Assembly (NCBI GenBank): GCA_049796515.1
Contig: JBAREU010000222.1
Location: 1 to 49,490 of the forward strand
Direction: 5' to 3'
Origin: Solirubrobacterales bacterium
GTDB lineage: Bacteria > Actinomycetota > Thermoleophilia > Solirubrobacterales > 70-9
DNA length: 49,490 bases
Part shown: piece by piece, positions 1 to 49,490 of the stretch
How the letters are laid out: the number at the start of each line of letters is the position of its first letter
How positions within the stretch are numbered: the first letter of the stretch is position 1
Translations under genes and position numbers: made by a program
Notes under the pieces: generated by a model
Told to the model about the DNA's origin: nothing
The model's input: only the letters and a program-made list of their open reading frames with translations
The model's database searches: none

Positions 1-1
1 G

Positions 2-1357
2 TTCCCGCCCAGCTCGGCGCTGGAGCTGCTGCTGGCGCGCGGCGTGGAGGCGCCGGTGGAGCGCACGCTCGACGCGATGATGACCGGCGGCATCTACGAC
101 CAGATCGGCGGTGGCTTCGCCCGCTACTCGGTCGACGCGGGCTGGCTCGTCCCCCACTTCGAGAAGATGCTCTACGACAACGCCCAGCTCGCGCGTACCT
201 ACCTGCACGGCTGGCAGGCGCTCGGCCACGAGCGCTACCGGCGGGTCTGCGAGGAGACGCTCGACTGGGCGCTGCGCGAGATGCGCGGTCCCGAGGGCGG
301 CTTCTACTCGGCGCTCGACGCCGACTCCGAGGGTGAGGAGGGCCGCTTCTACGTCTGGACACCGAGTGAGATTCGCGCCGTCCTGGGCGACGCCGCAGAG
401 TCGGTCATCGAGCTCTATGGCGTCACCGAGGCGGGCAACTTCGAGGGCCGCAACGTCCTCCACCTGGCCGGCGGCGCGGCGGCCCCCGAGCCGGAGGCGC
501 TCGCCGAATCGAGGCGGAAGCTGTACGAGGCGCGGGCGGAGCGAGAGCGTCCCGGCCTGGACGACAAGCGCCTCACTTCCTGGAACGCGCTGATGCTGGC
601 GGCGCTGGCCGAGGCCGGCGCGGCGCTGGGACGCGCGGACTACCTCGAGGCGGCGCGGGGCTGTGCCGAGTTCGTCCTGCGCGACCTGCGTGACGACGAA
701 GGTCGCCTGCTGCGCACCTACAAGGACGGTGAAGGCCGCCTCAACGGCTACCTCGAGGACCACGCCTTCCTGTTGGAGGCGCTGCTGACGCTGTACGAGG
801 CGACCTTCGAACCGCGCTGGTTCGAGCAGGCGCGGTCACTCGCCGACACCATGATCGCCCGCTTCGGCGACGACGAGCGAGGCGGCTTCTTCTCGACCTC
901 CGACGACCACGAGGAGCTGATCGCCCGCCGCAAGGAGATCGGCGACCACCCGATCCCCTCTGGCAACTCCGCCGCCGCCCTGGGACTGCTGCGACTCGAG
1001 GCGCTAAGCGGCGAGCGCTCCTACGGCGAGTGGGCGGAGGGCGTCCTACGCCTCTTCGCCAAGGCGGCACCGCGTCAGCCCGATGCCTTCGCCCACCTGC
1101 TGCGGGCCCTCGACTTCAAGCTGGCATCGACGAAAGAGGTGGCCCTGATCGGAAACGACGTAGGCGAGCTGGCAGGCATCGTCCGCTCCACCTACCGCCC
1201 ACATCTCGTCCTGGCAGGTGGCCCGGAGGGTGCCGATACGCCCCCTCTGCTCGCCGGCCGCACGCTCGTCGACGGCAAGCCGGCAGCCTACGTCTGCGAG
1301 CACTTCACCTGCAAAGCACCGGTAACCACGCCCGACGCCTTGACGGCCCTTCTCTAG
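2..1357 (+). CDS. Thioredoxin-domain (DUF255/YyaL-like) protein, C-terminal part; 5' end lies outside the window
   Basis: The frame is open from base 2. Motifs HFEKMLYDNAQLARTYL, GGFYSALDADSEGEEGRFYVW and the C-terminal AAYVCEHFTCKAPV are typical of YyaL-type proteins. Confidence 0.8.
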   Translation, partial: FPPSSALELLLARGVEAPVERTLDAMMTGGIYDQIGGGFARYSVDAGWLVPHFEKMLYDNAQLARTYLHGWQALGHERYRRVCEETLDWALREMRGPEGGFYSALDADSEGEEGRFYVWTPSEIRAVLGDAAESVIELYGVTEAGNFEGRNVLHLAGGAAAPEPEALAESRRKLYEARAERERPGLDDKRLTSWNALMLAALAEAGAALGRADYLEAARGCAEFVLRDLRDDEGRLLRTYKDGEGRLNGYLEDHAFLLEALLTLYEATFEPRWFEQARSLADTMIARFGDDERGGFFSTSDDHEELIARRKEIGDHPIPSGNSAAALGLLRLEALSGERSYGEWAEGVLRLFAKAAPRQPDAFAHLLRALDFKLASTKEVALIGNDVGELAGIVRSTYRPHLVLAGGPEGADTPPLLAGRTLVDGKPAAYVCEHFTCKAPVTTPDALTALL

Positions 1358-1475
1358 CTCCTCTCCCGCGGGTGGCACGGCGGCGGGGGTCCCCCATAGC
1401 GGAGGGCGCGCGAAGCGCGTCCGAGCACATGGGGGAGGGCCGCCGTGACAGGACCCGCGCGCCGACAGCAACCGT

Positions 1476-3983
1476 TTGCAAGTATGCGTCGGAGTGCGTG
1501 GCTCACTGTTCACCTTCGCCGCCGGTCGCCGCACGAAGTGGATCGTCTTCGCGATCTGGTTCCTGGCGATCTTCATCGCCGCCGGCCCCGCCAACCTTCC
1601 CGGCAAGTTTGAAGACGCCGAAAGCAACGAGGCGACCTCCTACCTGCCCGGCTCAGCCGAATCGACCGACGCGCTCGATGCAGTCGAAGAGCTGCAGGAC
1701 GGCGAACTCGCCCCAGCGGTAATCGTCTACCGGCGCGAGTCCGGCCTCACCCCAGCCGATCGCCGCACGATCGTCGAAGACGTCGAAGCGATGACGAAAG
1801 AGCGCTTCCCCGGCGTCGTCGCCGACGGCGAAACGGCAGCCGCGGGCGGCAACAAGTCGAATGACTCGCAGGCCAAAGCGGCGACGCCTGCCGGGGCACC
1901 TGGCTGCGGCACGCCCACGACGACCATCCCGGGTCAGCCAGCCGACTACGCCCCCTTCGTCGGTCCGGTCTGCTCGCAGGACGGCAAAGCGGCGATCGTC
2001 ACCGCCTACATCGCCGGCAATGGCGAGGGCGACCGCATCCTCGACCCGGTCAAGGCCTGGCGCGACGAGATCTCCGACCCCGGTGGCGGCCTCGAGGTGA
2101 AGATCACCGGTGGCGCCGGCTTCTCGGCCGACGCGATCGAAGTCTTCGAAAGCATCGACGCCACGTTGCTGCTGGCAGCGCTCAGCCTGGTCATCTTCCT
2201 GCTGATCCTCATCTACCGCTCGCCGTTCTTCTTCCTCATCCCGTTGGCGGCGGTGATCTTCGCCGAGACCCTCTCGCGCTCGATCGGCTACGGCGTCTCG
2301 GAGCTGGGCGTGACGATCAACGGCCAGTCGAGCTCGATCATGTCGGTGTTAGTCCTTGGCGCCGGCACCGACTACGCCCTGCTGCTCGTCGCCCGCTACC
2401 GCGAGGAGCTCCACCTCACCGAAGACAGGCACGAGGCGATGCGCACGGCGCTGGCCTCCGCCGGGCCGGCGATCTTCGCCTCGGCAGCGACCGTGATCGC
2501 GGCGCTGCTCTGCCTGACGCTGGCCAAGGTCAACGGCACCGCCGGCCTCGGCCCGATCGCTGCGATCGGCATCGCCTGCGCCGCGCTCTCGATGCTCACC
2601 CTGCTGCCAGCACTGCTGACGATCTTCGGCCGGCGCGCCTTCTGGCCCTTCGTCCCGCACACTGCACAGACCGCCCCCACCGCAGAGGACATCTCCGAGC
2701 GGGCGCGGCATCGCATCGTCGAAGGCGGCGCCATGGGCGCCCTCACCCGCGTCATCGTCGGCTGCCTGCTGGTGCTCATCCTGTTGCCCTTGGTCCTGCT
2801 CAACTGGGTCCTGCGCCGCCTCAGCGGCCGCCGCATCCCCTCGCTGATCGTCGGTCCGCTCGACCGCGCGATCTTCACCCCCTACGAGGTGCGGCGCCAC
2901 AGGCTCGAGCACGCCGCCGATGCTACCCACGGCTTCTGGAAACGAGTCGGCGACCGGGTCGCCGCCGGCCCGCAGCGGGTGATGCTCGGCGCGATCGCGG
3001 TGCTGCTGATCTTCTGCGGCGGCTTCGCCTTCTTCTCGACCGAACTGACGGCCGAAGACAGCTACCGCACCGAAGTCGAATCGGTCGAAGGCCAGCACCT
3101 GCTCGACCGGAGCTTCCCCTCGGGCGCGACCGGGCTGACCGACATCGTCGTCACCGAACCGGCCGAGCTCGAGCTCGTGCGCAAAGAGGCCTCCCGGGTC
3201 GAAGGCGTCGAGTCGGTCTCGCCCCCGGTGGCGAGGGGCCCGGAGGGCATCCTCGTCCAGGCGACGCTGGAACCCAACCCGTACTCGACCGAGGCATTCG
3301 ACCTGATCGAGCCGATCCGCGAAGCGGTCCACGAAGTCGCGCCGGGGACGCTCGTCGGGGGCCCCAGCGCGATCGAATTCGACGTTCGCGACGCGGCCGC
3401 CCGCGACTCGCTCGTGATCCCGCCGATCGTCCTCGTCGTCGTCTTCCTGATCCTGATCGGCCTGCTGCGCGCGGTCGTCGCGCCGCTGGTCCTGATCGGC
3501 ACGGTGATCCTCAGCTTCCTCGCCGCCCTCGGCGTCGGCTACTTCGCCTTCGACGTGATCTTCGGCTTCCCGGGGTCCGACCCCTCGCTGCCGCTCTTCG
3601 CCTTCGTCTTCCTCGTCGCCTTGGGGGTCGACTACAACATCTTCCTGATCGCCCGTGCCCGTGAGGAGACGGTCCAGCACGGCTCTAAACAGGGCATCCT
3701 GCGTGCCCTCGCCGTCACCGGTGCGGTCATCACCAGCGCCGGCATCGTCCTCGCCGGTACCTTCTCGGTGCTCGGCAGCCTGCCGCTCACCTTCCTCACC
3801 GAGATCGGCTTCGTAGTCGCCTTCGGCGTCCTCCTCGACACCTTCCTGGTCCGCAGCATCCTCGTCCCCGCAATCGCCCTGACGCTAGGCGACAAGTTCT
3901 GGTGGCCGTCTTCGCTCTCGAGGCCCGACAGGGAGGTCCCAGCTAAAGCACCGGCAGAAAGTTCTCTATCTCGTACGGGGTGA
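1476..3983 (+). CDS. MMPL-family (RND superfamily) membrane transporter
   Basis: 835-aa ORF with two hydrophobic multi-helix blocks separated by soluble domains. Motifs GAGTDYALLLVARYREEL and LGVDYNIFLIARAREE are duplicated MMPL signatures. The exact start (TTG 1476 or later) is uncertain. Confidence 0.85.
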   Translation: MQVCVGVRGSLFTFAAGRRTKWIVFAIWFLAIFIAAGPANLPGKFEDAESNEATSYLPGSAESTDALDAVEELQDGELAPAVIVYRRESGLTPADRRTIVEDVEAMTKERFPGVVADGETAAAGGNKSNDSQAKAATPAGAPGCGTPTTTIPGQPADYAPFVGPVCSQDGKAAIVTAYIAGNGEGDRILDPVKAWRDEISDPGGGLEVKITGGAGFSADAIEVFESIDATLLLAALSLVIFLLILIYRSPFFFLIPLAAVIFAETLSRSIGYGVSELGVTINGQSSSIMSVLVLGAGTDYALLLVARYREELHLTEDRHEAMRTALASAGPAIFASAATVIAALLCLTLAKVNGTAGLGPIAAIGIACAALSMLTLLPALLTIFGRRAFWPFVPHTAQTAPTAEDISERARHRIVEGGAMGALTRVIVGCLLVLILLPLVLLNWVLRRLSGRRIPSLIVGPLDRAIFTPYEVRRHRLEHAADATHGFWKRVGDRVAAGPQRVMLGAIAVLLIFCGGFAFFSTELTAEDSYRTEVESVEGQHLLDRSFPSGATGLTDIVVTEPAELELVRKEASRVEGVESVSPPVARGPEGILVQATLEPNPYSTEAFDLIEPIREAVHEVAPGTLVGGPSAIEFDVRDAAARDSLVIPPIVLVVVFLILIGLLRAVVAPLVLIGTVILSFLAALGVGYFAFDVIFGFPGSDPSLPLFAFVFLVALGVDYNIFLIARAREETVQHGSKQGILRALAVTGAVITSAGIVLAGTFSVLGSLPLTFLTEIGFVVAFGVLLDTFLVRSILVPAIALTLGDKFWWPSSLSRPDREVPAKAPAESSLSRTG

Positions 3984-5295
3984 CCTGGACGCGGTAGTCA
4001 TCCCATTCCTGCCGCTTGATCTCGATGAAGCGGCGGAAGGTGTGCTCTCCCAGGGTGCGCAGCACCAGCTCGGAGTCGGCAGCGATGTCGATCGCCTCGC
4101 CGAGCGTCTCCGGCAGCTGCTCGATGCCGCGCTGAGAGCGCTCCTCGGGTGAGAGGTGGTAGAGGTTCTGCTCCATCGGCTCGGGCAGCTCATAGCCCTT
4201 CTCGATCCCCTCCAGGCCCGCCTGCAGCATGCCGGCGAAGCAGAGGTAGGGATTGCAGGCGGGGTCCGGACAGCGCAGCTCGGCCCGCGTCGCACCCTCC
4301 TTGCCGGGGTGGTAGAGAGGCACCCGGATCAACGCCGAGCGATTACGGCGCGACCAGGCCAGGTAGACCGGCGCCTCGTAGCCGGGGACGAGCCGCTTGT
4401 AGGAGTTGACCCACTGGGCGAAGAGCGGCGAGATCTCGCGCGCGTGGCGAAGCTGGCCGGCGATGAAGGCCTTCGCCGTGGCGGAGAGGTAGTACTGGTC
4501 GTCGGGATCGAAGAAAGCGTTTTTGCCGTCTTTAGCCAGCGACTGGTGGACGTGCATGCCGGAGCCGTTCTCGCCGAAGAGCGGCTTCGGCATGAAGGTC
4601 GCGTGCCAGCCGTATTTCATCGCGTACTCCTTGACGACGATGCGGTAGGTCATGCAGTCGTCCGACATCTGCAGCGCGTCCTTGTAGCGCATGTCGACCT
4701 CGTGCTGGGAGGGGCCGACCTCGTGGTGGGTGTACTCGACGTGGATGCCCATCTTCTCCAACGCCAGGACGGTGTCGCGGCGCACGTCGGAGCCGGCGTC
4801 GAGCGTGGTCAGGTCGAAGTAACCGCCATCGTCGAGGACCTCGGGCACACCGCTCTCGGGCTTGGCCGAGCGGAAGTAGAAGAACTCCAGCTCGGGGCCG
4901 ATGTTGTAGGCGTCGAAGCCGAGGTCCTCGGCGCGTTTGAGCGCCCGTCGCATGATCCAACGCGGGTCGCCCTCGTAGGGGTCGCCGCCGGGGACGCGGA
5001 CGTCGCAGAACATGCGAGCGACCGCGTTCTCCTCTTCCGGGCGCCAGGGGATGAGAGCGAAGGTCGAGGGATCCGGCATTGCGATCATGTCCGACTCCTC
5101 GATCGGATTGAAGCCGGTGATCGAGGAACCGTCGAAGCCCATGCCGCCCTCGAGGGCGTCCTCGAGTTCGGAGGAGTTGATCGAGAAGCTCTTCAGCTGG
5201 CCGAGCACGTCGGTGAACCAGAGGCGGATGAAGCGGACATCGCGCTCCTTGACGATCTCGGCTACATCAGCGGCACTCGTTGGTTGCTCTGCCAT
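3943..5295 (-). CDS. glnA: Glutamine synthetase, type I (GlnA2-like)
   Basis: 450-aa ORF. N-terminus RFIRLWFTDVLGQLKSFSI...GMGFDGSSITGF, plus NGSGMHVHQSL and the C-terminal YEIENFLPVL. A GAAGGAGG Shine-Dalgarno lies upstream of ATG 5295. Confidence 0.9.
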   Translation of the reverse strand: MAEQPTSAADVAEIVKERDVRFIRLWFTDVLGQLKSFSINSSELEDALEGGMGFDGSSITGFNPIEESDMIAMPDPSTFALIPWRPEEENAVARMFCDVRVPGGDPYEGDPRWIMRRALKRAEDLGFDAYNIGPELEFFYFRSAKPESGVPEVLDDGGYFDLTTLDAGSDVRRDTVLALEKMGIHVEYTHHEVGPSQHEVDMRYKDALQMSDDCMTYRIVVKEYAMKYGWHATFMPKPLFGENGSGMHVHQSLAKDGKNAFFDPDDQYYLSATAKAFIAGQLRHAREISPLFAQWVNSYKRLVPGYEAPVYLAWSRRNRSALIRVPLYHPGKEGATRAELRCPDPACNPYLCFAGMLQAGLEGIEKGYELPEPMEQNLYHLSPEERSQRGIEQLPETLGEAIDIAADSELVLRTLGEHTFRRFIEIKRQEWDDYRVQVTPYEIENFLPVL

Positions 5296-5417
5296 CCCGG
5301 CCTCCTTCGCTCTTGCCCACGCAGTGGGGGCAAAGATAGGCGAAGTGGTGCAAGACGGGGCATTACGGGTATGTGACGCTCGTCGCGGAGGGTTGCGAGA
5401 GCGTCCGGAACTCGGTA

Positions 5418-5438
5418 TAACTTACTTCGCGTAAGTTA
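5418..5438. promoter_or_regulatory. Perfect 8-bp inverted repeat (TAACTTAC-N5-GTAAGTTA) in the AT-rich glnA/CMD divergent intergenic region; candidate operator
   Basis: Read directly from the sequence. Three TAAAG direct repeats follow at about 5444-5458. The region is markedly AT-rich in a high-G+C background. Confidence 0.35.
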
Positions 5439-5510
5439 ATGGCTTAAAGTAAAGTAAAGGCCAAATAAAGGCTCTGTGAAGCGGATTTTCGCCATCGAGC
5501 CAAAGGCGGG

Positions 5511-6083
5511 ATGCAAGTGACGGTAAAAACGGCAGTAAGCAGATTCCAGATCCACGACGAGTTAACGGCCCCCGACGAGAGTGCTCCCCTGATCAAGAGC
5601 ATCCAGGCGGCCGGCGGCGCGGTGACCAAGTTCGTCGGCGTCCTCGCCGGCGCTCCCGCAGTGCTGCGCGCTTACACCCGGATGCGCTCGGAGCTGCGCG
5701 GCGGCGTCCTGCCGCTGGCGACCCGCGAGCGGATCGCCTTGGCGGTCGCCGAGCACAGGCACGACTCCTACAGCATCGCCCAGCACGCGAAGTCGGCGCG
5801 GCGCGCCGGCCTCGGCCTCGATGAGGTCTCGCGGGCTCGCAGCTTCGACTCGGGCGACCCCAAGGAGGCGGCGCTGCTCGAGTACCTGAAGGCGACGCTC
5901 GAAGCCGACGACGTTCCCCCTCACTACCTTCACGAGGAAGCGCGGGAGATCGGCTGGAGCGACGAGGAGTTGCTCGAGGCCGTCGCGCACCTGGCGCTCA
6001 ACGAGTTCCAGAGCCTGATCGCCAGCGCGGCTGCGCTGCCGAAAGATCAGGCGACCCCCGAAGTGCTCCCCTCGGCCGCGTAG
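5511..6083 (+). CDS. Carboxymuconolactone decarboxylase (AhpD-like) family protein
   Basis: 190-aa ORF. The segment RERIALAVAEHRHDSYSIAQHAKSARRAGL resembles the CMD/AhpD core helix pair. Confidence 0.6.
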   Translation: MQVTVKTAVSRFQIHDELTAPDESAPLIKSIQAAGGAVTKFVGVLAGAPAVLRAYTRMRSELRGGVLPLATRERIALAVAEHRHDSYSIAQHAKSARRAGLGLDEVSRARSFDSGDPKEAALLEYLKATLEADDVPPHYLHEEAREIGWSDEELLEAVAHLALNEFQSLIASAAALPKDQATPEVLPSAA

Positions 6084-6094
6084 GCGGCCGAGGG
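6069..6094. terminator. Bidirectional hairpin between convergent genes (11-bp stem, GTAG loop)
   Basis: CCCTCGGCCGC-GTAG-GCGGCCGAGGG is a perfect stem. It embeds the TAG stop at 6081-6083 and ends 2 nt before the stop of the convergent gene (6096). Confidence 0.5.
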
Positions 6095-6095
6095 C

Positions 6096-6824
6096 TCAGT
6101 CCTCTACGACCGTCGCGGTGTAGAGCAGGCGGGCGGTGGAGTAGCGGCAGCCGTAAGTGGCTCGCTGGCCCACCTTTTCCTGGGCTTTGCCCTGGCGGAT
6201 GGCGGTTGAGTTCGTGCACGCTTCCGGTTCGCGGCTGGCTCGCCAGGCGTTCTGCGCTGCAAGGTCCTGGGCGAAGGCCGGGGCCCAGGTCGGGATGGTG
6301 AGCCCGACTATGTCGCCCTTTTCCACTTTCAGCGAAGCACCGAACTTGACCGTCTGGCCCAGATAGGGGCTGAGCACGTGGATCGAGCCCTGGCGGCGCA
6401 GGTTGTAGCGCGGCGGGTTGGTGCCGGGGACGCGGCGCAGGATCGCCAGCCGCGCCTGCGGCGGGGTGCCGAAGAAGCCGTTGAAGAAGGAACGCTGCTG
6501 GCTGGTCGGCTCCGCCAGGGTCAGCGTCCAGGCCTTCACCTTGCCGTCCCTGCGCACCCGGAAGGGCAAGCTGCCTTGCTCGGTGCTGACCTGGAAGCCG
6601 GTGACGCTGCCAACCGCTTGGCAAGGCAGCTCGGGACACGACGGATCGGGCACGGTGGCGGTGCTGCCGAGCACGACCGTGGTGCGCGAGCTCGTCGCCG
6701 CGCCGGCGCCCGCGGACAGCGCAACCAGGACGATGAGACAGGCGGACAGCCCGGTCGCGATCGCGATCCGGCGGCGCGCGACGATCCAATCGGCGACACC
6801 AGCTCTCAGGGAAAACCTCGACAT
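6096..6824 (-). CDS. Hypothetical exported protein
   Basis: 242-aa ORF with an N-terminal signal/TM segment RRRIAIATGLSACLIVLVALSAGAGAA. No recognisable domain. Confidence 0.6.
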   Translation of the reverse strand: MSRFSLRAGVADWIVARRRIAIATGLSACLIVLVALSAGAGAATSSRTTVVLGSTATVPDPSCPELPCQAVGSVTGFQVSTEQGSLPFRVRRDGKVKAWTLTLAEPTSQQRSFFNGFFGTPPQARLAILRRVPGTNPPRYNLRRQGSIHVLSPYLGQTVKFGASLKVEKGDIVGLTIPTWAPAFAQDLAAQNAWRASREPEACTNSTAIRQGKAQEKVGQRATYGCRYSTARLLYTATVVED

Positions 6825-6846
6825 TGCCCGCTCCTCTCTAGGGAAA

Positions 6847-6865
6847 TTCCCGCTACGAGCGGGAA
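6847..6865 (-). terminator. Hairpin downstream of the RlpA-like gene
   Basis: TTCCCGCT-ACG-AGCGGGAA, an 8-bp perfect stem, followed on the minus strand by TTTCCC. Confidence 0.35.
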
Positions 6866-6887
6866 AGACTAGCCAGAGCCGCGGCTG

Positions 6888-7382
6888 TCAGCGAGCAGCC
6901 TGGCGCACCGCACGGGAGCTTCGTGCGTATTCGAGCGAGACGGCGAAGCCGACGAGATCGGCCCCGACTTGGTCGAAGCCCAGCGCACGAGCGGCTGCAT
7001 GGGTCAGATCCCAGGCATTGCCGAGGCTGTAGGGGCCGCGATCGATCACCCTGGTGACGATCGCGCGGCCGCGGTAGATGAACCTCACCGCGGTACCGCA
7101 CGGCAGGTTGCGGTGGGCGACGCCGAGGGTCTGCGGGCGCAGCACCTGACCGCAGGCGGTGCTGTTGCCGTAGAGGCCAGGGCCGTACCAGGTCGCGCCA
7201 GCCCAGCGCAGCGGCGCGAAGGCGAGGTCGCTGCCGGTGCTGGCTTCGCTCGCGGCGAGCGTCGAGGCACCGCCGGTGGCTGCCTGGGCAGGCGTGGCGC
7301 CGAGCGCAAGCGTCGCTGCGACCAACAGCAGGGCCGCTTGGAAATGATCTTTCCGCCAGGGGCGGTTCGCGTCTCGCTTCAT
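6888..7382 (-). CDS. RlpA-like double-psi beta-barrel (DPBB) domain secreted cell-wall protein
   Basis: Signal peptide AALLLVAATLALGATPAQA. Motif block ATWYGPGLYGNSTACGQVL...LPCGTAVRFIYRGRAIVTRVIDRGP is typical of the RlpA/3D-type DPBB fold. Confidence 0.75.
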   Translation of the reverse strand: MKRDANRPWRKDHFQAALLLVAATLALGATPAQAATGGASTLAASEASTGSDLAFAPLRWAGATWYGPGLYGNSTACGQVLRPQTLGVAHRNLPCGTAVRFIYRGRAIVTRVIDRGPYSLGNAWDLTHAAARALGFDQVGADLVGFAVSLEYARSSRAVRQAAR

Positions 7383-7387
7383 GCTCT

Positions 7388-7510
7388 TTCGAAGCGCTTA
7401 CGGGGTTAGCTGACGGACTCGCGCTGAAAGAGCTGCGCTACGCGGCAGATGCCGGCGATTCGCCCCAACTCGTGGGTCCCCCGCTCTCCGCGGTATGTAG
7501 GCGGAGATTC
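7388..7510 (-). promoter_or_regulatory. c-di-AMP riboswitch (ydaO/yuaA class) in the leader of the RlpA-like gene
   Basis: The minus strand reads ...GAGAGCGGGGGACCCACGAGTTGGGGCGAATCGCC...GAGTCCGTCAGCTAACCCCGTAAGCGCTTCGAAAGAGC-ATG. The blocks AGCGGGGGACCCA, GGGGYGAAUC and UCCGUCAGCUAACCYCGUAAGCG match my recollection of the conserved ydaO cores. The element abuts the start codon. Confidence 0.8.
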
Positions 7511-7565
7511 AGCAGAAGTTGGCGGCACGTTAGCAAACGCTAAGACAGAAAAATGTGGAGAGGTT

Positions 7566-7598
7566 GAGAAGGCCCCCGCGGTACGAGGGGGCCTTCTC
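7566..7598 (-). terminator. Hairpin immediately 3' of RNase P RNA
   Basis: GAGAAGGCCCCC-GCGGTACGA-GGGGGCCTTCTC, a 12-bp perfect stem. A T-run (CACATTTTTCTG) follows on the minus strand about 12 nt downstream. Confidence 0.55.
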
Positions 7599-7970
7599 TC
7601 AGCGGGCCTGTAAGCCGGATCCTGTCGTGAGCGACCATCTATCTCACCGGAACCGCAGTCCCGGGGGCCGCCGAAGCGGCCTGCGGCCTACCTGGATCTC
7701 GCCGGGCAGGGTCGACGATCCTGTTTGGCCTTGCACCGGGCGGGGTTTGCCTGGCCGCCGCGTCACCGCGGCGCCGGTGCGCTCTTACCGCACCATTTCA
7801 CCTTTGCCTGTACGCGGCTCACGTGTGGCCGCGCCATCGGCCGTGTGTTTCTGTGGCACTTTCCCGCGGGTTTCCCCGGGTGGGCGTTACCCACCGCCCT
7901 CGCCCTGTGGTGTCCGGACTTTCCTCGAGGGGTTTTCTCTCCCCCCGCAGTCGCTCGGCCCGCTCCCCGA
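7599..7970 (-). ncRNA. rnpB: RNase P RNA, bacterial type A
   Basis: The minus strand contains the universal P4 core GAGGAAAGTCCGGAC (rc of 7913-7927) and the 3' signature ACAGGATCCGGCTTACAGGCCCGCT. P1 pairs between AGCGGGCC (5') and GGCCCGCT (3'). Ends are approximate, within about 5 nt. Confidence 0.9.
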
Positions 7971-8025
7971 TGGTAGCGCGCACCAGGCACGCTCGCGACA
8001 ATTGCATCGAATACCCTGCCCAACC

Positions 8026-8850
8026 ATGCCAGTTGCGGTCGTCACCGGAGCGGGCGGTGGGCTCGGGCGTGCGATCGCGCTCGATCTCGCCAGCCGCGGC
8101 TACCTGATCCAGGCAACCGACGTCGACGCCGAAGCCGCGGCCGCGACGGCGGCTGAGATCGGTGCGGGAGCCACGGCGTCGGAGCTCGACGTCAGCGACG
8201 GCGAGGCATGTCGCGCCACTGCAGCCGCGGCCACGACGCGTGGTGGATCGCTCGACCTCTGGGTGAACAACGCCGGCGTCCTCGTCACTGGCCAATCCTG
8301 GGAGCAGAACGAAGCGACGCGCAAGACGATGCTCGACGTCAACGCGCTCGGCACGATGAACGGCACCATCGCCGCCCTGGAGAAGATGCTGCCCGCAGGC
8401 CGCGGTCACGTGGTCAACGTGATCTCGCTGGCCGGCCTGGTGGCGGCGCCGGGGGAGGTCAGCTACTCGGCCAGCAAGCACGCGGCGATGGCCTTCACCA
8501 TCGGCACCCTCTTCGACCTGCGCCGCTCCGGCGTGTCCGGCGTGCAGCTCTCGGCCGTCTGCCCGGACGGCATCTGGACGCCGATGCTCGAAGACAAACT
8601 CGACGACCCGGCGGCGGCGGGGTCCTTCTCCGGTCAACTGCTCACCCCCGGGGAGGTGGCGATCGAGGTCGGCAAGCTAACCGAACGGCCGCGGCCGCTA
8701 CTCGTGCTGCCCCGCTGGCGCGGCCCTGTGCTGCGCCTCTTCGACATCTTCCCCCGCTTCGCCCTACGTCTCCTGCCCCTGGTGATGCGCGACGCACGGC
8801 GCCGCCAGCGCCGCTACAAACGCCTCATCGAATCCGGCCGCTGGCCCTGA
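8026..8850 (+). CDS. Short-chain dehydrogenase/reductase (SDR) family oxidoreductase
   Basis: Starts at the internal ATG 8026 (MPVAVVTGAGGGLGRAIAL, TGxxxGxG Rossmann motif). Catalytic YSASK is present. The upstream part of the 7555 ORF overlaps rnpB and is rejected. Confidence 0.85.
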   Translation: MPVAVVTGAGGGLGRAIALDLASRGYLIQATDVDAEAAAATAAEIGAGATASELDVSDGEACRATAAAATTRGGSLDLWVNNAGVLVTGQSWEQNEATRKTMLDVNALGTMNGTIAALEKMLPAGRGHVVNVISLAGLVAAPGEVSYSASKHAAMAFTIGTLFDLRRSGVSGVQLSAVCPDGIWTPMLEDKLDDPAAAGSFSGQLLTPGEVAIEVGKLTERPRPLLVLPRWRGPVLRLFDIFPRFALRLLPLVMRDARRRQRRYKRLIESGRWP

Positions 8851-8871
8851 CGCGACCCAGGGTCGCGTCAG
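8847..8871. terminator. Bidirectional hairpin between the SDR gene and lexA, embedding both stop codons
   Basis: CTGACGCGAC-CCAGG-GTCGCGTCAG, a 10-bp perfect stem. It overlaps TGA 8848-8850 (+) and the lexA stop at 8868-8870 (-). Confidence 0.5.
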
Positions 8872-9485
8872 GAAACCTTTCGCACAACCCCGATAACCCG
8901 GCCGAGAACGGAGACCTCGGCGCTGCGGATCGGCTCCATGCTGTCGTTCTCGGGCTGCAGGCGGATGTGGTCGGATTCGCGGAAGAAGCGCTTGACGGTC
9001 GCATCGTCGCCGAGCAAAGCGACGACGATCTCGCCGTCAGTCGCATCCTCGGTGGGCCGGACCACGACGTAGTCGCCGCCGAAGATTCCGGCTTCCTTCA
9101 TGCTTTCGCCACGCACCCGGAGGACGTAGTCGCCCTCCTCGCCGCCGATCACGTCGGGGATCTCGATGTATTCCTCGATGTTCTCCTCGGCGAGGATCGG
9201 TGCGCCGGCGGCGACATGGCCGACCAGCGGCAGCCCAGAGCCCTCGGGCAGGATCGTCTTCTTCGCCCTGTCGAAGAGCAGCTCGATCGCCCGCGGCTTC
9301 GCGGGATCGCGGCGCAGCAAGCCAATCTTCTCCAGATTGGCGAGATGGGCGTGCACAGTCGAAGAGGAGTGAAGGCCGACGGCTTTGCCGATCTCGCGCA
9401 CAGTCGGCGGGTAGCCGGTCTTGGCCGCATAGCGGCGGATGAAGTCGAAGATCTCCTTCTGCCTCTTGGTCAGGTCCAAGTCCAC
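8868..9485 (-). CDS. lexA: LexA repressor (SOS regulator, S24 peptidase)
   Basis: LTKRQKEIFDFIRRYAAKTGYPPTVREIG wHTH, AG cleavage region VAAGAPILAEE, and catalytic RGESM...KRF. The preferred start is GTG 9485, about 8 nt downstream of GAGGAGGA. The ORF-track start at 9572 would overlap the SOS box. Confidence 0.9.
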   Translation of the reverse strand: MDLDLTKRQKEIFDFIRRYAAKTGYPPTVREIGKAVGLHSSSTVHAHLANLEKIGLLRRDPAKPRAIELLFDRAKKTILPEGSGLPLVGHVAAGAPILAEENIEEYIEIPDVIGGEEGDYVLRVRGESMKEAGIFGGDYVVVRPTEDATDGEIVVALLGDDATVKRFFRESDHIRLQPENDSMEPIRSAEVSVLGRVIGVVRKVS

Positions 9486-9522
9486 CAAGCGATCCTCCTC
9501 ATCAGCAAACAAGCGCAGACGT

Positions 9523-9538
9523 TCGAACACTTGTTCGC
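9523..9538. promoter_or_regulatory. SOS box (actinobacterial/Gram-positive type TCGAAC-N4-GTTCGN) upstream of lexA
   Basis: TCGAACACTTGTTCGC lies about 40 nt upstream of the proposed lexA start. It matches the TCGAAC-N4-GTTCGA consensus at 11 of 12 positions. Confidence 0.75.
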
Positions 9539-9636
9539 AGACTAGCGCCCCTCCCGGACGGGCGCAAGCCAAAGCCCCAACCGCAATAGACGCCCCGCCC
9601 CACCGCCGCCAACCATCTAGAATCGGCGACCCTCGA

Positions 9637-9722
9637 GCGGCTGTGGCGGAACTGGTAGACGCGCAAGGTTGAGGGCCTTGTGCCCCTAACGGGGCGTGGA
9701 GGTTCGACTCCTCTCAGCCGCA
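9637..9722 (+). tRNA. tRNA-Leu (anticodon GAG), class II with long variable arm; no encoded CCA
   Basis: Acceptor GCGGCTG/CAGCCGC, anticodon stem CAAGG/CCTTG with loop TTGAGGG, variable arm GCCCC-TAAC-GGGGC, T arm GGAGG-TTCGACT-CCTCT, discriminator A. Confidence 0.9.
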
Positions 9723-9744
9723 TAAGAAGCTCCTGCAAAGAGGA
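9669..9744 (+). repeat. att core, copy 1 of a perfect 76-bp direct repeat (anticodon loop to 22 nt past the tRNA 3' end)
   Basis: Base-for-base identical to 22828-22903. Confidence 0.9.
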
Positions 9745-9968
9745 ACGTTTCGAGCAAAACCAGGCATCGCCCGCCGTACTGAGTCGCGGTCCATTGCGGA
9801 CCATTTCGGCAGCAATGGGACGTACCTCGGCTTCTCTACGGAGTGCCCCAGGCGTGGACGGGAGGTTCCCCCGCGCAGGAGAAGACCGCCGGTTTTGTTC
9901 CGATGAACCCCACAATGCGGCTGGAAGGAACTCAAATCCCCCCCGTGAGGCACGCGAAAGGAGGAGGA

Positions 9969-11222
9969 ATGAGAGAAGCGACGAGGCGCGCGCATGGGAC
10001 GGGCACCCTCTATGCCCAAAGGAGGGCGAACGGCCGCGAGGTCTGGTACGGCCGCTGGTATCTGGGCGAACGCCGGGTCAACCGCCGTCTGGGGCCAAAG
10101 CGCCGGCGCGGAACCGGCCACGGCCTGAACCGCACCCAGGCCGAGGCCGAGCTGCGCCGCCTGATGGTTCGCGAGCGACCGCCGGCGAGGGGCTCGACCT
10201 TGCCGTTTTCGAGCGTCGTGGAGCTGATGCTCCGCGATCTCGAAGCGCTCGAACGCAAGCCGACCACCCTCGACAACTACCAGGCGATTCTCCGCGCCCA
10301 CCTCCTGCCGCGATTCGGCGAGCTTTCCGTCAACCGTGTGAGGAAGAAAGATGTCGAGGAGTTCATGGCCGCTCTGACGCAGGCCGGACTGGCGGCGCGC
10401 ACGCGCTCGGGCATCTTCAAGCTGCTCTCTCAGGTCTTCAACTTCGCCGTGCGCCACGGCTGGTGCGAGGAGAACCCGTGCCGCTCGGTGCGCCGCCCGC
10501 GGGTTCGGGAGTGCTCGGAGATACGGTTCCTGAACCAGCAGGAGCTCGACGCCCTGATCGCGTCGATCGACGTATCCGCAGTGCCCTTCGGGTCCGCCGA
10601 CCGGGCGATCTTCCTCACCGCCGCGATGACCGGCATGCGCCAAGGGGAGCTGCTCGCGCTGCGCTGGCGCGACGTCGACTGGCAGGCGAAGCGAATCCGG
10701 GTCCGCCGCAACTACACCCGAGGGCACTGGTCGACGCCGAAGTCGCGCAGCGGCGAACGCTCGGTTCCGCTTTCGAGCAAGGTCGAAGCGGAGCTGAGGG
10801 CCCATCTGGGGCGATCTCGGTTCGCGGGCGAGGACGACCTGGTCTTCGCCAACCCGCTGAGCGGCGAAGTGCTTCCCCACGGCCCACTCGTGCGTCGCTT
10901 CAAGAAGGCGCTGAAGGCGGCCGGCGTACGGCAGGTCCGCTTCCACGATCTGCGCCACACCTTCGGGACCAGGATCGCCGCCGCCGGAGTGCCGATGCGA
11001 GTCCTGCAGGCGTGGATGGGCCACCGCGACTACCGGACCACCCTGATCTATGCCGACTACGAACCAGGGGACGAAGAGAGCGGACTCGTAGATGCCGCCT
11101 TCTCCAGCCCCCTCAGGCAGAAGGTAAATCCCCGCTTCCGGATCAGCTGGCGCCTTTCGCAACTGAGGGACTCATTGGCAACCGGCAGGAGAGAGCCGGG
11201 ACCTGCGATACCCCACCCCTGA
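9969..11222 (+). CDS. Tyrosine recombinase / phage-type integrase (island 1)
   Basis: ATG 9969 is preceded by AAAGGAGGAGGA. C-terminal catalytic motifs are TGMRQGELLALRWRDVD, FHDLRHTF and WMGHRDYRTTLIYADY. The upstream extension to 9843 is rejected. Confidence 0.9.
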   Translation: MREATRRAHGTGTLYAQRRANGREVWYGRWYLGERRVNRRLGPKRRRGTGHGLNRTQAEAELRRLMVRERPPARGSTLPFSSVVELMLRDLEALERKPTTLDNYQAILRAHLLPRFGELSVNRVRKKDVEEFMAALTQAGLAARTRSGIFKLLSQVFNFAVRHGWCEENPCRSVRRPRVRECSEIRFLNQQELDALIASIDVSAVPFGSADRAIFLTAAMTGMRQGELLALRWRDVDWQAKRIRVRRNYTRGHWSTPKSRSGERSVPLSSKVEAELRAHLGRSRFAGEDDLVFANPLSGEVLPHGPLVRRFKKALKAAGVRQVRFHDLRHTFGTRIAAAGVPMRVLQAWMGHRDYRTTLIYADYEPGDEESGLVDAAFSSPLRQKVNPRFRISWRLSQLRDSLATGRREPGPAIPHP

Positions 11223-11386
11223 CCCGTCCGGCGACCCGCCACATCTTGATCTCCGGCGACTGAGCGACTCTCGTTACTTAGATGGCTCGGGCGCCCCCGA
11301 CACGAATTGCGCCATCAAGTGAATTCATATGCTCCCAAGGAGGCTTGCGAATCCGACGCCGAGAACTGGCATTACGTAGCCGAGCA

Positions 11387-14185
11387 TCAGCGTTCGCGCA
11401 ATGCCTCGGCGGCCGCGTCTCTGACTGCCGCCGAGCGATGCTGGCCTAGACGCAGAAGAGCTGGCTTGATTTGATCACTCCGCCACTCCACGCCGACCAG
11501 CGCCATCGCTAACGCGAGCGGAACGCTCCTGCCCGGATCGCTGAGACAGGCTTCAAAGGCACCCGTGAATCCACCACCCTCCTCGCCGGCGGCGATCAGG
11601 TGGGCGACCCCACCTGCGGCAGTAGCCCGGACCCGGGGGTCGCCGTCCCGGGTGAGCGCAATAAGGACGCCTTTGTGCTCTGCGCTGGGGAGTTGGGCTG
11701 CGAGAAGTGCCGCGTAGTTGCGTTCCTGACCATCGCCACCGAGCAACTTCACAAGTCGAGGATCGGGGTTCTCCAGGGCACCGAGCGATGCGGCAAGCAC
11801 CGTTCCCGAAGCCATCAGGTCGCAGTCGTGACTCAGTTCGAAAGGACTCGGTTCGATCTCGCCGGCGCTCATCGCACCGGCGATCGAGGCGAGTCGCCCG
11901 GCTATCTCATCTGAGATCTGCGCTCCCCGCCAGGCGAGGGTGAGCAACGCCCCGCGTTTCAGCCTGACCGGAACGGCGGGCTCAGCCAGCAGTTCGAGCA
12001 GCGGATCCCAGGCTGCGAAGTCGGGGTGCCAGGCGTTAAGAGTGGCGAGATCCCGAGCGAGATCACCGGCGCCGATTCCCACCGAGCCGCCCCTCGCGTC
12101 CTCGATGATCTTCCTTGCTCGTTCTCCGAGCTCCTTCGTGGCCGCTCGCGCCACGCCCTCTGGAAGCTCGCGGGCTGCCCCCAGCCCCCAGAGCCCGTCA
12201 ACGCGGCCGGCTTCGGCCTCTGCCACGAGCTGCTCGCGGGCCTGCTCATCCCCGTAGCGCGCCGCAGATCCGACCAGGATCCGCCCCAGCGAGCCCCCAT
12301 GGCGCTCGCTCGCCTCGCGGGCTGCGCTGGCCAAGGAGTCGTCCCAAGTGCCGGCCGACACAGCGCTGACCACTCTCGACCAGGCGTCTTCGACCAACTG
12401 GTTCTCCCCAAGCGGATCGAGCTCGAGCACACGCTCCAAGACGTGGCGCTGGGTCTCCTTCTCGGTGGCCGCGGTGATGCCCGCCAAGGCATCCACCAGC
12501 TGCAAGTCCACCAGGTAGTGCGGTGAAGTCCTGGCAACGAACTCCCCCGGGTCCTCGATCGCCTGCAGTAGCCAGGAGGCCAGCCGCTCGGCCGCCTCGG
12601 GGTCGGCAAGATCACCGCCGAGCTCGACGAAGGTCAGGTCGGAAAGCGCGGTGGTGCGGGTGGAGAGCTCGGGCCGAACTCCAGCCAGAGCTACCGTAAT
12701 CGCCTCGCAGGGGCCTTGTGCGCGAACGTGAGGCAGGGCGAGCTTAAGACCCTTCTCATCGCCGGCGACCCTCAGCGTGGTTAGGCCAGAGGCGAGGGCC
12801 TCGGGATCAGCGTCTTTGCCGAGGCGGTGCAGTTCGTCGCGCCCGACAAGCGCACAAAGGCCGCGCCAGCCGGCTTGGTCGCCGCAGTGGCTCGCCTCGA
12901 CCGCTGCTGCGAAGAGTCGGTTGTGGGCATCGTCTTCGCTGCTCCACTTCATGCGCGGGTCGTGAGCCCAGTCGTCCTCGAAGCTGCGCTCGAAGACATC
13001 GGCCAGCCCGTTCCTGACCGTTTGGGATCGCCACCAGCCCGTCGGGGTGTCGGTGGCCTTGATCAGCTCCCGAAAATCTCGGTCTTCCCAATGGGAGAGA
13101 TTGAAGACCAGTGCGACAGCCGATGCAGCGATCGCGGTGGCGGTGACGTCTTTGCGCGCCAAAGAGGGTAGGTTCGCGAGCCCCTCCGCCTCAGCCTTAG
13201 CCTCCTCGCGCCTCCCAAGCTCGGCGAGCGCTCGGGCACGCTGGAGCCGAAGCCAAGCGTCATCGACCGTGGCCGCCTCGTCGCGTTCGATCTCTGCTTC
13301 CAGAACCGCCAATGCATCCTCGGGCCTGCCGGCGCCGGTCGCCAGGCTTGCCAGGGCGACCGCTGCGACCACGCGCTCCTCACTTCGCTCGGTTTCGCGC
13401 AGGACCTCTCGCAGGGGGACGTCCTCGTTCTCCCACATCCTCCTCCAGAAGGCGCCCACGAAGCGCCACCTCCATTGCGCATCCTCCAGAGCGGCATCCA
13501 GACCCGGGACCTCCTCCTGCTCTTCGGCATAGCGGTTCAGCTCGGTGATCCGCATCTGGGCCACCATCGCCAGCGCCTGCTCTGGCGTCAGGCTGCCCGA
13601 GCCCAGGTTGGGATGAGGAGCGATCAGCCGTGGCGCCAGCAAGGCGAACCGGAGCCTGTCGGGCGGAGGGATCTCCAGGTCGCCGCCCCAACTTCCTTCT
13701 AGCGAGGGCACCGAGCCGAAGCTCGCCGCCACCGCCAGCAGGTCCTCCTGATGCTCGGCGTCGACGGTCTGCGAGGCTGGAACGAAGATTTTCGACCCTT
13801 TGCCGGTGGAGCGGATCGCCGAGGGCGTGACGTGCTCCCAATAGGTGTCGTGCGTCTCCTCGTTATGGAGGACGATGAGCTGGGGAGCCAGGAGTCGTGC
13901 CCAGTTGCCTAGCTCGGTGTCGTCGTCATCGACATACCACCAACCGGTCACCTCCCCGCTCTCGTCCCTCTTGGGCCTCTTGAAGTAGCTGCGGTCCCCG
14001 GTTTTGACCTGAACGCCCATGTACATGCCGAGCTCGAAGCGGCGCTCATCGCGGGGGGAGGCGACGAAGTCGGTGCCGTTGTCGTGATCTGGGTTAGGCA
14101 TGACCGCCCAACCGAGGTACTCGAACTTCGACCTGACCTCGCTCTGTCCGCCCGATCCCTTCGCCTCGGTCTCTCCTGCCCGCAT
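11387..14185 (-). CDS. Large DUF4365 (PD-(D/E)xK-like nuclease) N-terminal domain protein with long TPR/HEAT-like helical-repeat body
   Basis: The N-terminus SEVRSKFEYLGWAVMPNPDHDNGTDFVA...MGVQVKTG fits the DUF4365 pattern. The rest is all-alpha with HEAT-like ends (DPRVRATAAGGVAHL, SAAVRDAAAEALRE). No P-loop was seen. The start could instead be TTG 14305. Confidence 0.55.
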   Translation of the reverse strand: MRAGETEAKGSGGQSEVRSKFEYLGWAVMPNPDHDNGTDFVASPRDERRFELGMYMGVQVKTGDRSYFKRPKRDESGEVTGWWYVDDDDTELGNWARLLAPQLIVLHNEETHDTYWEHVTPSAIRSTGKGSKIFVPASQTVDAEHQEDLLAVAASFGSVPSLEGSWGGDLEIPPPDRLRFALLAPRLIAPHPNLGSGSLTPEQALAMVAQMRITELNRYAEEQEEVPGLDAALEDAQWRWRFVGAFWRRMWENEDVPLREVLRETERSEERVVAAVALASLATGAGRPEDALAVLEAEIERDEAATVDDAWLRLQRARALAELGRREEAKAEAEGLANLPSLARKDVTATAIAASAVALVFNLSHWEDRDFRELIKATDTPTGWWRSQTVRNGLADVFERSFEDDWAHDPRMKWSSEDDAHNRLFAAAVEASHCGDQAGWRGLCALVGRDELHRLGKDADPEALASGLTTLRVAGDEKGLKLALPHVRAQGPCEAITVALAGVRPELSTRTTALSDLTFVELGGDLADPEAAERLASWLLQAIEDPGEFVARTSPHYLVDLQLVDALAGITAATEKETQRHVLERVLELDPLGENQLVEDAWSRVVSAVSAGTWDDSLASAAREASERHGGSLGRILVGSAARYGDEQAREQLVAEAEAGRVDGLWGLGAARELPEGVARAATKELGERARKIIEDARGGSVGIGAGDLARDLATLNAWHPDFAAWDPLLELLAEPAVPVRLKRGALLTLAWRGAQISDEIAGRLASIAGAMSAGEIEPSPFELSHDCDLMASGTVLAASLGALENPDPRLVKLLGGDGQERNYAALLAAQLPSAEHKGVLIALTRDGDPRVRATAAGGVAHLIAAGEEGGGFTGAFEACLSDPGRSVPLALAMALVGVEWRSDQIKPALLRLGQHRSAAVRDAAAEALRER

Positions 14186-14242
14186 GGGCTCAGTGAAGCA
14201 ACAATCACCGTCCGAGTGGGGCGGCGTGGAAAATGGCAACCG

Positions 14243-16057
14243 ATGGAGGGAACGCCAGCGAATTTCAGCTTCTCCCGGGCTGTGCGCGAGTGGTGCTTCG
14301 TCCAACTGCCCCTGCTCGACGTCGCCAAGTTCCGCAAGGAGGCGAAAGCACGCGGCCTCTCAGACCTCGGCCTCTTCGATCGCGATCCCTGGGAGACGCT
14401 CGATCGGGAGGAGCTTCTCGTCCCAGTCGCCTACGCCCGTCATGGGATGTGGCACTACGACATGCTCGGCTGCCTGGCAGACGGGGACCTTGCGGTGCGC
14501 GAGGAGGTCGGCTACCGGCCCTGGGCCCAGCTGGCCGAGGAAGCAGAGGCCATCGGCCAGGATGCCGTGCCGCAGGTCCTTTACCACCACTGGCAGCTCT
14601 TCTGGCTGGCGGATTTGCAGGACTACCTGAGGCCGGCGGTGGCGTGGAGTCGGCTGGGTAAAGGGCTCGACGATTTCTATGAGGCCCGGGCAAAGATCGC
14701 CGCCGCACCGAATCCGCTCCCGCTGGCGGAGCTGCGGGCCGCGGCGGAGCGATGGCGGAGAATGGAGCTCCTGCTGGTGCGGGTGCAGAACGCCTTCTAT
14801 CCGAGCCAGCGAGGCGGGCCGGGACGGACCCGCTGGAGCGGCGGGGTGATACCCGGCTTGACCGAGGACGCAGCCGAGTGGGCGATCGAACAGGCGCGAA
14901 CGCTCGACTACGAAGCCCTGGCGGCTGAGTGCGGCGTCGATGCCGGGCAACTCGAGAAGGACTACGAACAGCTCGTCTACGCCGGTCTCCACATCGACCC
15001 TGCCTGCGGCCTGCTCGAGCTTCTCGACCAGGTCTCCAGGCAAAGCCGCGAGCGCCTGCGGGGCGACGCCCTACGTGCCCTCGACTTCTACGACGCGGCG
15101 CGCATCCTGCGTGATTGGCACCAGCGCCTGACCGGCGGCGACCCTCTCCCCGACGTCGACGAGTACCGGGGGGTGAACGGCACCGAGGTGAAGTTGCGCC
15201 GCTATGGAACGCGCGACGTCCGCGGCAACCACGCCGTCCTTCCGATCCTCCTGGAGGAACACGGCCTCTATCCGTGGCGGGTGCAGCTGATCGGTGAGGG
15301 AGCTTCTGAGATCGCCGCCTTGCGGCTGATCCTTAAGGAGGGCTATGGGTTCTCCTTCGAGAAGCTGGGGATTGCCGTCACGGACATGGGAGGCTCGGAG
15401 ATACCCAGTAACGCCGAGCTGCTGCTTACGTCCTTCCGCGGCTATGCCAACTACTTCCTGCTTGTCTTCGACAATGAGGGGCGGGCGGAAGAGCTGATTC
15501 AGACGCTGGTGCGGGCCGAAGTGATCGAGGGCACGGGCGAGAAGCAGCGCAAGGCGATCCGCGAAGAAGCGGCTCGCGCTGCGAAGCAGATCGAAGATCC
15601 GGAGGCACGGCGCACCGCCCTGCGAGCCGCATTGGACGCTGCCAATTCCCTGAGCCAGGCGCCGGGCACCGCACCAGAGTTCGTCCTATGGAAGGACAAC
15701 TTCGAGGCCGACAACTTCGCCATCGGCGAGCTGTGTCGTGTGGCGGAGCAGTTCGCAGCCGAGATCGGGCTTGAGGGCTTTGTCTTGGATTCCGACGCGC
15801 TTCATGCCGATCTCGAGGGGGGCCAGCAAGAAGGAGAGACAAAAGGCATAGCGTCCCTCGTACTGGACCAAGCCGCCGAGAAAGACTCACGGTTCTACCT
15901 CTCCAAGCCGGAATTCGCAGAGAGGCTTGCCCTCTTTGCGCTCGAGAACCCCGAGCCGCAGGAGGGCAAGCGCCGACCCATTCTTGAACTCGCAGAACAC
16001 CTCGTGCAACTCACCTGGGCAGATCGTCGTCTCGCCGGCATGTTGCGTCGCTCCTAA
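14243..16057 (+). CDS. Hypothetical protein with C-terminal Toprim/OLD-like domain
   Basis: The C-terminal half has VQLIGEGASEIAAL (EG-x-x-E), VTDMGGSE and LLVFDNEG (DxD-like) in Toprim order. The N-terminal half is unrecognised. The start is uncertain (ATG 14243 chosen, ORF open from 14084). Confidence 0.45.
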   Translation: MEGTPANFSFSRAVREWCFVQLPLLDVAKFRKEAKARGLSDLGLFDRDPWETLDREELLVPVAYARHGMWHYDMLGCLADGDLAVREEVGYRPWAQLAEEAEAIGQDAVPQVLYHHWQLFWLADLQDYLRPAVAWSRLGKGLDDFYEARAKIAAAPNPLPLAELRAAAERWRRMELLLVRVQNAFYPSQRGGPGRTRWSGGVIPGLTEDAAEWAIEQARTLDYEALAAECGVDAGQLEKDYEQLVYAGLHIDPACGLLELLDQVSRQSRERLRGDALRALDFYDAARILRDWHQRLTGGDPLPDVDEYRGVNGTEVKLRRYGTRDVRGNHAVLPILLEEHGLYPWRVQLIGEGASEIAALRLILKEGYGFSFEKLGIAVTDMGGSEIPSNAELLLTSFRGYANYFLLVFDNEGRAEELIQTLVRAEVIEGTGEKQRKAIREEAARAAKQIEDPEARRTALRAALDAANSLSQAPGTAPEFVLWKDNFEADNFAIGELCRVAEQFAAEIGLEGFVLDSDALHADLEGGQQEGETKGIASLVLDQAAEKDSRFYLSKPEFAERLALFALENPEPQEGKRRPILELAEHLVQLTWADRRLAGMLRRS

Positions 16058-16122
16058 CGGGCCCCTGCTGCTCACGGCAACCCCCAGTCCGATGCGCAAC
16101 GCCTCACGGTGCCTGAGAGTTC

Positions 16123-17244
16123 TTACCGCGGCAGGTCCTGCCACGCCTCCAGGCCAGCCGCGCGGGCAAGCTCGTTGACGGCTTGATGAGCAACCTCAGA
16201 AAGCTCGTCTTTGTCGGGCGGGAGAGTCACCTCAATGCCGATTTGGATGTGATCGCTGGGCACCAATCCACTGCCAGCGCGTTGATGCGTAAGCCCGACT
16301 CCCTCAAAGCCCCGAACCAAGACATGGCCAATTGCCCGTCCCTGTGCTCCGAGCCCTCGAAAGAGCTTGGCAGCGGCAACGAGCAACAACCCGATCGTCT
16401 CTTCGAGCAACTCGGGCCGAATCGTGGTCGACTGAGCATCGGGGAACTCAATCCGGGTGGCGAGGATCCCCCCTGCATCGGCGATCACCGAAGTTCGTCC
16501 CTCCATCCCCACTTGCGTGGTCGTGAACGTAAACCCGCGCTGGTCAAATCTGCCCTCGCTCACCCGATGGGCAGGATTGGGTGGAGTCGGAGCGTCGAAT
16601 AACTCCCGCGAGGCCTCCCGTGCTTCACGTCCAAACTGGATCGCTAGGAGTCGGTCGGCGAATCCCTCCGGTCGGGTGAGGGGAGCGAGCCGAACGACGA
16701 ACTGGCGAGGGACAGGCGTCAGGTCGAGGGTTTTCGTTTCGCGGGGGGCGGGCTCGATCTGGCTTAGGGCATAGGGCAGGGAGTGCAGACGCTCGCGAGC
16801 ATCGCGGCGTGCCTGCTCGCCGCGCTTCGCCAACTCCAACAACTCGGCGTGCGACTGAATGCGACGCAGCCCGCCTGGCTCTCGAATCGGAACCGAGCCG
16901 TCGCCAATCACGATGTGAGGCGTGTCGGCTGACTCGAGCACCCTGATCACCCCGATATTTACACCGTCGAGCTCGCGGACATCCGCCGCAAACGGCGGGA
17001 GGGGATCAACCTGGCGGCTCACTTTATGGCGGAGCTTGTCGGTGAAGTCTCCCGCCCCCGGCTCATAGCCTTTAAGTACACCCTCATCAGCGACACCCAC
17101 CAGAAGCCAACCGCCCAGGGTGTTCGCAAAGGACGCCATCGCGGGCCCGAAACCGCCCTTCGGCTCTTGCTGCTTTCGCTCGACAAAGAGAGACTCCCCC
17201 TCAGCGACAAGGCGGCGAAGTGACTCCTCATCGAGGTCTGCCAT
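16123..17244 (-). CDS. AlbA_2 / Schlafen-like DNA-binding domain protein
   Basis: The N-terminus ESLFVERKQQ...MASFANTLGGWLLVGVADEGVLKGY matches the AlbA_2 (divergent AAA/Schlafen) signature. About 200 C-terminal aa are unassigned. The start is taken at ATG 17244. Confidence 0.6.
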   Translation of the reverse strand: MADLDEESLRRLVAEGESLFVERKQQEPKGGFGPAMASFANTLGGWLLVGVADEGVLKGYEPGAGDFTDKLRHKVSRQVDPLPPFAADVRELDGVNIGVIRVLESADTPHIVIGDGSVPIREPGGLRRIQSHAELLELAKRGEQARRDARERLHSLPYALSQIEPAPRETKTLDLTPVPRQFVVRLAPLTRPEGFADRLLAIQFGREAREASRELFDAPTPPNPAHRVSEGRFDQRGFTFTTTQVGMEGRTSVIADAGGILATRIEFPDAQSTTIRPELLEETIGLLLVAAAKLFRGLGAQGRAIGHVLVRGFEGVGLTHQRAGSGLVPSDHIQIGIEVTLPPDKDELSEVAHQAVNELARAAGLEAWQDLPR

Positions 17245-17350
17245 CGACAGTCGGCGAAAGCTCACGTCCGTCACCACCCGAGCATTCCAGAATGGGTGGT
17301 TCGACGACTCCGAAGGGAGGATGAAACGGCGACTGGAGGCGATCAGGTGG

Positions 17351-18379
17351 TCAGATCTGTAGCGGCGGCTCCCGCGAGCCCGTCGGATCAACCAGACCGA
17401 GCAGGATATCGTCGGAGCCCTGAAAGTGGTCGATGAAACGCCCGAGATCCCAGCACTGCCACTCCGGCGCCACTTCTGCGCCTCGGACTTGTTCGCGTAG
17501 GCACGACATCACAGCTCCCGAGAGGACATCTGCCAACTGCACTGCGACGCATTCGCGCGAGTCGACCGTTTCGATCTCCTCTCTGTAAAGCGGGTACTCG
17601 AAGTGGACTTCGCCAACGTCGAAAGCGGCGGGTTCGATCTCTCGGCTCGAGAAACGCAGCAACAACTCGTGCCAGCGCCGAACGACATTCGAGTCATCGT
17701 GGATGACCCGGAACGGCTCGCGAAGGCGCTGGGACCAGTGGTGCAGTTGCTCGACGAGACCCGTCAGCGCCGGCTCGAGCGCATCCCTTCCAGCGTCCAC
17801 GAGCTCGGCGAGCGAGGCCGCCTCATCCGGGACGGGCTCGAAGAGGATCCCGACGGGCTGGCCCGCCGCAGAGACCTTCACCGCAGCGCGGGCACTAACC
17901 AGCTCGGTGATCCGCTCCTCTCGCTCGGGTCGGCGCACGGCGGCAATAAATGCCTCCTGCCAACGCCTCCAGATCTTCTCGCCCGCCTCCTCGGGCCCTT
18001 GACGCTGCAGGACAGAGGCGATTTGGCGGTGCATGCCCGAGGCGTAGAAGTGGTGGGTGCTCGCCGTGGCGGGCTCCCAAAGAAGATCGACCATCTTTCC
18101 GGCGACCATCCAGTCCTTATCGACGGGGACGACGCGGGCGCTCTGGGGGTCCAACAGTCCCGACTCGAAGATCTCCGCCAGGATTTGCCGTCCCATCCGG
18201 CTCGTCCGCAACCGGGAGAACTTGAGCTCGGCGTAGGAGGTGCCGTCGAGCAGCGCGGAGACTGGACCAGCCACCTCCACCTCCGGTCGCGCCACCGAGG
18301 CCAGGGTGCAGATCGGCTGAGTAGGGTCAAGGAGGTTCTCGCCGCTGTTGCCACTCTCGTTGAAGGCGACCTCGATCAT
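17351..18379 (-). CDS. DUF3800-like protein
   Basis: N-terminal IEVAFNESGNSGE (DESG-like) and C-terminal VQLADVLSGAV motifs in the DUF3800 arrangement. Confidence 0.5.
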   Translation of the reverse strand: MIEVAFNESGNSGENLLDPTQPICTLASVARPEVEVAGPVSALLDGTSYAELKFSRLRTSRMGRQILAEIFESGLLDPQSARVVPVDKDWMVAGKMVDLLWEPATASTHHFYASGMHRQIASVLQRQGPEEAGEKIWRRWQEAFIAAVRRPEREERITELVSARAAVKVSAAGQPVGILFEPVPDEAASLAELVDAGRDALEPALTGLVEQLHHWSQRLREPFRVIHDDSNVVRRWHELLLRFSSREIEPAAFDVGEVHFEYPLYREEIETVDSRECVAVQLADVLSGAVMSCLREQVRGAEVAPEWQCWDLGRFIDHFQGSDDILLGLVDPTGSREPPLQI

Positions 18380-18710
18380 CAGGATGCCTGTGTCCGCGCC
18401 TCGCGCACCGAATCATCGTAGGCGTCCGCAAGTCTCGCGACCGATCTCTGCCTTCGGGATCTGAGAAGCGCAACTACAAACACGCCACCGTCTGGATGCG
18501 CAGTCTCGACCAGGAGCATGGACTGATTCCCGAGCAGATCGCCCACCTTTTCGCCCTGCGAAAGCTGCGAGCGGCCGCTGAACGGGGTGAGATTGCCGCG
18601 CTGGCGAGCCCGGTCTTACTCTCAGGCCGTGTCCCACTCAACGACGCCGGCCTGGTCGGATAGGCCTCAAAGATGTGCAGGATCCAGCCGGGCAGGGCGC
18701 ATAGAGTTAG

Positions 18711-19844
18711 GTGTTCGCTATGACGTTGACCCTGATCGGCGCGGTGGCGCTCACCCTGGTGCTGGTCGCGGCGGTGCGGCTTCTCGTCACCGCCAAGAGC
18801 CCTGACGATAGTCGAGCTCAGTTCGGCCGACCGCTGCTGGTCGGGGCGATCGTCGGATTGACCTTCATGCCGGCTCAGGCGGCGATCCAAGCGGAGCTCC
18901 GCAGTCAGGACGAGGACCTGCAGGAGAGGGTCGCCGCAGACGCCGAGCGGCGCGATCTGCTCCTACAGCTGACCCTGCGCAGCGAGCTCCCGGGTATCGA
19001 CCTGCGCGGCGAGGATCTGTCCGGAGCCTACATGTACAGGAAGAACCTCTCCGGGGCCAACCTGCGGGGGGTCGACCTGCGCAACGCCAATCTCGCCTAC
19101 GTCGACCTCCGCAGTGCCGACCTCAGCCACGCCCGCTTCGCCGGCGCCAATCTCACCGGCGCGCGGTTCGAGGGAGCGACCCTGAAGAGGACCTCGTTCG
19201 TCGGCGCTGACCTGCGGCGGGCGAAGTTCAGCATGTACAGGTGGCCGGTCGACCCCAACATTGACCTGCTGCTGGAAGAGCCCCATATGGTGTTTCGGGC
19301 GGAGGCGGCCGCCGGTCCGCCGGCCGACTTCTCCAAGGCTGTGCTCCACTACGCCACCTTCGAGAAGGTGGATTTCAGCCACGCCCGCTTCGTCGGGGCC
19401 GACCTGACCCAGGCCAAGTTCACCGACGCCATCCTCCACGGCGCCGACTTCGACCGCACGAACCAAGCTCCCGACTTCCTGAGCCGGGTGGATCTCTGCC
19501 GCGCGTCGTTCCGCGGCGCGCACGTCGACTACGGCTATTACGACGAAGTCAGCCTCCGCAACGCTGACCTCGAAGGCGCCCGGATGGAAGGCAACTTCGA
19601 CGAGGTCGACTTCCGGGGCGCGAACACCGCGGGCCTCCAGACGACGCTTCCGGAGGAAGCACTGGACGGCTGGGCCGTGGTGCAGACCCGTGGCGCGGCG
19701 GAGCTGAGCCCGGCTCTCGCCGCCGCCCTGGGCGCCGTCTCCCGCCGCCCCGTTCCCGCGGACGAATGCCACATGGTCTTCTTCCGAAACCAGCTCCGCC
19801 CCCTGGCCTCCGAGCTTCCCGACCGAAGGTTCTTCGGTTCATGA
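18711..19844 (+). CDS. Membrane-anchored pentapeptide-repeat protein
   Basis: N-terminal TM LTLIGAVALTLVLVAAV, followed by many A(D/N)LxG-type pentapeptide units (ANLRGVDLRNANLAYVDLRSADLSHARFAGANLTGARFEGA...). Confidence 0.8.
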   Translation: MFAMTLTLIGAVALTLVLVAAVRLLVTAKSPDDSRAQFGRPLLVGAIVGLTFMPAQAAIQAELRSQDEDLQERVAADAERRDLLLQLTLRSELPGIDLRGEDLSGAYMYRKNLSGANLRGVDLRNANLAYVDLRSADLSHARFAGANLTGARFEGATLKRTSFVGADLRRAKFSMYRWPVDPNIDLLLEEPHMVFRAEAAAGPPADFSKAVLHYATFEKVDFSHARFVGADLTQAKFTDAILHGADFDRTNQAPDFLSRVDLCRASFRGAHVDYGYYDEVSLRNADLEGARMEGNFDEVDFRGANTAGLQTTLPEEALDGWAVVQTRGAAELSPALAAALGAVSRRPVPADECHMVFFRNQLRPLASELPDRRFFGS

Positions 19845-20158
19845 CGCCTGCGTAAGCAGGATTCCTCCAGCGGCTTCTGGAGGCGCCTTCAAGAATTGGT
19901 TCAAGGTGCCCCTGAGGGACCGCCAGCACACGGAGTGTTTCGGGAAGTGATCGAGGCTTGTTTTCGTGGGCCAGACCATCTCGTCACTCGCGGGGCAATG
20001 AAGCAGGCCGCTGCCGGCGAGCTTGCCGACTGCCCGCTGCACTGCGTCGAAGTCGGAGAAAAAGCGTGATTCACCCGGTTATTCCCTTAACCAGCTCGTC
20101 TAGGGGTCAACGTCACAGAATGATGCTCGAGGACACGCGAAGGACCGCCACCTGATCG

Positions 20159-20677
20159 CTAGCTGGTCGCCCAAGAGTTGTACGGGGTATTGAGCATCAT
20201 CGCGGCGTAGGGCTCGAAGACGTAGCTCTCGAAATCGTCTGCGATCGCCGCCACCCTGAACTCCATCGCGGTGACCCGCTTTTTCTGGCGGATGAACTCC
20301 TGCAGGAAGCGGCTGTCGTGTCCGAGCGCCAACCGGGTGGTCGGCAGGTCCTCCCAGCGGCCCTCGACGGCCTCGACCGCAAGCCGCCAAGCGAACGTCG
20401 CTTGGTTGTGGGCCGAGGAAGGGCGGGTGTGGCCGGCGAGCCTGGTGCGGAAATTCGAGTGGCCGGCTCCCTTCTTCGCCGCCCGCTCGGTGAGCCCGCA
20501 GCGGCCGACGTAGAGATGCCGACCCGCCTCGGTGAACAGGTAGACGCCGTGCTCGAGCGGCGGTGGCTCCCGGCCGGGGCCGCGGCCGAAGGCCTTGCAG
20601 GCAAGGAGCGCCTCGAGATGGCGCGGGAGCCCCGCCACGACCTCCTCCCACTCCGCTTGCCGCGACTTCTCCTTCAT
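20159..20677 (-). CDS. GIY-YIG-like nuclease domain protein
   Basis: GVYLFTEAGRHLYVGRCG (GIY...YVG) followed by FRTRLAGH. 172 aa. Confidence 0.45.
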   Translation of the reverse strand: MKEKSRQAEWEEVVAGLPRHLEALLACKAFGRGPGREPPPLEHGVYLFTEAGRHLYVGRCGLTERAAKKGAGHSNFRTRLAGHTRPSSAHNQATFAWRLAVEAVEGRWEDLPTTRLALGHDSRFLQEFIRQKKRVTAMEFRVAAIADDFESYVFEPYAAMMLNTPYNSWATS

Positions 20678-20762
20678 CGAAGTCGATGATCGCAGCCCCC
20701 CAACGCCCGATAACCCCGCCTTACGTAGACCAGGGGTCGCTACCGCAGCGCCTGCCGCGATG

Positions 20763-21260
20763 CTAGACGCCGAGCCCGGTCAGGTCTTGAAGCAACAACT
20801 CGCGCTCGAAGATCGCGCGTGAGAAGTGCTCCCAAGCCGATGGATCGGCGGCTGATTCTTCCAGCAGCCGCTGGATCTCGCCTTCAAGCAGGCGGCTTGC
20901 CTCCCGATCGTAGTCGTGATCTCGAGGGGGAGGCAGGGCATCGGGGCCGAGCGTGCCCAGCCTCGATTCGAGCATCATCGCGATCTGATCCGCGGTATCG
21001 AGCGTCTCAGTGCTGAGACCCTGTCCGGTCACCCTCACCCACGCGGTTCCGGGCGAAATGGGCCTAGCGCTGGCCGACACGAAGCCTGGCGCCTCGGTCG
21101 GCGGCCAGAGGAAGAGGAGCTCCCCGCCGCCGACCTCCGCTGGCCCATATGCGCTCGCGGTCAACTCAGCCGCGACCTCGGCGGCACAGGTAATCGCCGC
21201 ATGGACCTCGGTGCGCGCCATGAACGCGTTCATGCCAAACAGCGGACCAAGCGAACTCAC
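20763..21260 (-). CDS. Hypothetical protein
   Basis: 165-aa ORF co-directional with and 86 nt upstream of the GIY-YIG-like gene. No domain recognised. Confidence 0.45.
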   Translation of the reverse strand: MSSLGPLFGMNAFMARTEVHAAITCAAEVAAELTASAYGPAEVGGGELLFLWPPTEAPGFVSASARPISPGTAWVRVTGQGLSTETLDTADQIAMMLESRLGTLGPDALPPPRDHDYDREASRLLEGEIQRLLEESAADPSAWEHFSRAIFERELLLQDLTGLGV

Positions 21261-21385
21261 GCCTAGACCCTAGCCTCAGCTCGTCCGAGTGATCGCGATC
21301 GGCGGTCCGTCGTTTGATGGAAAGGAAGGCCACGATCGCGTCGCAACTCCTCGAGCAGCTGCGGAGCCCTCGCCGAGTGAGAACT

Positions 21386-21757
21386 CTACGCAGCGGCGAC
21401 GCGCTGGCGAGCCAGGGCCGTGCGCAGGGCGAGCGCCTCGATCGCGACCTCGGCGTTCTCGGGGGTGTCCTTGATCTCGCCGCTGCGCCAAGCGTCAACG
21501 AAGGGACCGGGGTCCCTGCCGTTTGCCCTGCGGAACGCCTTGACCCTCTCCTCCACAGGGCCGGCCTCGCGGTCTGAAGTGGGCTCGCGCTCCAAGTAGC
21601 GCTCCAGCTCGCTGGAGGGGATGCGCAGCGTCTTCTTGCCGATGCGGATGGCCTTGATCTCCCCCCGCTCGATCATCTTGTAGACAGTCGACTCGTCGAG
21701 GGAGAACTTCTGGGCGTAGTCCCGCACACGCATGTAGTGATCGGAGAGCTCAGTCAT
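21386..21757 (-). CDS. Excisionase-family (MerR-like HTH_17) DNA-binding protein
   Basis: YMRVRDYAQKFSLDESTVYKMIERGEIKAIRIGKKTLRIPSSELERYL. ATG 21757 is preceded by AAAGGA. It sits at the island end distal to the integrase. Confidence 0.7.
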   Translation of the reverse strand: MTELSDHYMRVRDYAQKFSLDESTVYKMIERGEIKAIRIGKKTLRIPSSELERYLEREPTSDREAGPVEERVKAFRRANGRDPGPFVDAWRSGEIKDTPENAEVAIEALALRTALARQRVAAA

Positions 21758-21887
21758 CGGTCGTCCTTTGGATGTAGCCATTGTTGCAGCTATATCGGCT
21801 GATTCCAAATAATCCTCTTGTTCCAGAAAATCGACTCAGCTGCCTCCAGGCGCGAGTATCCGAACGCGCCTGTAGAACCGACGCCCG

Positions 21888-22358
21888 ATGCGTGAGCGAC
21901 CGATCCTCATCGCCTACCGGCGCTTCGAGCAGCTCCAGGAGCTGCTCTTCGCCAACGGCTACCTGATCGACCCCGGTGGCCGGGACCCGAACGAGTGGCG
22001 CGACGATCCACCCCTGGGACTCGTGCGGCTGAAGGGTGTCGCTCTTCGGGGCGAGGGCGACGAGGCCGAGCCCGATCCCCGCCTCACCTTCAGCATCGCC
22101 GAGTTCTGGTCAGCCGGTCGGGTCGAGGACGCCTACGAGGAGCAAGGCTACTGGCTGGCCGGCTACTCCTATCACGGTCAGGTGGGAGGCGCATCGCTTC
22201 GCTACTGCTTCGACCCTCAGCGCCATCCGGAGATGCCCTACCACCGCCATCCCCCGGGCGGCAAGGCCCGCGAGCCCTGGCGACGTGTCAGTGTCGAGGA
22301 AGCGCTCGAAAGCATCGATGCCCTTGCAGCTGAACAGCGGAGCGCCGGGCAACTGTAA
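21888..22358 (+). CDS. Hypothetical protein, TumE/DUF6516-like (candidate toxin)
   Basis: The motif block GYSYHGQVGGASLRYCFDPQRHPEMPYHRHPPGG...VSVEEALESI resembles, from memory, the RYDN..PHH...HHKH core of DUF6516. Not verified. Confidence 0.4.
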   Translation: MRERPILIAYRRFEQLQELLFANGYLIDPGGRDPNEWRDDPPLGLVRLKGVALRGEGDEAEPDPRLTFSIAEFWSAGRVEDAYEEQGYWLAGYSYHGQVGGASLRYCFDPQRHPEMPYHRHPPGGKAREPWRRVSVEEALESIDALAAEQRSAGQL

Positions 22359-22737
22359 GCCGTCGTCGAACTCGTTTCAGATCCGTACCATCGAAGGCGT
22401 GACTACCGCCGGCACAGAAGAGGCGACCTACGTTCGCGATGTCGGGCGTCTGTCTGATGGCGACATCGCCGGCGCCACAGGCGCCCTGCCAAGCACGGTG
22501 CGGGAATGGATGAACGGCGACACGGCTCCCAGCGGAGCACAAGCCGACCGTCTGGCCGAGCTCTGCAGGGTCGTCGAGCGCCTTGGCCACGTCATCCGCC
22601 CGACCTACATCTCGGCGTGGCTCAACCGGCCCATGGACTTGCTCGATGACGACAAACCCATCGAACGCATCGCTACTGGTGACTACCGCGCGGTGGCTCG
22701 TCTGATCTCAGGCCTCGAGGATCCGGGCGCTGCCTGA
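22318..22737 (+). CDS. Xre-like HTH / DUF2384 (MbcA/ParS-type antitoxin C-terminal domain) protein
   Basis: The C-terminus WLNRPMDLLDDDKPIERIATGDYRAVARLISGLEDPG is the typical DUF2384 toxin-binding module. An HTH-like segment IAGATGALPSTVREWMNG is present. The start is uncertain (ATG 22318 or GTG 22399). Confidence 0.6.
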   Translation: MPLQLNSGAPGNCKPSSNSFQIRTIEGVTTAGTEEATYVRDVGRLSDGDIAGATGALPSTVREWMNGDTAPSGAQADRLAELCRVVERLGHVIRPTYISAWLNRPMDLLDDDKPIERIATGDYRAVARLISGLEDPGAA

Positions 22738-22743
22738 GCTGGC

Positions 22744-22814
22744 AAAAATCCGCGGACCGATTTGCGGACCTCCAAATCAGTAACTTACGTGACCTCAGAG
22801 CACCTCAGGTGACC
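22744..22814 (+). promoter_or_regulatory. att-arm segment with tandem (T/C)(T/C)GCGGACC motifs (candidate integrase/Xis arm-type sites), island 1 right arm
   Basis: CCGCGGACC at 22750 and TTGCGGACC at 22762. The segment is roughly 80 percent identical by eye to 33521-33590. TTGCGGACC also occurs at 9794 and 22952 upstream of both integrases. Confidence 0.45.
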
Positions 22815-22827
22815 TGAGAGAGTCGTA

Positions 22828-22903
22828 TTGAGGGCCTTGTGCCCCTAACGGGGCGTGGAGGTTCGACTCCTCTCAGCCGCATAAGAAGCTCCTGCAAAGA
22901 GGA
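22828..22903 (+). repeat. att core, copy 2 of the 76-bp direct repeat (3' tRNA-Leu half without a 5' half)
   Basis: Identical to 9669-9744. The upstream sequence does not form a tRNA 5' half. Confidence 0.9.
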
Positions 22904-23134
22904 GCACTTCGATCAAAACCACGAATTTCGGCACTGCTGCCCTGTGGTCCATTGCGGACCGTTTTGGCAGCAATGCCGCACACCTGGGCCGCACCACGAG
23001 AGTGCCCAGGCGTGAGCAATGCGTTTGCTCACGCAGGGGAAGACCGCCGGTTTTGTGCCCGAGGAGCGCGTCGATGCGGCTGTCCGGAGCCCGGAATCCA
23101 TCCCTCCGCCAGGGGGCATGTCTAAGGAGGAACA

Positions 23135-24439
23135 ATGGATGACAAAGCCAGTATGCGCCGCCCGCACGGGACCGGCACCCTTTATGTCCAAGCGAGAGCG
23201 AACGGCCGAGAGGTCTGGTACGGACGCTGGTATCTGGGCGGCCGGCGGGTCAACCGTCGCCTCGGTCCCAAGCTGCACCGCGGCGCTGGAAAGGGGCTGA
23301 ACCGCACCCAGGCCGAGGCCGAGCTACGTCGGCTAATGGTTCGCGAGCGCCCACCCGAGGCCGGCGCGAGCATCTCCTTTGCGAGCACCGCGGAATTGAT
23401 GCTCCGCGAACTCGAATCACTCGGGCGCAAGGCGACGACGCTCGACAACTACCGGGCGATCCTTCGCGCTCACCTGCTGCCTCGCTTCGGCGAGCTCATG
23501 GTCAACCGGGTTAGGAAAAGTGACGTCGAAAGCTTCATGACCAAGCTCACCGCGGCCGGCAAGGCAGAGAGGACGCGCTCGGGCATCTTCAAGCTCCTCT
23601 CACAGGTCTTTACCTTCGCCGAGCGCCAGGGTTGGTGCGAGCAGAATCCGTGTCGCTCCGTGCGGGGGCCCAGGGTGCGGGAATGCTCAGAGATCCGGTA
23701 CCTCAGCCAACCGGATTTCGAGGCGCTGATCGCCGCGGTCGACGTCTTCGAGGAACCCTTCGGATCGACTGACGGGGCGATCTTCCTGACCGCGGCGATG
23801 ACCGGGATGCGCCAGGGAGAGCTCCTCGCACTGCGCTGGCGGGACGTCGACTGGGAGGCGGAACGGATCCGCGTGCGCCGTAACTACACTCGCGGTCACT
23901 GGTCGACGCCGAAGTCGCGCAGCGGCGAACGCTCAACGCCTCTTGCGAGCCGAGTCGCGGACGAGCTGCGAGCCCATCAGCTGCGCTCCCGATTTTCGGG
24001 CGAGGACGACCTCGTCTTCGCCAATCCGCTGAGCGGCGAGGTGCTCCCCCACGGCCCGCTTGTACGGCGGTTCAGGAAGGCGCTGAAGGCCGCGGGCGTG
24101 CGCAGGGTCCGCTTCCATGACCTCCGCCACACCTTCGGCACGAGGATGGCCGCTTCTCCCGACGTGCCGATGCGCAAGGTCCAGGAGTGGATGGGGCACC
24201 GCGACTACCGGACGACGCTGCTTTATGCCGACTACGAACCTGGAGGCAGGGAGAGTGCCCTGGTGGACGCGGCCTTCGCGAGCAAGCCTCCGGCAGACCG
24301 GGGAGAGCGGATCCGAACTCGCATCAACCAGCGCCTGTTGCGCTTGCGGAAATCCTCCCTGCTCGGCGGGGTTAGTCGAAGCCAGCGACTCCGAGCCCGA
24401 CACGTTCGCCAGCCCGACCGAGGTCCCGATCCCAGGTGA
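23135..24439 (+). CDS. Tyrosine recombinase / phage-type integrase (island 2)
   Basis: ATG 23135 follows TAAGGAGG. It is collinear and, by eye, about four-fifths identical to the island 1 integrase (same RHR-Y motifs). The C-terminal tail overlaps the convergent vapC by 68 nt. Confidence 0.9.
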   Translation: MDDKASMRRPHGTGTLYVQARANGREVWYGRWYLGGRRVNRRLGPKLHRGAGKGLNRTQAEAELRRLMVRERPPEAGASISFASTAELMLRELESLGRKATTLDNYRAILRAHLLPRFGELMVNRVRKSDVESFMTKLTAAGKAERTRSGIFKLLSQVFTFAERQGWCEQNPCRSVRGPRVRECSEIRYLSQPDFEALIAAVDVFEEPFGSTDGAIFLTAAMTGMRQGELLALRWRDVDWEAERIRVRRNYTRGHWSTPKSRSGERSTPLASRVADELRAHQLRSRFSGEDDLVFANPLSGEVLPHGPLVRRFRKALKAAGVRRVRFHDLRHTFGTRMAASPDVPMRKVQEWMGHRDYRTTLLYADYEPGGRESALVDAAFASKPPADRGERIRTRINQRLLRLRKSSLLGGVSRSQRLRARHVRQPDRGPDPR

Positions 24440-24794
24440 CCAGGACGACTTCCGGGTCGCCGAGTTCGAGCGCGGTGGCGAGGTGGACCGCGTCATATCC
24501 ACGCAGTCCCATGCTTTCGGCGTGCTCGCCAGCGCGAGCTGCAAGTTCCTGGTCGACGCCGACCGTGACCAACTCCCCGTAAAGCTGCTCGAAGACCGCA
24601 AGTGCATCTCGGTGCTCGTCCTCCCCCAGCCGGTCCAGCCGTCGAGCGGCCGCGAGGGCAGCACGGCCCTCCGGATAGGCGAGGACGCTCGACACCGCGG
24701 GATAAGCGCTCCCCCAGAGCTCAGCCGCCAACTCAGAACCGTCCTCGACGACGACCAGCTTGACCAGCGCCGAGGTGTCGAAGTAGAAGATCAG
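24372..24794 (-). CDS. vapC: PIN-domain toxin VapC; apparent non-canonical CTG start
   Basis: The translation LIFYFDTSALVKLVVVEDGSELAAELWG...YDAVHLATAL has the PIN acidic residues. No ATG/GTG/TTG exists in frame between the upstream stop and the first PIN Asp. CTG overlaps the antitoxin stop (CTGA). Confidence 0.7.
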   Translation of the reverse strand: MIFYFDTSALVKLVVVEDGSELAAELWGSAYPAVSSVLAYPEGRAALAAARRLDRLGEDEHRDALAVFEQLYGELVTVGVDQELAARAGEHAESMGLRGYDAVHLATALELGDPEVVLVTWDRDLGRAGERVGLGVAGFD

Positions 24795-25069
24795 GCCCGC
24801 TGCTCGGAGACGAGGCCGGAGACCGATCCGGTGCCCTTCACCTGCGCCGATCGAGAAGGGCGCTTCCCCTGTGGCATCCGCACCAGGCCACGGCGCGCGA
24901 GAGCATCAAGCGGCCGCTCACCGAGCCCACTCAGGCGTGCCACGGGGCGTCCGCGGCGGGTGACGACGATCTCGCCTCCCCTCTCCACTCGCTCCAGGTA
25001 CTCGCTGAGGCGATCGTGGAGCTCACGGACTCCAACTTCGCTCTCGGGCTGATGTAGCGTCATACCCAC
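24791..25069 (-). CDS. Phd/YefM-family antitoxin
   Basis: VGVRELHDRLSEYLERVERGGEIVVTRRGRPVARL is a typical Phd/YefM N-terminal domain. It overlaps vapC by 4 nt. Confidence 0.75.
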   Translation of the reverse strand: MGMTLHQPESEVGVRELHDRLSEYLERVERGGEIVVTRRGRPVARLSGLGERPLDALARRGLVRMPQGKRPSRSAQVKGTGSVSGLVSEQRA

Positions 25070-25174
25070 AGGCTAGCAGCTACATACGCGGCGAACTAAA
25101 TCCGACCTAGGTCTTGCGGAGCACCTCGACGCAAGAAAGCTCCGCACCCTGCCCCGGCCCTCGAGAAATCGCTC

Positions 25175-25840
25175 TTACAGACGCGCTTCCATATCGTCCA
25201 GCACTGACCGCCACAGAGCCGGATACACGCCACCTTCCATTACCTCCGGCGGGAGGGGAGTCTCAAACTCGCGCGCCAAGCGCTGGGCCTCTCCCCCCGG
25301 CCTACCGATGGGATAGGCCGGGCGTCCCGGACACATCTCATTGAAGAGCTTGAACTCGTCGAGTATCCCCTCCATACCGCCGATGAACACCGCCGCTCCC
25401 GGTTTGGTTTCGCTGAGCATCTGACGCCGCATAATGTCAAGGCTTTGGCTCCATGATCCGGGCTCTGGATGCTCACCGGGGGCAGCTTCAGTCCAAGTTA
25501 CCGTGCCGATTCCATCCGCCTCAAAGCGTCGGGTCGCCGGCGGCAGGACATCCTCAAAGAGCTGCGACTGATAAACGGCGATCCGCTCTCCGTGCTCCGC
25601 TGGAAGCTCCGCGGCCACGTAGAGCAGCAGCGGAGCGATGGTCGGATGGGCGGCGCTGACTAGACCAACGCCAGCGGTAAGAAAGACCCGAGCGAGGGAG
25701 ACCACGGCGTCGGTGATCTCAAGAGGATCAGCCTCTCCATCCCATCTTTCCGGATTGGGAATGCTTGCCGACACGAAGATCGAGACACCCTCAAGGGATG
25801 GCCTCCCTCGGGCCTCGTTAAATATCAGGGACCCGTCCAC
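25175..25840 (-). CDS. Stand-alone SLOG/STALD-like (LOG-Smf/DprA-type Rossmann) protein; candidate nucleotide-signal sensor
   Basis: VSIFVSASIP (beta1), GVGLVSAAHPTIAPLL, and AVFIGGMEGILDEF (a GGxxGxxxE LOG-like motif). The start is GTG 25840 or TTG 25897, and either overlaps the upstream TIR gene. Confidence 0.5.
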   Translation of the reverse strand: MDGSLIFNEARGRPSLEGVSIFVSASIPNPERWDGEADPLEITDAVVSLARVFLTAGVGLVSAAHPTIAPLLLYVAAELPAEHGERIAVYQSQLFEDVLPPATRRFEADGIGTVTWTEAAPGEHPEPGSWSQSLDIMRRQMLSETKPGAAVFIGGMEGILDEFKLFNEMCPGRPAYPIGRPGGEAQRLAREFETPLPPEVMEGGVYPALWRSVLDDMEARL

Positions 25841-27009
25841 TGTCCTCCGATCGCGTTCTCGGGCATCACAACCAAGTCTCGACCCCCCGCAGCCCAAGCC
25901 AGGTGAGCTCTGAGACGCTCTCGAAGTACTCGGGCGCTATGCACAAGAACCGCCGAGGAACCGTCGGACGACTCGGACCGAGCCAGATCGAGGAGTTGGA
26001 GGTCTTCTGCGGTCGGAAGTCGTGGCGTGACACCCAAGATAGTTGACCGCGTGTCGCACTCGACCGATACACGCCAAGCAGGCAATGGGACACTAGAACA
26101 TCCTGCGGCGGACGCCGCCTCTTCGATACTTCGGATCAGCATCCGGCGGCGACGCACAAGCCCCTGCGCATGAGCAGCCTCAATGCGCGCGACCACTGCA
26201 TCCAACGCTGCGTCGGTCAGGGTGTCGTAGCCATGCTCATCAATCACCAGGTCCGATTTCCTCAGAGGGACTCGGGGCAGACCATTGCTGCCTGGCACCG
26301 GCTCAGGGTCGCCGGGCCACTGCAAGATAAGGGTGCCCATCGTGTGGCTTAGGGCATAGTCAACCTCGTCGAAGACCCACTCAGACGTTGAAGCCAGGGG
26401 CGTCTCGAGAAGAAGCAGGAACGCATGATCCTCAAGAGCGTCGGCGATCTCCTCTTGGACTTGTCTGCCACTTCGGATCGCAAACCGATCAATGAACGGC
26501 ACGAACCCCATATGGGAGAGTCGATCATGCAACTGCTCGGCTGCGCCGAGACCATCGTCCCGCTTGTGACTGATGAAGACACGGCGCTGCCGATCCTCAA
26601 TTCCCAACTCCTCCAGCAGAACTCGTGCTAGGCGGCGAGCCGGGTCCTCGCCGGCCCATTCCCACCCGTTGACAGATGCCAGCATCGCTGGGATTGACAC
26701 CGAAAACTCGGCGAGATCATCGATCACCGGGAACACGACCAGGCCTTCGTTGAAGGCCGACTCAATTCTTAAGGCGACCCCAGCATCGGTCGCCGCAACC
26801 TGACTTCCAAGATAGACGGCGAGCGACGGAACGTCTGGAGTGGGCGTCGCCTCAGTAAGGGTAATTGACACGGTCTGGTGAAGTCCCACCTCCCTAAGCT
26901 CCGCCGCAACTGCCTGCTGGATCTCCCTCATCCGCTCCTCTCGATCGAGCTGGATGACCTGGATCTCATAGACGGTGTTCGTCATGGCCGTGCGATGACT
27001 TAAGGACAC
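25825..27009 (-). CDS. TIR-domain protein with unassigned N- and C-terminal domains
   Basis: The central segment RRVFISHKRDDGLGAAEQLHDRLSHMGFVPFIDRFAIRSGRQVQEEI...LLLLETPLASTSEWVFDEVDYAL is a canonical bacterial TIR (TIR_2-like) with the conserved Glu. About 135 aa on each side are unassigned. The start is GTG 27009 or ATG 26985. Confidence 0.7.
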   Translation of the reverse strand: MSLSHRTAMTNTVYEIQVIQLDREERMREIQQAVAAELREVGLHQTVSITLTEATPTPDVPSLAVYLGSQVAATDAGVALRIESAFNEGLVVFPVIDDLAEFSVSIPAMLASVNGWEWAGEDPARRLARVLLEELGIEDRQRRVFISHKRDDGLGAAEQLHDRLSHMGFVPFIDRFAIRSGRQVQEEIADALEDHAFLLLLETPLASTSEWVFDEVDYALSHTMGTLILQWPGDPEPVPGSNGLPRVPLRKSDLVIDEHGYDTLTDAALDAVVARIEAAHAQGLVRRRRMLIRSIEEAASAAGCSSVPLPAWRVSVECDTRSTILGVTPRLPTAEDLQLLDLARSESSDGSSAVLVHSARVLRERLRAHLAWAAGGRDLVVMPENAIGGQWTGP

Positions 27010-27578
27010 TTGCTATTGGATCTGCGCAAATCCCTGCTGTTGTCGACCTTATCTCCTTTGTCATCTCGCGCCTGAAAAGCGGCCTCGATGTCCGTTCGAA
27101 GGCCCGAGACTGAAGATGGATACGCCTTATACAACGCGTAGGAGGCAGCCGAATCGTCTTTGACCCAATTGTCCCGGACCCGAGCTGGCAGGGTGGCGGA
27201 GTTGTTCATCGAAGGGAGCGGGATAGCTAGCAATCCGCTGCGCTTGTTACTGCTGTCATTACGAAGTGACGATGACAACTCCCAGTCAATGAACTTTCGC
27301 GACCACGTACATCCGCCAAGCAGCACAATCGTCACCGTAGAGTCAGTGAGGTACTTCTCCCGAATCTTGCGCTTGATGTAATCATCATCGTCGCTATCGA
27401 CAAAGTCGTCCTCCTCCGTCACCCCAACAGTGCGTGGAATAAACTCGGTGCCGAATTTATCTAGAAATTCCGTTACCTCATCCAGATCATCTACCCGATA
27501 GGACACGAAACACTTGTGCCGCGTTGCATCTGCCTTTCGCTCCGACGCGCTCAGAGCCACCGCCTGCGCATGGCGCAT
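27000..27578 (-). CDS. ThsB-type TIR-like (DUF1863) protein
   Basis: KCFVSYRVDDLDEV...IKRKIREKYLTDSTVTIVLLGGCTWSRKFIDWELSSSL...SGLLAIPLP parallels the Bacillus ThsB layout (VFFSFHY...TSVTCVLIGSQTFNRRWVRYEI). ATG 27578 follows AAGGA. The ORF is open to TTG 27635. Confidence 0.7.
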   Translation of the reverse strand: MRHAQAVALSASERKADATRHKCFVSYRVDDLDEVTEFLDKFGTEFIPRTVGVTEEDDFVDSDDDDYIKRKIREKYLTDSTVTIVLLGGCTWSRKFIDWELSSSLRNDSSNKRSGLLAIPLPSMNNSATLPARVRDNWVKDDSAASYALYKAYPSSVSGLRTDIEAAFQARDDKGDKVDNSRDLRRSNSKCP

Positions 27579-27660
27579 CTGATCCTTGACACTCACGACT
27601 CGCCCCTTTCCACTCGGTCTGTCTAGCGCCAGCAACCAGCCGGACTCATGATGGTCGGTA

Positions 27661-28035
27661 CTAAGACAGAAGGTTTTTCAGTTGCGGCCAGCTCCAGCGA
27701 TACAGCCGACCCGCTTCAGGTACCGGTTTAGGGTTCGTGTCTTTGTAACCAATGACCTGACGGACGGGGACCTTAAGATCATTCGCGATAGCCACCTCAG
27801 CAAGCACACCAGGAGAGCGATGGGTCTCAGGGCCGACCATGACCAACACGACATCGCAGCGGGCTATCCGTTTCGCCGCTTTTTCCTTCCACGTTTTCTG
27901 CGGTGCGGGCTCATTCAATGACCAGTTCTCAACCTCAAACGGAGAGTCAGAGTTTTTCGCCTGTGCAAGGACGAACGTCTTCAACTTCTGGTCGTTGTCG
28001 AAGTCAAAGCTGACGAATACTCGGGTCTTGGCCAT
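27661..28035 (-). CDS. ThsB-type TIR-like (DUF1863) protein, short
   Basis: MAKTRVFVSFDFDNDQKL...AAKRIARCDVVLVMVGPETHRSPGVLAEVAIANDLKVPV. 124 aa, in a low-G+C segment. Confidence 0.7.
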   Translation of the reverse strand: MAKTRVFVSFDFDNDQKLKTFVLAQAKNSDSPFEVENWSLNEPAPQKTWKEKAAKRIARCDVVLVMVGPETHRSPGVLAEVAIANDLKVPVRQVIGYKDTNPKPVPEAGRLYRWSWPQLKNLLS

Positions 28036-28044
28036 TTGGCGACC

Positions 28045-28479
28045 CTAGTCCATGAGACAGCCGATGTCTGGAGCTATGCCGCAAACTGCGTCTTCCGACA
28101 ATAGTGTTTCTAAAATCCGGCGATCCCAACCTCGCTGATCCTTGAAATCAGGGCGACTCACCGCTGCTGGCACTGTTAGCAAGAAGGTATGGTGCTCTCT
28201 CTGTCTGCTCCTCACCCCGCATGTGCGGTTGGTCAGGCAGAAGACTCGAACGGCCGCTTCGGTTAGGGCATCGCGCTCAGCGGGCCGGCGGCGGATTGCG
28301 TCGTCCTTCGTGAGGACAATCCAGTCGTTCTCGCCGGCGTCTCGCAGCCAAACCTCGTCGGCGAGGAGATGGCCGGACTTCTCGCCGTAGACCTCGGCCA
28401 TCGAGCGGGCGGAGAGACCGGCCGCACACCGCCCCGCCACCCCAACGCCCGATAACCCCGTCTTATGAAGAGTCTCCAA
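28045..28479 (-). CDS. PIN-like (DUF5615/Mut7-C-like) domain ORF, in frame with the upstream helicase across a single TGA
   Basis: LHKTGLSGVGVAGRCAAGLSARSMAEVYGEKSGHLLADEVWLRDAGENDWIVLTKDDAI aligns by eye with DUF5615 (LLDQGLP..LRAAGHD..V..G....sDeevl..A..egrvlvTkDkDf). TTG start. Same reading frame as 28495-31623. Confidence 0.35.
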   Translation of the reverse strand: METLHKTGLSGVGVAGRCAAGLSARSMAEVYGEKSGHLLADEVWLRDAGENDWIVLTKDDAIRRRPAERDALTEAAVRVFCLTNRTCGVRSRQREHHTFLLTVPAAVSRPDFKDQRGWDRRILETLLSEDAVCGIAPDIGCLMD

Positions 28480-28494
28480 AGACCCTCCCCGCGT

Positions 28495-31400
28495 TCAAGT
28501 CCGGGGCTGACCGTGCGGGAGGCGGTCGGCGAGCACGTCGAAGTATCGGTGGCGCATCCATGCATTCCGATCGCCGATTACATACAGCCGGTGCCTGGCG
28601 CGACTGACCGCGACGTTGATCAGGTTGGGCCTGCTCGCCGCCCAGGCTCGTGCGCCGTCCCGAGCGGGGTCTGAGCCGAGCACCAGGATCACGATGTCGG
28701 CCTCCTTGCCCTGTGCGGTGTGGATCGTCCCCGCCTTGAGCCCGGGGTGTTGGCGAGCGCGTTCGCGAAGGCGCTGGGCAACACCACGGAACGGCGTGAT
28801 CGCCATCGCCTGAGATAAGTCGAACCCGACCCCTTGGAGGTGGGTGAGAATCCGATCGACCTCCTCGCCCTCAGCGGGAACCCAGTGCCCCTGTGAGCTG
28901 TGCGAGCTGACATCGATCCACTTGCTCTGCGGCAGGGTGGGATAAAGAGTCGCGAACTCTTGCGCCAGCGCGGGGTCGGTGGCATCGACCATCAACCCGT
29001 CGTAGGCAATCGTGTTGGAGAGGTCGAACATTGGCTGGTCGCAGCGGCGATGGACGGTCAAGGGGGCGCCAATCCATACCGGCCGCTCGACTCCCGGCAG
29101 CGTCGTGCCCAGTCGGTTGAGGCGGTCGGCAAGGGTCTGAACCGAACTGCGTCCCGTCAGCCACTCCTCCCCCACCCCGTAATGGGCGCGGATCGCCTGC
29201 TCGGCCGGGAACGGAATCGTCGTGATCGGCTCCAACTGCAGCGGGTCGCCAACCACCACCGCACGTCGAGAGCGCCACAACGCCCCGACCGCGTTCTGCG
29301 GAGTGGCCTGACCTGCCTCGTCGACGAGCAACCAGCCAAGCGCCTCGGCACTGAGCGGGCCGAACAGCCGCGAGACAGAGGCGAACGTCGTCGAGACCAC
29401 CGGGACGAGGAGGAAGAGCGCCTGCCAGGCGGCGAGCACCGCGTCCTCTGGAAGGCTCGACGGAGCCCTACCGGAGACGATCTCCATCGCACCGTCGAGG
29501 CTTTCGCGCATCGGCTTCGCGGCATGGACGAGAAATGCCCTGTGCAGCCGGACCGCCGCCAGGAACAACTCGGTGCGGGCCCGGTTCCACTCGACGTCGG
29601 TCCATGGCGCTTGTCGCTCCCGCGCCTGCCGATCCCACAGCCACTTCCCATCGGGCAGTTGAGCACTGGGTAGTTCGCGGTAGCGCGAGAGAACTTGGCG
29701 GCATTCGTCAAGGGCGCCCTCGATGGCCGCAACGACAGCGGTCGCCTCGCCCTCGGTCCGCATCTCCTCGTCCAGTGCCCCGACCTCATCACTGGTCTCG
29801 CGCAGCAGCGTGTCGATAGCGGCGATATCAGCGGCAAGCTGGCGGTCGTGGGCTCGCCACTCGGCGCGCGCCCGGAGCCTGAGGATCCAGGGTCGGCGCT
29901 GCCGCGCGTCCTCGTGGGCTTCGATCCGGCGGCGGCGCTCGTCCTCCTGCGACCGCAGTACGCCGTCCAGCCGATCGCGACGCGGGCGTGATGCGGCGAC
30001 CCGCTCGCGGGTAGTTCTCTCGGTCTCACGAGCCGTCTCGAGTTCCGATTCCAACTCGGCGAGGCGGTCGAGCGCCTCCCGCACAAGTAGGCGGTCATCC
30101 CGGATCGCCGCCGCACGATCGCGAGCCCGCTCGAACGCCGCCACGGCCTCCGCCCAGGAGGAATCCCCGGGATGCGCCTCCCATGCCGTGAGGAGGTCGC
30201 GGAGTCCTGAGGGCGGCGGGGGCCGATCGTCGTCGCCCTTCCGCTGTTCGGTCCACCAAACGGCGTTGACGAAGTCTCGTCGGTTCTTCTGGTTGCCAAG
30301 CCGCGCGGCGATCAGGGCCCAGGCGGGCTGATCGGCCCTGCCCGAAGAGCTGTGGCTCGTGCGCCGCCCGGCGCTCATCGCCCGTTCGGCGAGCGCCGGA
30401 AAGTAGTCGACGTGCTCTACCTGCTCTCGCCAGGGTGCGTCGATCGCCTCCCCGGATGGGATCTCGAGCGTAACGTTCTCGACCGCTCCGTTGTTGCTGG
30501 AGGCCACCACGAGCTCGAAGCCCGTCAGCTCGGGCCTGAGGCGATGGACGACGCGCTGATACCCCGTCGTCTTCCAACGATGGGGCTCATCGATGAAGGC
30601 GTCCGAGGGATCGGGCAGCGCTGCCAGCCGCTCGGCGCGCTCGGTCACGAGCGCCGCAATCAGATCGCGCAGCATCGTCGTCTTGCCCGTTCCGGGTGGT
30701 CCATTGACGGCGAAGAGATGGCCGCCGGCGCCTGGCATCGCCACGGCCTCATCGACGGCGAGCTGCTGTCCCAGCGCCAGCGGGCGGTCCGGACTCGCGG
30801 GCCAGCGGCCGAGGGGGACGCGATCGGGATCGGTGGCTCGCCGGACATCGTCCAGCTCGGTTCGCACATCGACGCGATCGCGGATGTCGAGCTCGGCGCT
30901 CGACCGCATGTAGTCGCGCAGTGCAGAGCCGACATTCCCTTGATCGGCGGCCGCTACCACCCGAGCGAGATCGTCGGCGATGAAGCTGTTGAGGAAGTCG
31001 TGCTCTACCTCTTCCGCGGTCCGCCGCGCGACGATTTCGCTGCGGACCCGGATGCCGCCGACGGAAAGGACATCGGCGACCTCTAGGGCGTGGATGGCCG
31101 CTGCACGGCATTCCGTGAGCGCTGTCCAGTCGAGGACCGCAGCCTCATCGCCCTCTTCGCCGAGGTACATCTCCTCGAGCTGCATTGCAACTTCCGCTTC
31201 GAGATCGGCGAAGCCGTCGAGCCAGTCGGCCGACTCCGGACCCGGGTCGAGCGCCCGGGCAGTGGCCCACGCGCAAGCCGAGAGCACCGCAGAGCGCTCC
31301 AGCATGACGCCACGGTCAGTGACCGCGAGCGCAAGCAGGGCACTGGAGCCTGACGGCCGCTCCTCGAAGCTGTCGTCTGCGGCAGGAAAGACGCCATTCA

Positions 31401-31623
31401 GCGCCGTGAACACTGCTTCGCGCGGAAACGTCCCGACGTAGACGGTGTGCCGCCACGCCTGGTCTTTCGTCAGTCGCTGCCCCTTGAGCGGGTGGCCGGC
31501 ATCCCAGGGCAACGGTTTCTCGGCTGCGAGGTCGAACACCCGCTGCGACGGATCGGCCGCCGGGATCGCCGGCGGGCTGAACATCTCGACAGCTCGCCAA
31601 AATTCAATGACCTTCCCCTGCAC
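28495..31623 (-). CDS. SF1 helicase, Upf1/DNA2-NAM7-like, with large N-terminal unknown domain and coiled-coil insert
   Basis: Walker A NGPPGTGKTT, motif II LLVDEAGQ, VVVGDPLQLEPI, GTIHTAQGKEADIVILVLG, NVAVSRARHRLYVIG. There is an Arg/Glu-rich coiled-coil segment between motifs I and II. Confidence 0.85.
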   Translation of the reverse strand: MQGKVIEFWRAVEMFSPPAIPAADPSQRVFDLAAEKPLPWDAGHPLKGQRLTKDQAWRHTVYVGTFPREAVFTALNGVFPAADDSFEERPSGSSALLALAVTDRGVMLERSAVLSACAWATARALDPGPESADWLDGFADLEAEVAMQLEEMYLGEEGDEAAVLDWTALTECRAAAIHALEVADVLSVGGIRVRSEIVARRTAEEVEHDFLNSFIADDLARVVAAADQGNVGSALRDYMRSSAELDIRDRVDVRTELDDVRRATDPDRVPLGRWPASPDRPLALGQQLAVDEAVAMPGAGGHLFAVNGPPGTGKTTMLRDLIAALVTERAERLAALPDPSDAFIDEPHRWKTTGYQRVVHRLRPELTGFELVVASSNNGAVENVTLEIPSGEAIDAPWREQVEHVDYFPALAERAMSAGRRTSHSSSGRADQPAWALIAARLGNQKNRRDFVNAVWWTEQRKGDDDRPPPPSGLRDLLTAWEAHPGDSSWAEAVAAFERARDRAAAIRDDRLLVREALDRLAELESELETARETERTTRERVAASRPRRDRLDGVLRSQEDERRRRIEAHEDARQRRPWILRLRARAEWRAHDRQLAADIAAIDTLLRETSDEVGALDEEMRTEGEATAVVAAIEGALDECRQVLSRYRELPSAQLPDGKWLWDRQARERQAPWTDVEWNRARTELFLAAVRLHRAFLVHAAKPMRESLDGAMEIVSGRAPSSLPEDAVLAAWQALFLLVPVVSTTFASVSRLFGPLSAEALGWLLVDEAGQATPQNAVGALWRSRRAVVVGDPLQLEPITTIPFPAEQAIRAHYGVGEEWLTGRSSVQTLADRLNRLGTTLPGVERPVWIGAPLTVHRRCDQPMFDLSNTIAYDGLMVDATDPALAQEFATLYPTLPQSKWIDVSSHSSQGHWVPAEGEEVDRILTHLQGVGFDLSQAMAITPFRGVAQRLRERARQHPGLKAGTIHTAQGKEADIVILVLGSDPARDGARAWAASRPNLINVAVSRARHRLYVIGDRNAWMRHRYFDVLADRLPHGQPRT

Positions 31624-31785
31624 ACGGCCCGACGATACTTAGGGACAAGGCACGTGGGTGAACCAGCGCAACCGCCGGGAGCCCGGGACTCGCCGGTGAC
31701 GCAACGCGAGATGACATGCCTCGCAACAGAGAGACTCATGAACTCCGGGGTCGTTTCGGTTGACCTGACGCTGGCTGGCCGCAGC

Positions 31786-33432
31786 CTAAAGTCGACGGGG
31801 GATCTTGAACCGGAAGACGGTGGGCGAAGAATCGACCAAACCAGCCGGGCTCACGGCGCTGGCCTCGAAGACATGCCAGCCGGGCTTCAAATTGCGATAG
31901 CGGACGATTGGGCCACACGACCTAAGACGGCGAGCGTCTAGCTTGCAACGGAAGCTCGCGCCAGATTCGCTCGAAGCAAGGACGAAGCGGGCGAAACCGC
32001 GTCGAGGCCGAACCTTTCTTCGGGCAATGCGGGTGTTCGGTGCGATGGCGCCAGCAAGAGAGAGCCCAGGGAGAGGCAGTCGCTCGGTGCTCGTGTCGAT
32101 TTCCAAGTTGAAGCCTCCCGTCGCACCATTGAAACCATCAACGGCGAGCCGGTAGACCGTACCTGCGTCGATGTTGAGAGCCACTCCCCCTTGCCTGTTG
32201 GCCGGCAGACACCCTGGACTCACGGGATTGTCGCTTTGGGCTATCGACTGCAGGCTCTGCAGCGAAGCTCCGGTGTAAACCGCGAGAAGGGGACGGAAGC
32301 TTGCCTGGCAGACACTGAAGCGCACCGAGCCGGTGATCGGCGCTTTCCAGGCGAACCAGATCGATGCCCCACCCGCATTGCCGGCGTGGTTTGGCTCTCC
32401 GACCTGCTTCGTCGCACCGATGTTGGCGTAACCAATGATCAGGCTTTTAGAGCCCTGCAGATCACCAGATGCCTCGAAGTCATCGTTGGCAGGGAAGATC
32501 GAAAGATGGAACCCTGGATCGGCCATCGCCCCCGCACCAGTCAGGGTGCTCGGTTTGCCATCGATCGCGATCCAGTAAGTGACGCCCGCGTTCGCCATGA
32601 AGGAATAGCGGCAGTCGGGTTCGCCACTAAAGCCGACAACGGGGCTCAGGGCATCGACCGACGGCCCCGTGTAGACAGCGACAACCGTTTGATTCGGTAT
32701 CTGCCCGCCGCAGGCCTGGATGAAGGCGCCGTTCGTGCGCGGTGCGGTCCATTTGAACCAGATCGATGATCCGCCGCTCCTCCCGCGGTGGTCGGGCTCA
32801 CCAGCCTCTTTCGTCGCCCCCCAGTTCCCGGAGTCGAGGGTGAACGCAGTCCCCGTTCCCGGGATCGGGGTCGCGTCTGCGAAATCGTCGTTGGCAGGCT
32901 GGCCTTGAGACTCGACCTGCAGCTCAATGGCTCCCTCCCCATCGGGGGATGGCTCCCCGCTAGCGTGATAGCCGTTGCCGTCGACCTGCAGCTGGTACTT
33001 GGTGTCAGCGGTCGCCCTGAACGTGACCTCGCTGCCACCGATACAGCCTGACGTAGGACCAAAGCTGTAGCGGTTGCTTGACACCTCGGTCAATGCGTCG
33101 AAGGCGCTTCCCGTATAGACGGTGAGGATGGTGTCGGGCTCGCTTCCACAAGTTCCGATCGTGATGTGCTCCGTGTCCGGCGCTTCCCATTCGAACCAGA
33201 TCGAGTGACCAGCCGGAACGAACCCAGAATGGCTCGGCTCGCCGACCTCGACCGTCGCTTCGGAGTTGGTGGTGCTCAGCGCGATTGGGAGTGCCGAGCC
33301 GAGCTGTTGACGATCCGAGAAGTCGTCATTGGGCGGGGCGGACGCAACCGAAAGCGAGGGCGTAACACAAGCAACCGTCGCGACGACAGCCACAGAGCCC
33401 AAGATTCCCCCACGCGCTCGCCCCAGCCTCAT
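31786..33432 (-). CDS. Secreted protein with three tandem PPC-like (pre-peptidase C-terminal type) repeats and a C-terminal Ig-like module
   Basis: Signal peptide GGILGSVAVVATVACV. Three units of about 130 aa each open with P(P/A)NDDF. The tail is FRCKLDARRLRSCGPIVRYRNLKPGWHVFEASAV. The start is taken at ATG 33432 (ORF open to 33462). Confidence 0.6.
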   Translation of the reverse strand: MRLGRARGGILGSVAVVATVACVTPSLSVASAPPNDDFSDRQQLGSALPIALSTTNSEATVEVGEPSHSGFVPAGHSIWFEWEAPDTEHITIGTCGSEPDTILTVYTGSAFDALTEVSSNRYSFGPTSGCIGGSEVTFRATADTKYQLQVDGNGYHASGEPSPDGEGAIELQVESQGQPANDDFADATPIPGTGTAFTLDSGNWGATKEAGEPDHRGRSGGSSIWFKWTAPRTNGAFIQACGGQIPNQTVVAVYTGPSVDALSPVVGFSGEPDCRYSFMANAGVTYWIAIDGKPSTLTGAGAMADPGFHLSIFPANDDFEASGDLQGSKSLIIGYANIGATKQVGEPNHAGNAGGASIWFAWKAPITGSVRFSVCQASFRPLLAVYTGASLQSLQSIAQSDNPVSPGCLPANRQGGVALNIDAGTVYRLAVDGFNGATGGFNLEIDTSTERLPLPGLSLAGAIAPNTRIARRKVRPRRGFARFVLASSESGASFRCKLDARRLRSCGPIVRYRNLKPGWHVFEASAVSPAGLVDSSPTVFRFKIPRRL

Positions 33433-33520
33433 TAGACGAAAGCCTACCGAGCGGTGATGCAAGGGACGGGTCGAAGCTCGGCTTGGCTGAGTCGGACTGT
33501 CGCGCCCACCAAAACAGCAG

Positions 33521-33590
33521 AAAAATTGCGGACCTTTCTGCGGACCTCCAGATCGGTAGCCTGCGTAATCTCAGAGCACCTCAGATCACC
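33521..33590 (+). promoter_or_regulatory. att-arm-like segment with tandem TGCGGACC motifs (homologue of 22744-22814)
   Basis: TTGCGGACC at 33526 and CTGCGGACC at 33538, then ...CTCAGAGCACCTCAG as in the island 1 right arm. Confidence 0.4.
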
Positions 33591-33716
33591 ACGCAGCTCG
33601 AGCTGGCCGTCGTCGAGTACATCGCCTGGTTCAACAACGACCGTCTGCGCGAATCCCTCGGCGATCTGCCACCCGCTGAGTTCGAGCACCTATACGTTGC
33701 CCAGAGAGTCAACTGA
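33588..33716 (+). pseudogene. IS3-family transposase remnant (extreme C-terminus of the rve integrase domain only)
   Basis: The translation TTQLELAVVEYIAWFNNDRLRESLGDLPPAEFE matches the conserved IS3 OrfB C-terminal end. No upstream transposase sequence is present. AT-richer DNA follows up to about 33840. Confidence 0.65.
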
Positions 33717-33890
33717 GCTATCCATAGAGAAGATTGGAAACCAACTCAAAAAGTCTCCATGGAACCTGGTCCGGGTCAAGTTGATTGCGAACCATAGTGT
33801 GTATCACCATCGAGGTAGCTCCGAAAATTGCTTACTTGATGATTGTGGGTTACCTTCTTCAAAGTGAGGGGTCATGCGACGTTCTTGTCG

Positions 33891-35858
33891 ATGGCGTTTG
33901 CGGGACTCTGCGCATGCTTACCTTCTGTCCCGGCGTTGGCCGCTTCGGGATCGCAGCCAGCCGTAGCCCGCGCACACGTCCCCTCTGCCTGCCTCCACAG
34001 GCCGGCCACGATCCGCGGCACCTCGGATGACGACCGCTTGATCGGAACTCCGAGCCCGGATGTCATCGTCGCCAGCTCCGGCGACGACCGCATCGTCGGC
34101 GGCGACGGTGACGATCTGATTTGCGCCGGGCCCGGCGAGGACCGAGTCACCTCAGGCGCCGGCGCCGATCTCAGTCAGGGTGGTCCCGACGCCGACCTGA
34201 TCTTTGGACGGCGGGGGAACGACGTCCTCCGGGGCGGAGACGGGGACGATCGGCTAAATGGCGGATCGGGCGTCGACGGCTGCGCAGGAGGCAGCGGGGG
34301 CGATCGCCTGATCCTCTGCGAGGGTCCTCCCCATCGCCACAACTCGACCTCGAATCGCCCCTCGCCGGCAAAGGAGAACGGGGGTTTGCCGGGGGCCAAC
34401 CCGCGCCCTGCGGTACCAGCGCCGGAGGGCAGATTCTCGACTGACCCCGCGATGTTTCCAGAGTTCGACGCCGCGATCGCGGACTACGCGATCCGCTGCG
34501 ATGGCAAAGAGGTCGCCGTCTCGGCGGCGGCGACCTCGGGTTCGTCGATGAGCGTTGACGGCCAGGCGCCGCACGAGGGAGCCTTCGAAACGAGAGTCGC
34601 ACTGGAACCCGAGCAGGAATTCACGGTTTCGATCATCCGCGAGACCGAGGCGCGCCACTACCACGTTCGTTGCCTCCCGCTCGATTTTCCGACCTGGAAC
34701 TACGAACGGTTCCTCCAGCCCGGTCATCGGTTCTACGTAGTAACCCCAACGCTGGGAGACCCCGCGCCACCGCTGATCGTGATCTTCGATGACCACGGGG
34801 TCCCGGTTTGGTGGTACCGCAACGCTCTTGGAGCGAATGACGGCAAGGTCCTGAACGACGGTTCGGTCGCCTTTTCGACGCACCTGGGGGCTGAATTCGG
34901 CTTTGCAACCGACCCAAGGTCGGCCTACTACGTTCGCAATCTCGACGGCTCGCCAGCCCATCAGTTCAGCTCCGCGGATGGCCCAGGCACGATCAAGGCG
35001 GTCGACGGTTCGACGGATTTTCACGAGCTGCAGGAACTGCCAAACGGCAACTTTCTCGTGATCTCCTACCAGCAGCGGGAACACGTCGACCTGAGCTCGT
35101 TCTGCGAGGAAGGCAATCCGGAAAACTGCGGCGCCTCCGATGATCACATCTACGACGGAGTCATCCAGGAGTTGGACCCCAGCGGCAATCTGGTCAGGGA
35201 GTGGAGCAGCCTCGACCACCTAGGAATCGACGAGATCGCGCCCCAATGGCGCGGCCTGGTTCTGTCACGTCCGCCACACGACGCCTTCCATATCAACGCG
35301 GTTGAGCCGGATGGCAACGCGCTACTCGTGTCCTCCTTCCTCGCCGACGCCGTCTATCGAATCCGCTGGGGAGAAGAACCCGGCAGCGGAGAGATAATTT
35401 GGAAGCTCGGCGGCGTGTCGACTTCGAAAAGCCTCGAGGTGGCCGGGGACCCCCTCGGCAGCTATCCCCTTTCCGCCCAACATGACGTGCGTCGCTTGAC
35501 CGACGGAACGATCACCGTCCACGACAACCTGCTGACCCCCCAGAGGGATCAGGCGCCGCGTGCCGTCCGCTACGTCATCGACGAAGCCAGCGGAACCGCG
35601 ACTCTGCTCGAAGAGGTCATCGATCCGGATGACCCACACCCGGGCTGCTGCGGCTCGGCGCGCAGATCCGATGACGGTTCCTGGCTGATGAGCTGGGGCG
35701 GTAACTCACTGGTCACCGAATTCAACCCCGACCACAAACGCACGTTCAGGCTTTCCTTCGGCGGCAAATTATTCTCCTACCGGGCGGTCTCCGCACGCGA
35801 CGGCGTGCTCAACATAGGGGCGCTGCGAGCGGGGATGAACGCAATGCACCCCGGATAG
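33891..35858 (+). CDS. Secreted protein: RTX-like Ca-binding repeats fused to an arylsulfotransferase (ASST)-like beta-propeller
   Basis: Signal peptide MAFAGLCACLPSVPALAAS. GGxGxD-type repeats (GGDGDDLICAGPGEDRV, GGDGDDRLNGGSGVDG). The C-terminal part has ASST-like blocks DFHELQELPNGNFLVISY, HINAVEPDGNALLVS and SAQHDVRRLTDGTITVHDN. Confidence 0.6.
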   Translation: MAFAGLCACLPSVPALAASGSQPAVARAHVPSACLHRPATIRGTSDDDRLIGTPSPDVIVASSGDDRIVGGDGDDLICAGPGEDRVTSGAGADLSQGGPDADLIFGRRGNDVLRGGDGDDRLNGGSGVDGCAGGSGGDRLILCEGPPHRHNSTSNRPSPAKENGGLPGANPRPAVPAPEGRFSTDPAMFPEFDAAIADYAIRCDGKEVAVSAAATSGSSMSVDGQAPHEGAFETRVALEPEQEFTVSIIRETEARHYHVRCLPLDFPTWNYERFLQPGHRFYVVTPTLGDPAPPLIVIFDDHGVPVWWYRNALGANDGKVLNDGSVAFSTHLGAEFGFATDPRSAYYVRNLDGSPAHQFSSADGPGTIKAVDGSTDFHELQELPNGNFLVISYQQREHVDLSSFCEEGNPENCGASDDHIYDGVIQELDPSGNLVREWSSLDHLGIDEIAPQWRGLVLSRPPHDAFHINAVEPDGNALLVSSFLADAVYRIRWGEEPGSGEIIWKLGGVSTSKSLEVAGDPLGSYPLSAQHDVRRLTDGTITVHDNLLTPQRDQAPRAVRYVIDEASGTATLLEEVIDPDDPHPGCCGSARRSDDGSWLMSWGGNSLVTEFNPDHKRTFRLSFGGKLFSYRAVSARDGVLNIGALRAGMNAMHPG

Positions 35859-36082
35859 CGTTCCACGCCGTACTCACACTCGCCATACCGCGAGCCATTG
35901 TCGGTACCCCAGGTTGTCGACGAATGCTGTTCACAAGTGTGTGGGCGGGTCACCTAGCGCTCTACACCGCATTGCCGCCTCGACCTTCCATCGCAATCGC
36001 AAGCGCCGCCTGCCAGCCGCCGAAGCGGTTGTAGACGGACTGCTACGGGCTTGCGCTCTTGGCTTCCGCTCAGTAGGCGGGC

Positions 36083-36436
36083 TCAAGACCGGCAATCATC
36101 GGGAAATGGCGCACGTTGGTTGGTGAGCAGATCCGCATCGAGCAGGAGCGCGGTGGCGGCGATTAGATAGTCGGCATCGTCGATACGGCGGTGGCGCTGG
36201 GCAAGGGATGCAGCAACTCGAGCTACCTCCTCTCCAACCGGAACCCAAGAGACCGCCGAGAAGAACTGCTCAAGTGCCTCGGCCTCTTTCCTTCGCACGC
36301 CCGCCAGTAGCTCGAAGCGCACTATCTCGCTGGCGAGGAGCGACTCTTCAGCGTCGATCAGGCCACTCAGGAGTCCAACCGCGGGAGGAGAGCCGCAAAG
36401 ATGGTCGATTGCGACACTGGTGTCGAGCAGCTTCAC
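36083..36436 (-). CDS. vapC: PIN-domain toxin VapC
   Basis: [13 protein letters not shown]...[11 protein letters not shown]...[19 protein letters not shown]. The GTG start overlaps the antitoxin stop (GTGA). Confidence 0.8.
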
Positions 36437-36699
36437 TTGACGCCGAGCCGGGCCAAGCGATCGTTGAGGTCACCACCGCGGATCGCATCGACGTACTCGG
36501 CGCCGCTGGCGCGTCGGCCCTGCCATGAGCCGGCGCTGGCCTTGAGGGCGCGAAGCTTCTCGTCCTGCCCCTGCTCCCCGAACGTTGTGCGGACCGCCCG
36601 GCGGATCAACTCAGAGCGAGATGCACCGGTGTCGCGTGAGGCGCGCTCGAGGAGCTCCAGCTCACCCTCGCCCAGATAGACCTGCGTCCTGACCTGCAT
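36433..36699 (-). CDS. Ribbon-helix-helix (CopG-type) antitoxin VapB
   Basis: [37 protein letters not shown]. The start is taken at ATG 36699. Confidence 0.75.
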
Positions 36700-36936
36700 C
36701 CTGCTTATAACACCACTATACATCTTGTGGTGTCGTTTGAACAAGGGCGAAACGGCCCGAAACCCATCGAAAGCCCCCGGAAATCGGGTCACGTTCTAGA
36801 GCCATAAAGGGGCGGAGAGTGGGCGGCTCGTGCGCCACTCGGTGCCCCAGTCAGACGCCGCTCATGCAGCGATGAATCGCAGTGGCGAGTCAGGACACTG
36901 CCGGGGAGACGGCCTGATCAACCACGAAGAGCAGTC

Positions 36937-37653
36937 CTACCCGACGTCCGCAGCCCTCGCGAGTTGATCCTCCACGTCTTCGCCTATCACCGCCTCGGCG
37001 TGGCCGGCCCATACGCCGGTTGGCCGTAGCGAGACCAGCTGACGAATCGACTCGCGCGCCACCTCTGTGTCCCAGTTGCTGAATGGGTGGGGGACGCGGG
37101 CGCTTGCGGGCGAACCAGTCTCAGCGTCAAAGGTGAAAATCACGTCGGCCGCCAACAGGAGGCGATCGGAGTTGCGGAAGAGCGCGATCTGGCCGGGTGC
37201 GTGCCCCGGGATCCCGACGACACGGAAGCCGGCGATCCGCTCGCCGACATCGACCGTCCCTGCAATCTGCACCGGTCCTCCGTCCCAAACGGCGTGTAGT
37301 CGCGGGAGCGCTTCGCGGACCAGATCGCTCTCGATGAGGCTGTAGTCGGTGTAGCTGCGGCCGGCGTCGCCTTCGGCATCGACGACCTCATTCGGATGGC
37401 AGTAGACCGGCGCGCCGAGTTCGTTCGCCGCCCCTCGGTGATCGACGTGGCTGTGGCTGAGGATCACACAGTCAAGGTGCCCACCTGCGGCAGCGAGGAT
37501 CGCTGGGCCGGTGCCCTTGACACCAGCGTCGAAGGCGACCGGTCCGTCGGGACCGTCGATCAAGTAGACGTGGGACTTGAAGGGCTCGCCGACGCTTACC
37601 TGCCTCACATCGGCTGCGATCTGCGTGACAACAGCTGTCCCCTCGTCGGTCAT
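36937..37653 (-). CDS. MBL-fold metallo-hydrolase
   Basis: The HxHxDH motif ILSHSHVDHRG and a downstream GHAPG. The start is taken at ATG 37653. Confidence 0.8.
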   Translation of the reverse strand: MTDEGTAVVTQIAADVRQVSVGEPFKSHVYLIDGPDGPVAFDAGVKGTGPAILAAAGGHLDCVILSHSHVDHRGAANELGAPVYCHPNEVVDAEGDAGRSYTDYSLIESDLVREALPRLHAVWDGGPVQIAGTVDVGERIAGFRVVGIPGHAPGQIALFRNSDRLLLAADVIFTFDAETGSPASARVPHPFSNWDTEVARESIRQLVSLRPTGVWAGHAEAVIGEDVEDQLARAADVG

Positions 37654-37827
37654 GGCTGGGATTATCCACTGGCGCTGCGGCGTTAAGAGCGACCTTGCCC
37701 GCCCACGGCACTGCCCTCTCCCCACCGCCGACCTACGTCGCCGTACTGAGTCAAACCTCCTAGGGACGTTCTCTATTGACCCTGCATGCGGGCACCTTTA
37801 CGCCGTGCTGCCCTGCGCCAAGAGACG

Positions 37828-38214
37828 TTAGGTGGATGGGCTGCTGAGTCGCCGATGGGCGACTTCGTAGACGGTTTCGGCGTTCGACTCGCGAGGGTGA
37901 TGGCGAATGCCGAATGCGAAAGCTCGTAGGGCCATTGGGCGATTCGGATGTTTCACGGCGACGAACACAGCGCCGAAGCGGCCGTCCGGCCACGGAACAT
38001 AGGTCTTGACGCAGCCGCCAAGCATCGTGCCATCCTGAGCTTCGTCGCGGCATGCCTTGAGTCGGGATTGCGAGATGCCGCCTTCCCGCTGTAGCTCCTT
38101 GCGAAACTCGCGGAGCGCAATCTCGGCGCTCGTGGGCAACCGCTCAAGGTCCTCGGCGAGGGCGTCTTCATCGAAGCCAACCGGAAAGATCGGCTCCGGC
38201 CGCCCTGCGGCCAT
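37828..38214 (-). CDS. Hypothetical protein, possible RelE/ParE-fold toxin
   Basis: 128 aa. The C-terminal block GRFGAVFVAVKHPNRPMALRAFAFGIRHHP....ETVYEVAHRRL loosely resembles the RelE/ParE C-terminal strands. It starts 2 nt after the stop of the upstream small ORF. Confidence 0.35.
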   Translation of the reverse strand: MAAGRPEPIFPVGFDEDALAEDLERLPTSAEIALREFRKELQREGGISQSRLKACRDEAQDGTMLGGCVKTYVPWPDGRFGAVFVAVKHPNRPMALRAFAFGIRHHPRESNAETVYEVAHRRLSSPST

Positions 38215-38216
38215 GC

Positions 38217-38417
38217 TCAGCCCTCGTCGTCAGTCGGCAGCGAGCCGAAGTGCTGGTCGAACTCCTCGGGACTAAGACGCTCCTCGCCGTGCCGAGCGAG
38301 GATCGCCTCTACAGAGGTATCCCGGCCCTCCACCGCCTCAAGGGCAGCCAGCGCTGCATCTACGCGGTCGTCGGGCAAGTGATCCAGAACTGAGTGAGCC
38401 TTGTCTCGGGTCGTCAC
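38217..38417 (-). CDS. Small acidic hypothetical protein, possible antitoxin partner
   Basis: 66 aa, acidic, helical-looking. It is tightly coupled to 37828-38214. Confidence 0.35.
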   Translation of the reverse strand: MTTRDKAHSVLDHLPDDRVDAALAALEAVEGRDTSVEAILARHGEERLSPEEFDQHFGSLPTDDEG

Positions 38418-38496
38418 GACGGAAATGATAACCGGGTGATCGGCAGGCCCCCGCGAGACTGGCCGTGCGCCAGTGGTGCGCAGCCAACCCCGAAAT

Positions 38497-38526
38497 AGCC
38501 GGATTCAGCCGGTCACAGCCGGATTC
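38497..38526 (+). repeat. Three tandem 10-bp units AGCCGGATTC / AGCCGGTCAC / AGCCGGATTC
   Basis: Read directly. One helical turn per unit. About 50 nt upstream of the partial tRNA. Confidence 0.6.
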
Positions 38527-38576
38527 GATCTGGCTTATAGGCCATTTTCGCTCTGCTATGCGGCACGGACTCAGCC

Positions 38577-38629
38577 TGAGGGCCTTGTGGGTGGAAGCAC
38601 CCGTGATGGTTCGACTCCATTCAGCCACA
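38577..38629 (+). repeat. Diverged 3' half of a tRNA-Leu (att remnant); no 5' half
   Basis: TGAGGGCCTTGTG-GGTGGAAGCACCC-GTGATGGTTCGACTCCATTCAGCCACA begins at the same anticodon-loop position as the 76-bp repeats. Differences in the variable-arm and T-stem are compensatory. Confidence 0.7.
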
Positions 38630-38827
38630 TGGCGAACTGAAATGTGTATGCAATTTCGTTCCGGCGTAGGTGATATGACTAGCAATACCCGTTTGCTCAG
38701 GTCATCCTTCTCACTAACGTGATTGCGATTGCGTTCACTGTGGGATAGAGCTCCCTGCACAGGGAGGCGGGGTCGTGACAAAGGGGATCACCTGGGTGAA
38801 GTGACAATCGCAGACAGGGAGTTATAG

Positions 38828-40870
38828 GTGTCACCTCAGCCCAAAGCAATTGAACTGACGAAACTGGCGGACCGCTTGATAGTCCGTCACTTGCGCATTT
38901 CCGTTCCCCAGCCAAAAGTTCGGCACGAACTTCAGCGAGATCGGGCCCAAGAGCAGCTTCTCGAGAAACGCGTCCGCTGTATCGCCGTCGTCGGCGCTGG
39001 TGCAAGCGCGCCGCTGCTCAAGCGAGGAGATGAACTGGCAACTCAGCTAGAGGACCATTTCTCGAGCCAGGAAAAAGAGCGCAAGGCCGAGCTGTTTCGA
39101 CTGCAGCGCGTCTACGGGTTGTATGCCGAGGACTTCGAGACGCGCCTGGCAGCGCTGAGTCGAACGCCTGAGATCACCCAGCATGTTCGCGAAACGATCT
39201 CGGATTGGTACGCCTACAGGCATCCGACGATCCTCGGATACGAGCTGCTGGCCCATCTGCTCAAGCATCGCTTCCTCGATGCGATAATCAGCTTCAACTT
39301 CGATGAGCTCTTGGACCAGTCGCTAGACGACGAGCTGGGCAAGAACGGATACCGCAGAATCGTCTCCGAGCGCGACTGCCTCGGCGTCGAGAGCAATGCC
39401 GACTCGTCCGAATACGTGCCGATCTACATCAAGCTGCACGGCACGGCTACCGAGCCCGACAGCCTTCGCCTAACCCGCGAGGCCTACTACAAGCTTCCGC
39501 AGAAACTGATGCAAGTGGTGGAGGAGCTCCTCGAGAGCGACCTGACGGTGGTCGTGAACGTCGGGTCGTCGATGACCGGGTTCGATCTCCATCGCCTACT
39601 GCGAATCCCGGAGCAGCTAGAGATCTATGACCTCAGCCCGAAGTCGATCAGCGACACCGTCCAAGTGGCGATCGGCTCTGAGCGCAAAAGTCCGCTCCCG
39701 GACTCCTTCCATAAAGACGAGAAGCGCGAAGCGCCGACTTTCGACCTGCCGGCGGACGAACTGACCAGCAGGGCAAAGGCCACCTGCGATCGCTGGCTAA
39801 AGCAGCTCGTCCACGAGATCGAGGCCCGTTCGGGCGAGAACATGGAGTCCCGGTTCCTCGCGAGCCTCGTTCGCTTCCGATCGGTCGATCGGCACGAGGC
39901 GGTGGCCGAGATCCTGGGACCCGAGGCGACGCTTAGCCGCTGGACGCAGGATCCCAAACGCTGGCGGCAAGACTACGTCGACTACCTCCGGCAACGCACG
40001 ATCATCGAGCTGGCCTTCTCGGGCGCCAAGGCGCGGGGACTGGCGCAACTCTCGTGGTTGGCAGTCGACCGCTGCGGGACCTACTTCGAGCTATACCGGC
40101 ATGAAGGGCGGGACTTCGAGCTGCAAAATTGGAACACCCTGCGGGTGGCCGGGGGCTTGGACGAGCACGAATGGCTGCCGGACGTCGCGGAGTCCCAACC
40201 GTCGCTGTGCAAGCCCTCCGCCGGCCCAACCCTCAATCTCGACAACGGAAAGTGGGCGCTGCGTGAGTTTGTGCCGAAAGCGCTGGCCGAACATTTGAGC
40301 ATGCACGTGGGCAAAGACCGAAGGCGAACCGAACGCCGCCTCTCCCGCGCGCTGAAGAACCTGCAGGAGGGCTCCGAGGTGGAAATCGACGCCACCGACG
40401 ACCAGGTGTGCGCAAAGGCATTCGACCACCCGCTGACCTTGCCGACGATCACCTCTCTGAGGCTCTTCACGATCGGCCTCTTCAAGGGACTCAAGCCGGA
40501 GGACGAGGTCTACATCAGCTGCGAGACCGGCGAATGGCTGTTGAGGGACAAGACGATGTTCGACCTGCTCTCTAAACAAGATCGGGTTGAGGTGATCACC
40601 GCTTTCGACTTCAAGAGCGAAGAGCTGGACCACGAGTACGGCGACCGGCTGACGCTGCTTCCGATCGATCCCTGGCGGCACAATCGCCATATGACGATCG
40701 TTTGCCGCCGCGATGTTCCTCGGCGGGCCATCTACTTCGCGCGCCGGCTGCGCACCCCGATGATCACGCCCGTGTACCTCAGGGACCCAGACGACGCAGC
40801 ACGGGTCAAGCGCGCCTATGATCTGATGCGCAGCCAGGACTCCACGAGCGCGCCGGTGACCAATGTCTAG
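38828..40870 (+). CDS. SIR2-like (SIR2_2 family) domain protein with about 400-aa unassigned C-terminal region
   Basis: IAVVGAGASAPLL, LLAHLLKHRFLDAIISFNFDELLDQSL and YIKLHGTATEPDSLRLTREAY reproduce the GAGxS / NxD / HG order of defence-type SIR2 domains. GTG start after AGGGAG. Confidence 0.65.
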   Translation: MSPQPKAIELTKLADRLIVRHLRISVPQPKVRHELQRDRAQEQLLEKRVRCIAVVGAGASAPLLKRGDELATQLEDHFSSQEKERKAELFRLQRVYGLYAEDFETRLAALSRTPEITQHVRETISDWYAYRHPTILGYELLAHLLKHRFLDAIISFNFDELLDQSLDDELGKNGYRRIVSERDCLGVESNADSSEYVPIYIKLHGTATEPDSLRLTREAYYKLPQKLMQVVEELLESDLTVVVNVGSSMTGFDLHRLLRIPEQLEIYDLSPKSISDTVQVAIGSERKSPLPDSFHKDEKREAPTFDLPADELTSRAKATCDRWLKQLVHEIEARSGENMESRFLASLVRFRSVDRHEAVAEILGPEATLSRWTQDPKRWRQDYVDYLRQRTIIELAFSGAKARGLAQLSWLAVDRCGTYFELYRHEGRDFELQNWNTLRVAGGLDEHEWLPDVAESQPSLCKPSAGPTLNLDNGKWALREFVPKALAEHLSMHVGKDRRRTERRLSRALKNLQEGSEVEIDATDDQVCAKAFDHPLTLPTITSLRLFTIGLFKGLKPEDEVYISCETGEWLLRDKTMFDLLSKQDRVEVITAFDFKSEELDHEYGDRLTLLPIDPWRHNRHMTIVCRRDVPRRAIYFARRLRTPMITPVYLRDPDDAARVKRAYDLMRSQDSTSAPVTNV

Positions 40871-40932
40871 AGTCGCGATGGCGTTTGAGTTGGGCCAGCT
40901 CGCGATCCTCTCCTCGTAGCTGCGAAAGCAGA

Positions 40933-40968
40933 AGCCGGGCCCCCGCCGCCAGGGACTGGAGCCCGGCT
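40933..40968 (-). terminator. Hairpin (8-bp stem AGCCGGGC/GCCCGGCT, 20-nt loop) followed on the minus strand by TCTGCTTTC
   Basis: Read directly. It lies 18 nt downstream of the 19-codon ORF at 40986-41045. Confidence 0.3.
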
Positions 40969-41161
40969 CATGCCGTTGAGCGCGATCAGCCGGACTTCCG
41001 GATCGAGAGGACCGGCGCGGCTGCCTGGGTCGCTGCGAGCTTCATCTCCTCACCTCCTCCCATTTTTAGTAAGGAAATTCGGAGCGACTGAATGTAGCGC
41101 GCGGCCGGAAGGGGTACGGCTTAAGTTTCGTTTGGATAACTACATAGACTTCAGACGCTCA

Positions 41162-42436
41162 ATGAAAAACAAGCATTCAGAGAGGAATCGTGTAGCCAAA
41201 GCACGGACGAGCATTGACTCGAGGGCGTCTTACCTGCGACGTCTGGCGATTGTCTTCGCCGACGAGCTGCGGTTGAAGATCGTCACCGAGCTCTACATGC
41301 GGGAAATGAGCGCGAGCCAGTTCTACGCGGAGTTCGGCGGCGGCTCGATTTCCCGGGTCGATCGTCATTTCAAAAGGCTCGCCGAGTACGGCTGGCTGAA
41401 GTTCATGCGGAGCGAGTCGGGAGGACGGCGCCGCGGAGCGACCGAGCACTTCTACCGCGCTACCGAACTGGCCATCTTCGACAACGAGACCTGGTCGATG
41501 GTGCCGTACTCGATCCGCGTCGCATTCAGCTGGAGAACCTTCAATCAGCTTGCCGAGCGGGTGCGGCAGGCGCTGGCGGCAGGCACCCTCGACGCACGCC
41601 CCGACAGCCACCTCAGCTGGACCCCCCTCCTCCTCGACGAGATCGGCTGGAAGCGTGTGATCGCGGCTGTCGATGAGCTGTTCGAATCGCTCGTCGAGGA
41701 GCAGGACGACGCCAAACTCCGCATCTTCGAGTCCGAAGAGAAGCCGATGCTGGCCACGGTCGCCCTGGCGGCGTTCGAATCGCCGCCGCGCTCCCACCGG
41801 CCCGGCGAGGAGCGGCTCCGGCCCAGCCTGGCAGAGGGTAAGGACTCGGCGATGCCCTTTCCGCTGCGCGTCTCCAAGGTATTTGCCGACTCCGTCTGCC
41901 TGAAGATCGTCGCAGAGCTGAACCTGCGGGAGATGAGCGCGCCGCAGTTTCACGGTGAGTTCGGCGGCGCTTCCCTCGGCAGCGTCCGCCGGCGCTTCAA
42001 GATGCTCACGGAGATTGGCTGGCTAAGGAAAACGGATGAGAAAACGGGAGGTAGGCGCCGCGGCGCAACCGAGCACTTCTACCGCGCGACCGGACCGGCG
42101 ATCTTCGACAACAGCGCCTGGTCCGACGTGCCGGACTCGATCAAGGCCACCTACAGCTGGAGGACCTTCGACCAGCTATCCGAACAGGTCACAGAGGCGA
42201 TCGAGGCGGGTACGTTCGAGGCCCGAACCGACAATCACCTGAGCTGGTTCCTGCTTCGACTAGATCAGTCCGGCTGGGAGAAGGTCACGACCGCGGTCGA
42301 CAAACTCTTCGCGTTCATCTTCGACGAGCAGGAGAGCGCCGAGCTCCGCCTCGCCAAATCGGGCGAGACGCCGATCACGACAACCGTCGCGCTGGCAGCG
42401 TTCGAATCGCCGAAGGACTCGGTCAAAGCGCCGTAG
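41162..42436 (+). CDS. Tandem-duplicated winged-helix (ArsR-like) protein
   Basis: Two units of about 200 aa share ...LKIV(T/A)EL(Y/N)(M/L)REMSA(S/P)QF(Y/H)(A/G)EFGG...GGRRRGATEHFYRAT...AIFDN..WS.VP.SI...SWRTF(N/D)QL.E.V..A...GT(L/F)(D/E)AR.D.HLSW...ATVALAAFESP. The start is taken at ATG 41162. Confidence 0.6.
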   Translation: MKNKHSERNRVAKARTSIDSRASYLRRLAIVFADELRLKIVTELYMREMSASQFYAEFGGGSISRVDRHFKRLAEYGWLKFMRSESGGRRRGATEHFYRATELAIFDNETWSMVPYSIRVAFSWRTFNQLAERVRQALAAGTLDARPDSHLSWTPLLLDEIGWKRVIAAVDELFESLVEEQDDAKLRIFESEEKPMLATVALAAFESPPRSHRPGEERLRPSLAEGKDSAMPFPLRVSKVFADSVCLKIVAELNLREMSAPQFHGEFGGASLGSVRRRFKMLTEIGWLRKTDEKTGGRRRGATEHFYRATGPAIFDNSAWSDVPDSIKATYSWRTFDQLSEQVTEAIEAGTFEARTDNHLSWFLLRLDQSGWEKVTTAVDKLFAFIFDEQESAELRLAKSGETPITTTVALAAFESPKDSVKAP

Positions 42437-42453
42437 GGAATGCACCCACGCCA

Positions 42454-43422
42454 ATGGGAGCGTCGCTCCCTAGGCTTCAGTCGATGCTGATCTGGCTGGC
42501 GGAGCGACCCGAGCGCGACGCTCTCGTGCTCCCCGATGGCGTCGAGGCTGTGCCGGTGCCGCAGCGTCCAGGCGACGATCCCGGCCTCGGGCGAGTCGAG
42601 GTCCTGGTGCCTCCCTACCGCAGCCGGAGGGTGCTCGATGCGCTGCCCGGCATGTCCGGATTGCGCCTCGTGCAGGCGCTCGAGTCCGGTGTCGAGTGGC
42701 TCCTCCCCCACGCTCCCGAGGGGGTCTCGGTCTGCAACTCGCGCGGCGCCCATGACGCCGCCGTCGCCGAGTGGGTGCTTGGCGTCGTCCTGGCGATGCA
42801 GCGACGGCTGCCCGATCACCTGCGAGCGCAGGGAGAGGCGCAGTGGCGGGATGTCGTCGCCAAGGGGACATGGCAACCGCCGTACGCCGGCGACCTCGAA
42901 GGCTCCACCCTGTTGATCGTCGGGTATGGCTCAATTGGGGTCGCGGTGGAGCGGCGTCTGGAGCCGTTCGACGTCAGCATCCTGCCGGTCGCGCGCAATG
43001 CCCGCCCCGGGGTGTACCCGGCCGGCGACCTGCCCAATCTCGTTCGAGAGGCCGACATCGTCCTCCTGCTGGTGCCGCTTAGCCCGGCGACCGAGGGTAT
43101 GTTCGGCGCCGAGCTGCTGAGCGCAATGAAGCCGGGCAGCCTGCTCGTCAACGCCGGTCGGGGACGACTCGTCGACCAGGAGGCCTTGACCGAAGCCTTA
43201 TATGAGGGACGCATCCGTGCCGCGCTCGACGTCACCGACCCCGAGCCTCTGCCCCCGGACAACAGGCTCTGGCGCGCGCCCAACCTATTGCTCACGCCGC
43301 ATATGGCGGGGGACACGCCGCGACGCTACCGGCGCTCCTGGGAATTCGTGGGGGATCAGGTCGAGCGCCTGCTCGCGGGAGAGCCGCTGATGAACGTCGT
43401 CCAGCGCCCCGCCGGCCCTTAG
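42454..43422 (+). CDS. D-isomer-specific 2-hydroxyacid dehydrogenase family protein
   Basis: NAD-binding IVGYGSIGVAV. Catalytic region LVNAGRGRLVDQEAL...ALDVTDPEPLP...LLTPHMAG. Confidence 0.85.
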   Translation: MGASLPRLQSMLIWLAERPERDALVLPDGVEAVPVPQRPGDDPGLGRVEVLVPPYRSRRVLDALPGMSGLRLVQALESGVEWLLPHAPEGVSVCNSRGAHDAAVAEWVLGVVLAMQRRLPDHLRAQGEAQWRDVVAKGTWQPPYAGDLEGSTLLIVGYGSIGVAVERRLEPFDVSILPVARNARPGVYPAGDLPNLVREADIVLLLVPLSPATEGMFGAELLSAMKPGSLLVNAGRGRLVDQEALTEALYEGRIRAALDVTDPEPLPPDNRLWRAPNLLLTPHMAGDTPRRYRRSWEFVGDQVERLLAGEPLMNVVQRPAGP

Positions 43423-44849
43423 CTCGTCGTCGCCGTCGTCCCGACCCGCCCCGCGGCGACGGCCGCCCGCAGGGACTCGTAGTCGCGTTCGCTCTGGTCG
43501 GCGTAGGTCTCGGCGAACTCGGCGATCGCCTGGTCGAAGACGTCGCTCTTGCCGAGGTAGGCGCCGATCGCGATCCGGTCGCCGCCGCGGGCATGGGCAT
43601 GCGCCAGGGTCATGCCGCAGATCTCGGCGTAGGCGGCGAGGCCGCGCGCGTCCATCGACTCGACTTCGACTGAGCCCTTCCAGTCCCAGAGCTGGCGCAC
43701 GTAGAAGTCGCGGTGGCGGCCGTCGAGCCCCTTGGCCCGCACCCAGCCGAGCATGATGTCGCTCGCCGCCTGCATCAGCCGCTGCCCGTGGACGACCCGC
43801 TCGCCCTGGTGCTCGAAGCGACTCGGCGCGGTGTAGGGCTCCAGCACCGAACGCTGCGCCTCCTTGACCTGGAGGAAGAGCGGATCGCTCCGATCGCGGC
43901 CGAGCATCAGCGCAATCCAGGCCCGCGTGCCGACACTGCCCACCCCGACGACCTTGAAGGCGGCGTCAACGAGGCGGTAGCCGTCGAGCACCGCGCGGCG
44001 CTCGAAGTCGAGCGAGTCGCGGTAGTCGGAGAGGACGGCGAGCACCAGCGCTTCGACGTCGACCCCTTCCGCCTCCTCCGCGGCCAGCTCGCCGATCGGC
44101 ACGATCAGCGGCGGGTCGCTGACGATGCGCAGCTTCCCGTCGACCTCCTCGACCAGCTTCGAGAAGGCGCGGGCGCTGTCCTTGGCCCGCGCCTTCGCCA
44201 CCCCGCGCTCGAAGGCCCGCCGCTGCTTCTCCCCCACCGCCCCCGCCCAGCGCTCGGCGATCGACTCCGCATCGAGTTGCTGGTACCAGGATTCGAGGTT
44301 GCCCATCGCGGCCAGCCGCCGCATCGTCTCGCGGTATTCGCGCGCCGCAGCCACGACGATTCGACGCCGTTCGCGCCGGTCGCAGCCGCGATCGCGGCCG
44401 GCCAGGGAGAAGCTGGAGACGAGCCGCTTCACGTCCCACTCCCAGGGACCCGGCAAGGTCTCGTCGAAGTCGTTGAGGTCGAAGACGAGCCGCCGCTCGG
44501 GCGAGGCGAAGGCACCGAAGTTGGAGAGGTGCGCGTCGCCGCAGAGCTGCGTCTCGAAGCCCGACCGGGGCGTGCCGGCGAGGTCGGCCGCCATCACCGC
44601 CGCGGCGCCGCGGTAGAAGGCGAAGGGCGAGGCCAGCATGCGGTCGTAGCGCAGCGGCACGAGCTGCCCCACGCGCGAGGCGGCCTGCCGCTCGAGCAGG
44701 TCGATCGGTTGCGGCCGGTCGCCGGCCGGCTCCCACTCGGCATGGGAGGAGCGCGGCGCGGTGGAGCGTGCTTCCCTGCCGGCGGCGGCGCGCTCGTCGG
44801 GCGATCCGGGGTGGCGTTGGATCGAGTCGGTCATCGGCTCAAGCGACAA
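43419..44849 (-). CDS. DUF2252 domain protein
   Basis: [16 protein letters not shown]...[43 protein letters not shown] is characteristic of DUF2252. Confidence 0.75.
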
Positions 44850-44911
44850 CGCTAGCGTGGACCGCTGCCAGGCCGCGCTATAGGTTTGGCCCCGATGCCG
44901 GGAAGGGACCG

Positions 44912-45328
44912 ATGAGGGCGCTGGTGCAACGGGTCAGCCAGGCGGCGGTAGACGTCGAGAGCGAGCGGGTGGCGCAGATCGGCCCCGGCATGCTGGTCCT
45001 GCTCGGGGTCGGCCGCGAGGACGGGGCCGAGCAGGCGGACCGGCTGGCGTCGAAGGTGCGGGCGCTGCGCATATTCGACGATGCCGAGGGCCGCATGAAC
45101 GAGCCGCTCGGCAAGCGCGAGGTGCTCTGCGTCAGCCAGTTCACCCTCTACGGCGACGCCCGCAAGGGCAACCGGCCCAGCTACGTCGCGGCGGCGGCGG
45201 GCGAGCAGGCCGAGCCGCTGTATGACCGCTTCTGCGAGCGCCTCGGCGCGAAGAAGGGAGTTTTCGGTGCCTGCATGGGCGTTGCCCTGGTCAACGACGG
45301 ACCGGTGACCCTGCTGGTCGAGGTCTGA
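44912..45328 (+). CDS. dtd: D-aminoacyl-tRNA deacylase
   Basis: [15 protein letters not shown]...[13 protein letters not shown]...LRIFDD..GRMN...[21 protein letters not shown]. The internal ATG 44912 is used. Confidence 0.9.
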
Positions 45329-45351
45329 GCCTCGCTGGGATACTGCGCGCC

Positions 45352-46179
45352 ATGGAGCAAGTCGCCGAACGCAGCGATTCGATCGAGATCGACGGACGGC
45401 GGCTGGCCTGGCGATCTGTCGGCGAAGGCCCGCCGCTGGTGCTGATCACCGGCTACTCGGGCGCCGCGGCAGGCTGGGACCCGCAGTTCCTCGCGGCGCT
45501 GGGGCAATCGTTCGAGGTGATCTGTCCCGACAATCGCGGCATCGGCGACTCCGAGCTAGGTGAGCTGGATGAGCCGCTGACGATCGACGCGATGGCAGCC
45601 GACGTTGAGGCTCTGCTCGACGCGCTGGAGATCGACCGGTTGCCTGTGGCCGGCTGGTCGATGGGCGGCTTCATCGCCCAGGCGCTGGCGGCACGGGCTC
45701 CAGGCCGCGTCGAGGCGCTCGTCTTGCTCGCCACCAACCCGGGCGGCTCGGCGTCCGTCCCGTCGGATCCGGACGCCTTCGCGCGGCTCATCGACCACTC
45801 GGGCTCGCCGCGCAAGCAGGCAACGCGGTTGATCGCACTGCTCTTCCCGCCCGACGTGGCACCCGAGATGGACCGGCAGATCGGCGACGTCGTGGCCGCG
45901 GACCGAGCAGAGCTGTCGCCGGCTGCACTGCAGGCCCAGCAGGCGGCGATCGGCGCCTGGGGCGGAGTCGATCCGACCCGTCTCGAAAAGGTCTCTCAAT
46001 TGCCCGTCCTCGCCGTCTGCGGAAGCGAGGACATCGTCATCGCGCCCGCGAACACCGACCGACTGGCCCTGCGTTGGCCGAACTGCCGGGTCGAACGCTT
46101 CGATGGTTGCGGGCACGCCTTCATGGCCCAGGAGCCCGAGCAGCTCGCCGGCCTGATCGCCTCCTTCCTCGGCGAATGA
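45352..46179 (+). CDS. Alpha/beta-fold hydrolase
   Basis: Nucleophile elbow GWSMGG and a C-terminal GCGHAFMAQEP histidine region. Confidence 0.8.
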   Translation: MEQVAERSDSIEIDGRRLAWRSVGEGPPLVLITGYSGAAAGWDPQFLAALGQSFEVICPDNRGIGDSELGELDEPLTIDAMAADVEALLDALEIDRLPVAGWSMGGFIAQALAARAPGRVEALVLLATNPGGSASVPSDPDAFARLIDHSGSPRKQATRLIALLFPPDVAPEMDRQIGDVVAADRAELSPAALQAQQAAIGAWGGVDPTRLEKVSQLPVLAVCGSEDIVIAPANTDRLALRWPNCRVERFDGCGHAFMAQEPEQLAGLIASFLGE

Positions 46180-46694
46180 GTCGGGGCGAGCAGGCGATAG
46201 CGCTGCGCTACGCCGACAGCGTCGAGGAGCTCGACGCGGTCGAGCCGCTGTGGAACGCCCTGCAGGAGCACCACGCGCGGATCACGCCGGAGCTGGATCC
46301 GCAGACGCCGAAGCGGGAGCTCGGCGAGGCTTGGCGGGTGCGTCGCTCCAAGTACGTCCGCTGGCTCGAGGACCCGGAGACCTTCTTCGTCATCGCCCAG
46401 GACACCGACGGTCCGGTCGGCTACGCCTTCGTCACCGTCGGCCCCGGCTATGCCTCATGGCAGACCGGCGAGCGTGCGGGCGAGCTGGAGACCCTCTCGG
46501 TGCTGCCCGACCACCGCGGCACCGGCGTGGGTGCCGCCCTGATCGAGGCGGCCTGGGATCGCCTTGCCGAGTTGGGCGTCGACGACATGGCGATCACCAC
46601 CACGACGACCAATTTCGACGCCCACCGTTTCTACGAGCGCCAGGGCTTCAACCAGATCTTCGTTGTCTACCACGGCAAGCGCCCGCGCCAGTAG
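46176..46694 (+). CDS. GNAT-family N-acetyltransferase
   Basis: ATG 46176 overlaps the upstream stop (ATGA). The acetyl-CoA motif RGTGVGAALIEAAWDRLAELG...AHRFYERQGF is present. Confidence 0.8.
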   Translation: MSRGEQAIALRYADSVEELDAVEPLWNALQEHHARITPELDPQTPKRELGEAWRVRRSKYVRWLEDPETFFVIAQDTDGPVGYAFVTVGPGYASWQTGERAGELETLSVLPDHRGTGVGAALIEAAWDRLAELGVDDMAITTTTTNFDAHRFYERQGFNQIFVVYHGKRPRQ

Positions 46695-46721
46695 AGCCGG
46701 CCACGGCCACCCGCGGAGGCG

Positions 46722-47357
46722 CTAGGCGCTTTGGCCCAGCGCCTCGTCGATGAAGGGGCCGAGGAGCTCGCCGGTGTGGGCGGCGGTGGCCTCGGGTGAG
46801 TCGCCGGGGGCGGTGACGTGGCTGATCGCCAGGCGGACGAGGGCCTCGGCCAGGAGGCGTGCTTTCCGCGGTGGGGCCTGCGGCCAGCCCTGCTCGATCG
46901 TCGCCGTCAGGCGGGCGGTCGCCCACTGGACGACCGGCATGCCCTGGGTGGTGACGAAGGGCAACAGGCCGGCGCTGCCGTCGTCGCTGAGCAGGATGCG
47001 GACCAGAGGGTCCTTGCCGGCGGTGCGCAGGAAGGTCTCGAGGGCGGCGCCTACGGCGGCGCGCGGGTCGTCGAGGTGGGCGCGCACCGCGGTGTCGACC
47101 GCGTCGAGGAAGCGTTCCCCCTCGTGGATGACCAGCGCCTGGGCGAACTCGTCGCGGCTGCCGAACTCCTTGTAGAGGGTCTGGCGGCTGACGCCCGCCG
47201 CGGCGGCGATCTCGGCCATCGTGATCTCCGACCAGGCGCGCTGCTGCACCTCGTCGCGGGCCGCGGCAAAAAGGGTCTCGCGCAACAGCTGCCGCGCCGC
47301 CTGGGGATAGGGAGTCCGCGCCTCCACGGCGCCAATCGTCGCAGTAGAGGCGGTCAC
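46722..47357 (-). CDS. TetR-family transcriptional regulator (alkB-linked)
   Basis: HTH ITMAEIAAAAGVSRQTLYKEFGSRDE. GTG 47357 overlaps the rubredoxin stop (GTGA). Confidence 0.8.
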   Translation of the reverse strand: MTASTATIGAVEARTPYPQAARQLLRETLFAAARDEVQQRAWSEITMAEIAAAAGVSRQTLYKEFGSRDEFAQALVIHEGERFLDAVDTAVRAHLDDPRAAVGAALETFLRTAGKDPLVRILLSDDGSAGLLPFVTTQGMPVVQWATARLTATIEQGWPQAPPRKARLLAEALVRLAISHVTAPGDSPEATAAHTGELLGPFIDEALGQSA

Positions 47358-47530
47358 GCGTCTCCCTCGTCGACCGGCTCGAAGTCGACCTTGTCGCGCA
47401 CGCCGCAGTCGGGGCAGTGCCACTCGTCCGGGACCTCGCTCCACGGCGTCCCCGGCGGAAAGCCCTCGCGCGGGTGGCCGGCGTCCTCGTCGTAGACGTA
47501 GCCGCAGCCGGGGCAGCGGAAGGCGCTCAC
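47354..47530 (-). CDS. Rubredoxin
   Basis: 58 codons: VSAFRCPGCGYVYDEDAGHPREGFPPGTPWSEVPDEWHCPDCGV, with two CxxCG knuckles. It is hidden at the C-terminal end of a spurious 369-aa ORF. The GTG start overlaps the alkB stop (GTGA). Confidence 0.85.
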   Translation of the reverse strand: MSAFRCPGCGYVYDEDAGHPREGFPPGTPWSEVPDEWHCPDCGVRDKVDFEPVDEGDA

Positions 47531-48726
47531 GACGCCGCCGTCCCGTAGCGGGCGAGCACGCGGCGGCGCGCTCGCGGCTCGATGTTGGCGCGGCTGAGGT
47601 CGCCGCCGTAGTGGTCGAGCAGGCGCCGGTCCATCACCCGGCGCCAGATCGGCGGGAACCAGGCGAGCAGGATCATCCCCGCGTAGCCGGTCGGCAGCTG
47701 CGGCGCCTCGTCGACATGGCGCAGCGCCTGGTAGCGGCGGGTCGGGTTGGCGTGGTGGTCGCTGTGGCGCTGCAGGTGGTAGAGCAGAACGTTGGAGGCG
47801 ACGTTGTTGCTGTTCCAGCTGTGCTGGGGGAGGCAGCGTTCGTAGCGGCCGCCCTCCTTCTTCTGCCGCATGAGGCCGTAATGCTCCAGGTAGTTGACGA
47901 CCTCGAGCAGGGAGAAGCCGAGCACGGCCTGCAGCAGCAGGTAGGGCAGGACCACGGGGCCGAAGACGACCGCGAGTAGGGCGAAGAGCCCGACCGTCAT
48001 CGCCCAGGCCTGGAGGATGTCGTTGTGGATCGACCAGACCGAGTGGCCGCCGCGCTCGAGCCGTGCCCGCTCGAGCCCCCAGGCCGAGCTGAGGCTGCCC
48101 CAGACGGTGCGCGGCAGGAAGGCCCAGAAGCTCTCCCCCAGACGGGCGCTGGCCGGGTCCTCGGGGGTGGCTACGCGGACGTGGTGGCCGCGGTTGTGCT
48201 CGATGAAGAAGTGGCCGTAACCACTCTGCGCGAGGGCGACCTTGCTCAACCACTTCTCCAGGTCGGCGCGCTTGTGGCCGAGCTCGTGCGCGGTGTTGAT
48301 CGCGATGCCGCTGACCATCGCCATCGTCAGCGCCAGGCCGATGCTGTCGACGGTCGAGAGGCCGCCGTCTGCCCAGAGCCAACAGGCGAAGACGAGCCCC
48401 GCATACTGGACCGGGATGAAGACGTAGGTGCACCAGCGGTAGTAGCGGTCCTGTTCGAGCCACTTGATGATGCTGTCGGGCGGGTTCTCGGCGTCTACCC
48501 CCACGAGGACGTCGAGCAGGGGGAAGATGACGAAGACGAGGAAGGGCCCGTAGAACCAGAAGACACCGAGGCCGGTCAGGGTCACAAGGCCCCAGGCGAT
48601 GAACGGCAACAGCGGCACGATCAATCCCAGCAGCCAGGCGTAGCGCTTCGGGTCGGTCCAGGTGGCGGGATTCAGATCGACGTCGGCTGCATGGTGATGT
48701 TCGTGAGCGGTTGCCTCCACGGGCAT
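47527..48726 (-). CDS. alkB: Alkane 1-monooxygenase (membrane fatty-acid-desaturase-type)
   Basis: Histidine boxes HELGHK, EHNRGHH and LQRHSDHHA, plus an N-terminal TM bundle. AAGGAGG abuts ATG 48726, so GTG 48720 may be the real start. Confidence 0.9.
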   Translation of the reverse strand: MPVEATAHEHHHAADVDLNPATWTDPKRYAWLLGLIVPLLPFIAWGLVTLTGLGVFWFYGPFLVFVIFPLLDVLVGVDAENPPDSIIKWLEQDRYYRWCTYVFIPVQYAGLVFACWLWADGGLSTVDSIGLALTMAMVSGIAINTAHELGHKRADLEKWLSKVALAQSGYGHFFIEHNRGHHVRVATPEDPASARLGESFWAFLPRTVWGSLSSAWGLERARLERGGHSVWSIHNDILQAWAMTVGLFALLAVVFGPVVLPYLLLQAVLGFSLLEVVNYLEHYGLMRQKKEGGRYERCLPQHSWNSNNVASNVLLYHLQRHSDHHANPTRRYQALRHVDEAPQLPTGYAGMILLAWFPPIWRRVMDRRLLDHYGGDLSRANIEPRARRRVLARYGTAAS

Positions 48727-48761
48727 CCTCCTTGTCAGATCGCTAGAGATCGTCTGCGTAG

Positions 48762-48786
48762 TTGACAGATTAGCCTAATTTGTCAA
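48762..48786. promoter_or_regulatory. AT-rich inverted repeat TTGACA-N13-TGTCAA in the alkB/secG divergent intergenic region (candidate TetR operator and/or -35 elements)
   Basis: Read directly: TTGACAGATTAGCCTAATTTGTCAA. This is the only AT-rich stretch between alkB and secG. Confidence 0.4.
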
Positions 48787-48853
48787 TTAGTGCAACACTC
48801 GCCCTCGTTCTGTCCACGACCACCTCCGCCTCAGGACCGCTACCATCTGCCCC

Positions 48854-49078
48854 GTGTACACGTTCTTGGCATTGGTCCAGGTCATCATCGCCTGCATCGT
48901 GATCTTCCTCGTGCTCCTGCACTCGGGCAAAGACGCGGGTCTCTCCGGCGCCTTCGGCATCGGCGGCGGCGGTAGCTCCTTCGGCGGCGGCTCGATGGTC
49001 GAGCGCAACCTGGACCGGGCGACGATCTTCTTCTCGATCCTCTTCGTCATCAACACCCTGGTGCTGCTGAAGATCTAG
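48854..49078 (+). CDS. secG: Preprotein translocase subunit SecG
   Basis: 74 aa, two TM helices flanking a Gly-rich loop: LLHSGKDAGLSGAFGIGGGGSSFGGGS. Confidence 0.85.
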   Translation: MYTFLALVQVIIACIVIFLVLLHSGKDAGLSGAFGIGGGGSSFGGGSMVERNLDRATIFFSILFVINTLVLLKI

Positions 49079-49490
49079 ACGGACTCGGTGGGCCGCGACG
49101 CGGCTGCGCCGTTGCCGCTGGCGCGGTCGAGTATCTCGACCGCCTCCTTGCGTAGCTCGGCATCGAGCAGCGCGAAGTCCTCATCGGAGAGCTTGCCCGC
49201 CGCGTGGTCGAGCTCGGCGTCGCGGATCTCTCGGTACTTGGCTTCCTTCAGCGCCTCCAGCTCGGTGTCGGCCGCCGGGCGGCGGCGGGCGGAGCGGGAC
49301 GGCCAGAGCGCGATCAGCGCCCCGGTCAGGGCGATCAGCGCACCGAGCCAGATCCAAGTGACGAGCGGGTCGACGATGACCCTGAAGGTCGCCGTCCCGG
49401 CGTCGTCCAGGTAGCTCCGTGCCAGCCGCTCCGCGGTCGCCGCCTGCAGGCTCTCGATCTGGGCCAGGGCTGCGGGGCGCAGGCGCGGGT
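49075..49490 (-). CDS. Membrane protein, 3' part only (5' end outside window); CcmF-C-terminal-like helix plus charged tail
   Basis: The minus-strand translation is ...FRVIVDPLVTWIWLGALIALTGALIALWPSRSARRRP...ELEALKEAKYREIRDAELDHAAGKLSDEDFALLDAELRKEAVEILD...TESV-stop. Its stop overlaps the secG stop. The product assignment is weak. Confidence 0.45.
   Translation of the reverse strand, partial: PRLRPAALAQIESLQAATAERLARSYLDDAGTATFRVIVDPLVTWIWLGALIALTGALIALWPSRSARRRPAADTELEALKEAKYREIRDAELDHAAGKLSDEDFALLDAELRKEAVEILDRASGNGAAASRPTESV

Follow-up and report, generated by a model that had tools for sequence, protein, structure and literature searches.

The 49,490-nt stretch of DNA analysed here (the window), from a contig of an uncultured Solirubrobacterales bacterium, a soil actinobacterium represented by a fragmented MAG of 446 contigs, carries from position 9723 to about 42436 what is, with a probability of roughly 85%, an accretion of integrative islands at the 3' half of a tRNA-Leu(GAG) gene located beside lexA. 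The original prediction, that of successive site-specific integrations at one tRNA, held, at least three events being needed to explain the window. The islands carry mostly anti-phage defence and toxin-antitoxin genes.

A single tRNA-Leu(GAG) gene, the integration target, was called by both ARAGORN and Rfam (51.4 bits) at 9637–9722 on the + strand. The chromosomal flank to its left is conserved: lexA (8868–9572, − strand; Pfam LexA_DNA_bind and Peptidase_S24) is linked to the tRNA in 60 of the 61 genomes searched. The identity block that forms attL spans 9669–9744 (+ strand) and consists of 54 nt of the tRNA followed by 22 nt with a small hairpin. Its exact recurrence at 22828–22903 (+ strand), claimed before, was confirmed at 76 of 76 nt, and this second att copy, a tRNA 3' fragment, doubles as attR for island 1 and as left junction for island 2. 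Past the 76-nt block the similarity is 94% up to 99 nt and then 78% over 1.47 kb, reaching into both integrase genes. In the window, as in most of the fragments seen in relatives, TTGAGGG or TGAGGG is where identity begins; a few fragments in relatives reach 2–5 nt into the anticodon stem.

Each copy of the repeat is followed by an integrase gene, 225 nt on for Int1 and 232 nt on for Int2, and the two products are, as had been proposed, collinear homologues with 76% protein identity. The Int1 reading frame (9969–11222, + strand; PF00589, 2.5e-31; phrog_1) is open from 9843, and its start is most likely the ATG at 9969, which is preceded by a AAAGGAGG ribosome-binding site. Int2 (23135–24439, + strand; PF00589) starts at the ATG at 23135. 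Both tyrosine integrases retain the R..K..HxxR..H..Y catalytic residues. The nearest relatives of the two are found in other genomes: the integrase of L058 is 92% identical to Int1, and a copy in G005 is 93% identical to Int2.

Between attL and Int1, 72 nt past the tRNA end, the motif TTGCGGACC (9794–9802, + strand) lies within the palindrome GGTCC-ATTGC-GGACC and is a candidate arm-type or operator site. The same motif is present at +71/72 in islands of the Int1/2 family, with nine copies in other genomes, among which those of L074 and the second G005 copy count as one place; in G010 a CTGCGGACC/TTGCGGACC pair is found at +72/+83. It is absent at empty sites and beside other integrase types. 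TGCGGACC occurs 10 times against 3.4 expected, and with one mismatch allowed in TTGCGGACC there is no enrichment (22 versus 16.5 expected), so that only the exact core is enriched, in addition to its conserved position.

Island 1 (9745–22827, + strand), of 13,159 bp repeat to repeat, is apparently complete. It encodes DUF4365-nuclease/HEAT, OLD-Toprim-like, Schlafen AlbA_2, DUF3800, pentapeptide, and Xre/MbcA-like proteins, most of which gave no match in PADLOC, and its GC3 is 0.76–0.87 versus about 0.9 in the core. Near its right end an HTH_17/AlpA-type excisionase-like gene is located (21386–21808, − strand; PF12728, 1.5e-11; phrog_66, 'excisionase and transcriptional regulator'), followed by the right arm (22744–22814, + strand), which has a variant motif at 22750 and TTGCGGACC itself at 22762 and is about 80% identical to 33521–33590. 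With its att repeats perfect, its integrase intact and an excisionase-like gene present, island 1 looks complete. Given these features and the candidate arm sites, its excision may still be possible.

Island 2 (22904–33590, + strand), of about 10.7 kb, is truncated at its right end. Its cargo includes a Thoeris-like set of three ThsB-like TIR proteins and a SLOG protein, a Mokosh-like pair in which an MkoC-like SF1 helicase is joined by a PIN_10 protein, and an uncharacterised protein of 558 aa; no excisionase was recognised in it. Its right arm, 33521–33590, is homologous to that of island 1 (about 80% identity over 70 nt) and abuts directly at 33590 on a fragment of an IS3-family element (33591–33783, + strand), a junction that had escaped the original prediction. 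The fragment comprises the last 41 codons of the transposase and the right inverted repeat. In G010 and G011 its product has 83–85% aa matches at the C-terminal end of long open frames, and the copy in G010 is a 291-aa HTH_21-rve-rve_2 protein. At the DNA level, the homology stops at ...GGTCCGGGTCA. As judged from the sequence, the right att copy of island 2 and whatever followed it were lost by a deletion ending inside the IS3-family element, and island 2 is for this reason fixed in place.

The DNA beyond the IS3 scar, element 3 (33784–38576), is an integrase-less remnant, and the absence of an integrase from it had likewise been overlooked. It contains an RTX/arylsulfotransferase-like gene (33843–35858), a PIN-RHH toxin-antitoxin module (36083–36792), a gene for a metallo-beta-lactamase-fold protein (36937–37725), and a small ORF (37828–38214). 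The PIN-RHH module is 81–94% and 83–90% identical at the aa level to its counterpart in islands that G005, G010, G026, and G027 carry at this tRNA. Where the element ends on the right, 38459–38576 shares homology with the corresponding end of the first island of G005 and G024, and also with islands in G230 and G222. No remnant of an integrase was detected in 33784–38576, not even of the one that lies reversed in the first island of the G005 type, and no att remnant follows the PIN-RHH module directly, as it does in G027 and G010; the homology ends at the RHH promoter palindrome.

Element 3 is bordered on the right by the third tRNA-Leu(GAG) 3' half (38577–38629, + strand), a decayed att fragment of the GGTG-GAAR-CACC allele, which also starts in the anticodon loop (TGAGGG). 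The reported pattern of compensatory differences stood up to comparison with the resident half: 15 of the 53 positions differ, and 12 of these fall in six compensatory pairs, four in the variable stem and two in the T-stem, each changed on both sides, while two variable-loop bases also differ and position 71 is A, not G. When joined to the resident 5' half, the segment is called by ARAGORN as tRNA-Leu(GAG) with a single C2.A71 mismatch.

A further 3.8 kb or so of accessory DNA, not noticed before, runs beyond the third half. This strain-specific segment (38630–42436, + strand) has a GC3 of about 0.78 and carries the gene of a SIR2_2 protein (38828–40870, + strand), absent from all 60 relatives, and that of a 488-aa repeat protein (40970–42436, + strand), which has a weak relative in the G024 island and a sub-threshold match to Replic_Relax and no match in PADLOC. 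No att site or integrase is left in it, and the native terminator and the 4.1-kb flank common to G009 and G014 are missing from it. In the genome itself, outside this locus, that flank has only partial matches of 74–76% on other contigs, which are probably paralogues. Neither a fourth att remnant nor the native terminator hairpin was found in the window by regular-expression and blastn-short searches with the G009 and G014 flanks. Farther to the right lie a 2-hydroxyacid dehydrogenase gene (42454–43422), which adjoins the DUF2252 gene in G027 too, and the DUF2252 gene itself (43419–44849, − strand), where the conserved chromosome resumes. The right boundary bears no att site or native flank, and the extent of the oldest part is therefore set only by composition and by absence from relatives.

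Comparison with genomes of the same genus supplied the empty site. The tRNA and the DUF2252 gene are separated by about 590 bp in G018 and about 880 bp in G022 versus 33.7 kb here, and about 33 kb of the window is therefore accessory. Extra copies of the 3' half starting at the anticodon loop are present at the locus in at least 10 of 36 same-genus genomes, with G027 adding one more, and in G037, from another family, at least six matches of 3'-half length lie to one side of the tRNA, across about 55 kb. In G014 the distal copy has the native terminator and the flank common to G009, and the tRNA-proximal copy has a different flank, as would be the case if the tRNA-proximal half is supplied by the island. 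The tRNA-Leu(GAG) site is an integration hotspot across the order.

The following course of events would account for this arrangement. The tyrosine integrase of each island would recombine an attP site, which holds the tRNA sequence from the anticodon loop as far as its 3' end as well as the short hairpin, with the tRNA gene; integration would rebuild the full tRNA from island DNA and shift the old 3' half to that end of the island which is remote from the tRNA. Since a fragment lacks the 5' half-site, new arrivals probably enter the intact tRNA, and the youngest island would for this reason adjoin it. Such an order would fit the state of the elements, with island 1 intact, island 2 devoid of its right att copy, and element 3 having no integrase and a decayed fragment. 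Seen directly are the repeats, the genes of the islands, the empty site of the relatives, the IS scar and the homology between the element ends and islands that other genomes have at this tRNA; the crossover position, the order of arrival and the mobility of island 1 are what we infer.

The tandem joins across the 76-bp repeat rest on the assembler, and in a MAG of 446 contigs a perfect repeat shorter than a read might have chained islands 1 and 2 together although they were alternative occupants of the site in different strains. Such a chimera is very improbable, as comparable tandem arrays are present at this tRNA in G010, G005, and G014, genomes of the genus that are single-contig or near-complete, and the flanks of copy 2 diverge at once on both sides, so that an assembly with a maximum k-mer above 76, as is common, would resolve the repeat; moreover, a chimera would leave the structure of island 2, the IS fragment and element 3 untouched. 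An even smaller chance is given to the tandem duplication of one island followed by divergence, in place of independent integrations. It is true that the left ends share 1.47 kb of homology and that the right arms agree at about 80% of 70 nt, but an att block identical at 100% next to integrases sharing only 76% of their residues does not suit a duplication, the cargo of the two islands is entirely different, and each integrase is closer to those of other genomes (L058 and G005, see above) than to its neighbour.

Two origins come into question for the third 3' half, a former chromosomal allele and an element-borne copy. It may have been imported by an older element as its own tRNA copy, rather than being the displaced original of the host, and we regard this as somewhat less probable than the contrary. 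In its favour, G004, G027, and L062 have the GGTG-GAAA-CACC allele in a tRNA that immediately precedes an integrase gene, and a 9.5-kb island of G027 is bordered by this allele as a 121-bp repeat with 99% identity; the closest relatives, G009 and G014, carry TCCC-TAAC-GGGA instead, and behind the third fragment both the native terminator and the native flank are missing. On the other hand, the same allele occurs in full tRNA genes with a native-type terminator hairpin in G254 and G293, of the same genus, and in the sister genus g35 (G358, G429, G296, and G384), so that it may be a chromosomal allele, and the integrases found beside it belong to two lineages only 57–60% identical. The idea that integrase clade and tRNA allele go strictly together was accordingly rejected, the third-type arm being associated both with these two lineages and with native-type terminators. 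Islands at tRNA genes ordinarily have, at the end remote from the tRNA, the half that belonged to the tRNA until the island arrived (PMC4383910). The argument for import originally drawn from the C2-A71 mismatch has lost its support: A71 is private to this copy, with G71 in 16 of the 16 other third-type copies listed and in every other copy seen. The G in its variable loop is private as well, and the A71 mismatch is most simply read as decay of a non-functional fragment.

The alleles of the two halves differ in their distribution. The T-stem of the third half, GATGG/CCATT, is typical of the genus, and that of the resident half, GGAGG/CCTCT, is a minority allele found in 0 of 29 genus relatives and present in L058 beside the integrase 92% identical to Int1; by its sequence, the resident 3' half is a minority, island-associated allele. 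The third-type allele was found in 15 of 401 genomes of the order. Mosaic alleles combining the third-type variable arm with the GGAGG T-stem exist in G346, G384, and G426, so exchanges have not always taken place at the anticodon loop, which weakens conclusions on the order of arrival. Across the genus, the 5' half is invariant except for one anticodon-stem base compensated by its partner, and the segment that starts at the anticodon loop and runs to the 3' end has at least 12 alleles, all with base pairing kept. Mosaics in which the variable arm of one type is joined to the T-stem of another occur too, alleles common to the sister genus among them.

Defence islands are known at P4-like satellite hotspots and at tRNA-linked hotspots in enterobacteria and Pseudomonas. 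As at those sites, anti-phage systems turn over rapidly at one conserved location, and the cargo differs from strain to strain, including Thoeris-like TIR/SLOG and Mokosh-like helicase systems, SIR2 proteins, nuclease modules, and toxin-antitoxin pairs. In contrast to those sites, no phage-satellite genes for capsid, primase or packaging were recognised here, and no Pfam or PHROG families of virion, packaging or satellite hallmark genes were present among the scanned proteins; the carriers look like minimal integrase-plus-excisionase islands. The pSAM2-type AICEs, actinobacterial integrative elements residing at tRNA genes, share with the islands described here an actinobacterial host, a tyrosine integrase and an att site at the 3' end of a tRNA gene. 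No replication, FtsK/Tra-like transfer or relaxase genes were found in islands 1 and 2 with Pfam and PHROGs, and on present evidence these islands are therefore not AICEs; the sub-threshold Replic_Relax match of the 488-aa protein in the distal segment is the one hint of such a module. We know of no description of such islands for this uncultured Solirubrobacterales lineage.

Tandem island arrays and the anticodon-centred class of attP sites have been published by Hudson, Lau and Williams in 2015 (PMC4383910). As in the Islander/TIGER arrays described there, a tyrosine integrase lies beside the regenerated tRNA, a 3' fragment in the same orientation is located at the far end, and several islands stand in series at one tRNA. 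The start of the identity block in the anticodon loop would suit the 'A' sublocation class (PMC4383910), and the mosaic alleles suggest further exchange points. Features on which Islander relies are seen at this locus: the intact regenerated tRNA (9637–9722) at one end of the array, displaced fragments on the + strand as the tRNA (22828–22903, exact, and 38577–38629, with 38 of 53 positions identical), an integrase within islands 1 and 2, lacking in element 3 and the distal segment, and empty attB sites in G018 and G022. Under the strict Islander definition of an array, only island 1 has its own integrase and its own fragment, the fragment of island 2 having been replaced by the IS3 scar at 33591 and element 3 having a fragment and no integrase.

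The locus is a well-documented though ordinary instance of a familiar route of genome growth and involves no new mechanism. It provides, in a little-studied soil lineage, a clear worked example of how defence genes gather at one tRNA hotspot, with older islands decaying with distance from the tRNA, and natural empty and occupied sites are available for comparison in relatives. For a group without genetic tools, Int1 together with the 76-bp core and the arm motif TTGCGGACC makes up a candidate integrase/att pair. It is also conceivable, though rather unlikely, that the arrival of islands keeps changing the 3' half of this essential tRNA gene; if this is true, the functional tRNA-Leu(GAG) would be largely of mobile-element origin, and its sequence would record the last island family to have visited the site.

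In 60 of 61 related genomes lexA (8868-9572, minus strand, in the window) is linked to tRNA-Leu(GAG), and the comparison with relatives proposed in the original prediction shows that in the genomes G018 and G022 only about 590 and 880 bp, respectively, separate this tRNA from a homologue of the DUF2252 gene, at which the conserved chromosome resumes. In the window the DUF2252 gene (43419-44849, minus strand) lies 33.7 kb from the tRNA, and GC3 is 0.76-0.87 across 9.8-43.4 kb, core genes on either flank having about 0.87-0.92. The intervening DNA has arrived by insertion, at an integration hotspot. Extra copies of the tRNA 3' half are present in 10 of 36 same-genus genomes, one or two in each, lying 2-30 kb further downstream; one further copy, in G027, was missed by BLAST. 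Most of these fragments start in the anticodon loop, a few reaching 2-5 nt into the anticodon stem. A 9.5-kb island of G027 (locus L049) lies between 121-bp direct repeats (871-991 and 10433-10553, 99% identical) composed of the tRNA 3' half plus 66 nt, and its integrase is split across reading frames. In G037, a member of another family within the order, 3'-half-length matches (query positions 365-440) number at least six along some 55 kb to one side of the lexA-linked tRNA-Leu(GAG) (C1:1661471-1716600), a series that would form a far longer array than that of the window. On the other side of lexA the window encodes a bacterial class A RNase P RNA (7595-7966, minus strand, 198.8 bits) and, adjoining it, a c-di-AMP riboswitch (7379-7524, minus strand, 81.5 bits) upstream of a DPBB/lytic-transglycosylase-like gene (6888-7382).

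The sole tRNA gene found by ARAGORN in the window is tRNA-Leu(GAG) at 9637-9722 (plus strand), with which Rfam concurs (51.4 bits). The 76-nt block 9669-9744, running from the anticodon loop to 22 nt beyond the tRNA end, has an exact second copy at 22828-22903. Just past nt 76 the copies differ at 6 of 23 positions, and downstream of both there is 78% similarity over 1.47 kb, reaching into two integrase genes. The third 3' half (38577-38629) begins at TGAGGG and, relative to that of the intact gene, has 15 substitutions over 53 nt: both members of four variable-stem pairs and two T-stem pairs are replaced, the variable loop carries two substitutions, and position 71 is A instead of G. When this segment is fused to the 5' half of the intact gene, ARAGORN recognises tRNA-Leu(GAG) all the same, C2.A71 being the one mismatch. 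The exact repeat and the third 3' half with compensatory differences, both originally noticed by eye, are thus borne out as described, also by the tRNA searches. Directly after the regenerated tRNA (9724-9744 and 22883-22905) there is a small hairpin, GCTCCT-GCAAAT-AGGAGC, supplied by islands of this integrase family and followed by Ts in relatives; it occupies the place of the native terminator hairpin (CCCCCG...CGGGGGTTTT) found at sites without such islands.

Island 1 (9745-22827) has perfect att copies on either side, an intact integrase gene, int1, and an HTH_17 gene matching the PHROG family 'excisionase and transcriptional regulator'; its cargo encodes DUF4365-nuclease/HEAT, OLD-Toprim-like, Schlafen AlbA_2, DUF3800, pentapeptide and Xre/MbcA-like proteins. 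Island 2 extends from 22904, with its integrase gene, int2, coming first, and encodes three ThsB-like TIR proteins, a SLOG protein, an MkoC-like helicase and a PIN_10 protein; over two short ThsB-like genes (27000-28300) its G+C falls to 0.54. The int1 reading frame is open from 9843, its most likely start being the ATG at 9969, with AAAGGAGG upstream, and int2 starts at 23135, preceded by AAGGAGG. Both products match PF00589, are collinear and 76% identical, and retain the R, K, HxxR, H and Y residues. A broken Int2-like integrase, with an apparent insertion of about 2.2 kb, occurs in G005. Both islands have the motif TTGCGGACC at a distance of 71-72 nt from the end of the tRNA, and each right arm contains it twice; the 8-mer core, TGCGGACC, was counted 10 times, where 3.4 occurrences would be expected. 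In islands of this integrase family elsewhere the motif recurs at the same +71/72 (9 copies, L074 and the second G005 copy being one place), and such an island in G010 has a variant pair at +72/+83; in the other genomes compared it was not found at empty sites or in islands with other integrase types. We regard the motif as a good candidate arm-type or operator site.

With about 80% identity, the 70 nt at 33521-33590 match the right arm of island 1 (22744-22814), whose end is 13 nt ahead of the att copy, and this alignment puts the true right end of island 2 at 33590. At 33591 the arm homology gives way to the remains of an IS3-family element, comprising the final 41 codons of its transposase gene and its right inverted repeat; the transposase is found at full length in G010 (291 aa, HTH_21-rve-rve_2). 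Therefore a deletion with one end within the IS took the att fragment of island 2 and what followed it. Precise excision of island 2 is no longer possible.

The segment between this scar and the third 3' half, element 3 (33784-38576), in which no integrase was found, carries an RTX/arylsulfotransferase-like gene, a PIN-RHH pair, a metallo-beta-lactamase-fold gene and a small ORF. The PIN-RHH proteins share 81-94% and 83-90% amino acid identity with a module in islands at the same tRNA in G005, G010, G026 and G027, and in both G005 and G024 the first island has a homologue of the small ORF (37828-38214) at its right end. The right ends of these first islands, and likewise those of islands in G230 and G222, share homology with the 120 nt preceding the third half, which is therefore the right-end att fragment of a recognisable, degraded island type. 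Directly upstream of the small ORF lies a short acidic ORF (38216-38400, minus strand), by appearance an antitoxin-type partner. In G031, a stretch some 200 bp past the tRNA is 80.5% identical to 38162-38418; G031 lacks an att fragment, and its stretch is probably an island scar. The distal segment (38630-42436) encodes a SIR2_2 protein, absent from all 60 relatives, and a 488-aa repeat protein (40970-42436) with a weak relative within the G024 island. Within the gene for the latter about 510 nt are duplicated in tandem (41274-41785 and 41901-42412, 70% identity), each copy showing 27-29% amino acid identity to the G024 protein. Most relatives have the native terminator hairpin after the tRNA or a distal fragment; neither this hairpin nor the 4.1-kb flank common to the closest relatives, G009 and G014, was found in the window. 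A 2-hydroxyacid dehydrogenase gene is placed beside the DUF2252 gene, as in G027.

All 29 genus relatives examined have the T-stem GATGG/CCATT, and the resident tRNA and the copy at 22828-22903 have GGAGG/CCTCT, seen elsewhere in L058, where it adjoins a 92%-identical integrase, in G346 (a full tRNA with non-terminator sequence after it), in G426 (a fragment) and at a second G384 site. According to a published rule, the tRNA gene is regenerated from island DNA, which displaces its former end (PMC4383910). G014 fits this rule, with the native flank common to G009 at the distal copy and a different flank at the tRNA-proximal one. It is therefore the resident 3' half that was imported. In its T-stem the third half is typical of the genus; the variable arm, GGTG-GAAR-CACC, was seen in 15 genomes among 401 of the order, six belonging to this genus and nine to the sister genus g35. 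This arm stands beside integrases of two lineages, only 57-60% identical, in G004, G027 and L062, and also in full tRNA genes followed by a native-type terminator (G254, G293, G358, G429, G296 and G384); as islands such as those of G005, G230 and G222 bring a terminator copy themselves, the terminator is no proof of an empty site. The third half may formerly have been the chromosomal allele, or it may have been element-borne. The C2-A71 mismatch, from which import had been argued in the original prediction, fails as an argument, as A71 is private to this copy, as is the variable-loop G; G71 is present in the 16 other third-type copies printed and in every other copy seen. Both changes are best read as decay. 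Mosaic 3' halves in G346, G426 and the second G384 copy (L102, L113 and L119), with the GGTG-GAAA-CACC arm and the GGAGG/CCTCT T-stem, imply exchanges between variable arm and T-stem too, beyond the anticodon loop alone.

Because the fragments lack sequence 5' of the anticodon loop, the intact tRNA is the most likely point of entry for a new island, and such arrival would place the youngest island closest to it. The decay gradient fits this order, island 1 being complete, island 2 lacking its att copy, element 3 its integrase and the distal segment everything; we infer that the islands arrived in this sequence, the youngest lying next to the tRNA. The window is an entire contig from a metagenome-assembled genome (MAG) of 446 contigs, and an assembly artefact at the 76-bp repeat join is unlikely, given similar arrays in the single-contig genus genomes G010 and G014.

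Defence cargo at tRNA-gene integration hotspots is well known. Pfam and PHROGs detected no genes for conjugation, replication or virions, so that on present evidence these elements are neither AICEs, prophages nor satellites. Homologues of the window integrase come from uncultured Solirubrobacterales soil MAGs. Tandem integrase-island arrays at tRNA genes are catalogued in Islander, which lists 125 arrays of at least two and 4 of at least three among 3919 islands and defines an anticodon-centred attP class (PMC4383910). The present array is a further case of such tandem tRNA islands, in an under-studied lineage.

Follow-up and report, generated by a model that had tools for sequence, protein, structure and literature searches.

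Genes for a DREN-type nuclease–solenoid protein and an ATPase-less OLD-type Toprim protein lie divergently on a tRNA-Leu island of a Solirubrobacterales bacterium

Introduction

DREN nucleases (in SPARDA) and OLD-type Toprim nucleases (in Gabija, PARIS, retrons and P2 Old) have proven roles in immunity, and the ABC ATPase is thought to regulate OLD nucleases. Among Avs proteins, forms exist that combine a nuclease effector with a TPR sensor.

For SPARDA, the available text of one study reports that DREN alone is monomeric and inactive, that tetramerisation activates it, and that the tetramer interfaces are alpha1-alpha1 and beta1beta2-beta1beta2 (PMC12205087). DSR2, according to the available parts of two reports, is composed of a SIR2 domain, a MID domain and an alpha-solenoid CTD, and becomes activated when a phage tail tube protein binds this solenoid (PMC11850899, PMC11263360).

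Here we describe two divergently transcribed genes, referred to as A and B, whose products carry a DREN-type nuclease head and an OLD-type Toprim half, respectively. No description of either architecture was found in the openly accessible literature searched.

Results

Genes A and B are carried by a tRNA-Leu integrase element

The window, i.e. the whole stretch of 49,490 nt that was analysed (contig JBAREU010000222.1), stems from a soil bacterium whose assembly is 87% complete. An initial annotation had placed the gene pair on an integrase island, and a tRNA-Leu gene, an integrase gene and a 99-nt direct repeat were indeed found around it:

9637..9722, plus strand, tRNA-Leu (anticodon GAG; ARAGORN), integration target of the island
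9669..9767, plus strand, left copy of the att-like 99-nt direct repeat, comprising the 3' part of the tRNA and downstream sequence
9843..11222, plus strand, tyrosine integrase of the first island (Pfam Phage_integrase, E 2.5e-31)
16123-17391, minus strand, SLFN_AlbA_2 gene
17351-18379, minus strand, gene for a 342-aa protein (phrog_12991)
22828..22926, plus strand, right copy of the direct repeat, end of the first island and start of a second, tandem island
23135-24439, integrase of the second island, related to that of the first

A repeat search showed the two 99-nt copies to be 94% identical, and the 25-mer at 9698-9722 is present exactly at both repeat sites, while it occurred twice in none of 100 shuffles. 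Genes A and B thereby sit on a 13.2-kb element that also carries an excisionase-like HTH_17 gene. No terminal repeats were found to bound the A+B block itself, and the SLFN_AlbA_2 and 342-aa genes accompany A and B in some relatives only.

Gene A joins a DREN-type nuclease head to a long solenoid

Gene A and its parts were delineated as follows:

11387..14185, minus strand, gene A, DREN/DUF4365 nuclease with a TPR and HEAT solenoid (932 aa)
13706..14185, minus strand, A residues 1-160, PD-(D/E)xK nuclease head of the DREN type (Pfam, alignment, Foldseek, VIA)
12638..13672, minus strand, A residues 172-516, TPR-like helical region (VIA, alignment)
11390..12637, minus strand, A residues 517-932, HEAT/ARM-type solenoid (profile against PDB, VIA)

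The maximal ORF of A (11387..14305, minus strand, 972 aa) overlaps that of B (14084..16057, plus strand, 657 aa). Alignment with homologues, which measure 916-953 aa and all begin with MRA or MRG, placed the start of A at ATG 14185, while close homologues of 598-604 aa placed the start of B at ATG 14243. The divergent ORFs that had been annotated initially are thus present, with 57 bp between their start codons.

The initial description of A as a DUF4365 nuclease followed by some 750 aa of helical repeats, with no NTPase, held up throughout. DUF4365 (PF14280) matched residues 13-151 at E 2.1e-19, its 70.4 bits lying well over the cut-off of 24.3, and all 20 of 20 aligned homologues keep residues D35, G37, D39, Q59, V60 and K61 unchanged. 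Judging from the PD-(D/E)xK motif pattern, D35, D39, Q59 and K61 would be the catalytic residues. In Foldseek searches the head matched the SPARDA DREN chains 9qcc_M, 9vx6_T and 9jt2_B at 20-22% identity, and the A family profile matched 9qbq (E 2.3e-6) and the DREN-APAZ structure 9jsb (E 4e-6). VIA additionally aligned the head with I-Ssp6803I (Z 9.9, rmsd 3.2, 121 aligned). A pattern search revealed no Walker A motif in either A or B, Pfam yielded no NTPase family for A, and no P-loop fold appeared among the best 50 matches listed per fold search.

Co-folding of the A head as a tetramer gave a score of 0.83, compared with 0.09 for the best control; this passes the score mark, which was reached by 20 of the 30 solved pairs and by 1 of the 23 single chains, although this pass may mirror likeness to solved tetramers (SPARDA, I-Ssp6803I). 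The runs agreed in at least 72% of contacts, with a partner pLDDT of at least 79. The predicted interfaces consist of helix 10-25 and strands 27-57, the very elements given for the alpha1-alpha1 and beta1beta2-beta1beta2 interfaces of the SPARDA DREN tetramer (PMC12205087). A thus resembles SPARDA in the type of its nuclease (DUF4365/DREN) and in the predicted self-association of the head via the same structural elements, but differs in lacking an APAZ domain and in having its nuclease fused to a 770-residue TPR/HEAT solenoid. No Argonaute was found either, with no Piwi domain among the window genes or in the whole 87%-complete assembly.

Downstream of the head, the linker motif PRLIAPHPN (residues 185-193) is invariant in the homologue alignment. 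VIA matched the TPR-like region to DdvA (Z 11.7, rmsd 3.3, 197 aligned), to the Rap protein of phage phi105 (Z 10.9) and to MalT domain III (Z 9.9), and the Pfam TPR matches, at residues 259-333, are weak. For the solenoid beyond, the profile search against PDB retrieved HEAT proteins of the alphaRep/PP2A-A type (E 7.5e-17), VIA matched importin-beta over residues 463-908 (Z 11.6), and Pfam HEAT matches cover residues 879-930. A is built like DSR2 in that a single polypeptide without an NTPase carries its effector at the N-terminus and, behind it, a long alpha-solenoid that may act as sensor; the effector of A is a DREN nuclease, however, where DSR2 has a SIR2 NADase. Among the matches listed for A none was to DSR2, either by sequence or by fold, and the relation is one of analogy, not homology. 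The combination of a nuclease head with a putative repeat sensor, found in defence islands, likewise recalls Avs/STAND proteins, from which A differs by the absence of a STAND NTPase.

Gene B couples an OLD-type Toprim half to a helical N-terminal domain

Gene B was divided into two parts:

14243..16057, plus strand, gene B (604 aa), OLD-type Toprim nuclease that lacks an ATPase and has a new N-terminal domain
14243..15262, plus strand, B residues 1-340, N-terminal domain, largely helical, with no confident family or fold match
15263..16054, plus strand, B residues 341-604, OLD-type Toprim and helical domain (alignment, VIA)

The Toprim/OLD-like character that had been proposed for the C-terminal half of B was confirmed. 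Pfam OLD-like_TOPRIM matched residues 349-394 below its cut-off (E 0.0022, 19 bits versus 23.2), but all 28 of 28 aligned family members match this model at E<=1 (best 7.7e-6), with relatives passing the cut-off, and the fold search agrees. All 28 of 28 aligned sequences share residues E352, D410, E412, E479, E488 and K555; in the same alignment D490 is nearly invariant and position 356 is always E or D. Of the two motifs noted initially, EGxxE is present as GEGASE (351-356), whereas the supposed DxD is in fact a DxE (D410-N-E412). By their order and spacing, E352/E356, D410/E412, E488/D490 and K555 correspond to the residues E400/E404, D455/D457, T506/E508 and K562 given for Bp OLD in the available text of its description (PMC6755086).

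The best structural matches of residues 337-602 are the C-terminal regions of class 2 OLD proteins (VIA Z 10.4 for 6njw, with rmsd 5.3 and 194 aligned, and Z 10.1 for 6nk8_B), followed by PARIS AriB (8v46_D, Z 8.0, rmsd 5.1, 187 aligned), GajA (Z 7.6-7.8, with 8u7i_A at 7.6) and retron Eco2 (Z 5.8-6.2). B shares with class 2 OLD and GajA the same acidic residues and lysine in the same order, but in place of the ABC ATPase half it has an unrelated helical domain of 340 residues, and its DxD reads DNE. With AriB and the Eco2 protein it shares an OLD-type Toprim that has no ATPase in the chain, but its N-terminal domain is another module. The genomic partners of these systems are lacking too: B has no UvrD/GajB-like helicase beside it (the second island holds the nearest helicase gene, at 28495-31623), there is no AriA-type ATPase gene near it, and no reverse transcriptase accompanies it. 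As initially annotated, B thus goes without the ABC ATPase that accompanies Toprim; no ATPase family was found in B or its neighbouring genes, and every AAA_21 match in the genome is on a contig other than this one. Measured against the OLD family, B has the catalytic residues of the Toprim and helical domains, and lacks both the ATPase of classes 1-3 and the AriA of class 4.

The N-terminal domain was modelled by AF2 as a block with pLDDT mostly of 80-95, and phmmer connected it to 144 representative clusters, in which it was N-terminal wherever a full-length protein (520-640 aa) was matched. ESM Atlas returned nothing confident (scores <=0.78, TM <=0.31); the domain was searched as part of the B model, in which a known fold may be missed, and we claim no new fold. 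A MerR-like identity (VIA Z 5.4-5.7 over 69-72 residues) was rejected as within noise. TAL-effector matches of B in the PDB profile search (E 1e-7) were likewise rejected as spurious, because every single stretch had an i-E above 7 and the score was summed over repeats.

The initial annotation had recognised no named defence system in the pair, and neither A nor B has a whole-model match in PADLOC, NCBIfam or PHROGs. Across Pfam, PADLOC, NCBIfam and PHROGs, nothing was found for A beyond DUF4365 and HEAT, or for B beyond the sub-threshold OLD-like_TOPRIM, save that PADLOC matched A to the REase part (positions 7-145 of 429) of the Argonaute-associated model Aga_REase-PNTD1-PNTD2. PADLOC gave zero matches for B.

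Relatives of A and B are rare and lie among defence genes

Full-length A and full-length B were each found in 0 of 400 other genomes sampled from the class, and full-length A in 4 of 400 other genomes sampled from the order. The neighbours at B loci include HEPN_Apea, Pycsar-type TIR, Abi_alpha, Mrr-helicase, DpnII and DUF4238 genes, next to integrases and a relaxase, while those at A loci include CHAT-STAND, PIN, OLD, HsdM/S/R, AbiTii, Shedu, GmrSD and zeta toxin genes, next to integrases and transposases. This context, together with the kinship of the domains, points to a role in defence.

Carried by an integrase element with its own excisionase-like gene, A and B might instead serve this element, in addiction, in the exclusion of rivals or in DNA processing during integration or transfer, or be its decaying cargo, and relaxases, T4SS coupling proteins, recombinases and transposases are indeed common neighbours of their relatives. 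That the two genes are not anti-phage in this sense seems very unlikely to us, however: the ORFs are intact, the catalytic residues are invariant across divergent relatives, recognised defence domains dominate the neighbourhoods, and both families are absent from the viral contigs scanned and from PHROGs. Exclusion of rival elements would, moreover, itself count as defence.

A and B are linked in some loci and solitary in most

A and B form an exact two-gene block in four contexts among close relatives, namely the window, loci L001 and L024, and a contig of run X7. From one context to another, the flanks of this block vary on at least one side, with the window and L001 sharing the SLFN_AlbA_2 and 342-aa genes on its right. 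Compared with the window, L024 (A 70% and B 77.5% identical at the protein level) yielded a single blastn match of 4679 bp that spans exactly A and B, and the 13.9-kb X7 contig matches the window only over 11468-16057. The block has thus been transferred as a unit. Independent juxtapositions of the two families were found in L052 (convergent) and G599 (tandem), so that no two independent cases share an orientation (divergent, convergent, tandem). In addition, L041 has an A homologue whose immediate upstream neighbour is a classical OLD gene.

Most relatives are solitary. An A-family gene is present at 1 of 14 genomic B loci (tblastn; A-family HMM) and a B-family gene at 3 of 84 A loci (HMM from 125 members), the latter possibly missing some partners because many A loci are short, with at least 1.9 kb upstream in only 42 of 80 and downstream in only 37 of 80. 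Here tblastn with B alone misses the distant B-like genes of L052, which the B-family HMM recovers. The synteny in other genomes that the initial annotation would have led one to expect is therefore lacking for most relatives, and these counts indicate that A and B do not constitute an obligate two-gene system. L052 and L050 have only the A gene in common (81% nucleotide identity over 2812 bp), and in G599 an intact A stands next to a decayed B-like remnant. Neighbour clusters are common to at most 6 of 80 metagenome A loci. In L006, a DUF4365+TPR protein unrelated to A is encoded two genes from a B homologue; it was rejected as a distant relative of A, with a BLASTP match in the nuclease domain only (E 0.016) and no match to the A-family HMM.

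The start codons of A and B are separated by a short spacer:

14186..14242, divergent spacer of 57 bp between the A and B start codons

This spacer measures 58 bp in L024 and contains the conserved block TCAGTnAAGCAnCAATC. It has a single, weak inverted repeat, and a scan of 11200-16300 yielded neither a sigma-70-type promoter consensus nor one for an intrinsic terminator.

As both families are rare, their juxtapositions look non-random, and the block in four contexts plus the adjacencies in L052 and G599 make some linkage beyond chance likely. This in turn favours a degree of coupling, functional or selective, that independent neighbours would not explain. A and B might then be a genuine, if facultative, two-gene system of cooperating nucleases, in which one senses and licenses the other through contact between the A solenoid and the B N-terminal domain, or in which they act on complementary substrates, under co-regulation from the common divergent control region. 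The block with its varied flanks at 70%/77.5% identity, the retained spacer length and sequence block, the rarity of both families, the independent L052 and G599 adjacencies and the OLD gene in L041 would fit such cooperation, as would the fact that, in the available literature, OLD-type Toprim nucleases are usually partnered (GajB, AriA, retron RT). Nevertheless, 13 of 14 B loci have no A-family gene and 81 of 84 A loci no B-family gene, orientation varies per independent case unlike in a fixed operon, A was exchanged alone between L052 and L050, and in G599 an intact A persists beside a decayed B-like gene, and we regard this facultative system as possible but on the unlikely side. The functional pair proposed initially is thus supported in part, by the block and the two further juxtapositions, and falls as an obligate unit.

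A broader version would see the A family (DREN-solenoid) and OLD-type Toprim proteins as a recurrent, orientation-independent partnership and hence a new two-nuclease immune module, a reading we find rather improbable. Its Toprim partners would mostly come from the B family, which has no ATPase, with a classical OLD in one case; the A solenoid would sense infection and license, or be backed up by, the Toprim nuclease, with the B N-terminal domain as docking or sensing part and the 57-bp cassette as the most compact form.

Discussion

On balance, we lean towards A and B being two autonomous single-protein immune nucleases whose genes tend to be linked and do not make up an obligate system. In this lineage they form a tight divergent cassette on the 13.2-kb tRNA-Leu element. 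For A, the TPR and HEAT solenoid may serve as sensor of a phage or plasmid product, in parallel with the DSR2 solenoid and its tail tube protein. Binding of this product would gather the N-terminal DREN heads, so that oligomerisation switches the nuclease on as in SPARDA. The assembled heads might then degrade nucleic acid indiscriminately, leading to abortive infection. For B, the C-terminal half would be an OLD-type two-metal Toprim nuclease with a full catalytic set, and the 340-residue N-terminal domain would replace the ABC ATPase as regulatory or sensing module. Once triggered, B may cut DNA, like class 1/2 OLD and GajA, or tRNA, like AriB.

In these proteins, the two catalytic modules are each joined to a putative control module that is unlike those of the known systems and hitherto unstudied. 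If our reading of A is true, a protein-sensing solenoid could take the place of an Argonaute filament in driving a DREN nuclease, while B, if correctly understood, would reveal a substitute for the ABC ATPase in OLD nucleases. Should the linkage of A and B reflect cooperation, it would represent a new two-nuclease system and offer a tractable example of defence genes acting in synergy.

Genomic context of the A and B genes

The initial annotation had placed a divergent gene pair at 11387..16057 and suggested a possible unnamed defence system, and ORF calling confirmed the presence of both ORFs. In their maximal forms the two ORFs overlap, and the start codons, set by homologue alignment, lie 57 bp apart. 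The genes concerned were located as follows:

8868-9572, lexA, beside tRNA-Leu(GAG)
9637-9722, tRNA-Leu(GAG), adjoining lexA
9843-11222, integrase of island 1, behind tRNA-Leu(GAG)
11387-14185, minus strand, protein A (DUF4365 nuclease and helical-repeat protein), 932 aa
14243-16057, plus strand, protein B (Toprim protein), 604 aa
23135-24439, integrase of the second island, related to that of island 1 (~80% nt)

A 99-nt repeat, comprising the 3′ part of tRNA-Leu plus adjoining downstream sequence, has its second copy at 22828-22926 with 94% identity; the 25-mer core is exact in both copies, and none of 100 shuffles contained it twice. This direct repeat, together with the tRNA-Leu and the integrases, places A and B inside a 13.2-kb tRNA-integrated element (island 1). 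The window has a GC content of ~65%, and GC3 is 0.77 in A and 0.78 in B, below the 0.87-0.93 of core genes at the window ends.

Further cargo of this element includes a 377-aa pentapeptide-repeat protein (18711-19844), and an SLFN_AlbA_2 gene overlapping by 41 bp with a 342-aa gene (phrog_12991, E 8.8e-23; both within 16123-18379). As in the window, these two overlapping genes accompany A and B in L001 (a relative's locus) and in contigs from sequencing runs X2 and X6, but do not do so in locus L024 or run X7. SLFN_AlbA_2 genes also occur up to ~8 kb from A homologues in L046, L050/L051, L080, L081 and L096.

Directly behind the 13.2-kb element, a second island in tandem at the tRNA-Leu repeat (22828-33600) carries genes for SLOG cluster3, three TIR/ThsB-like proteins (one 394-aa ThsB-like TIR and two ThsB_TIR), PIN_10 and an MkoC-like SF1 helicase (1042 aa). 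The combination has a mixed Thoeris-like or Mokosh-like appearance and is covered by no single PADLOC system. Beyond it (38828-42436) lies a gene for a 680-aa SIR2_2 protein with a weak PADLOC Aga_SIR2 match, followed by a 488-aa gene with a 300-nt internal direct repeat (41418-41717 versus 42045-42344, 71%).

Protein A combines a DREN-like nuclease head with a helical solenoid

Pfam assigned residues 13-151 of A to DUF4365 (E 2.1e-19) and its C-terminus to HEAT repeats. In a confident AF2 model from 20 homologues (pLDDT 86.2, pTM 0.77), residues 5-158 adopt a PD-(D/E)xK fold, for which VIA gave I-Ssp6803I (Z 9.9, 121 residues aligned at rmsd 3.2) and Hjc (Z 9.6). Foldseek matched A to DREN chains from three SPARDA structures, with 20-22% identity. 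A TPR-like region spans residues 172-516 (DdvA Z 11.7, phage phi105 Rap Z 10.9, MalT domain III Z 9.9) and residues 443-932 form a HEAT/ARM solenoid (importin-beta Z 11.6, VIA), these values lying within the range common for helical repeats and thus naming a fold class rather than a relative. The A family profile also matched alphaRep/PP2A-A (E 7.5e-17). A motif scan found no Walker A in A, and Pfam no NTPase family. Residues D35, G37, D39, Q59, V60 and K61 are invariant in 20/20 homologues with identity down to 30%, as is the linker motif PRLIAPHPN.

Modelled on SPARDA, A would operate through an oligomerisation switch on its nuclease heads; PMC12205087 describes the isolated DREN domain as monomeric and inactive, with filament-driven tetramerisation leading to collateral cleavage. 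Co-folding four copies of the A head (residues 1-170) scored 0.83 against 0.09 for the best control; among solved pairs 20 of 30 attained that mark, and among single chains 1 of 23. Runs shared at least 72% of contacts with a partner pLDDT of at least 79, and the interfaces involved helix 10-25 and strands 27-57. This modelling supports rather than demonstrates self-association of the head, and the passing score may come from resemblance to solved tetramers. The solenoid would serve as sensor, by analogy with DSR2.

No PADLOC v2 model covers the whole of A or the whole of B. A DUF4365-solenoid protein is undescribed in the DUF4365 titles and abstracts listed (open journals); those listed cover research on SPARDA and pAgo and also 'Divona', an integron cassette of DUF4365+crr6.

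Protein B joins a mostly helical N-terminal domain to an OLD-type Toprim domain

The Pfam OLD-like_TOPRIM match of B was below cut-off (E 0.0022), and this family was matched at E<=1 by all 28 aligned B relatives (best 7.7e-6) and at E<=0.01 by 16 of 28 more distant representatives. In the AF2 model (pLDDT 83.4), the C-terminal 260 residues best matched class 2 OLD nucleases over their C-terminal regions, which supplied the top four Foldseek hits (probability 1.00, TM by target 0.53-0.56) and gave VIA Z values of 10.1-10.4 over 184-194 aligned residues. Next came PH0156 (Z 9.3), Thermus OLD (8.4), AriB (8.0), GajA (7.6) and retron Eco8 (6.8). By order and spacing rather than superposition, we infer that the conserved residues of B correspond to the two-metal site of Burkholderia OLD (Bp OLD residues from PMC6755086):

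B E352, E356: Bp OLD E400, E404
B D410, E412: Bp OLD D455, D457
B E488, D490: Bp OLD T506, E508
B K555: Bp OLD K562

Conservation of this predicted site argues for an active nuclease. Class 1/2 OLD and GajA cut DNA and AriB cuts tRNA, with a 2026 preprint reporting that P2 Old also cuts tRNA. Among the Toprim/OLD defence matches listed (open journals), the only ATPase-less Toprim effectors were AriB, retron Eco2 and MAD3-MAD4.

The N-terminal 340 residues of B are mostly helical and well modelled, and had no family or confident fold match in Pfam, VIA or the ESM Atlas. A phmmer search with this domain over 1.84 billion representatives returned 144 clusters, none with an ATPase-fused form. Full-length members are nearly all 520-640 aa with the domain N-terminal, indicating that the architecture of B is fixed.

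ORFs of 139 and 152 aa in genomes G055 and G290 (E 1.9e-7 and 5.8e-7) match only from residue 1 to residues 60-100 of this domain, and many short representatives likewise match only its first 60-100 residues; such short forms are either fragments or a sign that the first 100 residues may form a separate module.

Linkage of the A and B families

On the A side, 84 loci were inspected (the best 80 of 151 metagenome loci, plus four full-length homologues drawn from 400 sampled genomes of the order). An HMM built on 125 B-family proteins matched in three of these, many metagenome loci being short (at least 1.9 kb upstream in 42/80 and downstream in 37/80). L024 has a divergent pair whose spacer is 58 bp and whose proteins share 70% (A) and 77.5% (B) identity with those of the window; L052 has a convergent, intact but very distant B-like gene (OLD-like_TOPRIM E 2.7e-4); and L130, in genome G599, has a tandem B-like gene reduced to its first ~250 residues, the remainder being absent from every frame. 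In L041, a classical OLD gene (AAA_21 and Toprim) lies immediately upstream of the A homologue. Among the 80 metagenome loci, no other neighbour family recurred in more than six; the largest genuine one, present in five loci, contains integrases.

In L130 and L129 (genome G602; ~6989-9796 in each), which belong to two genera, a single chromosomal site adjoining Ppx/GppA and a TPP enzyme is occupied by A alleles that differ greatly from each other. Their flanks are 78-79% nt identical and their A genes barely alignable as DNA; the B-like remnant occurs only in G599, on the opposite side.

On the B side, 14 loci came from one-genome-per-species contigs, recorded as Solirubrobacterales and other Thermoleophilia MAGs. 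Tblastn and the A-family HMM found an A-family gene only in L001, a near-identical relative of the window (A 94%, B ~95%). The other 13 have varied, mostly defence or mobile, neighbours: HEPN_Apea, Pycsar-type TIR, Abi_alpha, Mrr-helicase (twice), DpnII, DUF4238, ImmA/IrrE, relaxase and integrases. In L006, a DUF4365+TPR protein unrelated to A lies two genes from the B homologue.

A Mrr_cat_2-ResIII-Helicase_C gene adjoins the B homologue in the unrelated L006 (9907-12791; split and convergent) and L010 (9809-12880; whole, 30 bp downstream). The B homologue spans two frames in L001 (8001-9813; residues 1-96 and 81-604) and two ORFs in L011 (7986-9793), each break being either a frameshift or a MAG assembly error.

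Between L024 and L001, a single match of 4679 bp at 73% nt corresponds exactly to B and A and nothing more. Likewise, the 13.9-kb X7 contig matches the window only at 11468-16057 (254 differences), with unlike sequence continuing beyond both ends and the right break at the B stop codon. L052 and L050, on the other hand, have the A gene alone in common (81% nt, 2812 bp), indicating that the A+B block is mobile in one clade and A alone in another.

Both families are rare. Full-length A matched 4 of 400 genomes of the order and none of 400 others of the class; in the latter, full-length B had no match and three partial ones, and DUF4365 (PF14280) matched nine, including G344. Given this rarity, adjacency in three orientations is unlikely to reflect pure chance. 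The proposed pair is partly supported: it stands as a block travelling in one clade, but not as an obligate two-gene system, the partner family occurring in just 1/14 B and 3/84 A loci and over 90% of each family being solitary. The linkage between the families likely exceeds chance, an excess for which autonomy of the two genes does not account; by a modest preference, we nevertheless regard A and B as two autonomous, uncharacterised nuclease-type candidate immune genes in a jointly travelling cassette.

What the first reader, a model, noticed from the sequence alone, without database searches (positions are those of the whole stretch)
25175..31623. Thoeris-like operon with three TIR proteins, a stand-alone SLOG sensor and a helicase/PIN-like module
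Six co-directional minus-strand ORFs are packed with overlaps or gaps of 25 nt or less. In order they are an SF1/Upf1-like helicase (1042 aa), an in-frame PIN-like ORF, two short ThsB-type TIR-like proteins, a 394-aa protein with a central canonical TIR flanked by two unassigned domains, and a SLOG/STALD-like protein of about 220 aa. All three TIRs keep the conserved Glu after the WxxxE-like position (AEV, WEL, DEV). In described Thoeris types, as I recall them, the signal-binding module is fused to its effector: SLOG-SIR2 in type I, Macro-TM in type II. Here the SLOG domain stands alone and no SIR2, TM or protease effector lies in the operon. The only candidate effectors are the helicase/PIN-like pair or the TIR NADases themselves. 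The locus is cargo of an integrase island. This is the best candidate in the window for an undescribed defence architecture.
Basis: partly seen in the sequence, partly recalled or inferred. Interest (0 to 1): 0.85.

Follow-up and report, generated by a model that had tools for sequence, protein, structure and literature searches.

The report
Type III Thoeris beside unrelated helicase
The TIR and SLOG genes are real, but they form an actinobacterial copy of the already described type III Thoeris anti-phage system, and the neighbouring helicase and PIN-like ORF are unrelated island cargo.

Summary
Six co-directional minus-strand ORFs encode an SF1 helicase, a PIN_10-like ORF, two ThsB-type TIR proteins, a three-domain TIR protein and a stand-alone SLOG protein. 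The interpretation does not hold. NCBI's curated equivalog models name the SLOG protein (25175-25840) as Thoeris type III ThcA and the three-domain TIR protein (25825-26985) as ThcB4, both above the curated cut-offs. Type III Thoeris, "multiple TIR proteins plus a SLOG effector", was reported in Pseudomonas aeruginosa in 2024. Its signalling mode was still called uncharacterised in a December 2025 preprint. ThcB4 and ThcA are adjacent in 27 of 27 related loci with room to show it, and extra ThsB-type TIR genes accompany them in most. The helicase and PIN ORF appear in none. None of 18 loci with close helicase relatives carries TIR or SLOG genes. The closest one shares both flanks with the window but has different cargo between them. 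The PIN ORF is an internal 173-nt remnant of a 135-aa toxin gene. The new points are natural ThcB4-ThcA fusions and SLOG-caspase fusions. These suggest that ThcA is the signal receptor and ThcB4 its SARM1-like NADase partner. The two accessory TIRs resemble type VI and type IV Thoeris TIRs rather than those of the P. aeruginosa system.

The parts
25175..25840 (-). thcA: stand-alone SLOG (cluster 3) protein, 221 aa from the GTG at 25840. It is the type III Thoeris SLOG component, called ThsD in the Yirmiya et al. nomenclature.
   Evidence: Sequence evidence: NCBIfam NF058525 Thoeris_type3_ThcA scores 165.3 bits against a cut-off of 110, covering 1-183 of 184. Pfam LD_cluster3 gives 1.7e-33. Structure evidence: the AF2 model has pLDDT 91.7, and its best PDB match is the BcThsA SLOG domain bound to 3'cADPR, 7uxs, E 3e-6. 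The GGMxGIxxE and PGG motifs are invariant.
25825..26985 (-). thcB4: three-domain TIR protein, 386 aa. It has an N-terminal alpha/beta domain (1-127), a central SARM1-like TIR (about 135-225), a long helix, and a C-terminal alpha/beta domain (295-386). It overlaps thcA by 16 nt.
   Evidence: NCBIfam NF058526 Thoeris_type3_ThcB4 scores 295 bits against a cut-off of 220, covering 1-369 of 375. PADLOC ThsB PDLC00434 matches the full length at 1.2e-38. It is 35% identical to the P. aeruginosa L0872 type III TIR4 domain. A profile search hits the SARM1 TIR at 6.5e-7. The AF2 model has pLDDT 90.6, with SARM1 TIR at TMt 0.76. It lies next to thcA in 27 of 27 loci.
27000..27635 (-). Accessory ThsB-type TIR protein, up to 211 aa. 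The true start may be internal.
   Evidence: Pfam ThsB_TIR 2.2e-14. Orthologues (E 1e-74 to 1e-92) lie directly upstream of thcB4 in 10 actinobacterial loci, and DWE(I/L)SSSL is invariant in them. The closest characterised TIR is a type VI Thoeris TIR, 44% over 126 aa, E 2e-23.
27661..28035 (-). Accessory ThsB-type TIR protein, 124 aa.
   Evidence: Pfam ThsB_TIR 1.8e-7. PADLOC ThsB 2.1e-5. Relatives lie next to thcA in L028 and L031. The closest characterised TIR is the Pseudomonas sp. 1-7 type IV TIR, 32% over 109 aa, E 2e-14.
28232..28404 (-). Internal remnant of a PIN_10 toxin gene, inside the 144-aa ORF 28045-28479. It is not part of the Thoeris system.
   Evidence: Only 173 nt match the intact 408-nt PIN_10 gene of L041/L044 (80% nt identity). 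The N-terminal ~35 aa, including the FFVDRSLG acidic motif, and the C-terminal ~43 aa are missing. Pfam covers profile positions 26-83 of 84. In L041 the intact gene follows an HTH_66/DUF433 antitoxin-like gene.
28495..31623 (-). SF1B Upf1/IGHMBP2-like helicase, 1042 aa, with a coiled-coil insertion. It is a neighbouring, independent island gene with a Mokosh MkoC-like core.
   Evidence: Pfam AAA_11 and AAA_12. PADLOC MkoC 1.1e-58 over profile positions 246-946 of 1136. There is no PLD HxKxxxxD motif. Eighteen relatives at 60-87% identity (17 of them 69-87%) have no TIR or SLOG neighbour.
22828..22926 (+). Direct repeat of the tRNA-Leu 3' half, an att-type island boundary. It is followed by the integrase at 23135-24439 (+) and a Phd/YefM-PIN(VapC) toxin-antitoxin pair at 24372-25069 (-).
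   Evidence: 94% identity over 99 nt to 9669-9767. A 25-nt exact match is not expected by chance. Integrase. Phd antitoxin 3.7e-9 and PIN 1.9e-7.

Best explanation
Window 25175-28035 (minus strand) is a four-gene type III Thoeris anti-phage cassette: two accessory ThsB-type TIR genes, thcB4 and thcA. It sits as cargo in a tRNA-Leu-associated integrative island of a high-GC actinobacterium. The upstream helicase and the PIN_10 remnant are separate island genes.

**Proposed mechanism (inferred, not shown).**
1. On infection, one or both small ThsB-type TIR proteins turn NAD+ into an ADP-ribose-derived signal.
2. The stand-alone SLOG protein ThcA binds that signal in its conserved GGMxGIxxE/PGG pocket.
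3. ThcA works as one unit with the translationally coupled ThcB4, whose SARM1-like TIR domain then depletes NAD+ and stops phage growth.

On this reading ThcB4 plus ThcA is a split version of a TIR-SLOG effector. My estimates are about 0.9 for the identity as type III Thoeris, about 0.9 for excluding the helicase and PIN ORF, and about 0.45 for this effector model.
For: **Identity.**
- ThcA and ThcB4 pass the curated NCBIfam equivalog cut-offs over their full lengths.
- The published P. aeruginosa L0872 type III TIR4 domain hits the same ThcB4 model at positions 129-259. It aligns to the window protein at 35% identity.
- Relatives of that TIR4 at 71% identity sit directly upstream of PF18180 SLOG genes and among further TIR genes.

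**Conserved core.**
- ThcB4 and ThcA are adjacent in 27 of 27 loci with room.
- Accessory ThsB TIRs vary in number (0-3), clade and orientation.

**ThcB4 and ThcA as one unit.**
- Natural ThcB4-ThcA fusions exist: P0267, P0369 and P0408. P0267 is 41% identical over 379 aa of ThcB4, followed by LD_cluster3.
- The two genes overlap.

**SLOG as receptor.**
- The best structural match is the ThsA SLOG domain bound to 3'cADPR.
- The same SLOG family is fused to a caspase (P0403) and to a ThsB TIR (P0308).
- Type IX Thoeris uses a 'TIR and SLOG' effector (10.64898/2025.12.03.692087, Table S2).

**ThcB4 TIR as NADase.**
- Its closest solved relative is the SARM1 TIR.
- The catalytic Glu is invariant.

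**Exclusion of the helicase and PIN ORF.**
Against: - No experiment exists on this locus.
- Published work names the SLOG protein itself as the effector and calls the signalling mode uncharacterised.
- One locus, and possibly a second, shows no recognisable accessory TIR within 10 kb. In L004/L007 a 140-aa TIR-like ORF sits at the usual accessory position but was not tested against Pfam. L018 shows none.
- The accessory TIRs here belong to clades whose characterised members make different molecules: type VI makes 2'cADPR and type IV makes N7-cADPR. A highly conserved SLOG would then have to read several signals, unless product specificity does not follow clade.
- ThcB4's two extra domains could be phage sensors, which would make ThcB4 the signal producer.
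- The SLOG fold also includes enzymes, namely LOG and PpnN-type nucleotide hydrolases.
Confidence: 0.6

Rival explanations
1. Type III Thoeris works in the classical order. ThcB4 is the phage sensor and signal-producing TIR, and its N- and C-terminal domains do the sensing. The stand-alone SLOG protein ThcA is the sole effector, for example a LOG/PpnN-like nucleotide N-glycosidase or an oligomerising toxic protein. The small ThsB TIRs are extra sensors that widen phage range.
For: - The literature lists the SLOG protein as the effector (ThsD) of type III.
- The ThcB4-ThcA pair can occur without a recognisable accessory TIR (L004/L007, L018).
- ThcB4 carries two extra conserved domains of unknown function.
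- SLOG-fold relatives include LOG phosphoribohydrolases.
- ThcA keeps the invariant GGMxGIxxE and PGG motifs.
Against: - Signal synthases are not normally fused to their receptors, yet full ThcB4-ThcA fusions exist. In known systems (SIR2-SLOG, TIR-SAVED, TIR-STING, type IX TIR-SLOG) the fused partner of the receptor is the effector.
- The same SLOG family is fused to a caspase, which fits a sensor role.
- No enzymatic SLOG cluster-3 member is known.
Confidence: 0.3
2. One reading: all six ORFs form one new defence operon, in which the helicase/PIN pair is the effector arm of a TIR-SLOG signalling module.
For: - The six ORFs are co-directional and tightly spaced.
- One distant type III Thoeris relative (L030) also has a large SF1 helicase (DUF4011/AAA_11/AAA_12) immediately downstream.
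Against: - No helicase or PIN hit appears in any of 29 ThcA loci.
- None of 18 helicase loci has TIR or SLOG genes.
- L032 shares the helicase and the Phd flank but holds other genes in between.
- The PIN ORF is an internal fragment lacking both ends.
- GC content steps from 0.68 to 0.54.
- Helicase relatives sit beside other cargo, such as a DUF433-PIN toxin-antitoxin pair and SIR2-HerA.
Confidence: 0.03
3. The cassette is a decaying, non-functional remnant in a rearranged island.
For: - A pseudogene fragment lies immediately upstream.
- The island shows nested insertions and repeats.
- Only two accessory TIRs are present, against three in P. aeruginosa.
Against: - All four ORFs are intact and full length relative to their homologues.
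- Catalytic and motif residues are kept.
- The proteins are 55-70% identical to widespread relatives (ThcA up to 94%), with no frameshifts.
Confidence: 0.05

Closest known systems
Type III Thoeris of Pseudomonas aeruginosa L0872 (ThcA + ThcB1-4; van den Berg et al. 2024, Cell Host Microbe 32:1427; SLOG effector renamed ThsD in bioRxiv 10.64898/2025.12.03.692087)
   Same: - It has a stand-alone SLOG cluster-3 protein next to a roughly 375-aa three-domain TIR protein (ThcB4), plus further TIR-only genes and no fused effector.
- Both core proteins pass the curated ThcA and ThcB4 models.
- The published TIR4 domain aligns at 35% identity.
- It is reported as an anti-phage system and is inhibited by the phage protein TadIII-1.
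   Different: - The window has two accessory TIRs, not three.
- They are not orthologues of P. aeruginosa TIR1-3. The 211-aa TIR is closest to type VI TIRs and the 124-aa TIR to a type IV TIR.
- The host is an actinobacterium.
- ThcA is about 35 aa longer at the N-terminus than the 184-position model.
Type IX Thoeris (ThsB + ThsJ 'TIR and SLOG' effector; bioRxiv 10.64898/2025.12.03.692087)
   Same: A signalling TIR is combined with an effector that joins a TIR to a SLOG domain. This is the arrangement I propose for ThcB4 plus ThcA. Natural ThcB4-ThcA fusions exist.
   Different: In the window the TIR and SLOG are two overlapping genes, not one protein. Whether ThsJ's SLOG is cluster 3 was not tested. 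In type IX, 3'cADPR is produced but did not trigger toxicity.
Type I Thoeris (ThsB + ThsA SIR2-SLOG/STALD)
   Same: TIR proteins are combined with a SLOG-fold receptor. The ThcA model's best PDB match is the ThsA SLOG domain bound to 3'cADPR.
   Different: The operon has no SIR2 domain. The SLOG is LD_cluster3, not STALD, and there is no sequence-level hit to any solved SLOG. No PADLOC ThsA model matches.
Mokosh type II MkoC (for the helicase only)
   Same: The SF1 Upf1-like helicase core matches the PADLOC MkoC model at 1.1e-58.
   Different: Only profile positions 246-946 of 1136 are covered. There is no PLD HxKxxxxD motif. The N-terminal 280 aa and the coiled-coil insertion are unassigned.

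Membership tests
Thoeris type III | Stand-alone SLOG protein ThcA (NCBIfam NF058525 equivalog, cut-off 110 bits) | tested here: met
   165.3 bits, E 1.2e-48, model positions 1-183 of 184.
Thoeris type III | Three-domain TIR protein ThcB4 (NCBIfam NF058526 equivalog, cut-off 220 bits) | tested here: met
   295 bits, E 6.8e-88, model positions 1-369 of 375. The published P. aeruginosa TIR4 domain hits the same model.
Thoeris type III | thcB4 directly upstream of thcA on the same strand | tested here: met
   There is a 16-nt overlap in the window. The same order is found in 27 of 27 related loci with upstream sequence and in relatives of the P. aeruginosa TIR4.
Thoeris type III | Additional TIR-only proteins in the operon (ThcB1-3 in P. 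aeruginosa L0872) | tested here: inconclusive
   Two ThsB_TIR genes are present, so 'multiple TIR proteins' holds. They are not orthologues of P. aeruginosa TIR1-3, with best matches to type VI and type IV TIRs. NCBIfam returned no hit to a ThcB1-3 model, either for the window's two TIRs or for the published Pa TIR1-3 domains, so none could be tested.
Thoeris type III | Protects against phage | not testable with these tools
   Protection is reported for the P. aeruginosa system only, as cited. The primary paper is not held.
Thoeris type I | ThsA effector with SIR2 fused to a STALD-type SLOG | tested here: not met
   The SLOG protein has no SIR2 domain and hits LD_cluster3, not STALD. It has no PADLOC hit at all. 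The SIR2_2 protein at 38828-40870 is 7 kb away, on the other strand and beyond an att-like repeat.
Thoeris type II | Macro-domain plus transmembrane effector | tested here: not met
   None of the six proteins has a Macro domain hit.
Thoeris type IX | Single effector protein containing both TIR and SLOG | tested here: not met
   TIR and SLOG are separate genes in the window. Fused relatives exist elsewhere (P0267, P0369, P0408).
Mokosh type II (helicase) | MkoC: helicase plus PLD-family nuclease in one protein | tested here: not met
   The helicase core matches at 1.1e-58, but there is no HxKxxxxD motif. The ends of the profile are not covered.
PIN_10 toxin | Complete PIN-like domain including the N-terminal acidic motif | tested here: not met
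   Only profile positions 26-83 of 84 are covered. The 173-nt internal match to the intact 135-aa gene of L041 lacks both ends.

The most novel reading that the evidence does not exclude
ThcB4 plus ThcA is a split TIR-SLOG NADase effector. It can be plugged onto interchangeable signal-producing ThsB clades: type I-like in Pseudomonas, and type VI-like plus type IV-like here. The cluster-3 SLOG would then either read several cADPR isomers or read a new common molecule. Either way, the role now assigned to the SLOG protein (sole effector) would be wrong, and type III Thoeris would be a TIR-to-TIR relay.
Probability: 0.4. Interest if true: 0.55.

Novelty: new member of a known kind. Interest (0 to 1): 0.3.

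Why it matters
As a claimed new defence architecture it does not stand. The four TIR/SLOG genes already have a name and curated models, and the helicase is a bystander.

Its remaining value is as a lead on an open question, namely how type III Thoeris signals and what executes defence when the only non-TIR protein is a bare SLOG domain. Three findings here give a concrete, testable hypothesis that ThcA is the receptor and ThcB4 the NADase:
- the ThcB4-ThcA pairing was present in every locus examined;
- natural ThcB4-ThcA fusions exist;
- SLOG-caspase fusions exist.

They also show that the accessory TIRs are swapped between clades that elsewhere make different signals.

Tried and rejected
- **PADLOC-DB 2023 on the SLOG protein.** No hit, which at first suggested novelty. 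The newer NCBIfam release overturned this.
- **Primary paper.** Searching for 'LDcluster3' and 'ThcA' found nothing, and the 2024 primary paper is not held. Type III Thoeris is therefore described only through citing papers and Table S1 of 10.64898/2025.12.03.692087.
- **Sequence search of the PDB with the SLOG profile.** No hit even at E 10. Only the fold search linked it to ThsA SLOG, DprA and LOG.
- **Whole-model fold search of ThcB4.** It matched only the central TIR domain with confidence. The other hits, up to about 345 aligned columns with TM below 0.3, are not credible, so the N- and C-terminal domains remain unassigned.
- **Promoter and terminator scan of 24600-32000.** Nothing above the shuffled expectation.
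- **Helicase-PIN as an interrupted fusion.** I considered a stop-codon-interrupted fusion because the ORFs share a frame. I rejected it because intact relatives have a separate 135-aa PIN_10 gene about 900 nt downstream, after a DUF433 antitoxin gene, and the window keeps only the middle of it.
- **PLD motif in the helicase.** Absent.
- **SIR2_2 protein at 38828-40870 as a missing ThsA.** Rejected. It has no SLOG, lies on the opposite strand 7 kb away, and sits beyond a tRNA-like att remnant.


Full report
**1. Observation**

| ORF | Pfam result |
|---|---|
| Helicase, 28495-31623, 1042 aa | AAA_11 4e-14, AAA_12 3.7e-11 |
| 144-aa ORF, 28045-28479 | PIN_10 5e-13, profile positions 26-83 of 84 only |
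| 124-aa ORF, 27661-28035 | ThsB_TIR 1.8e-7 |
| 211-aa ORF, 27000-27635 | ThsB_TIR 2.2e-14 |
| 394-aa ORF, 25825-27009 | TIR_2 5.5e-13 at residues 144-221 |
| Last ORF, 25175-25897 | SLOG cluster 3 (LD_cluster3) 1.7e-33, not STALD |

- The helicase has Walker A at residue 308 and a DEA box at 765. Its closest solved relative is IGHMBP2.
- The likely true starts are the ATG at 26985 for the three-domain TIR, giving 386 aa as in the database gene call, and the GTG at 25840 for the SLOG protein, giving 221 aa, since relatives are about 219 aa.
- The catalytic Glu is present in all three TIRs. It is invariant in the homologues of the 386-aa and 211-aa proteins.
- The domain-level observation is therefore confirmed.

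**2. Identity of the TIR/SLOG genes**

PADLOC-DB (2023) matches the 386-aa protein over its whole length to a ThsB model at 1.2e-38, but it has nothing for the SLOG protein. The newer NCBIfam release settles the question:
- The SLOG protein scores 165 bits on the equivalog model 'Thoeris type III anti-phage system protein ThcA' (cut-off 110).
- The 386-aa protein scores 295 bits on 'ThcB4' (cut-off 220).
- Both matches are end to end.

[quoted passage not shown] It cites van den Berg et al. 2024 and renames the SLOG effector ThsD. A review adds that its SLOG differs from the STALD type.

Three results tie the window to the published P. aeruginosa L0872 system:
- Table S1 of the Yirmiya et al. 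preprint gives the four L0872 TIR domains. TIR4 aligns to the window protein at 35% identity and hits the ThcB4 model at positions 129-259.
- Proteins 71% identical to that TIR4 lie directly upstream of PF18180 SLOG genes, among other TIR genes.
- The SLOG family is therefore the same in both systems.

**3. What is conserved**

Among loci fetched through ThcA homologues, every one with upstream sequence (27 of 27) has thcB4 immediately before thcA.
- The genome-collection loci are all Actinomycetota. The search patterns came from actinobacterial sequences, so this is biased.
- Orthologues of the 211-aa TIR sit directly upstream of thcB4 in 10 loci (E 1e-74 to 1e-92).
- Other ThsB-type TIRs occur on either side and either strand, from none to three per locus.
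- L004/L007 and L018 show no accessory TIR that my queries recognised. L004 does have a 140-aa ORF with a TIR-like look at the usual position.
- ThcA and ThcB4 are both well conserved, with most homologues 55-70% identical to the window proteins.

**4. The helicase and the PIN ORF are not part of it**

- Neither is found within 10 kb of thcA in any of the 29 loci.
- Eighteen metagenomic loci encode helicases 60-87% identical to the window's (17 of them 69-87%), and none has TIR or SLOG genes within 6 kb.
- The helicase of L032 is 88% identical at the DNA level. L032 also shares the Phd-antitoxin flank (window 24924-25084). Between them it carries 5.8 kb of other genes, of 882 and 431 aa with no Pfam family. 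The position is a variable cargo slot.
- In L041 and L044 the helicase is followed by an HTH_66/DUF433 gene, an intact 135-aa PIN_10 gene, and then SIR2-HerA.
- The window keeps only 173 nt (28232-28404) from the middle of that PIN gene. It lacks the N-terminal acidic motif and the C-terminal third, and the rest of the 144-aa ORF has no homology. It is a remnant.
- GC content also separates the parts: helicase 0.68, thcA and thcB4 0.60-0.62, the short TIRs 0.54.
- The helicase core resembles Mokosh MkoC (1.1e-58) but has no PLD motif. I treat it as an independent, possibly defensive, island gene.

**5. Genomic context**

- tRNA-Leu lies at 9637-9722.
- Its 3' half is repeated at 22828-22926 (94% over 99 nt). 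A diverged third copy lies near 38575-38632.
- Two related integrases follow the first two copies.
- The Thoeris cassette therefore lies in the second of two tandem integrative islands, next to a Phd/VapC pair. The 'integrase island cargo' statement is supported.

**6. How it probably works**

*Shown here*
- ThcA has a confident SLOG fold (pLDDT 91.7). Its best PDB match is the ThsA SLOG domain bound to 3'cADPR, followed by DprA, LOG and TRPM2.
- ThcB4 is a three-domain protein (pLDDT 90.6) whose central TIR is closest to the SARM1 NADase TIR.

*New comparative evidence*
- A search of 1.84 billion representative proteins found 1316 cluster-3 SLOG relatives.
- Three of the listed relatives are complete ThcB4-ThcA fusions. 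P0267 is 41% identical over 379 aa of ThcB4, followed by LD_cluster3.
- Others are a SLOG-ThsB_TIR fusion and a SLOG-caspase-SLOG fusion.

*Inference*
- In known signalling defence systems, the domain fused to the receptor is the effector: SIR2-SLOG, TIR-SAVED, TIR-STING and the type IX 'TIR and SLOG' effector (for the last; the others are established knowledge).
- I therefore infer that ThcA is the receptor and ThcB4 its NAD+-consuming partner, and that the small ThsB TIRs make the signal.

*Rival reading*
- ThcB4 senses phage and makes the signal, and ThcA alone is the effector, possibly an enzyme.
- This fits the published naming and the near-minimal two-gene loci.
- I put the main model at about 0.45 and the rival at about 0.3.

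*Complication*
- The 211-aa TIR is closest to type VI TIRs (44% identity, E 2e-23). Type VI systems use 2'cADPR.
- The 124-aa TIR is closest to a type IV TIR (32%, E 2e-14). Type IV systems use N7-cADPR.
- The P. aeruginosa accessory TIRs look like type I ThsB.
- Either product specificity does not follow these clades, or the SLOG receptor reads more than one molecule.

**7. Novelty and score**

The four-gene cassette is a new actinobacterial member of a described system that already has curated models. It is not an undescribed architecture. The six-gene 'operon' is a juxtaposition created by island rearrangement. Interest is modest. The locus is ordinary as a discovery, but the fusion and co-occurrence data bear on the still-open mechanism of type III Thoeris.

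Noticed in passing
window 9637-9767, 22828-22926, ~38575-38632; integrases 9843-11222 and 23135-24439: Tandem integrative islands at tRNA-Leu. The tRNA 3' half plus 45 nt is repeated at 94% identity, and a third diverged tRNA-like copy follows. The two integrases are about 80% identical at the DNA level. GC content is 0.60-0.66 inside the islands and about 0.70 outside.
   Followed up: partly
window 20698-20729 and 28440-28471; also L041 10503-10534, L044 10496-10526, L040 11289-11325, L032 3436-3466: A 32-nt element (CCCCAACGCCCGATAACCCCGCCTTACGTAGA) occurs twice in the window. It is 91-97% conserved in unrelated metagenomic loci just downstream of the PIN_10 gene or the helicase. It could be a recombination or regulatory site marking the cargo slot.
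   Followed up: no
window 22745-22814 and 33521-33590: A 70-nt direct repeat at 79% identity. It is also found immediately upstream of the helicase gene in several relatives (L034, L040, L041, L042, L044). This suggests the helicase normally sits at an island end, and that the 558-aa ORF was inserted in the window.
   Followed up: no
window 38828-40870 (+) and 40970-42436 (+): A 680-aa protein has a SIR2_2 domain (9e-8) and weak matches to PADLOC pAgo-associated SIR2 models. A 488-aa protein with no confident Pfam hit (both matches below the curated cut-offs) follows it. This may be another defence gene pair in a third island segment.
   Followed up: no
window 11387-14305 (-) and 14084-16057 (+): Island A carries a 972-aa protein with DUF4365 (restriction-endonuclease-like, 2e-19) plus TPR/HEAT repeats. 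It also has a 657-aa protein with a weak OLD-like TOPRIM match. Neither is assigned to a named defence system.
   Followed up: no
window 31786-33462 (-): A 558-aa ORF upstream of the helicase has three internal repeats spaced about 400-440 nt apart. It has no hit in Pfam, NCBIfam, PADLOC or PHROGs, and its GC3 is only 0.71, so its coding status is uncertain.
   Followed up: no
L030 3447-8756: In a contig carrying a close relative of the P. aeruginosa type III Thoeris, a 1769-aa DUF4011/AAA_11/AAA_12/MTES_1575 (Hhe-like) helicase lies directly downstream. This is a second case of an SF1 helicase next to type III Thoeris. It is probably defence-island clustering.
   Followed up: partly
L032 2831-8661: The closest helicase relative shares both flanks with the window but carries 882-aa and 431-aa genes with no Pfam family in place of the Thoeris cassette. 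These are candidate unknown defence cargo in the same slot.
   Followed up: partly
P0403 (799 aa), P0308 (371 aa), P0312/P0313: Cluster-3 SLOG domains occur fused to a caspase (SLOG-Peptidase_C14-SLOG), to a ThsB TIR, and to unassigned C-terminal domains. These architectures were not checked against the published Thoeris types.
   Followed up: partly
L035 5935-9153 and 9345-12500: Two tandem copies of the helicase gene are separated by a tRNA-Leu-like att repeat. This implies tandem integration of helicase-bearing elements.
   Followed up: no
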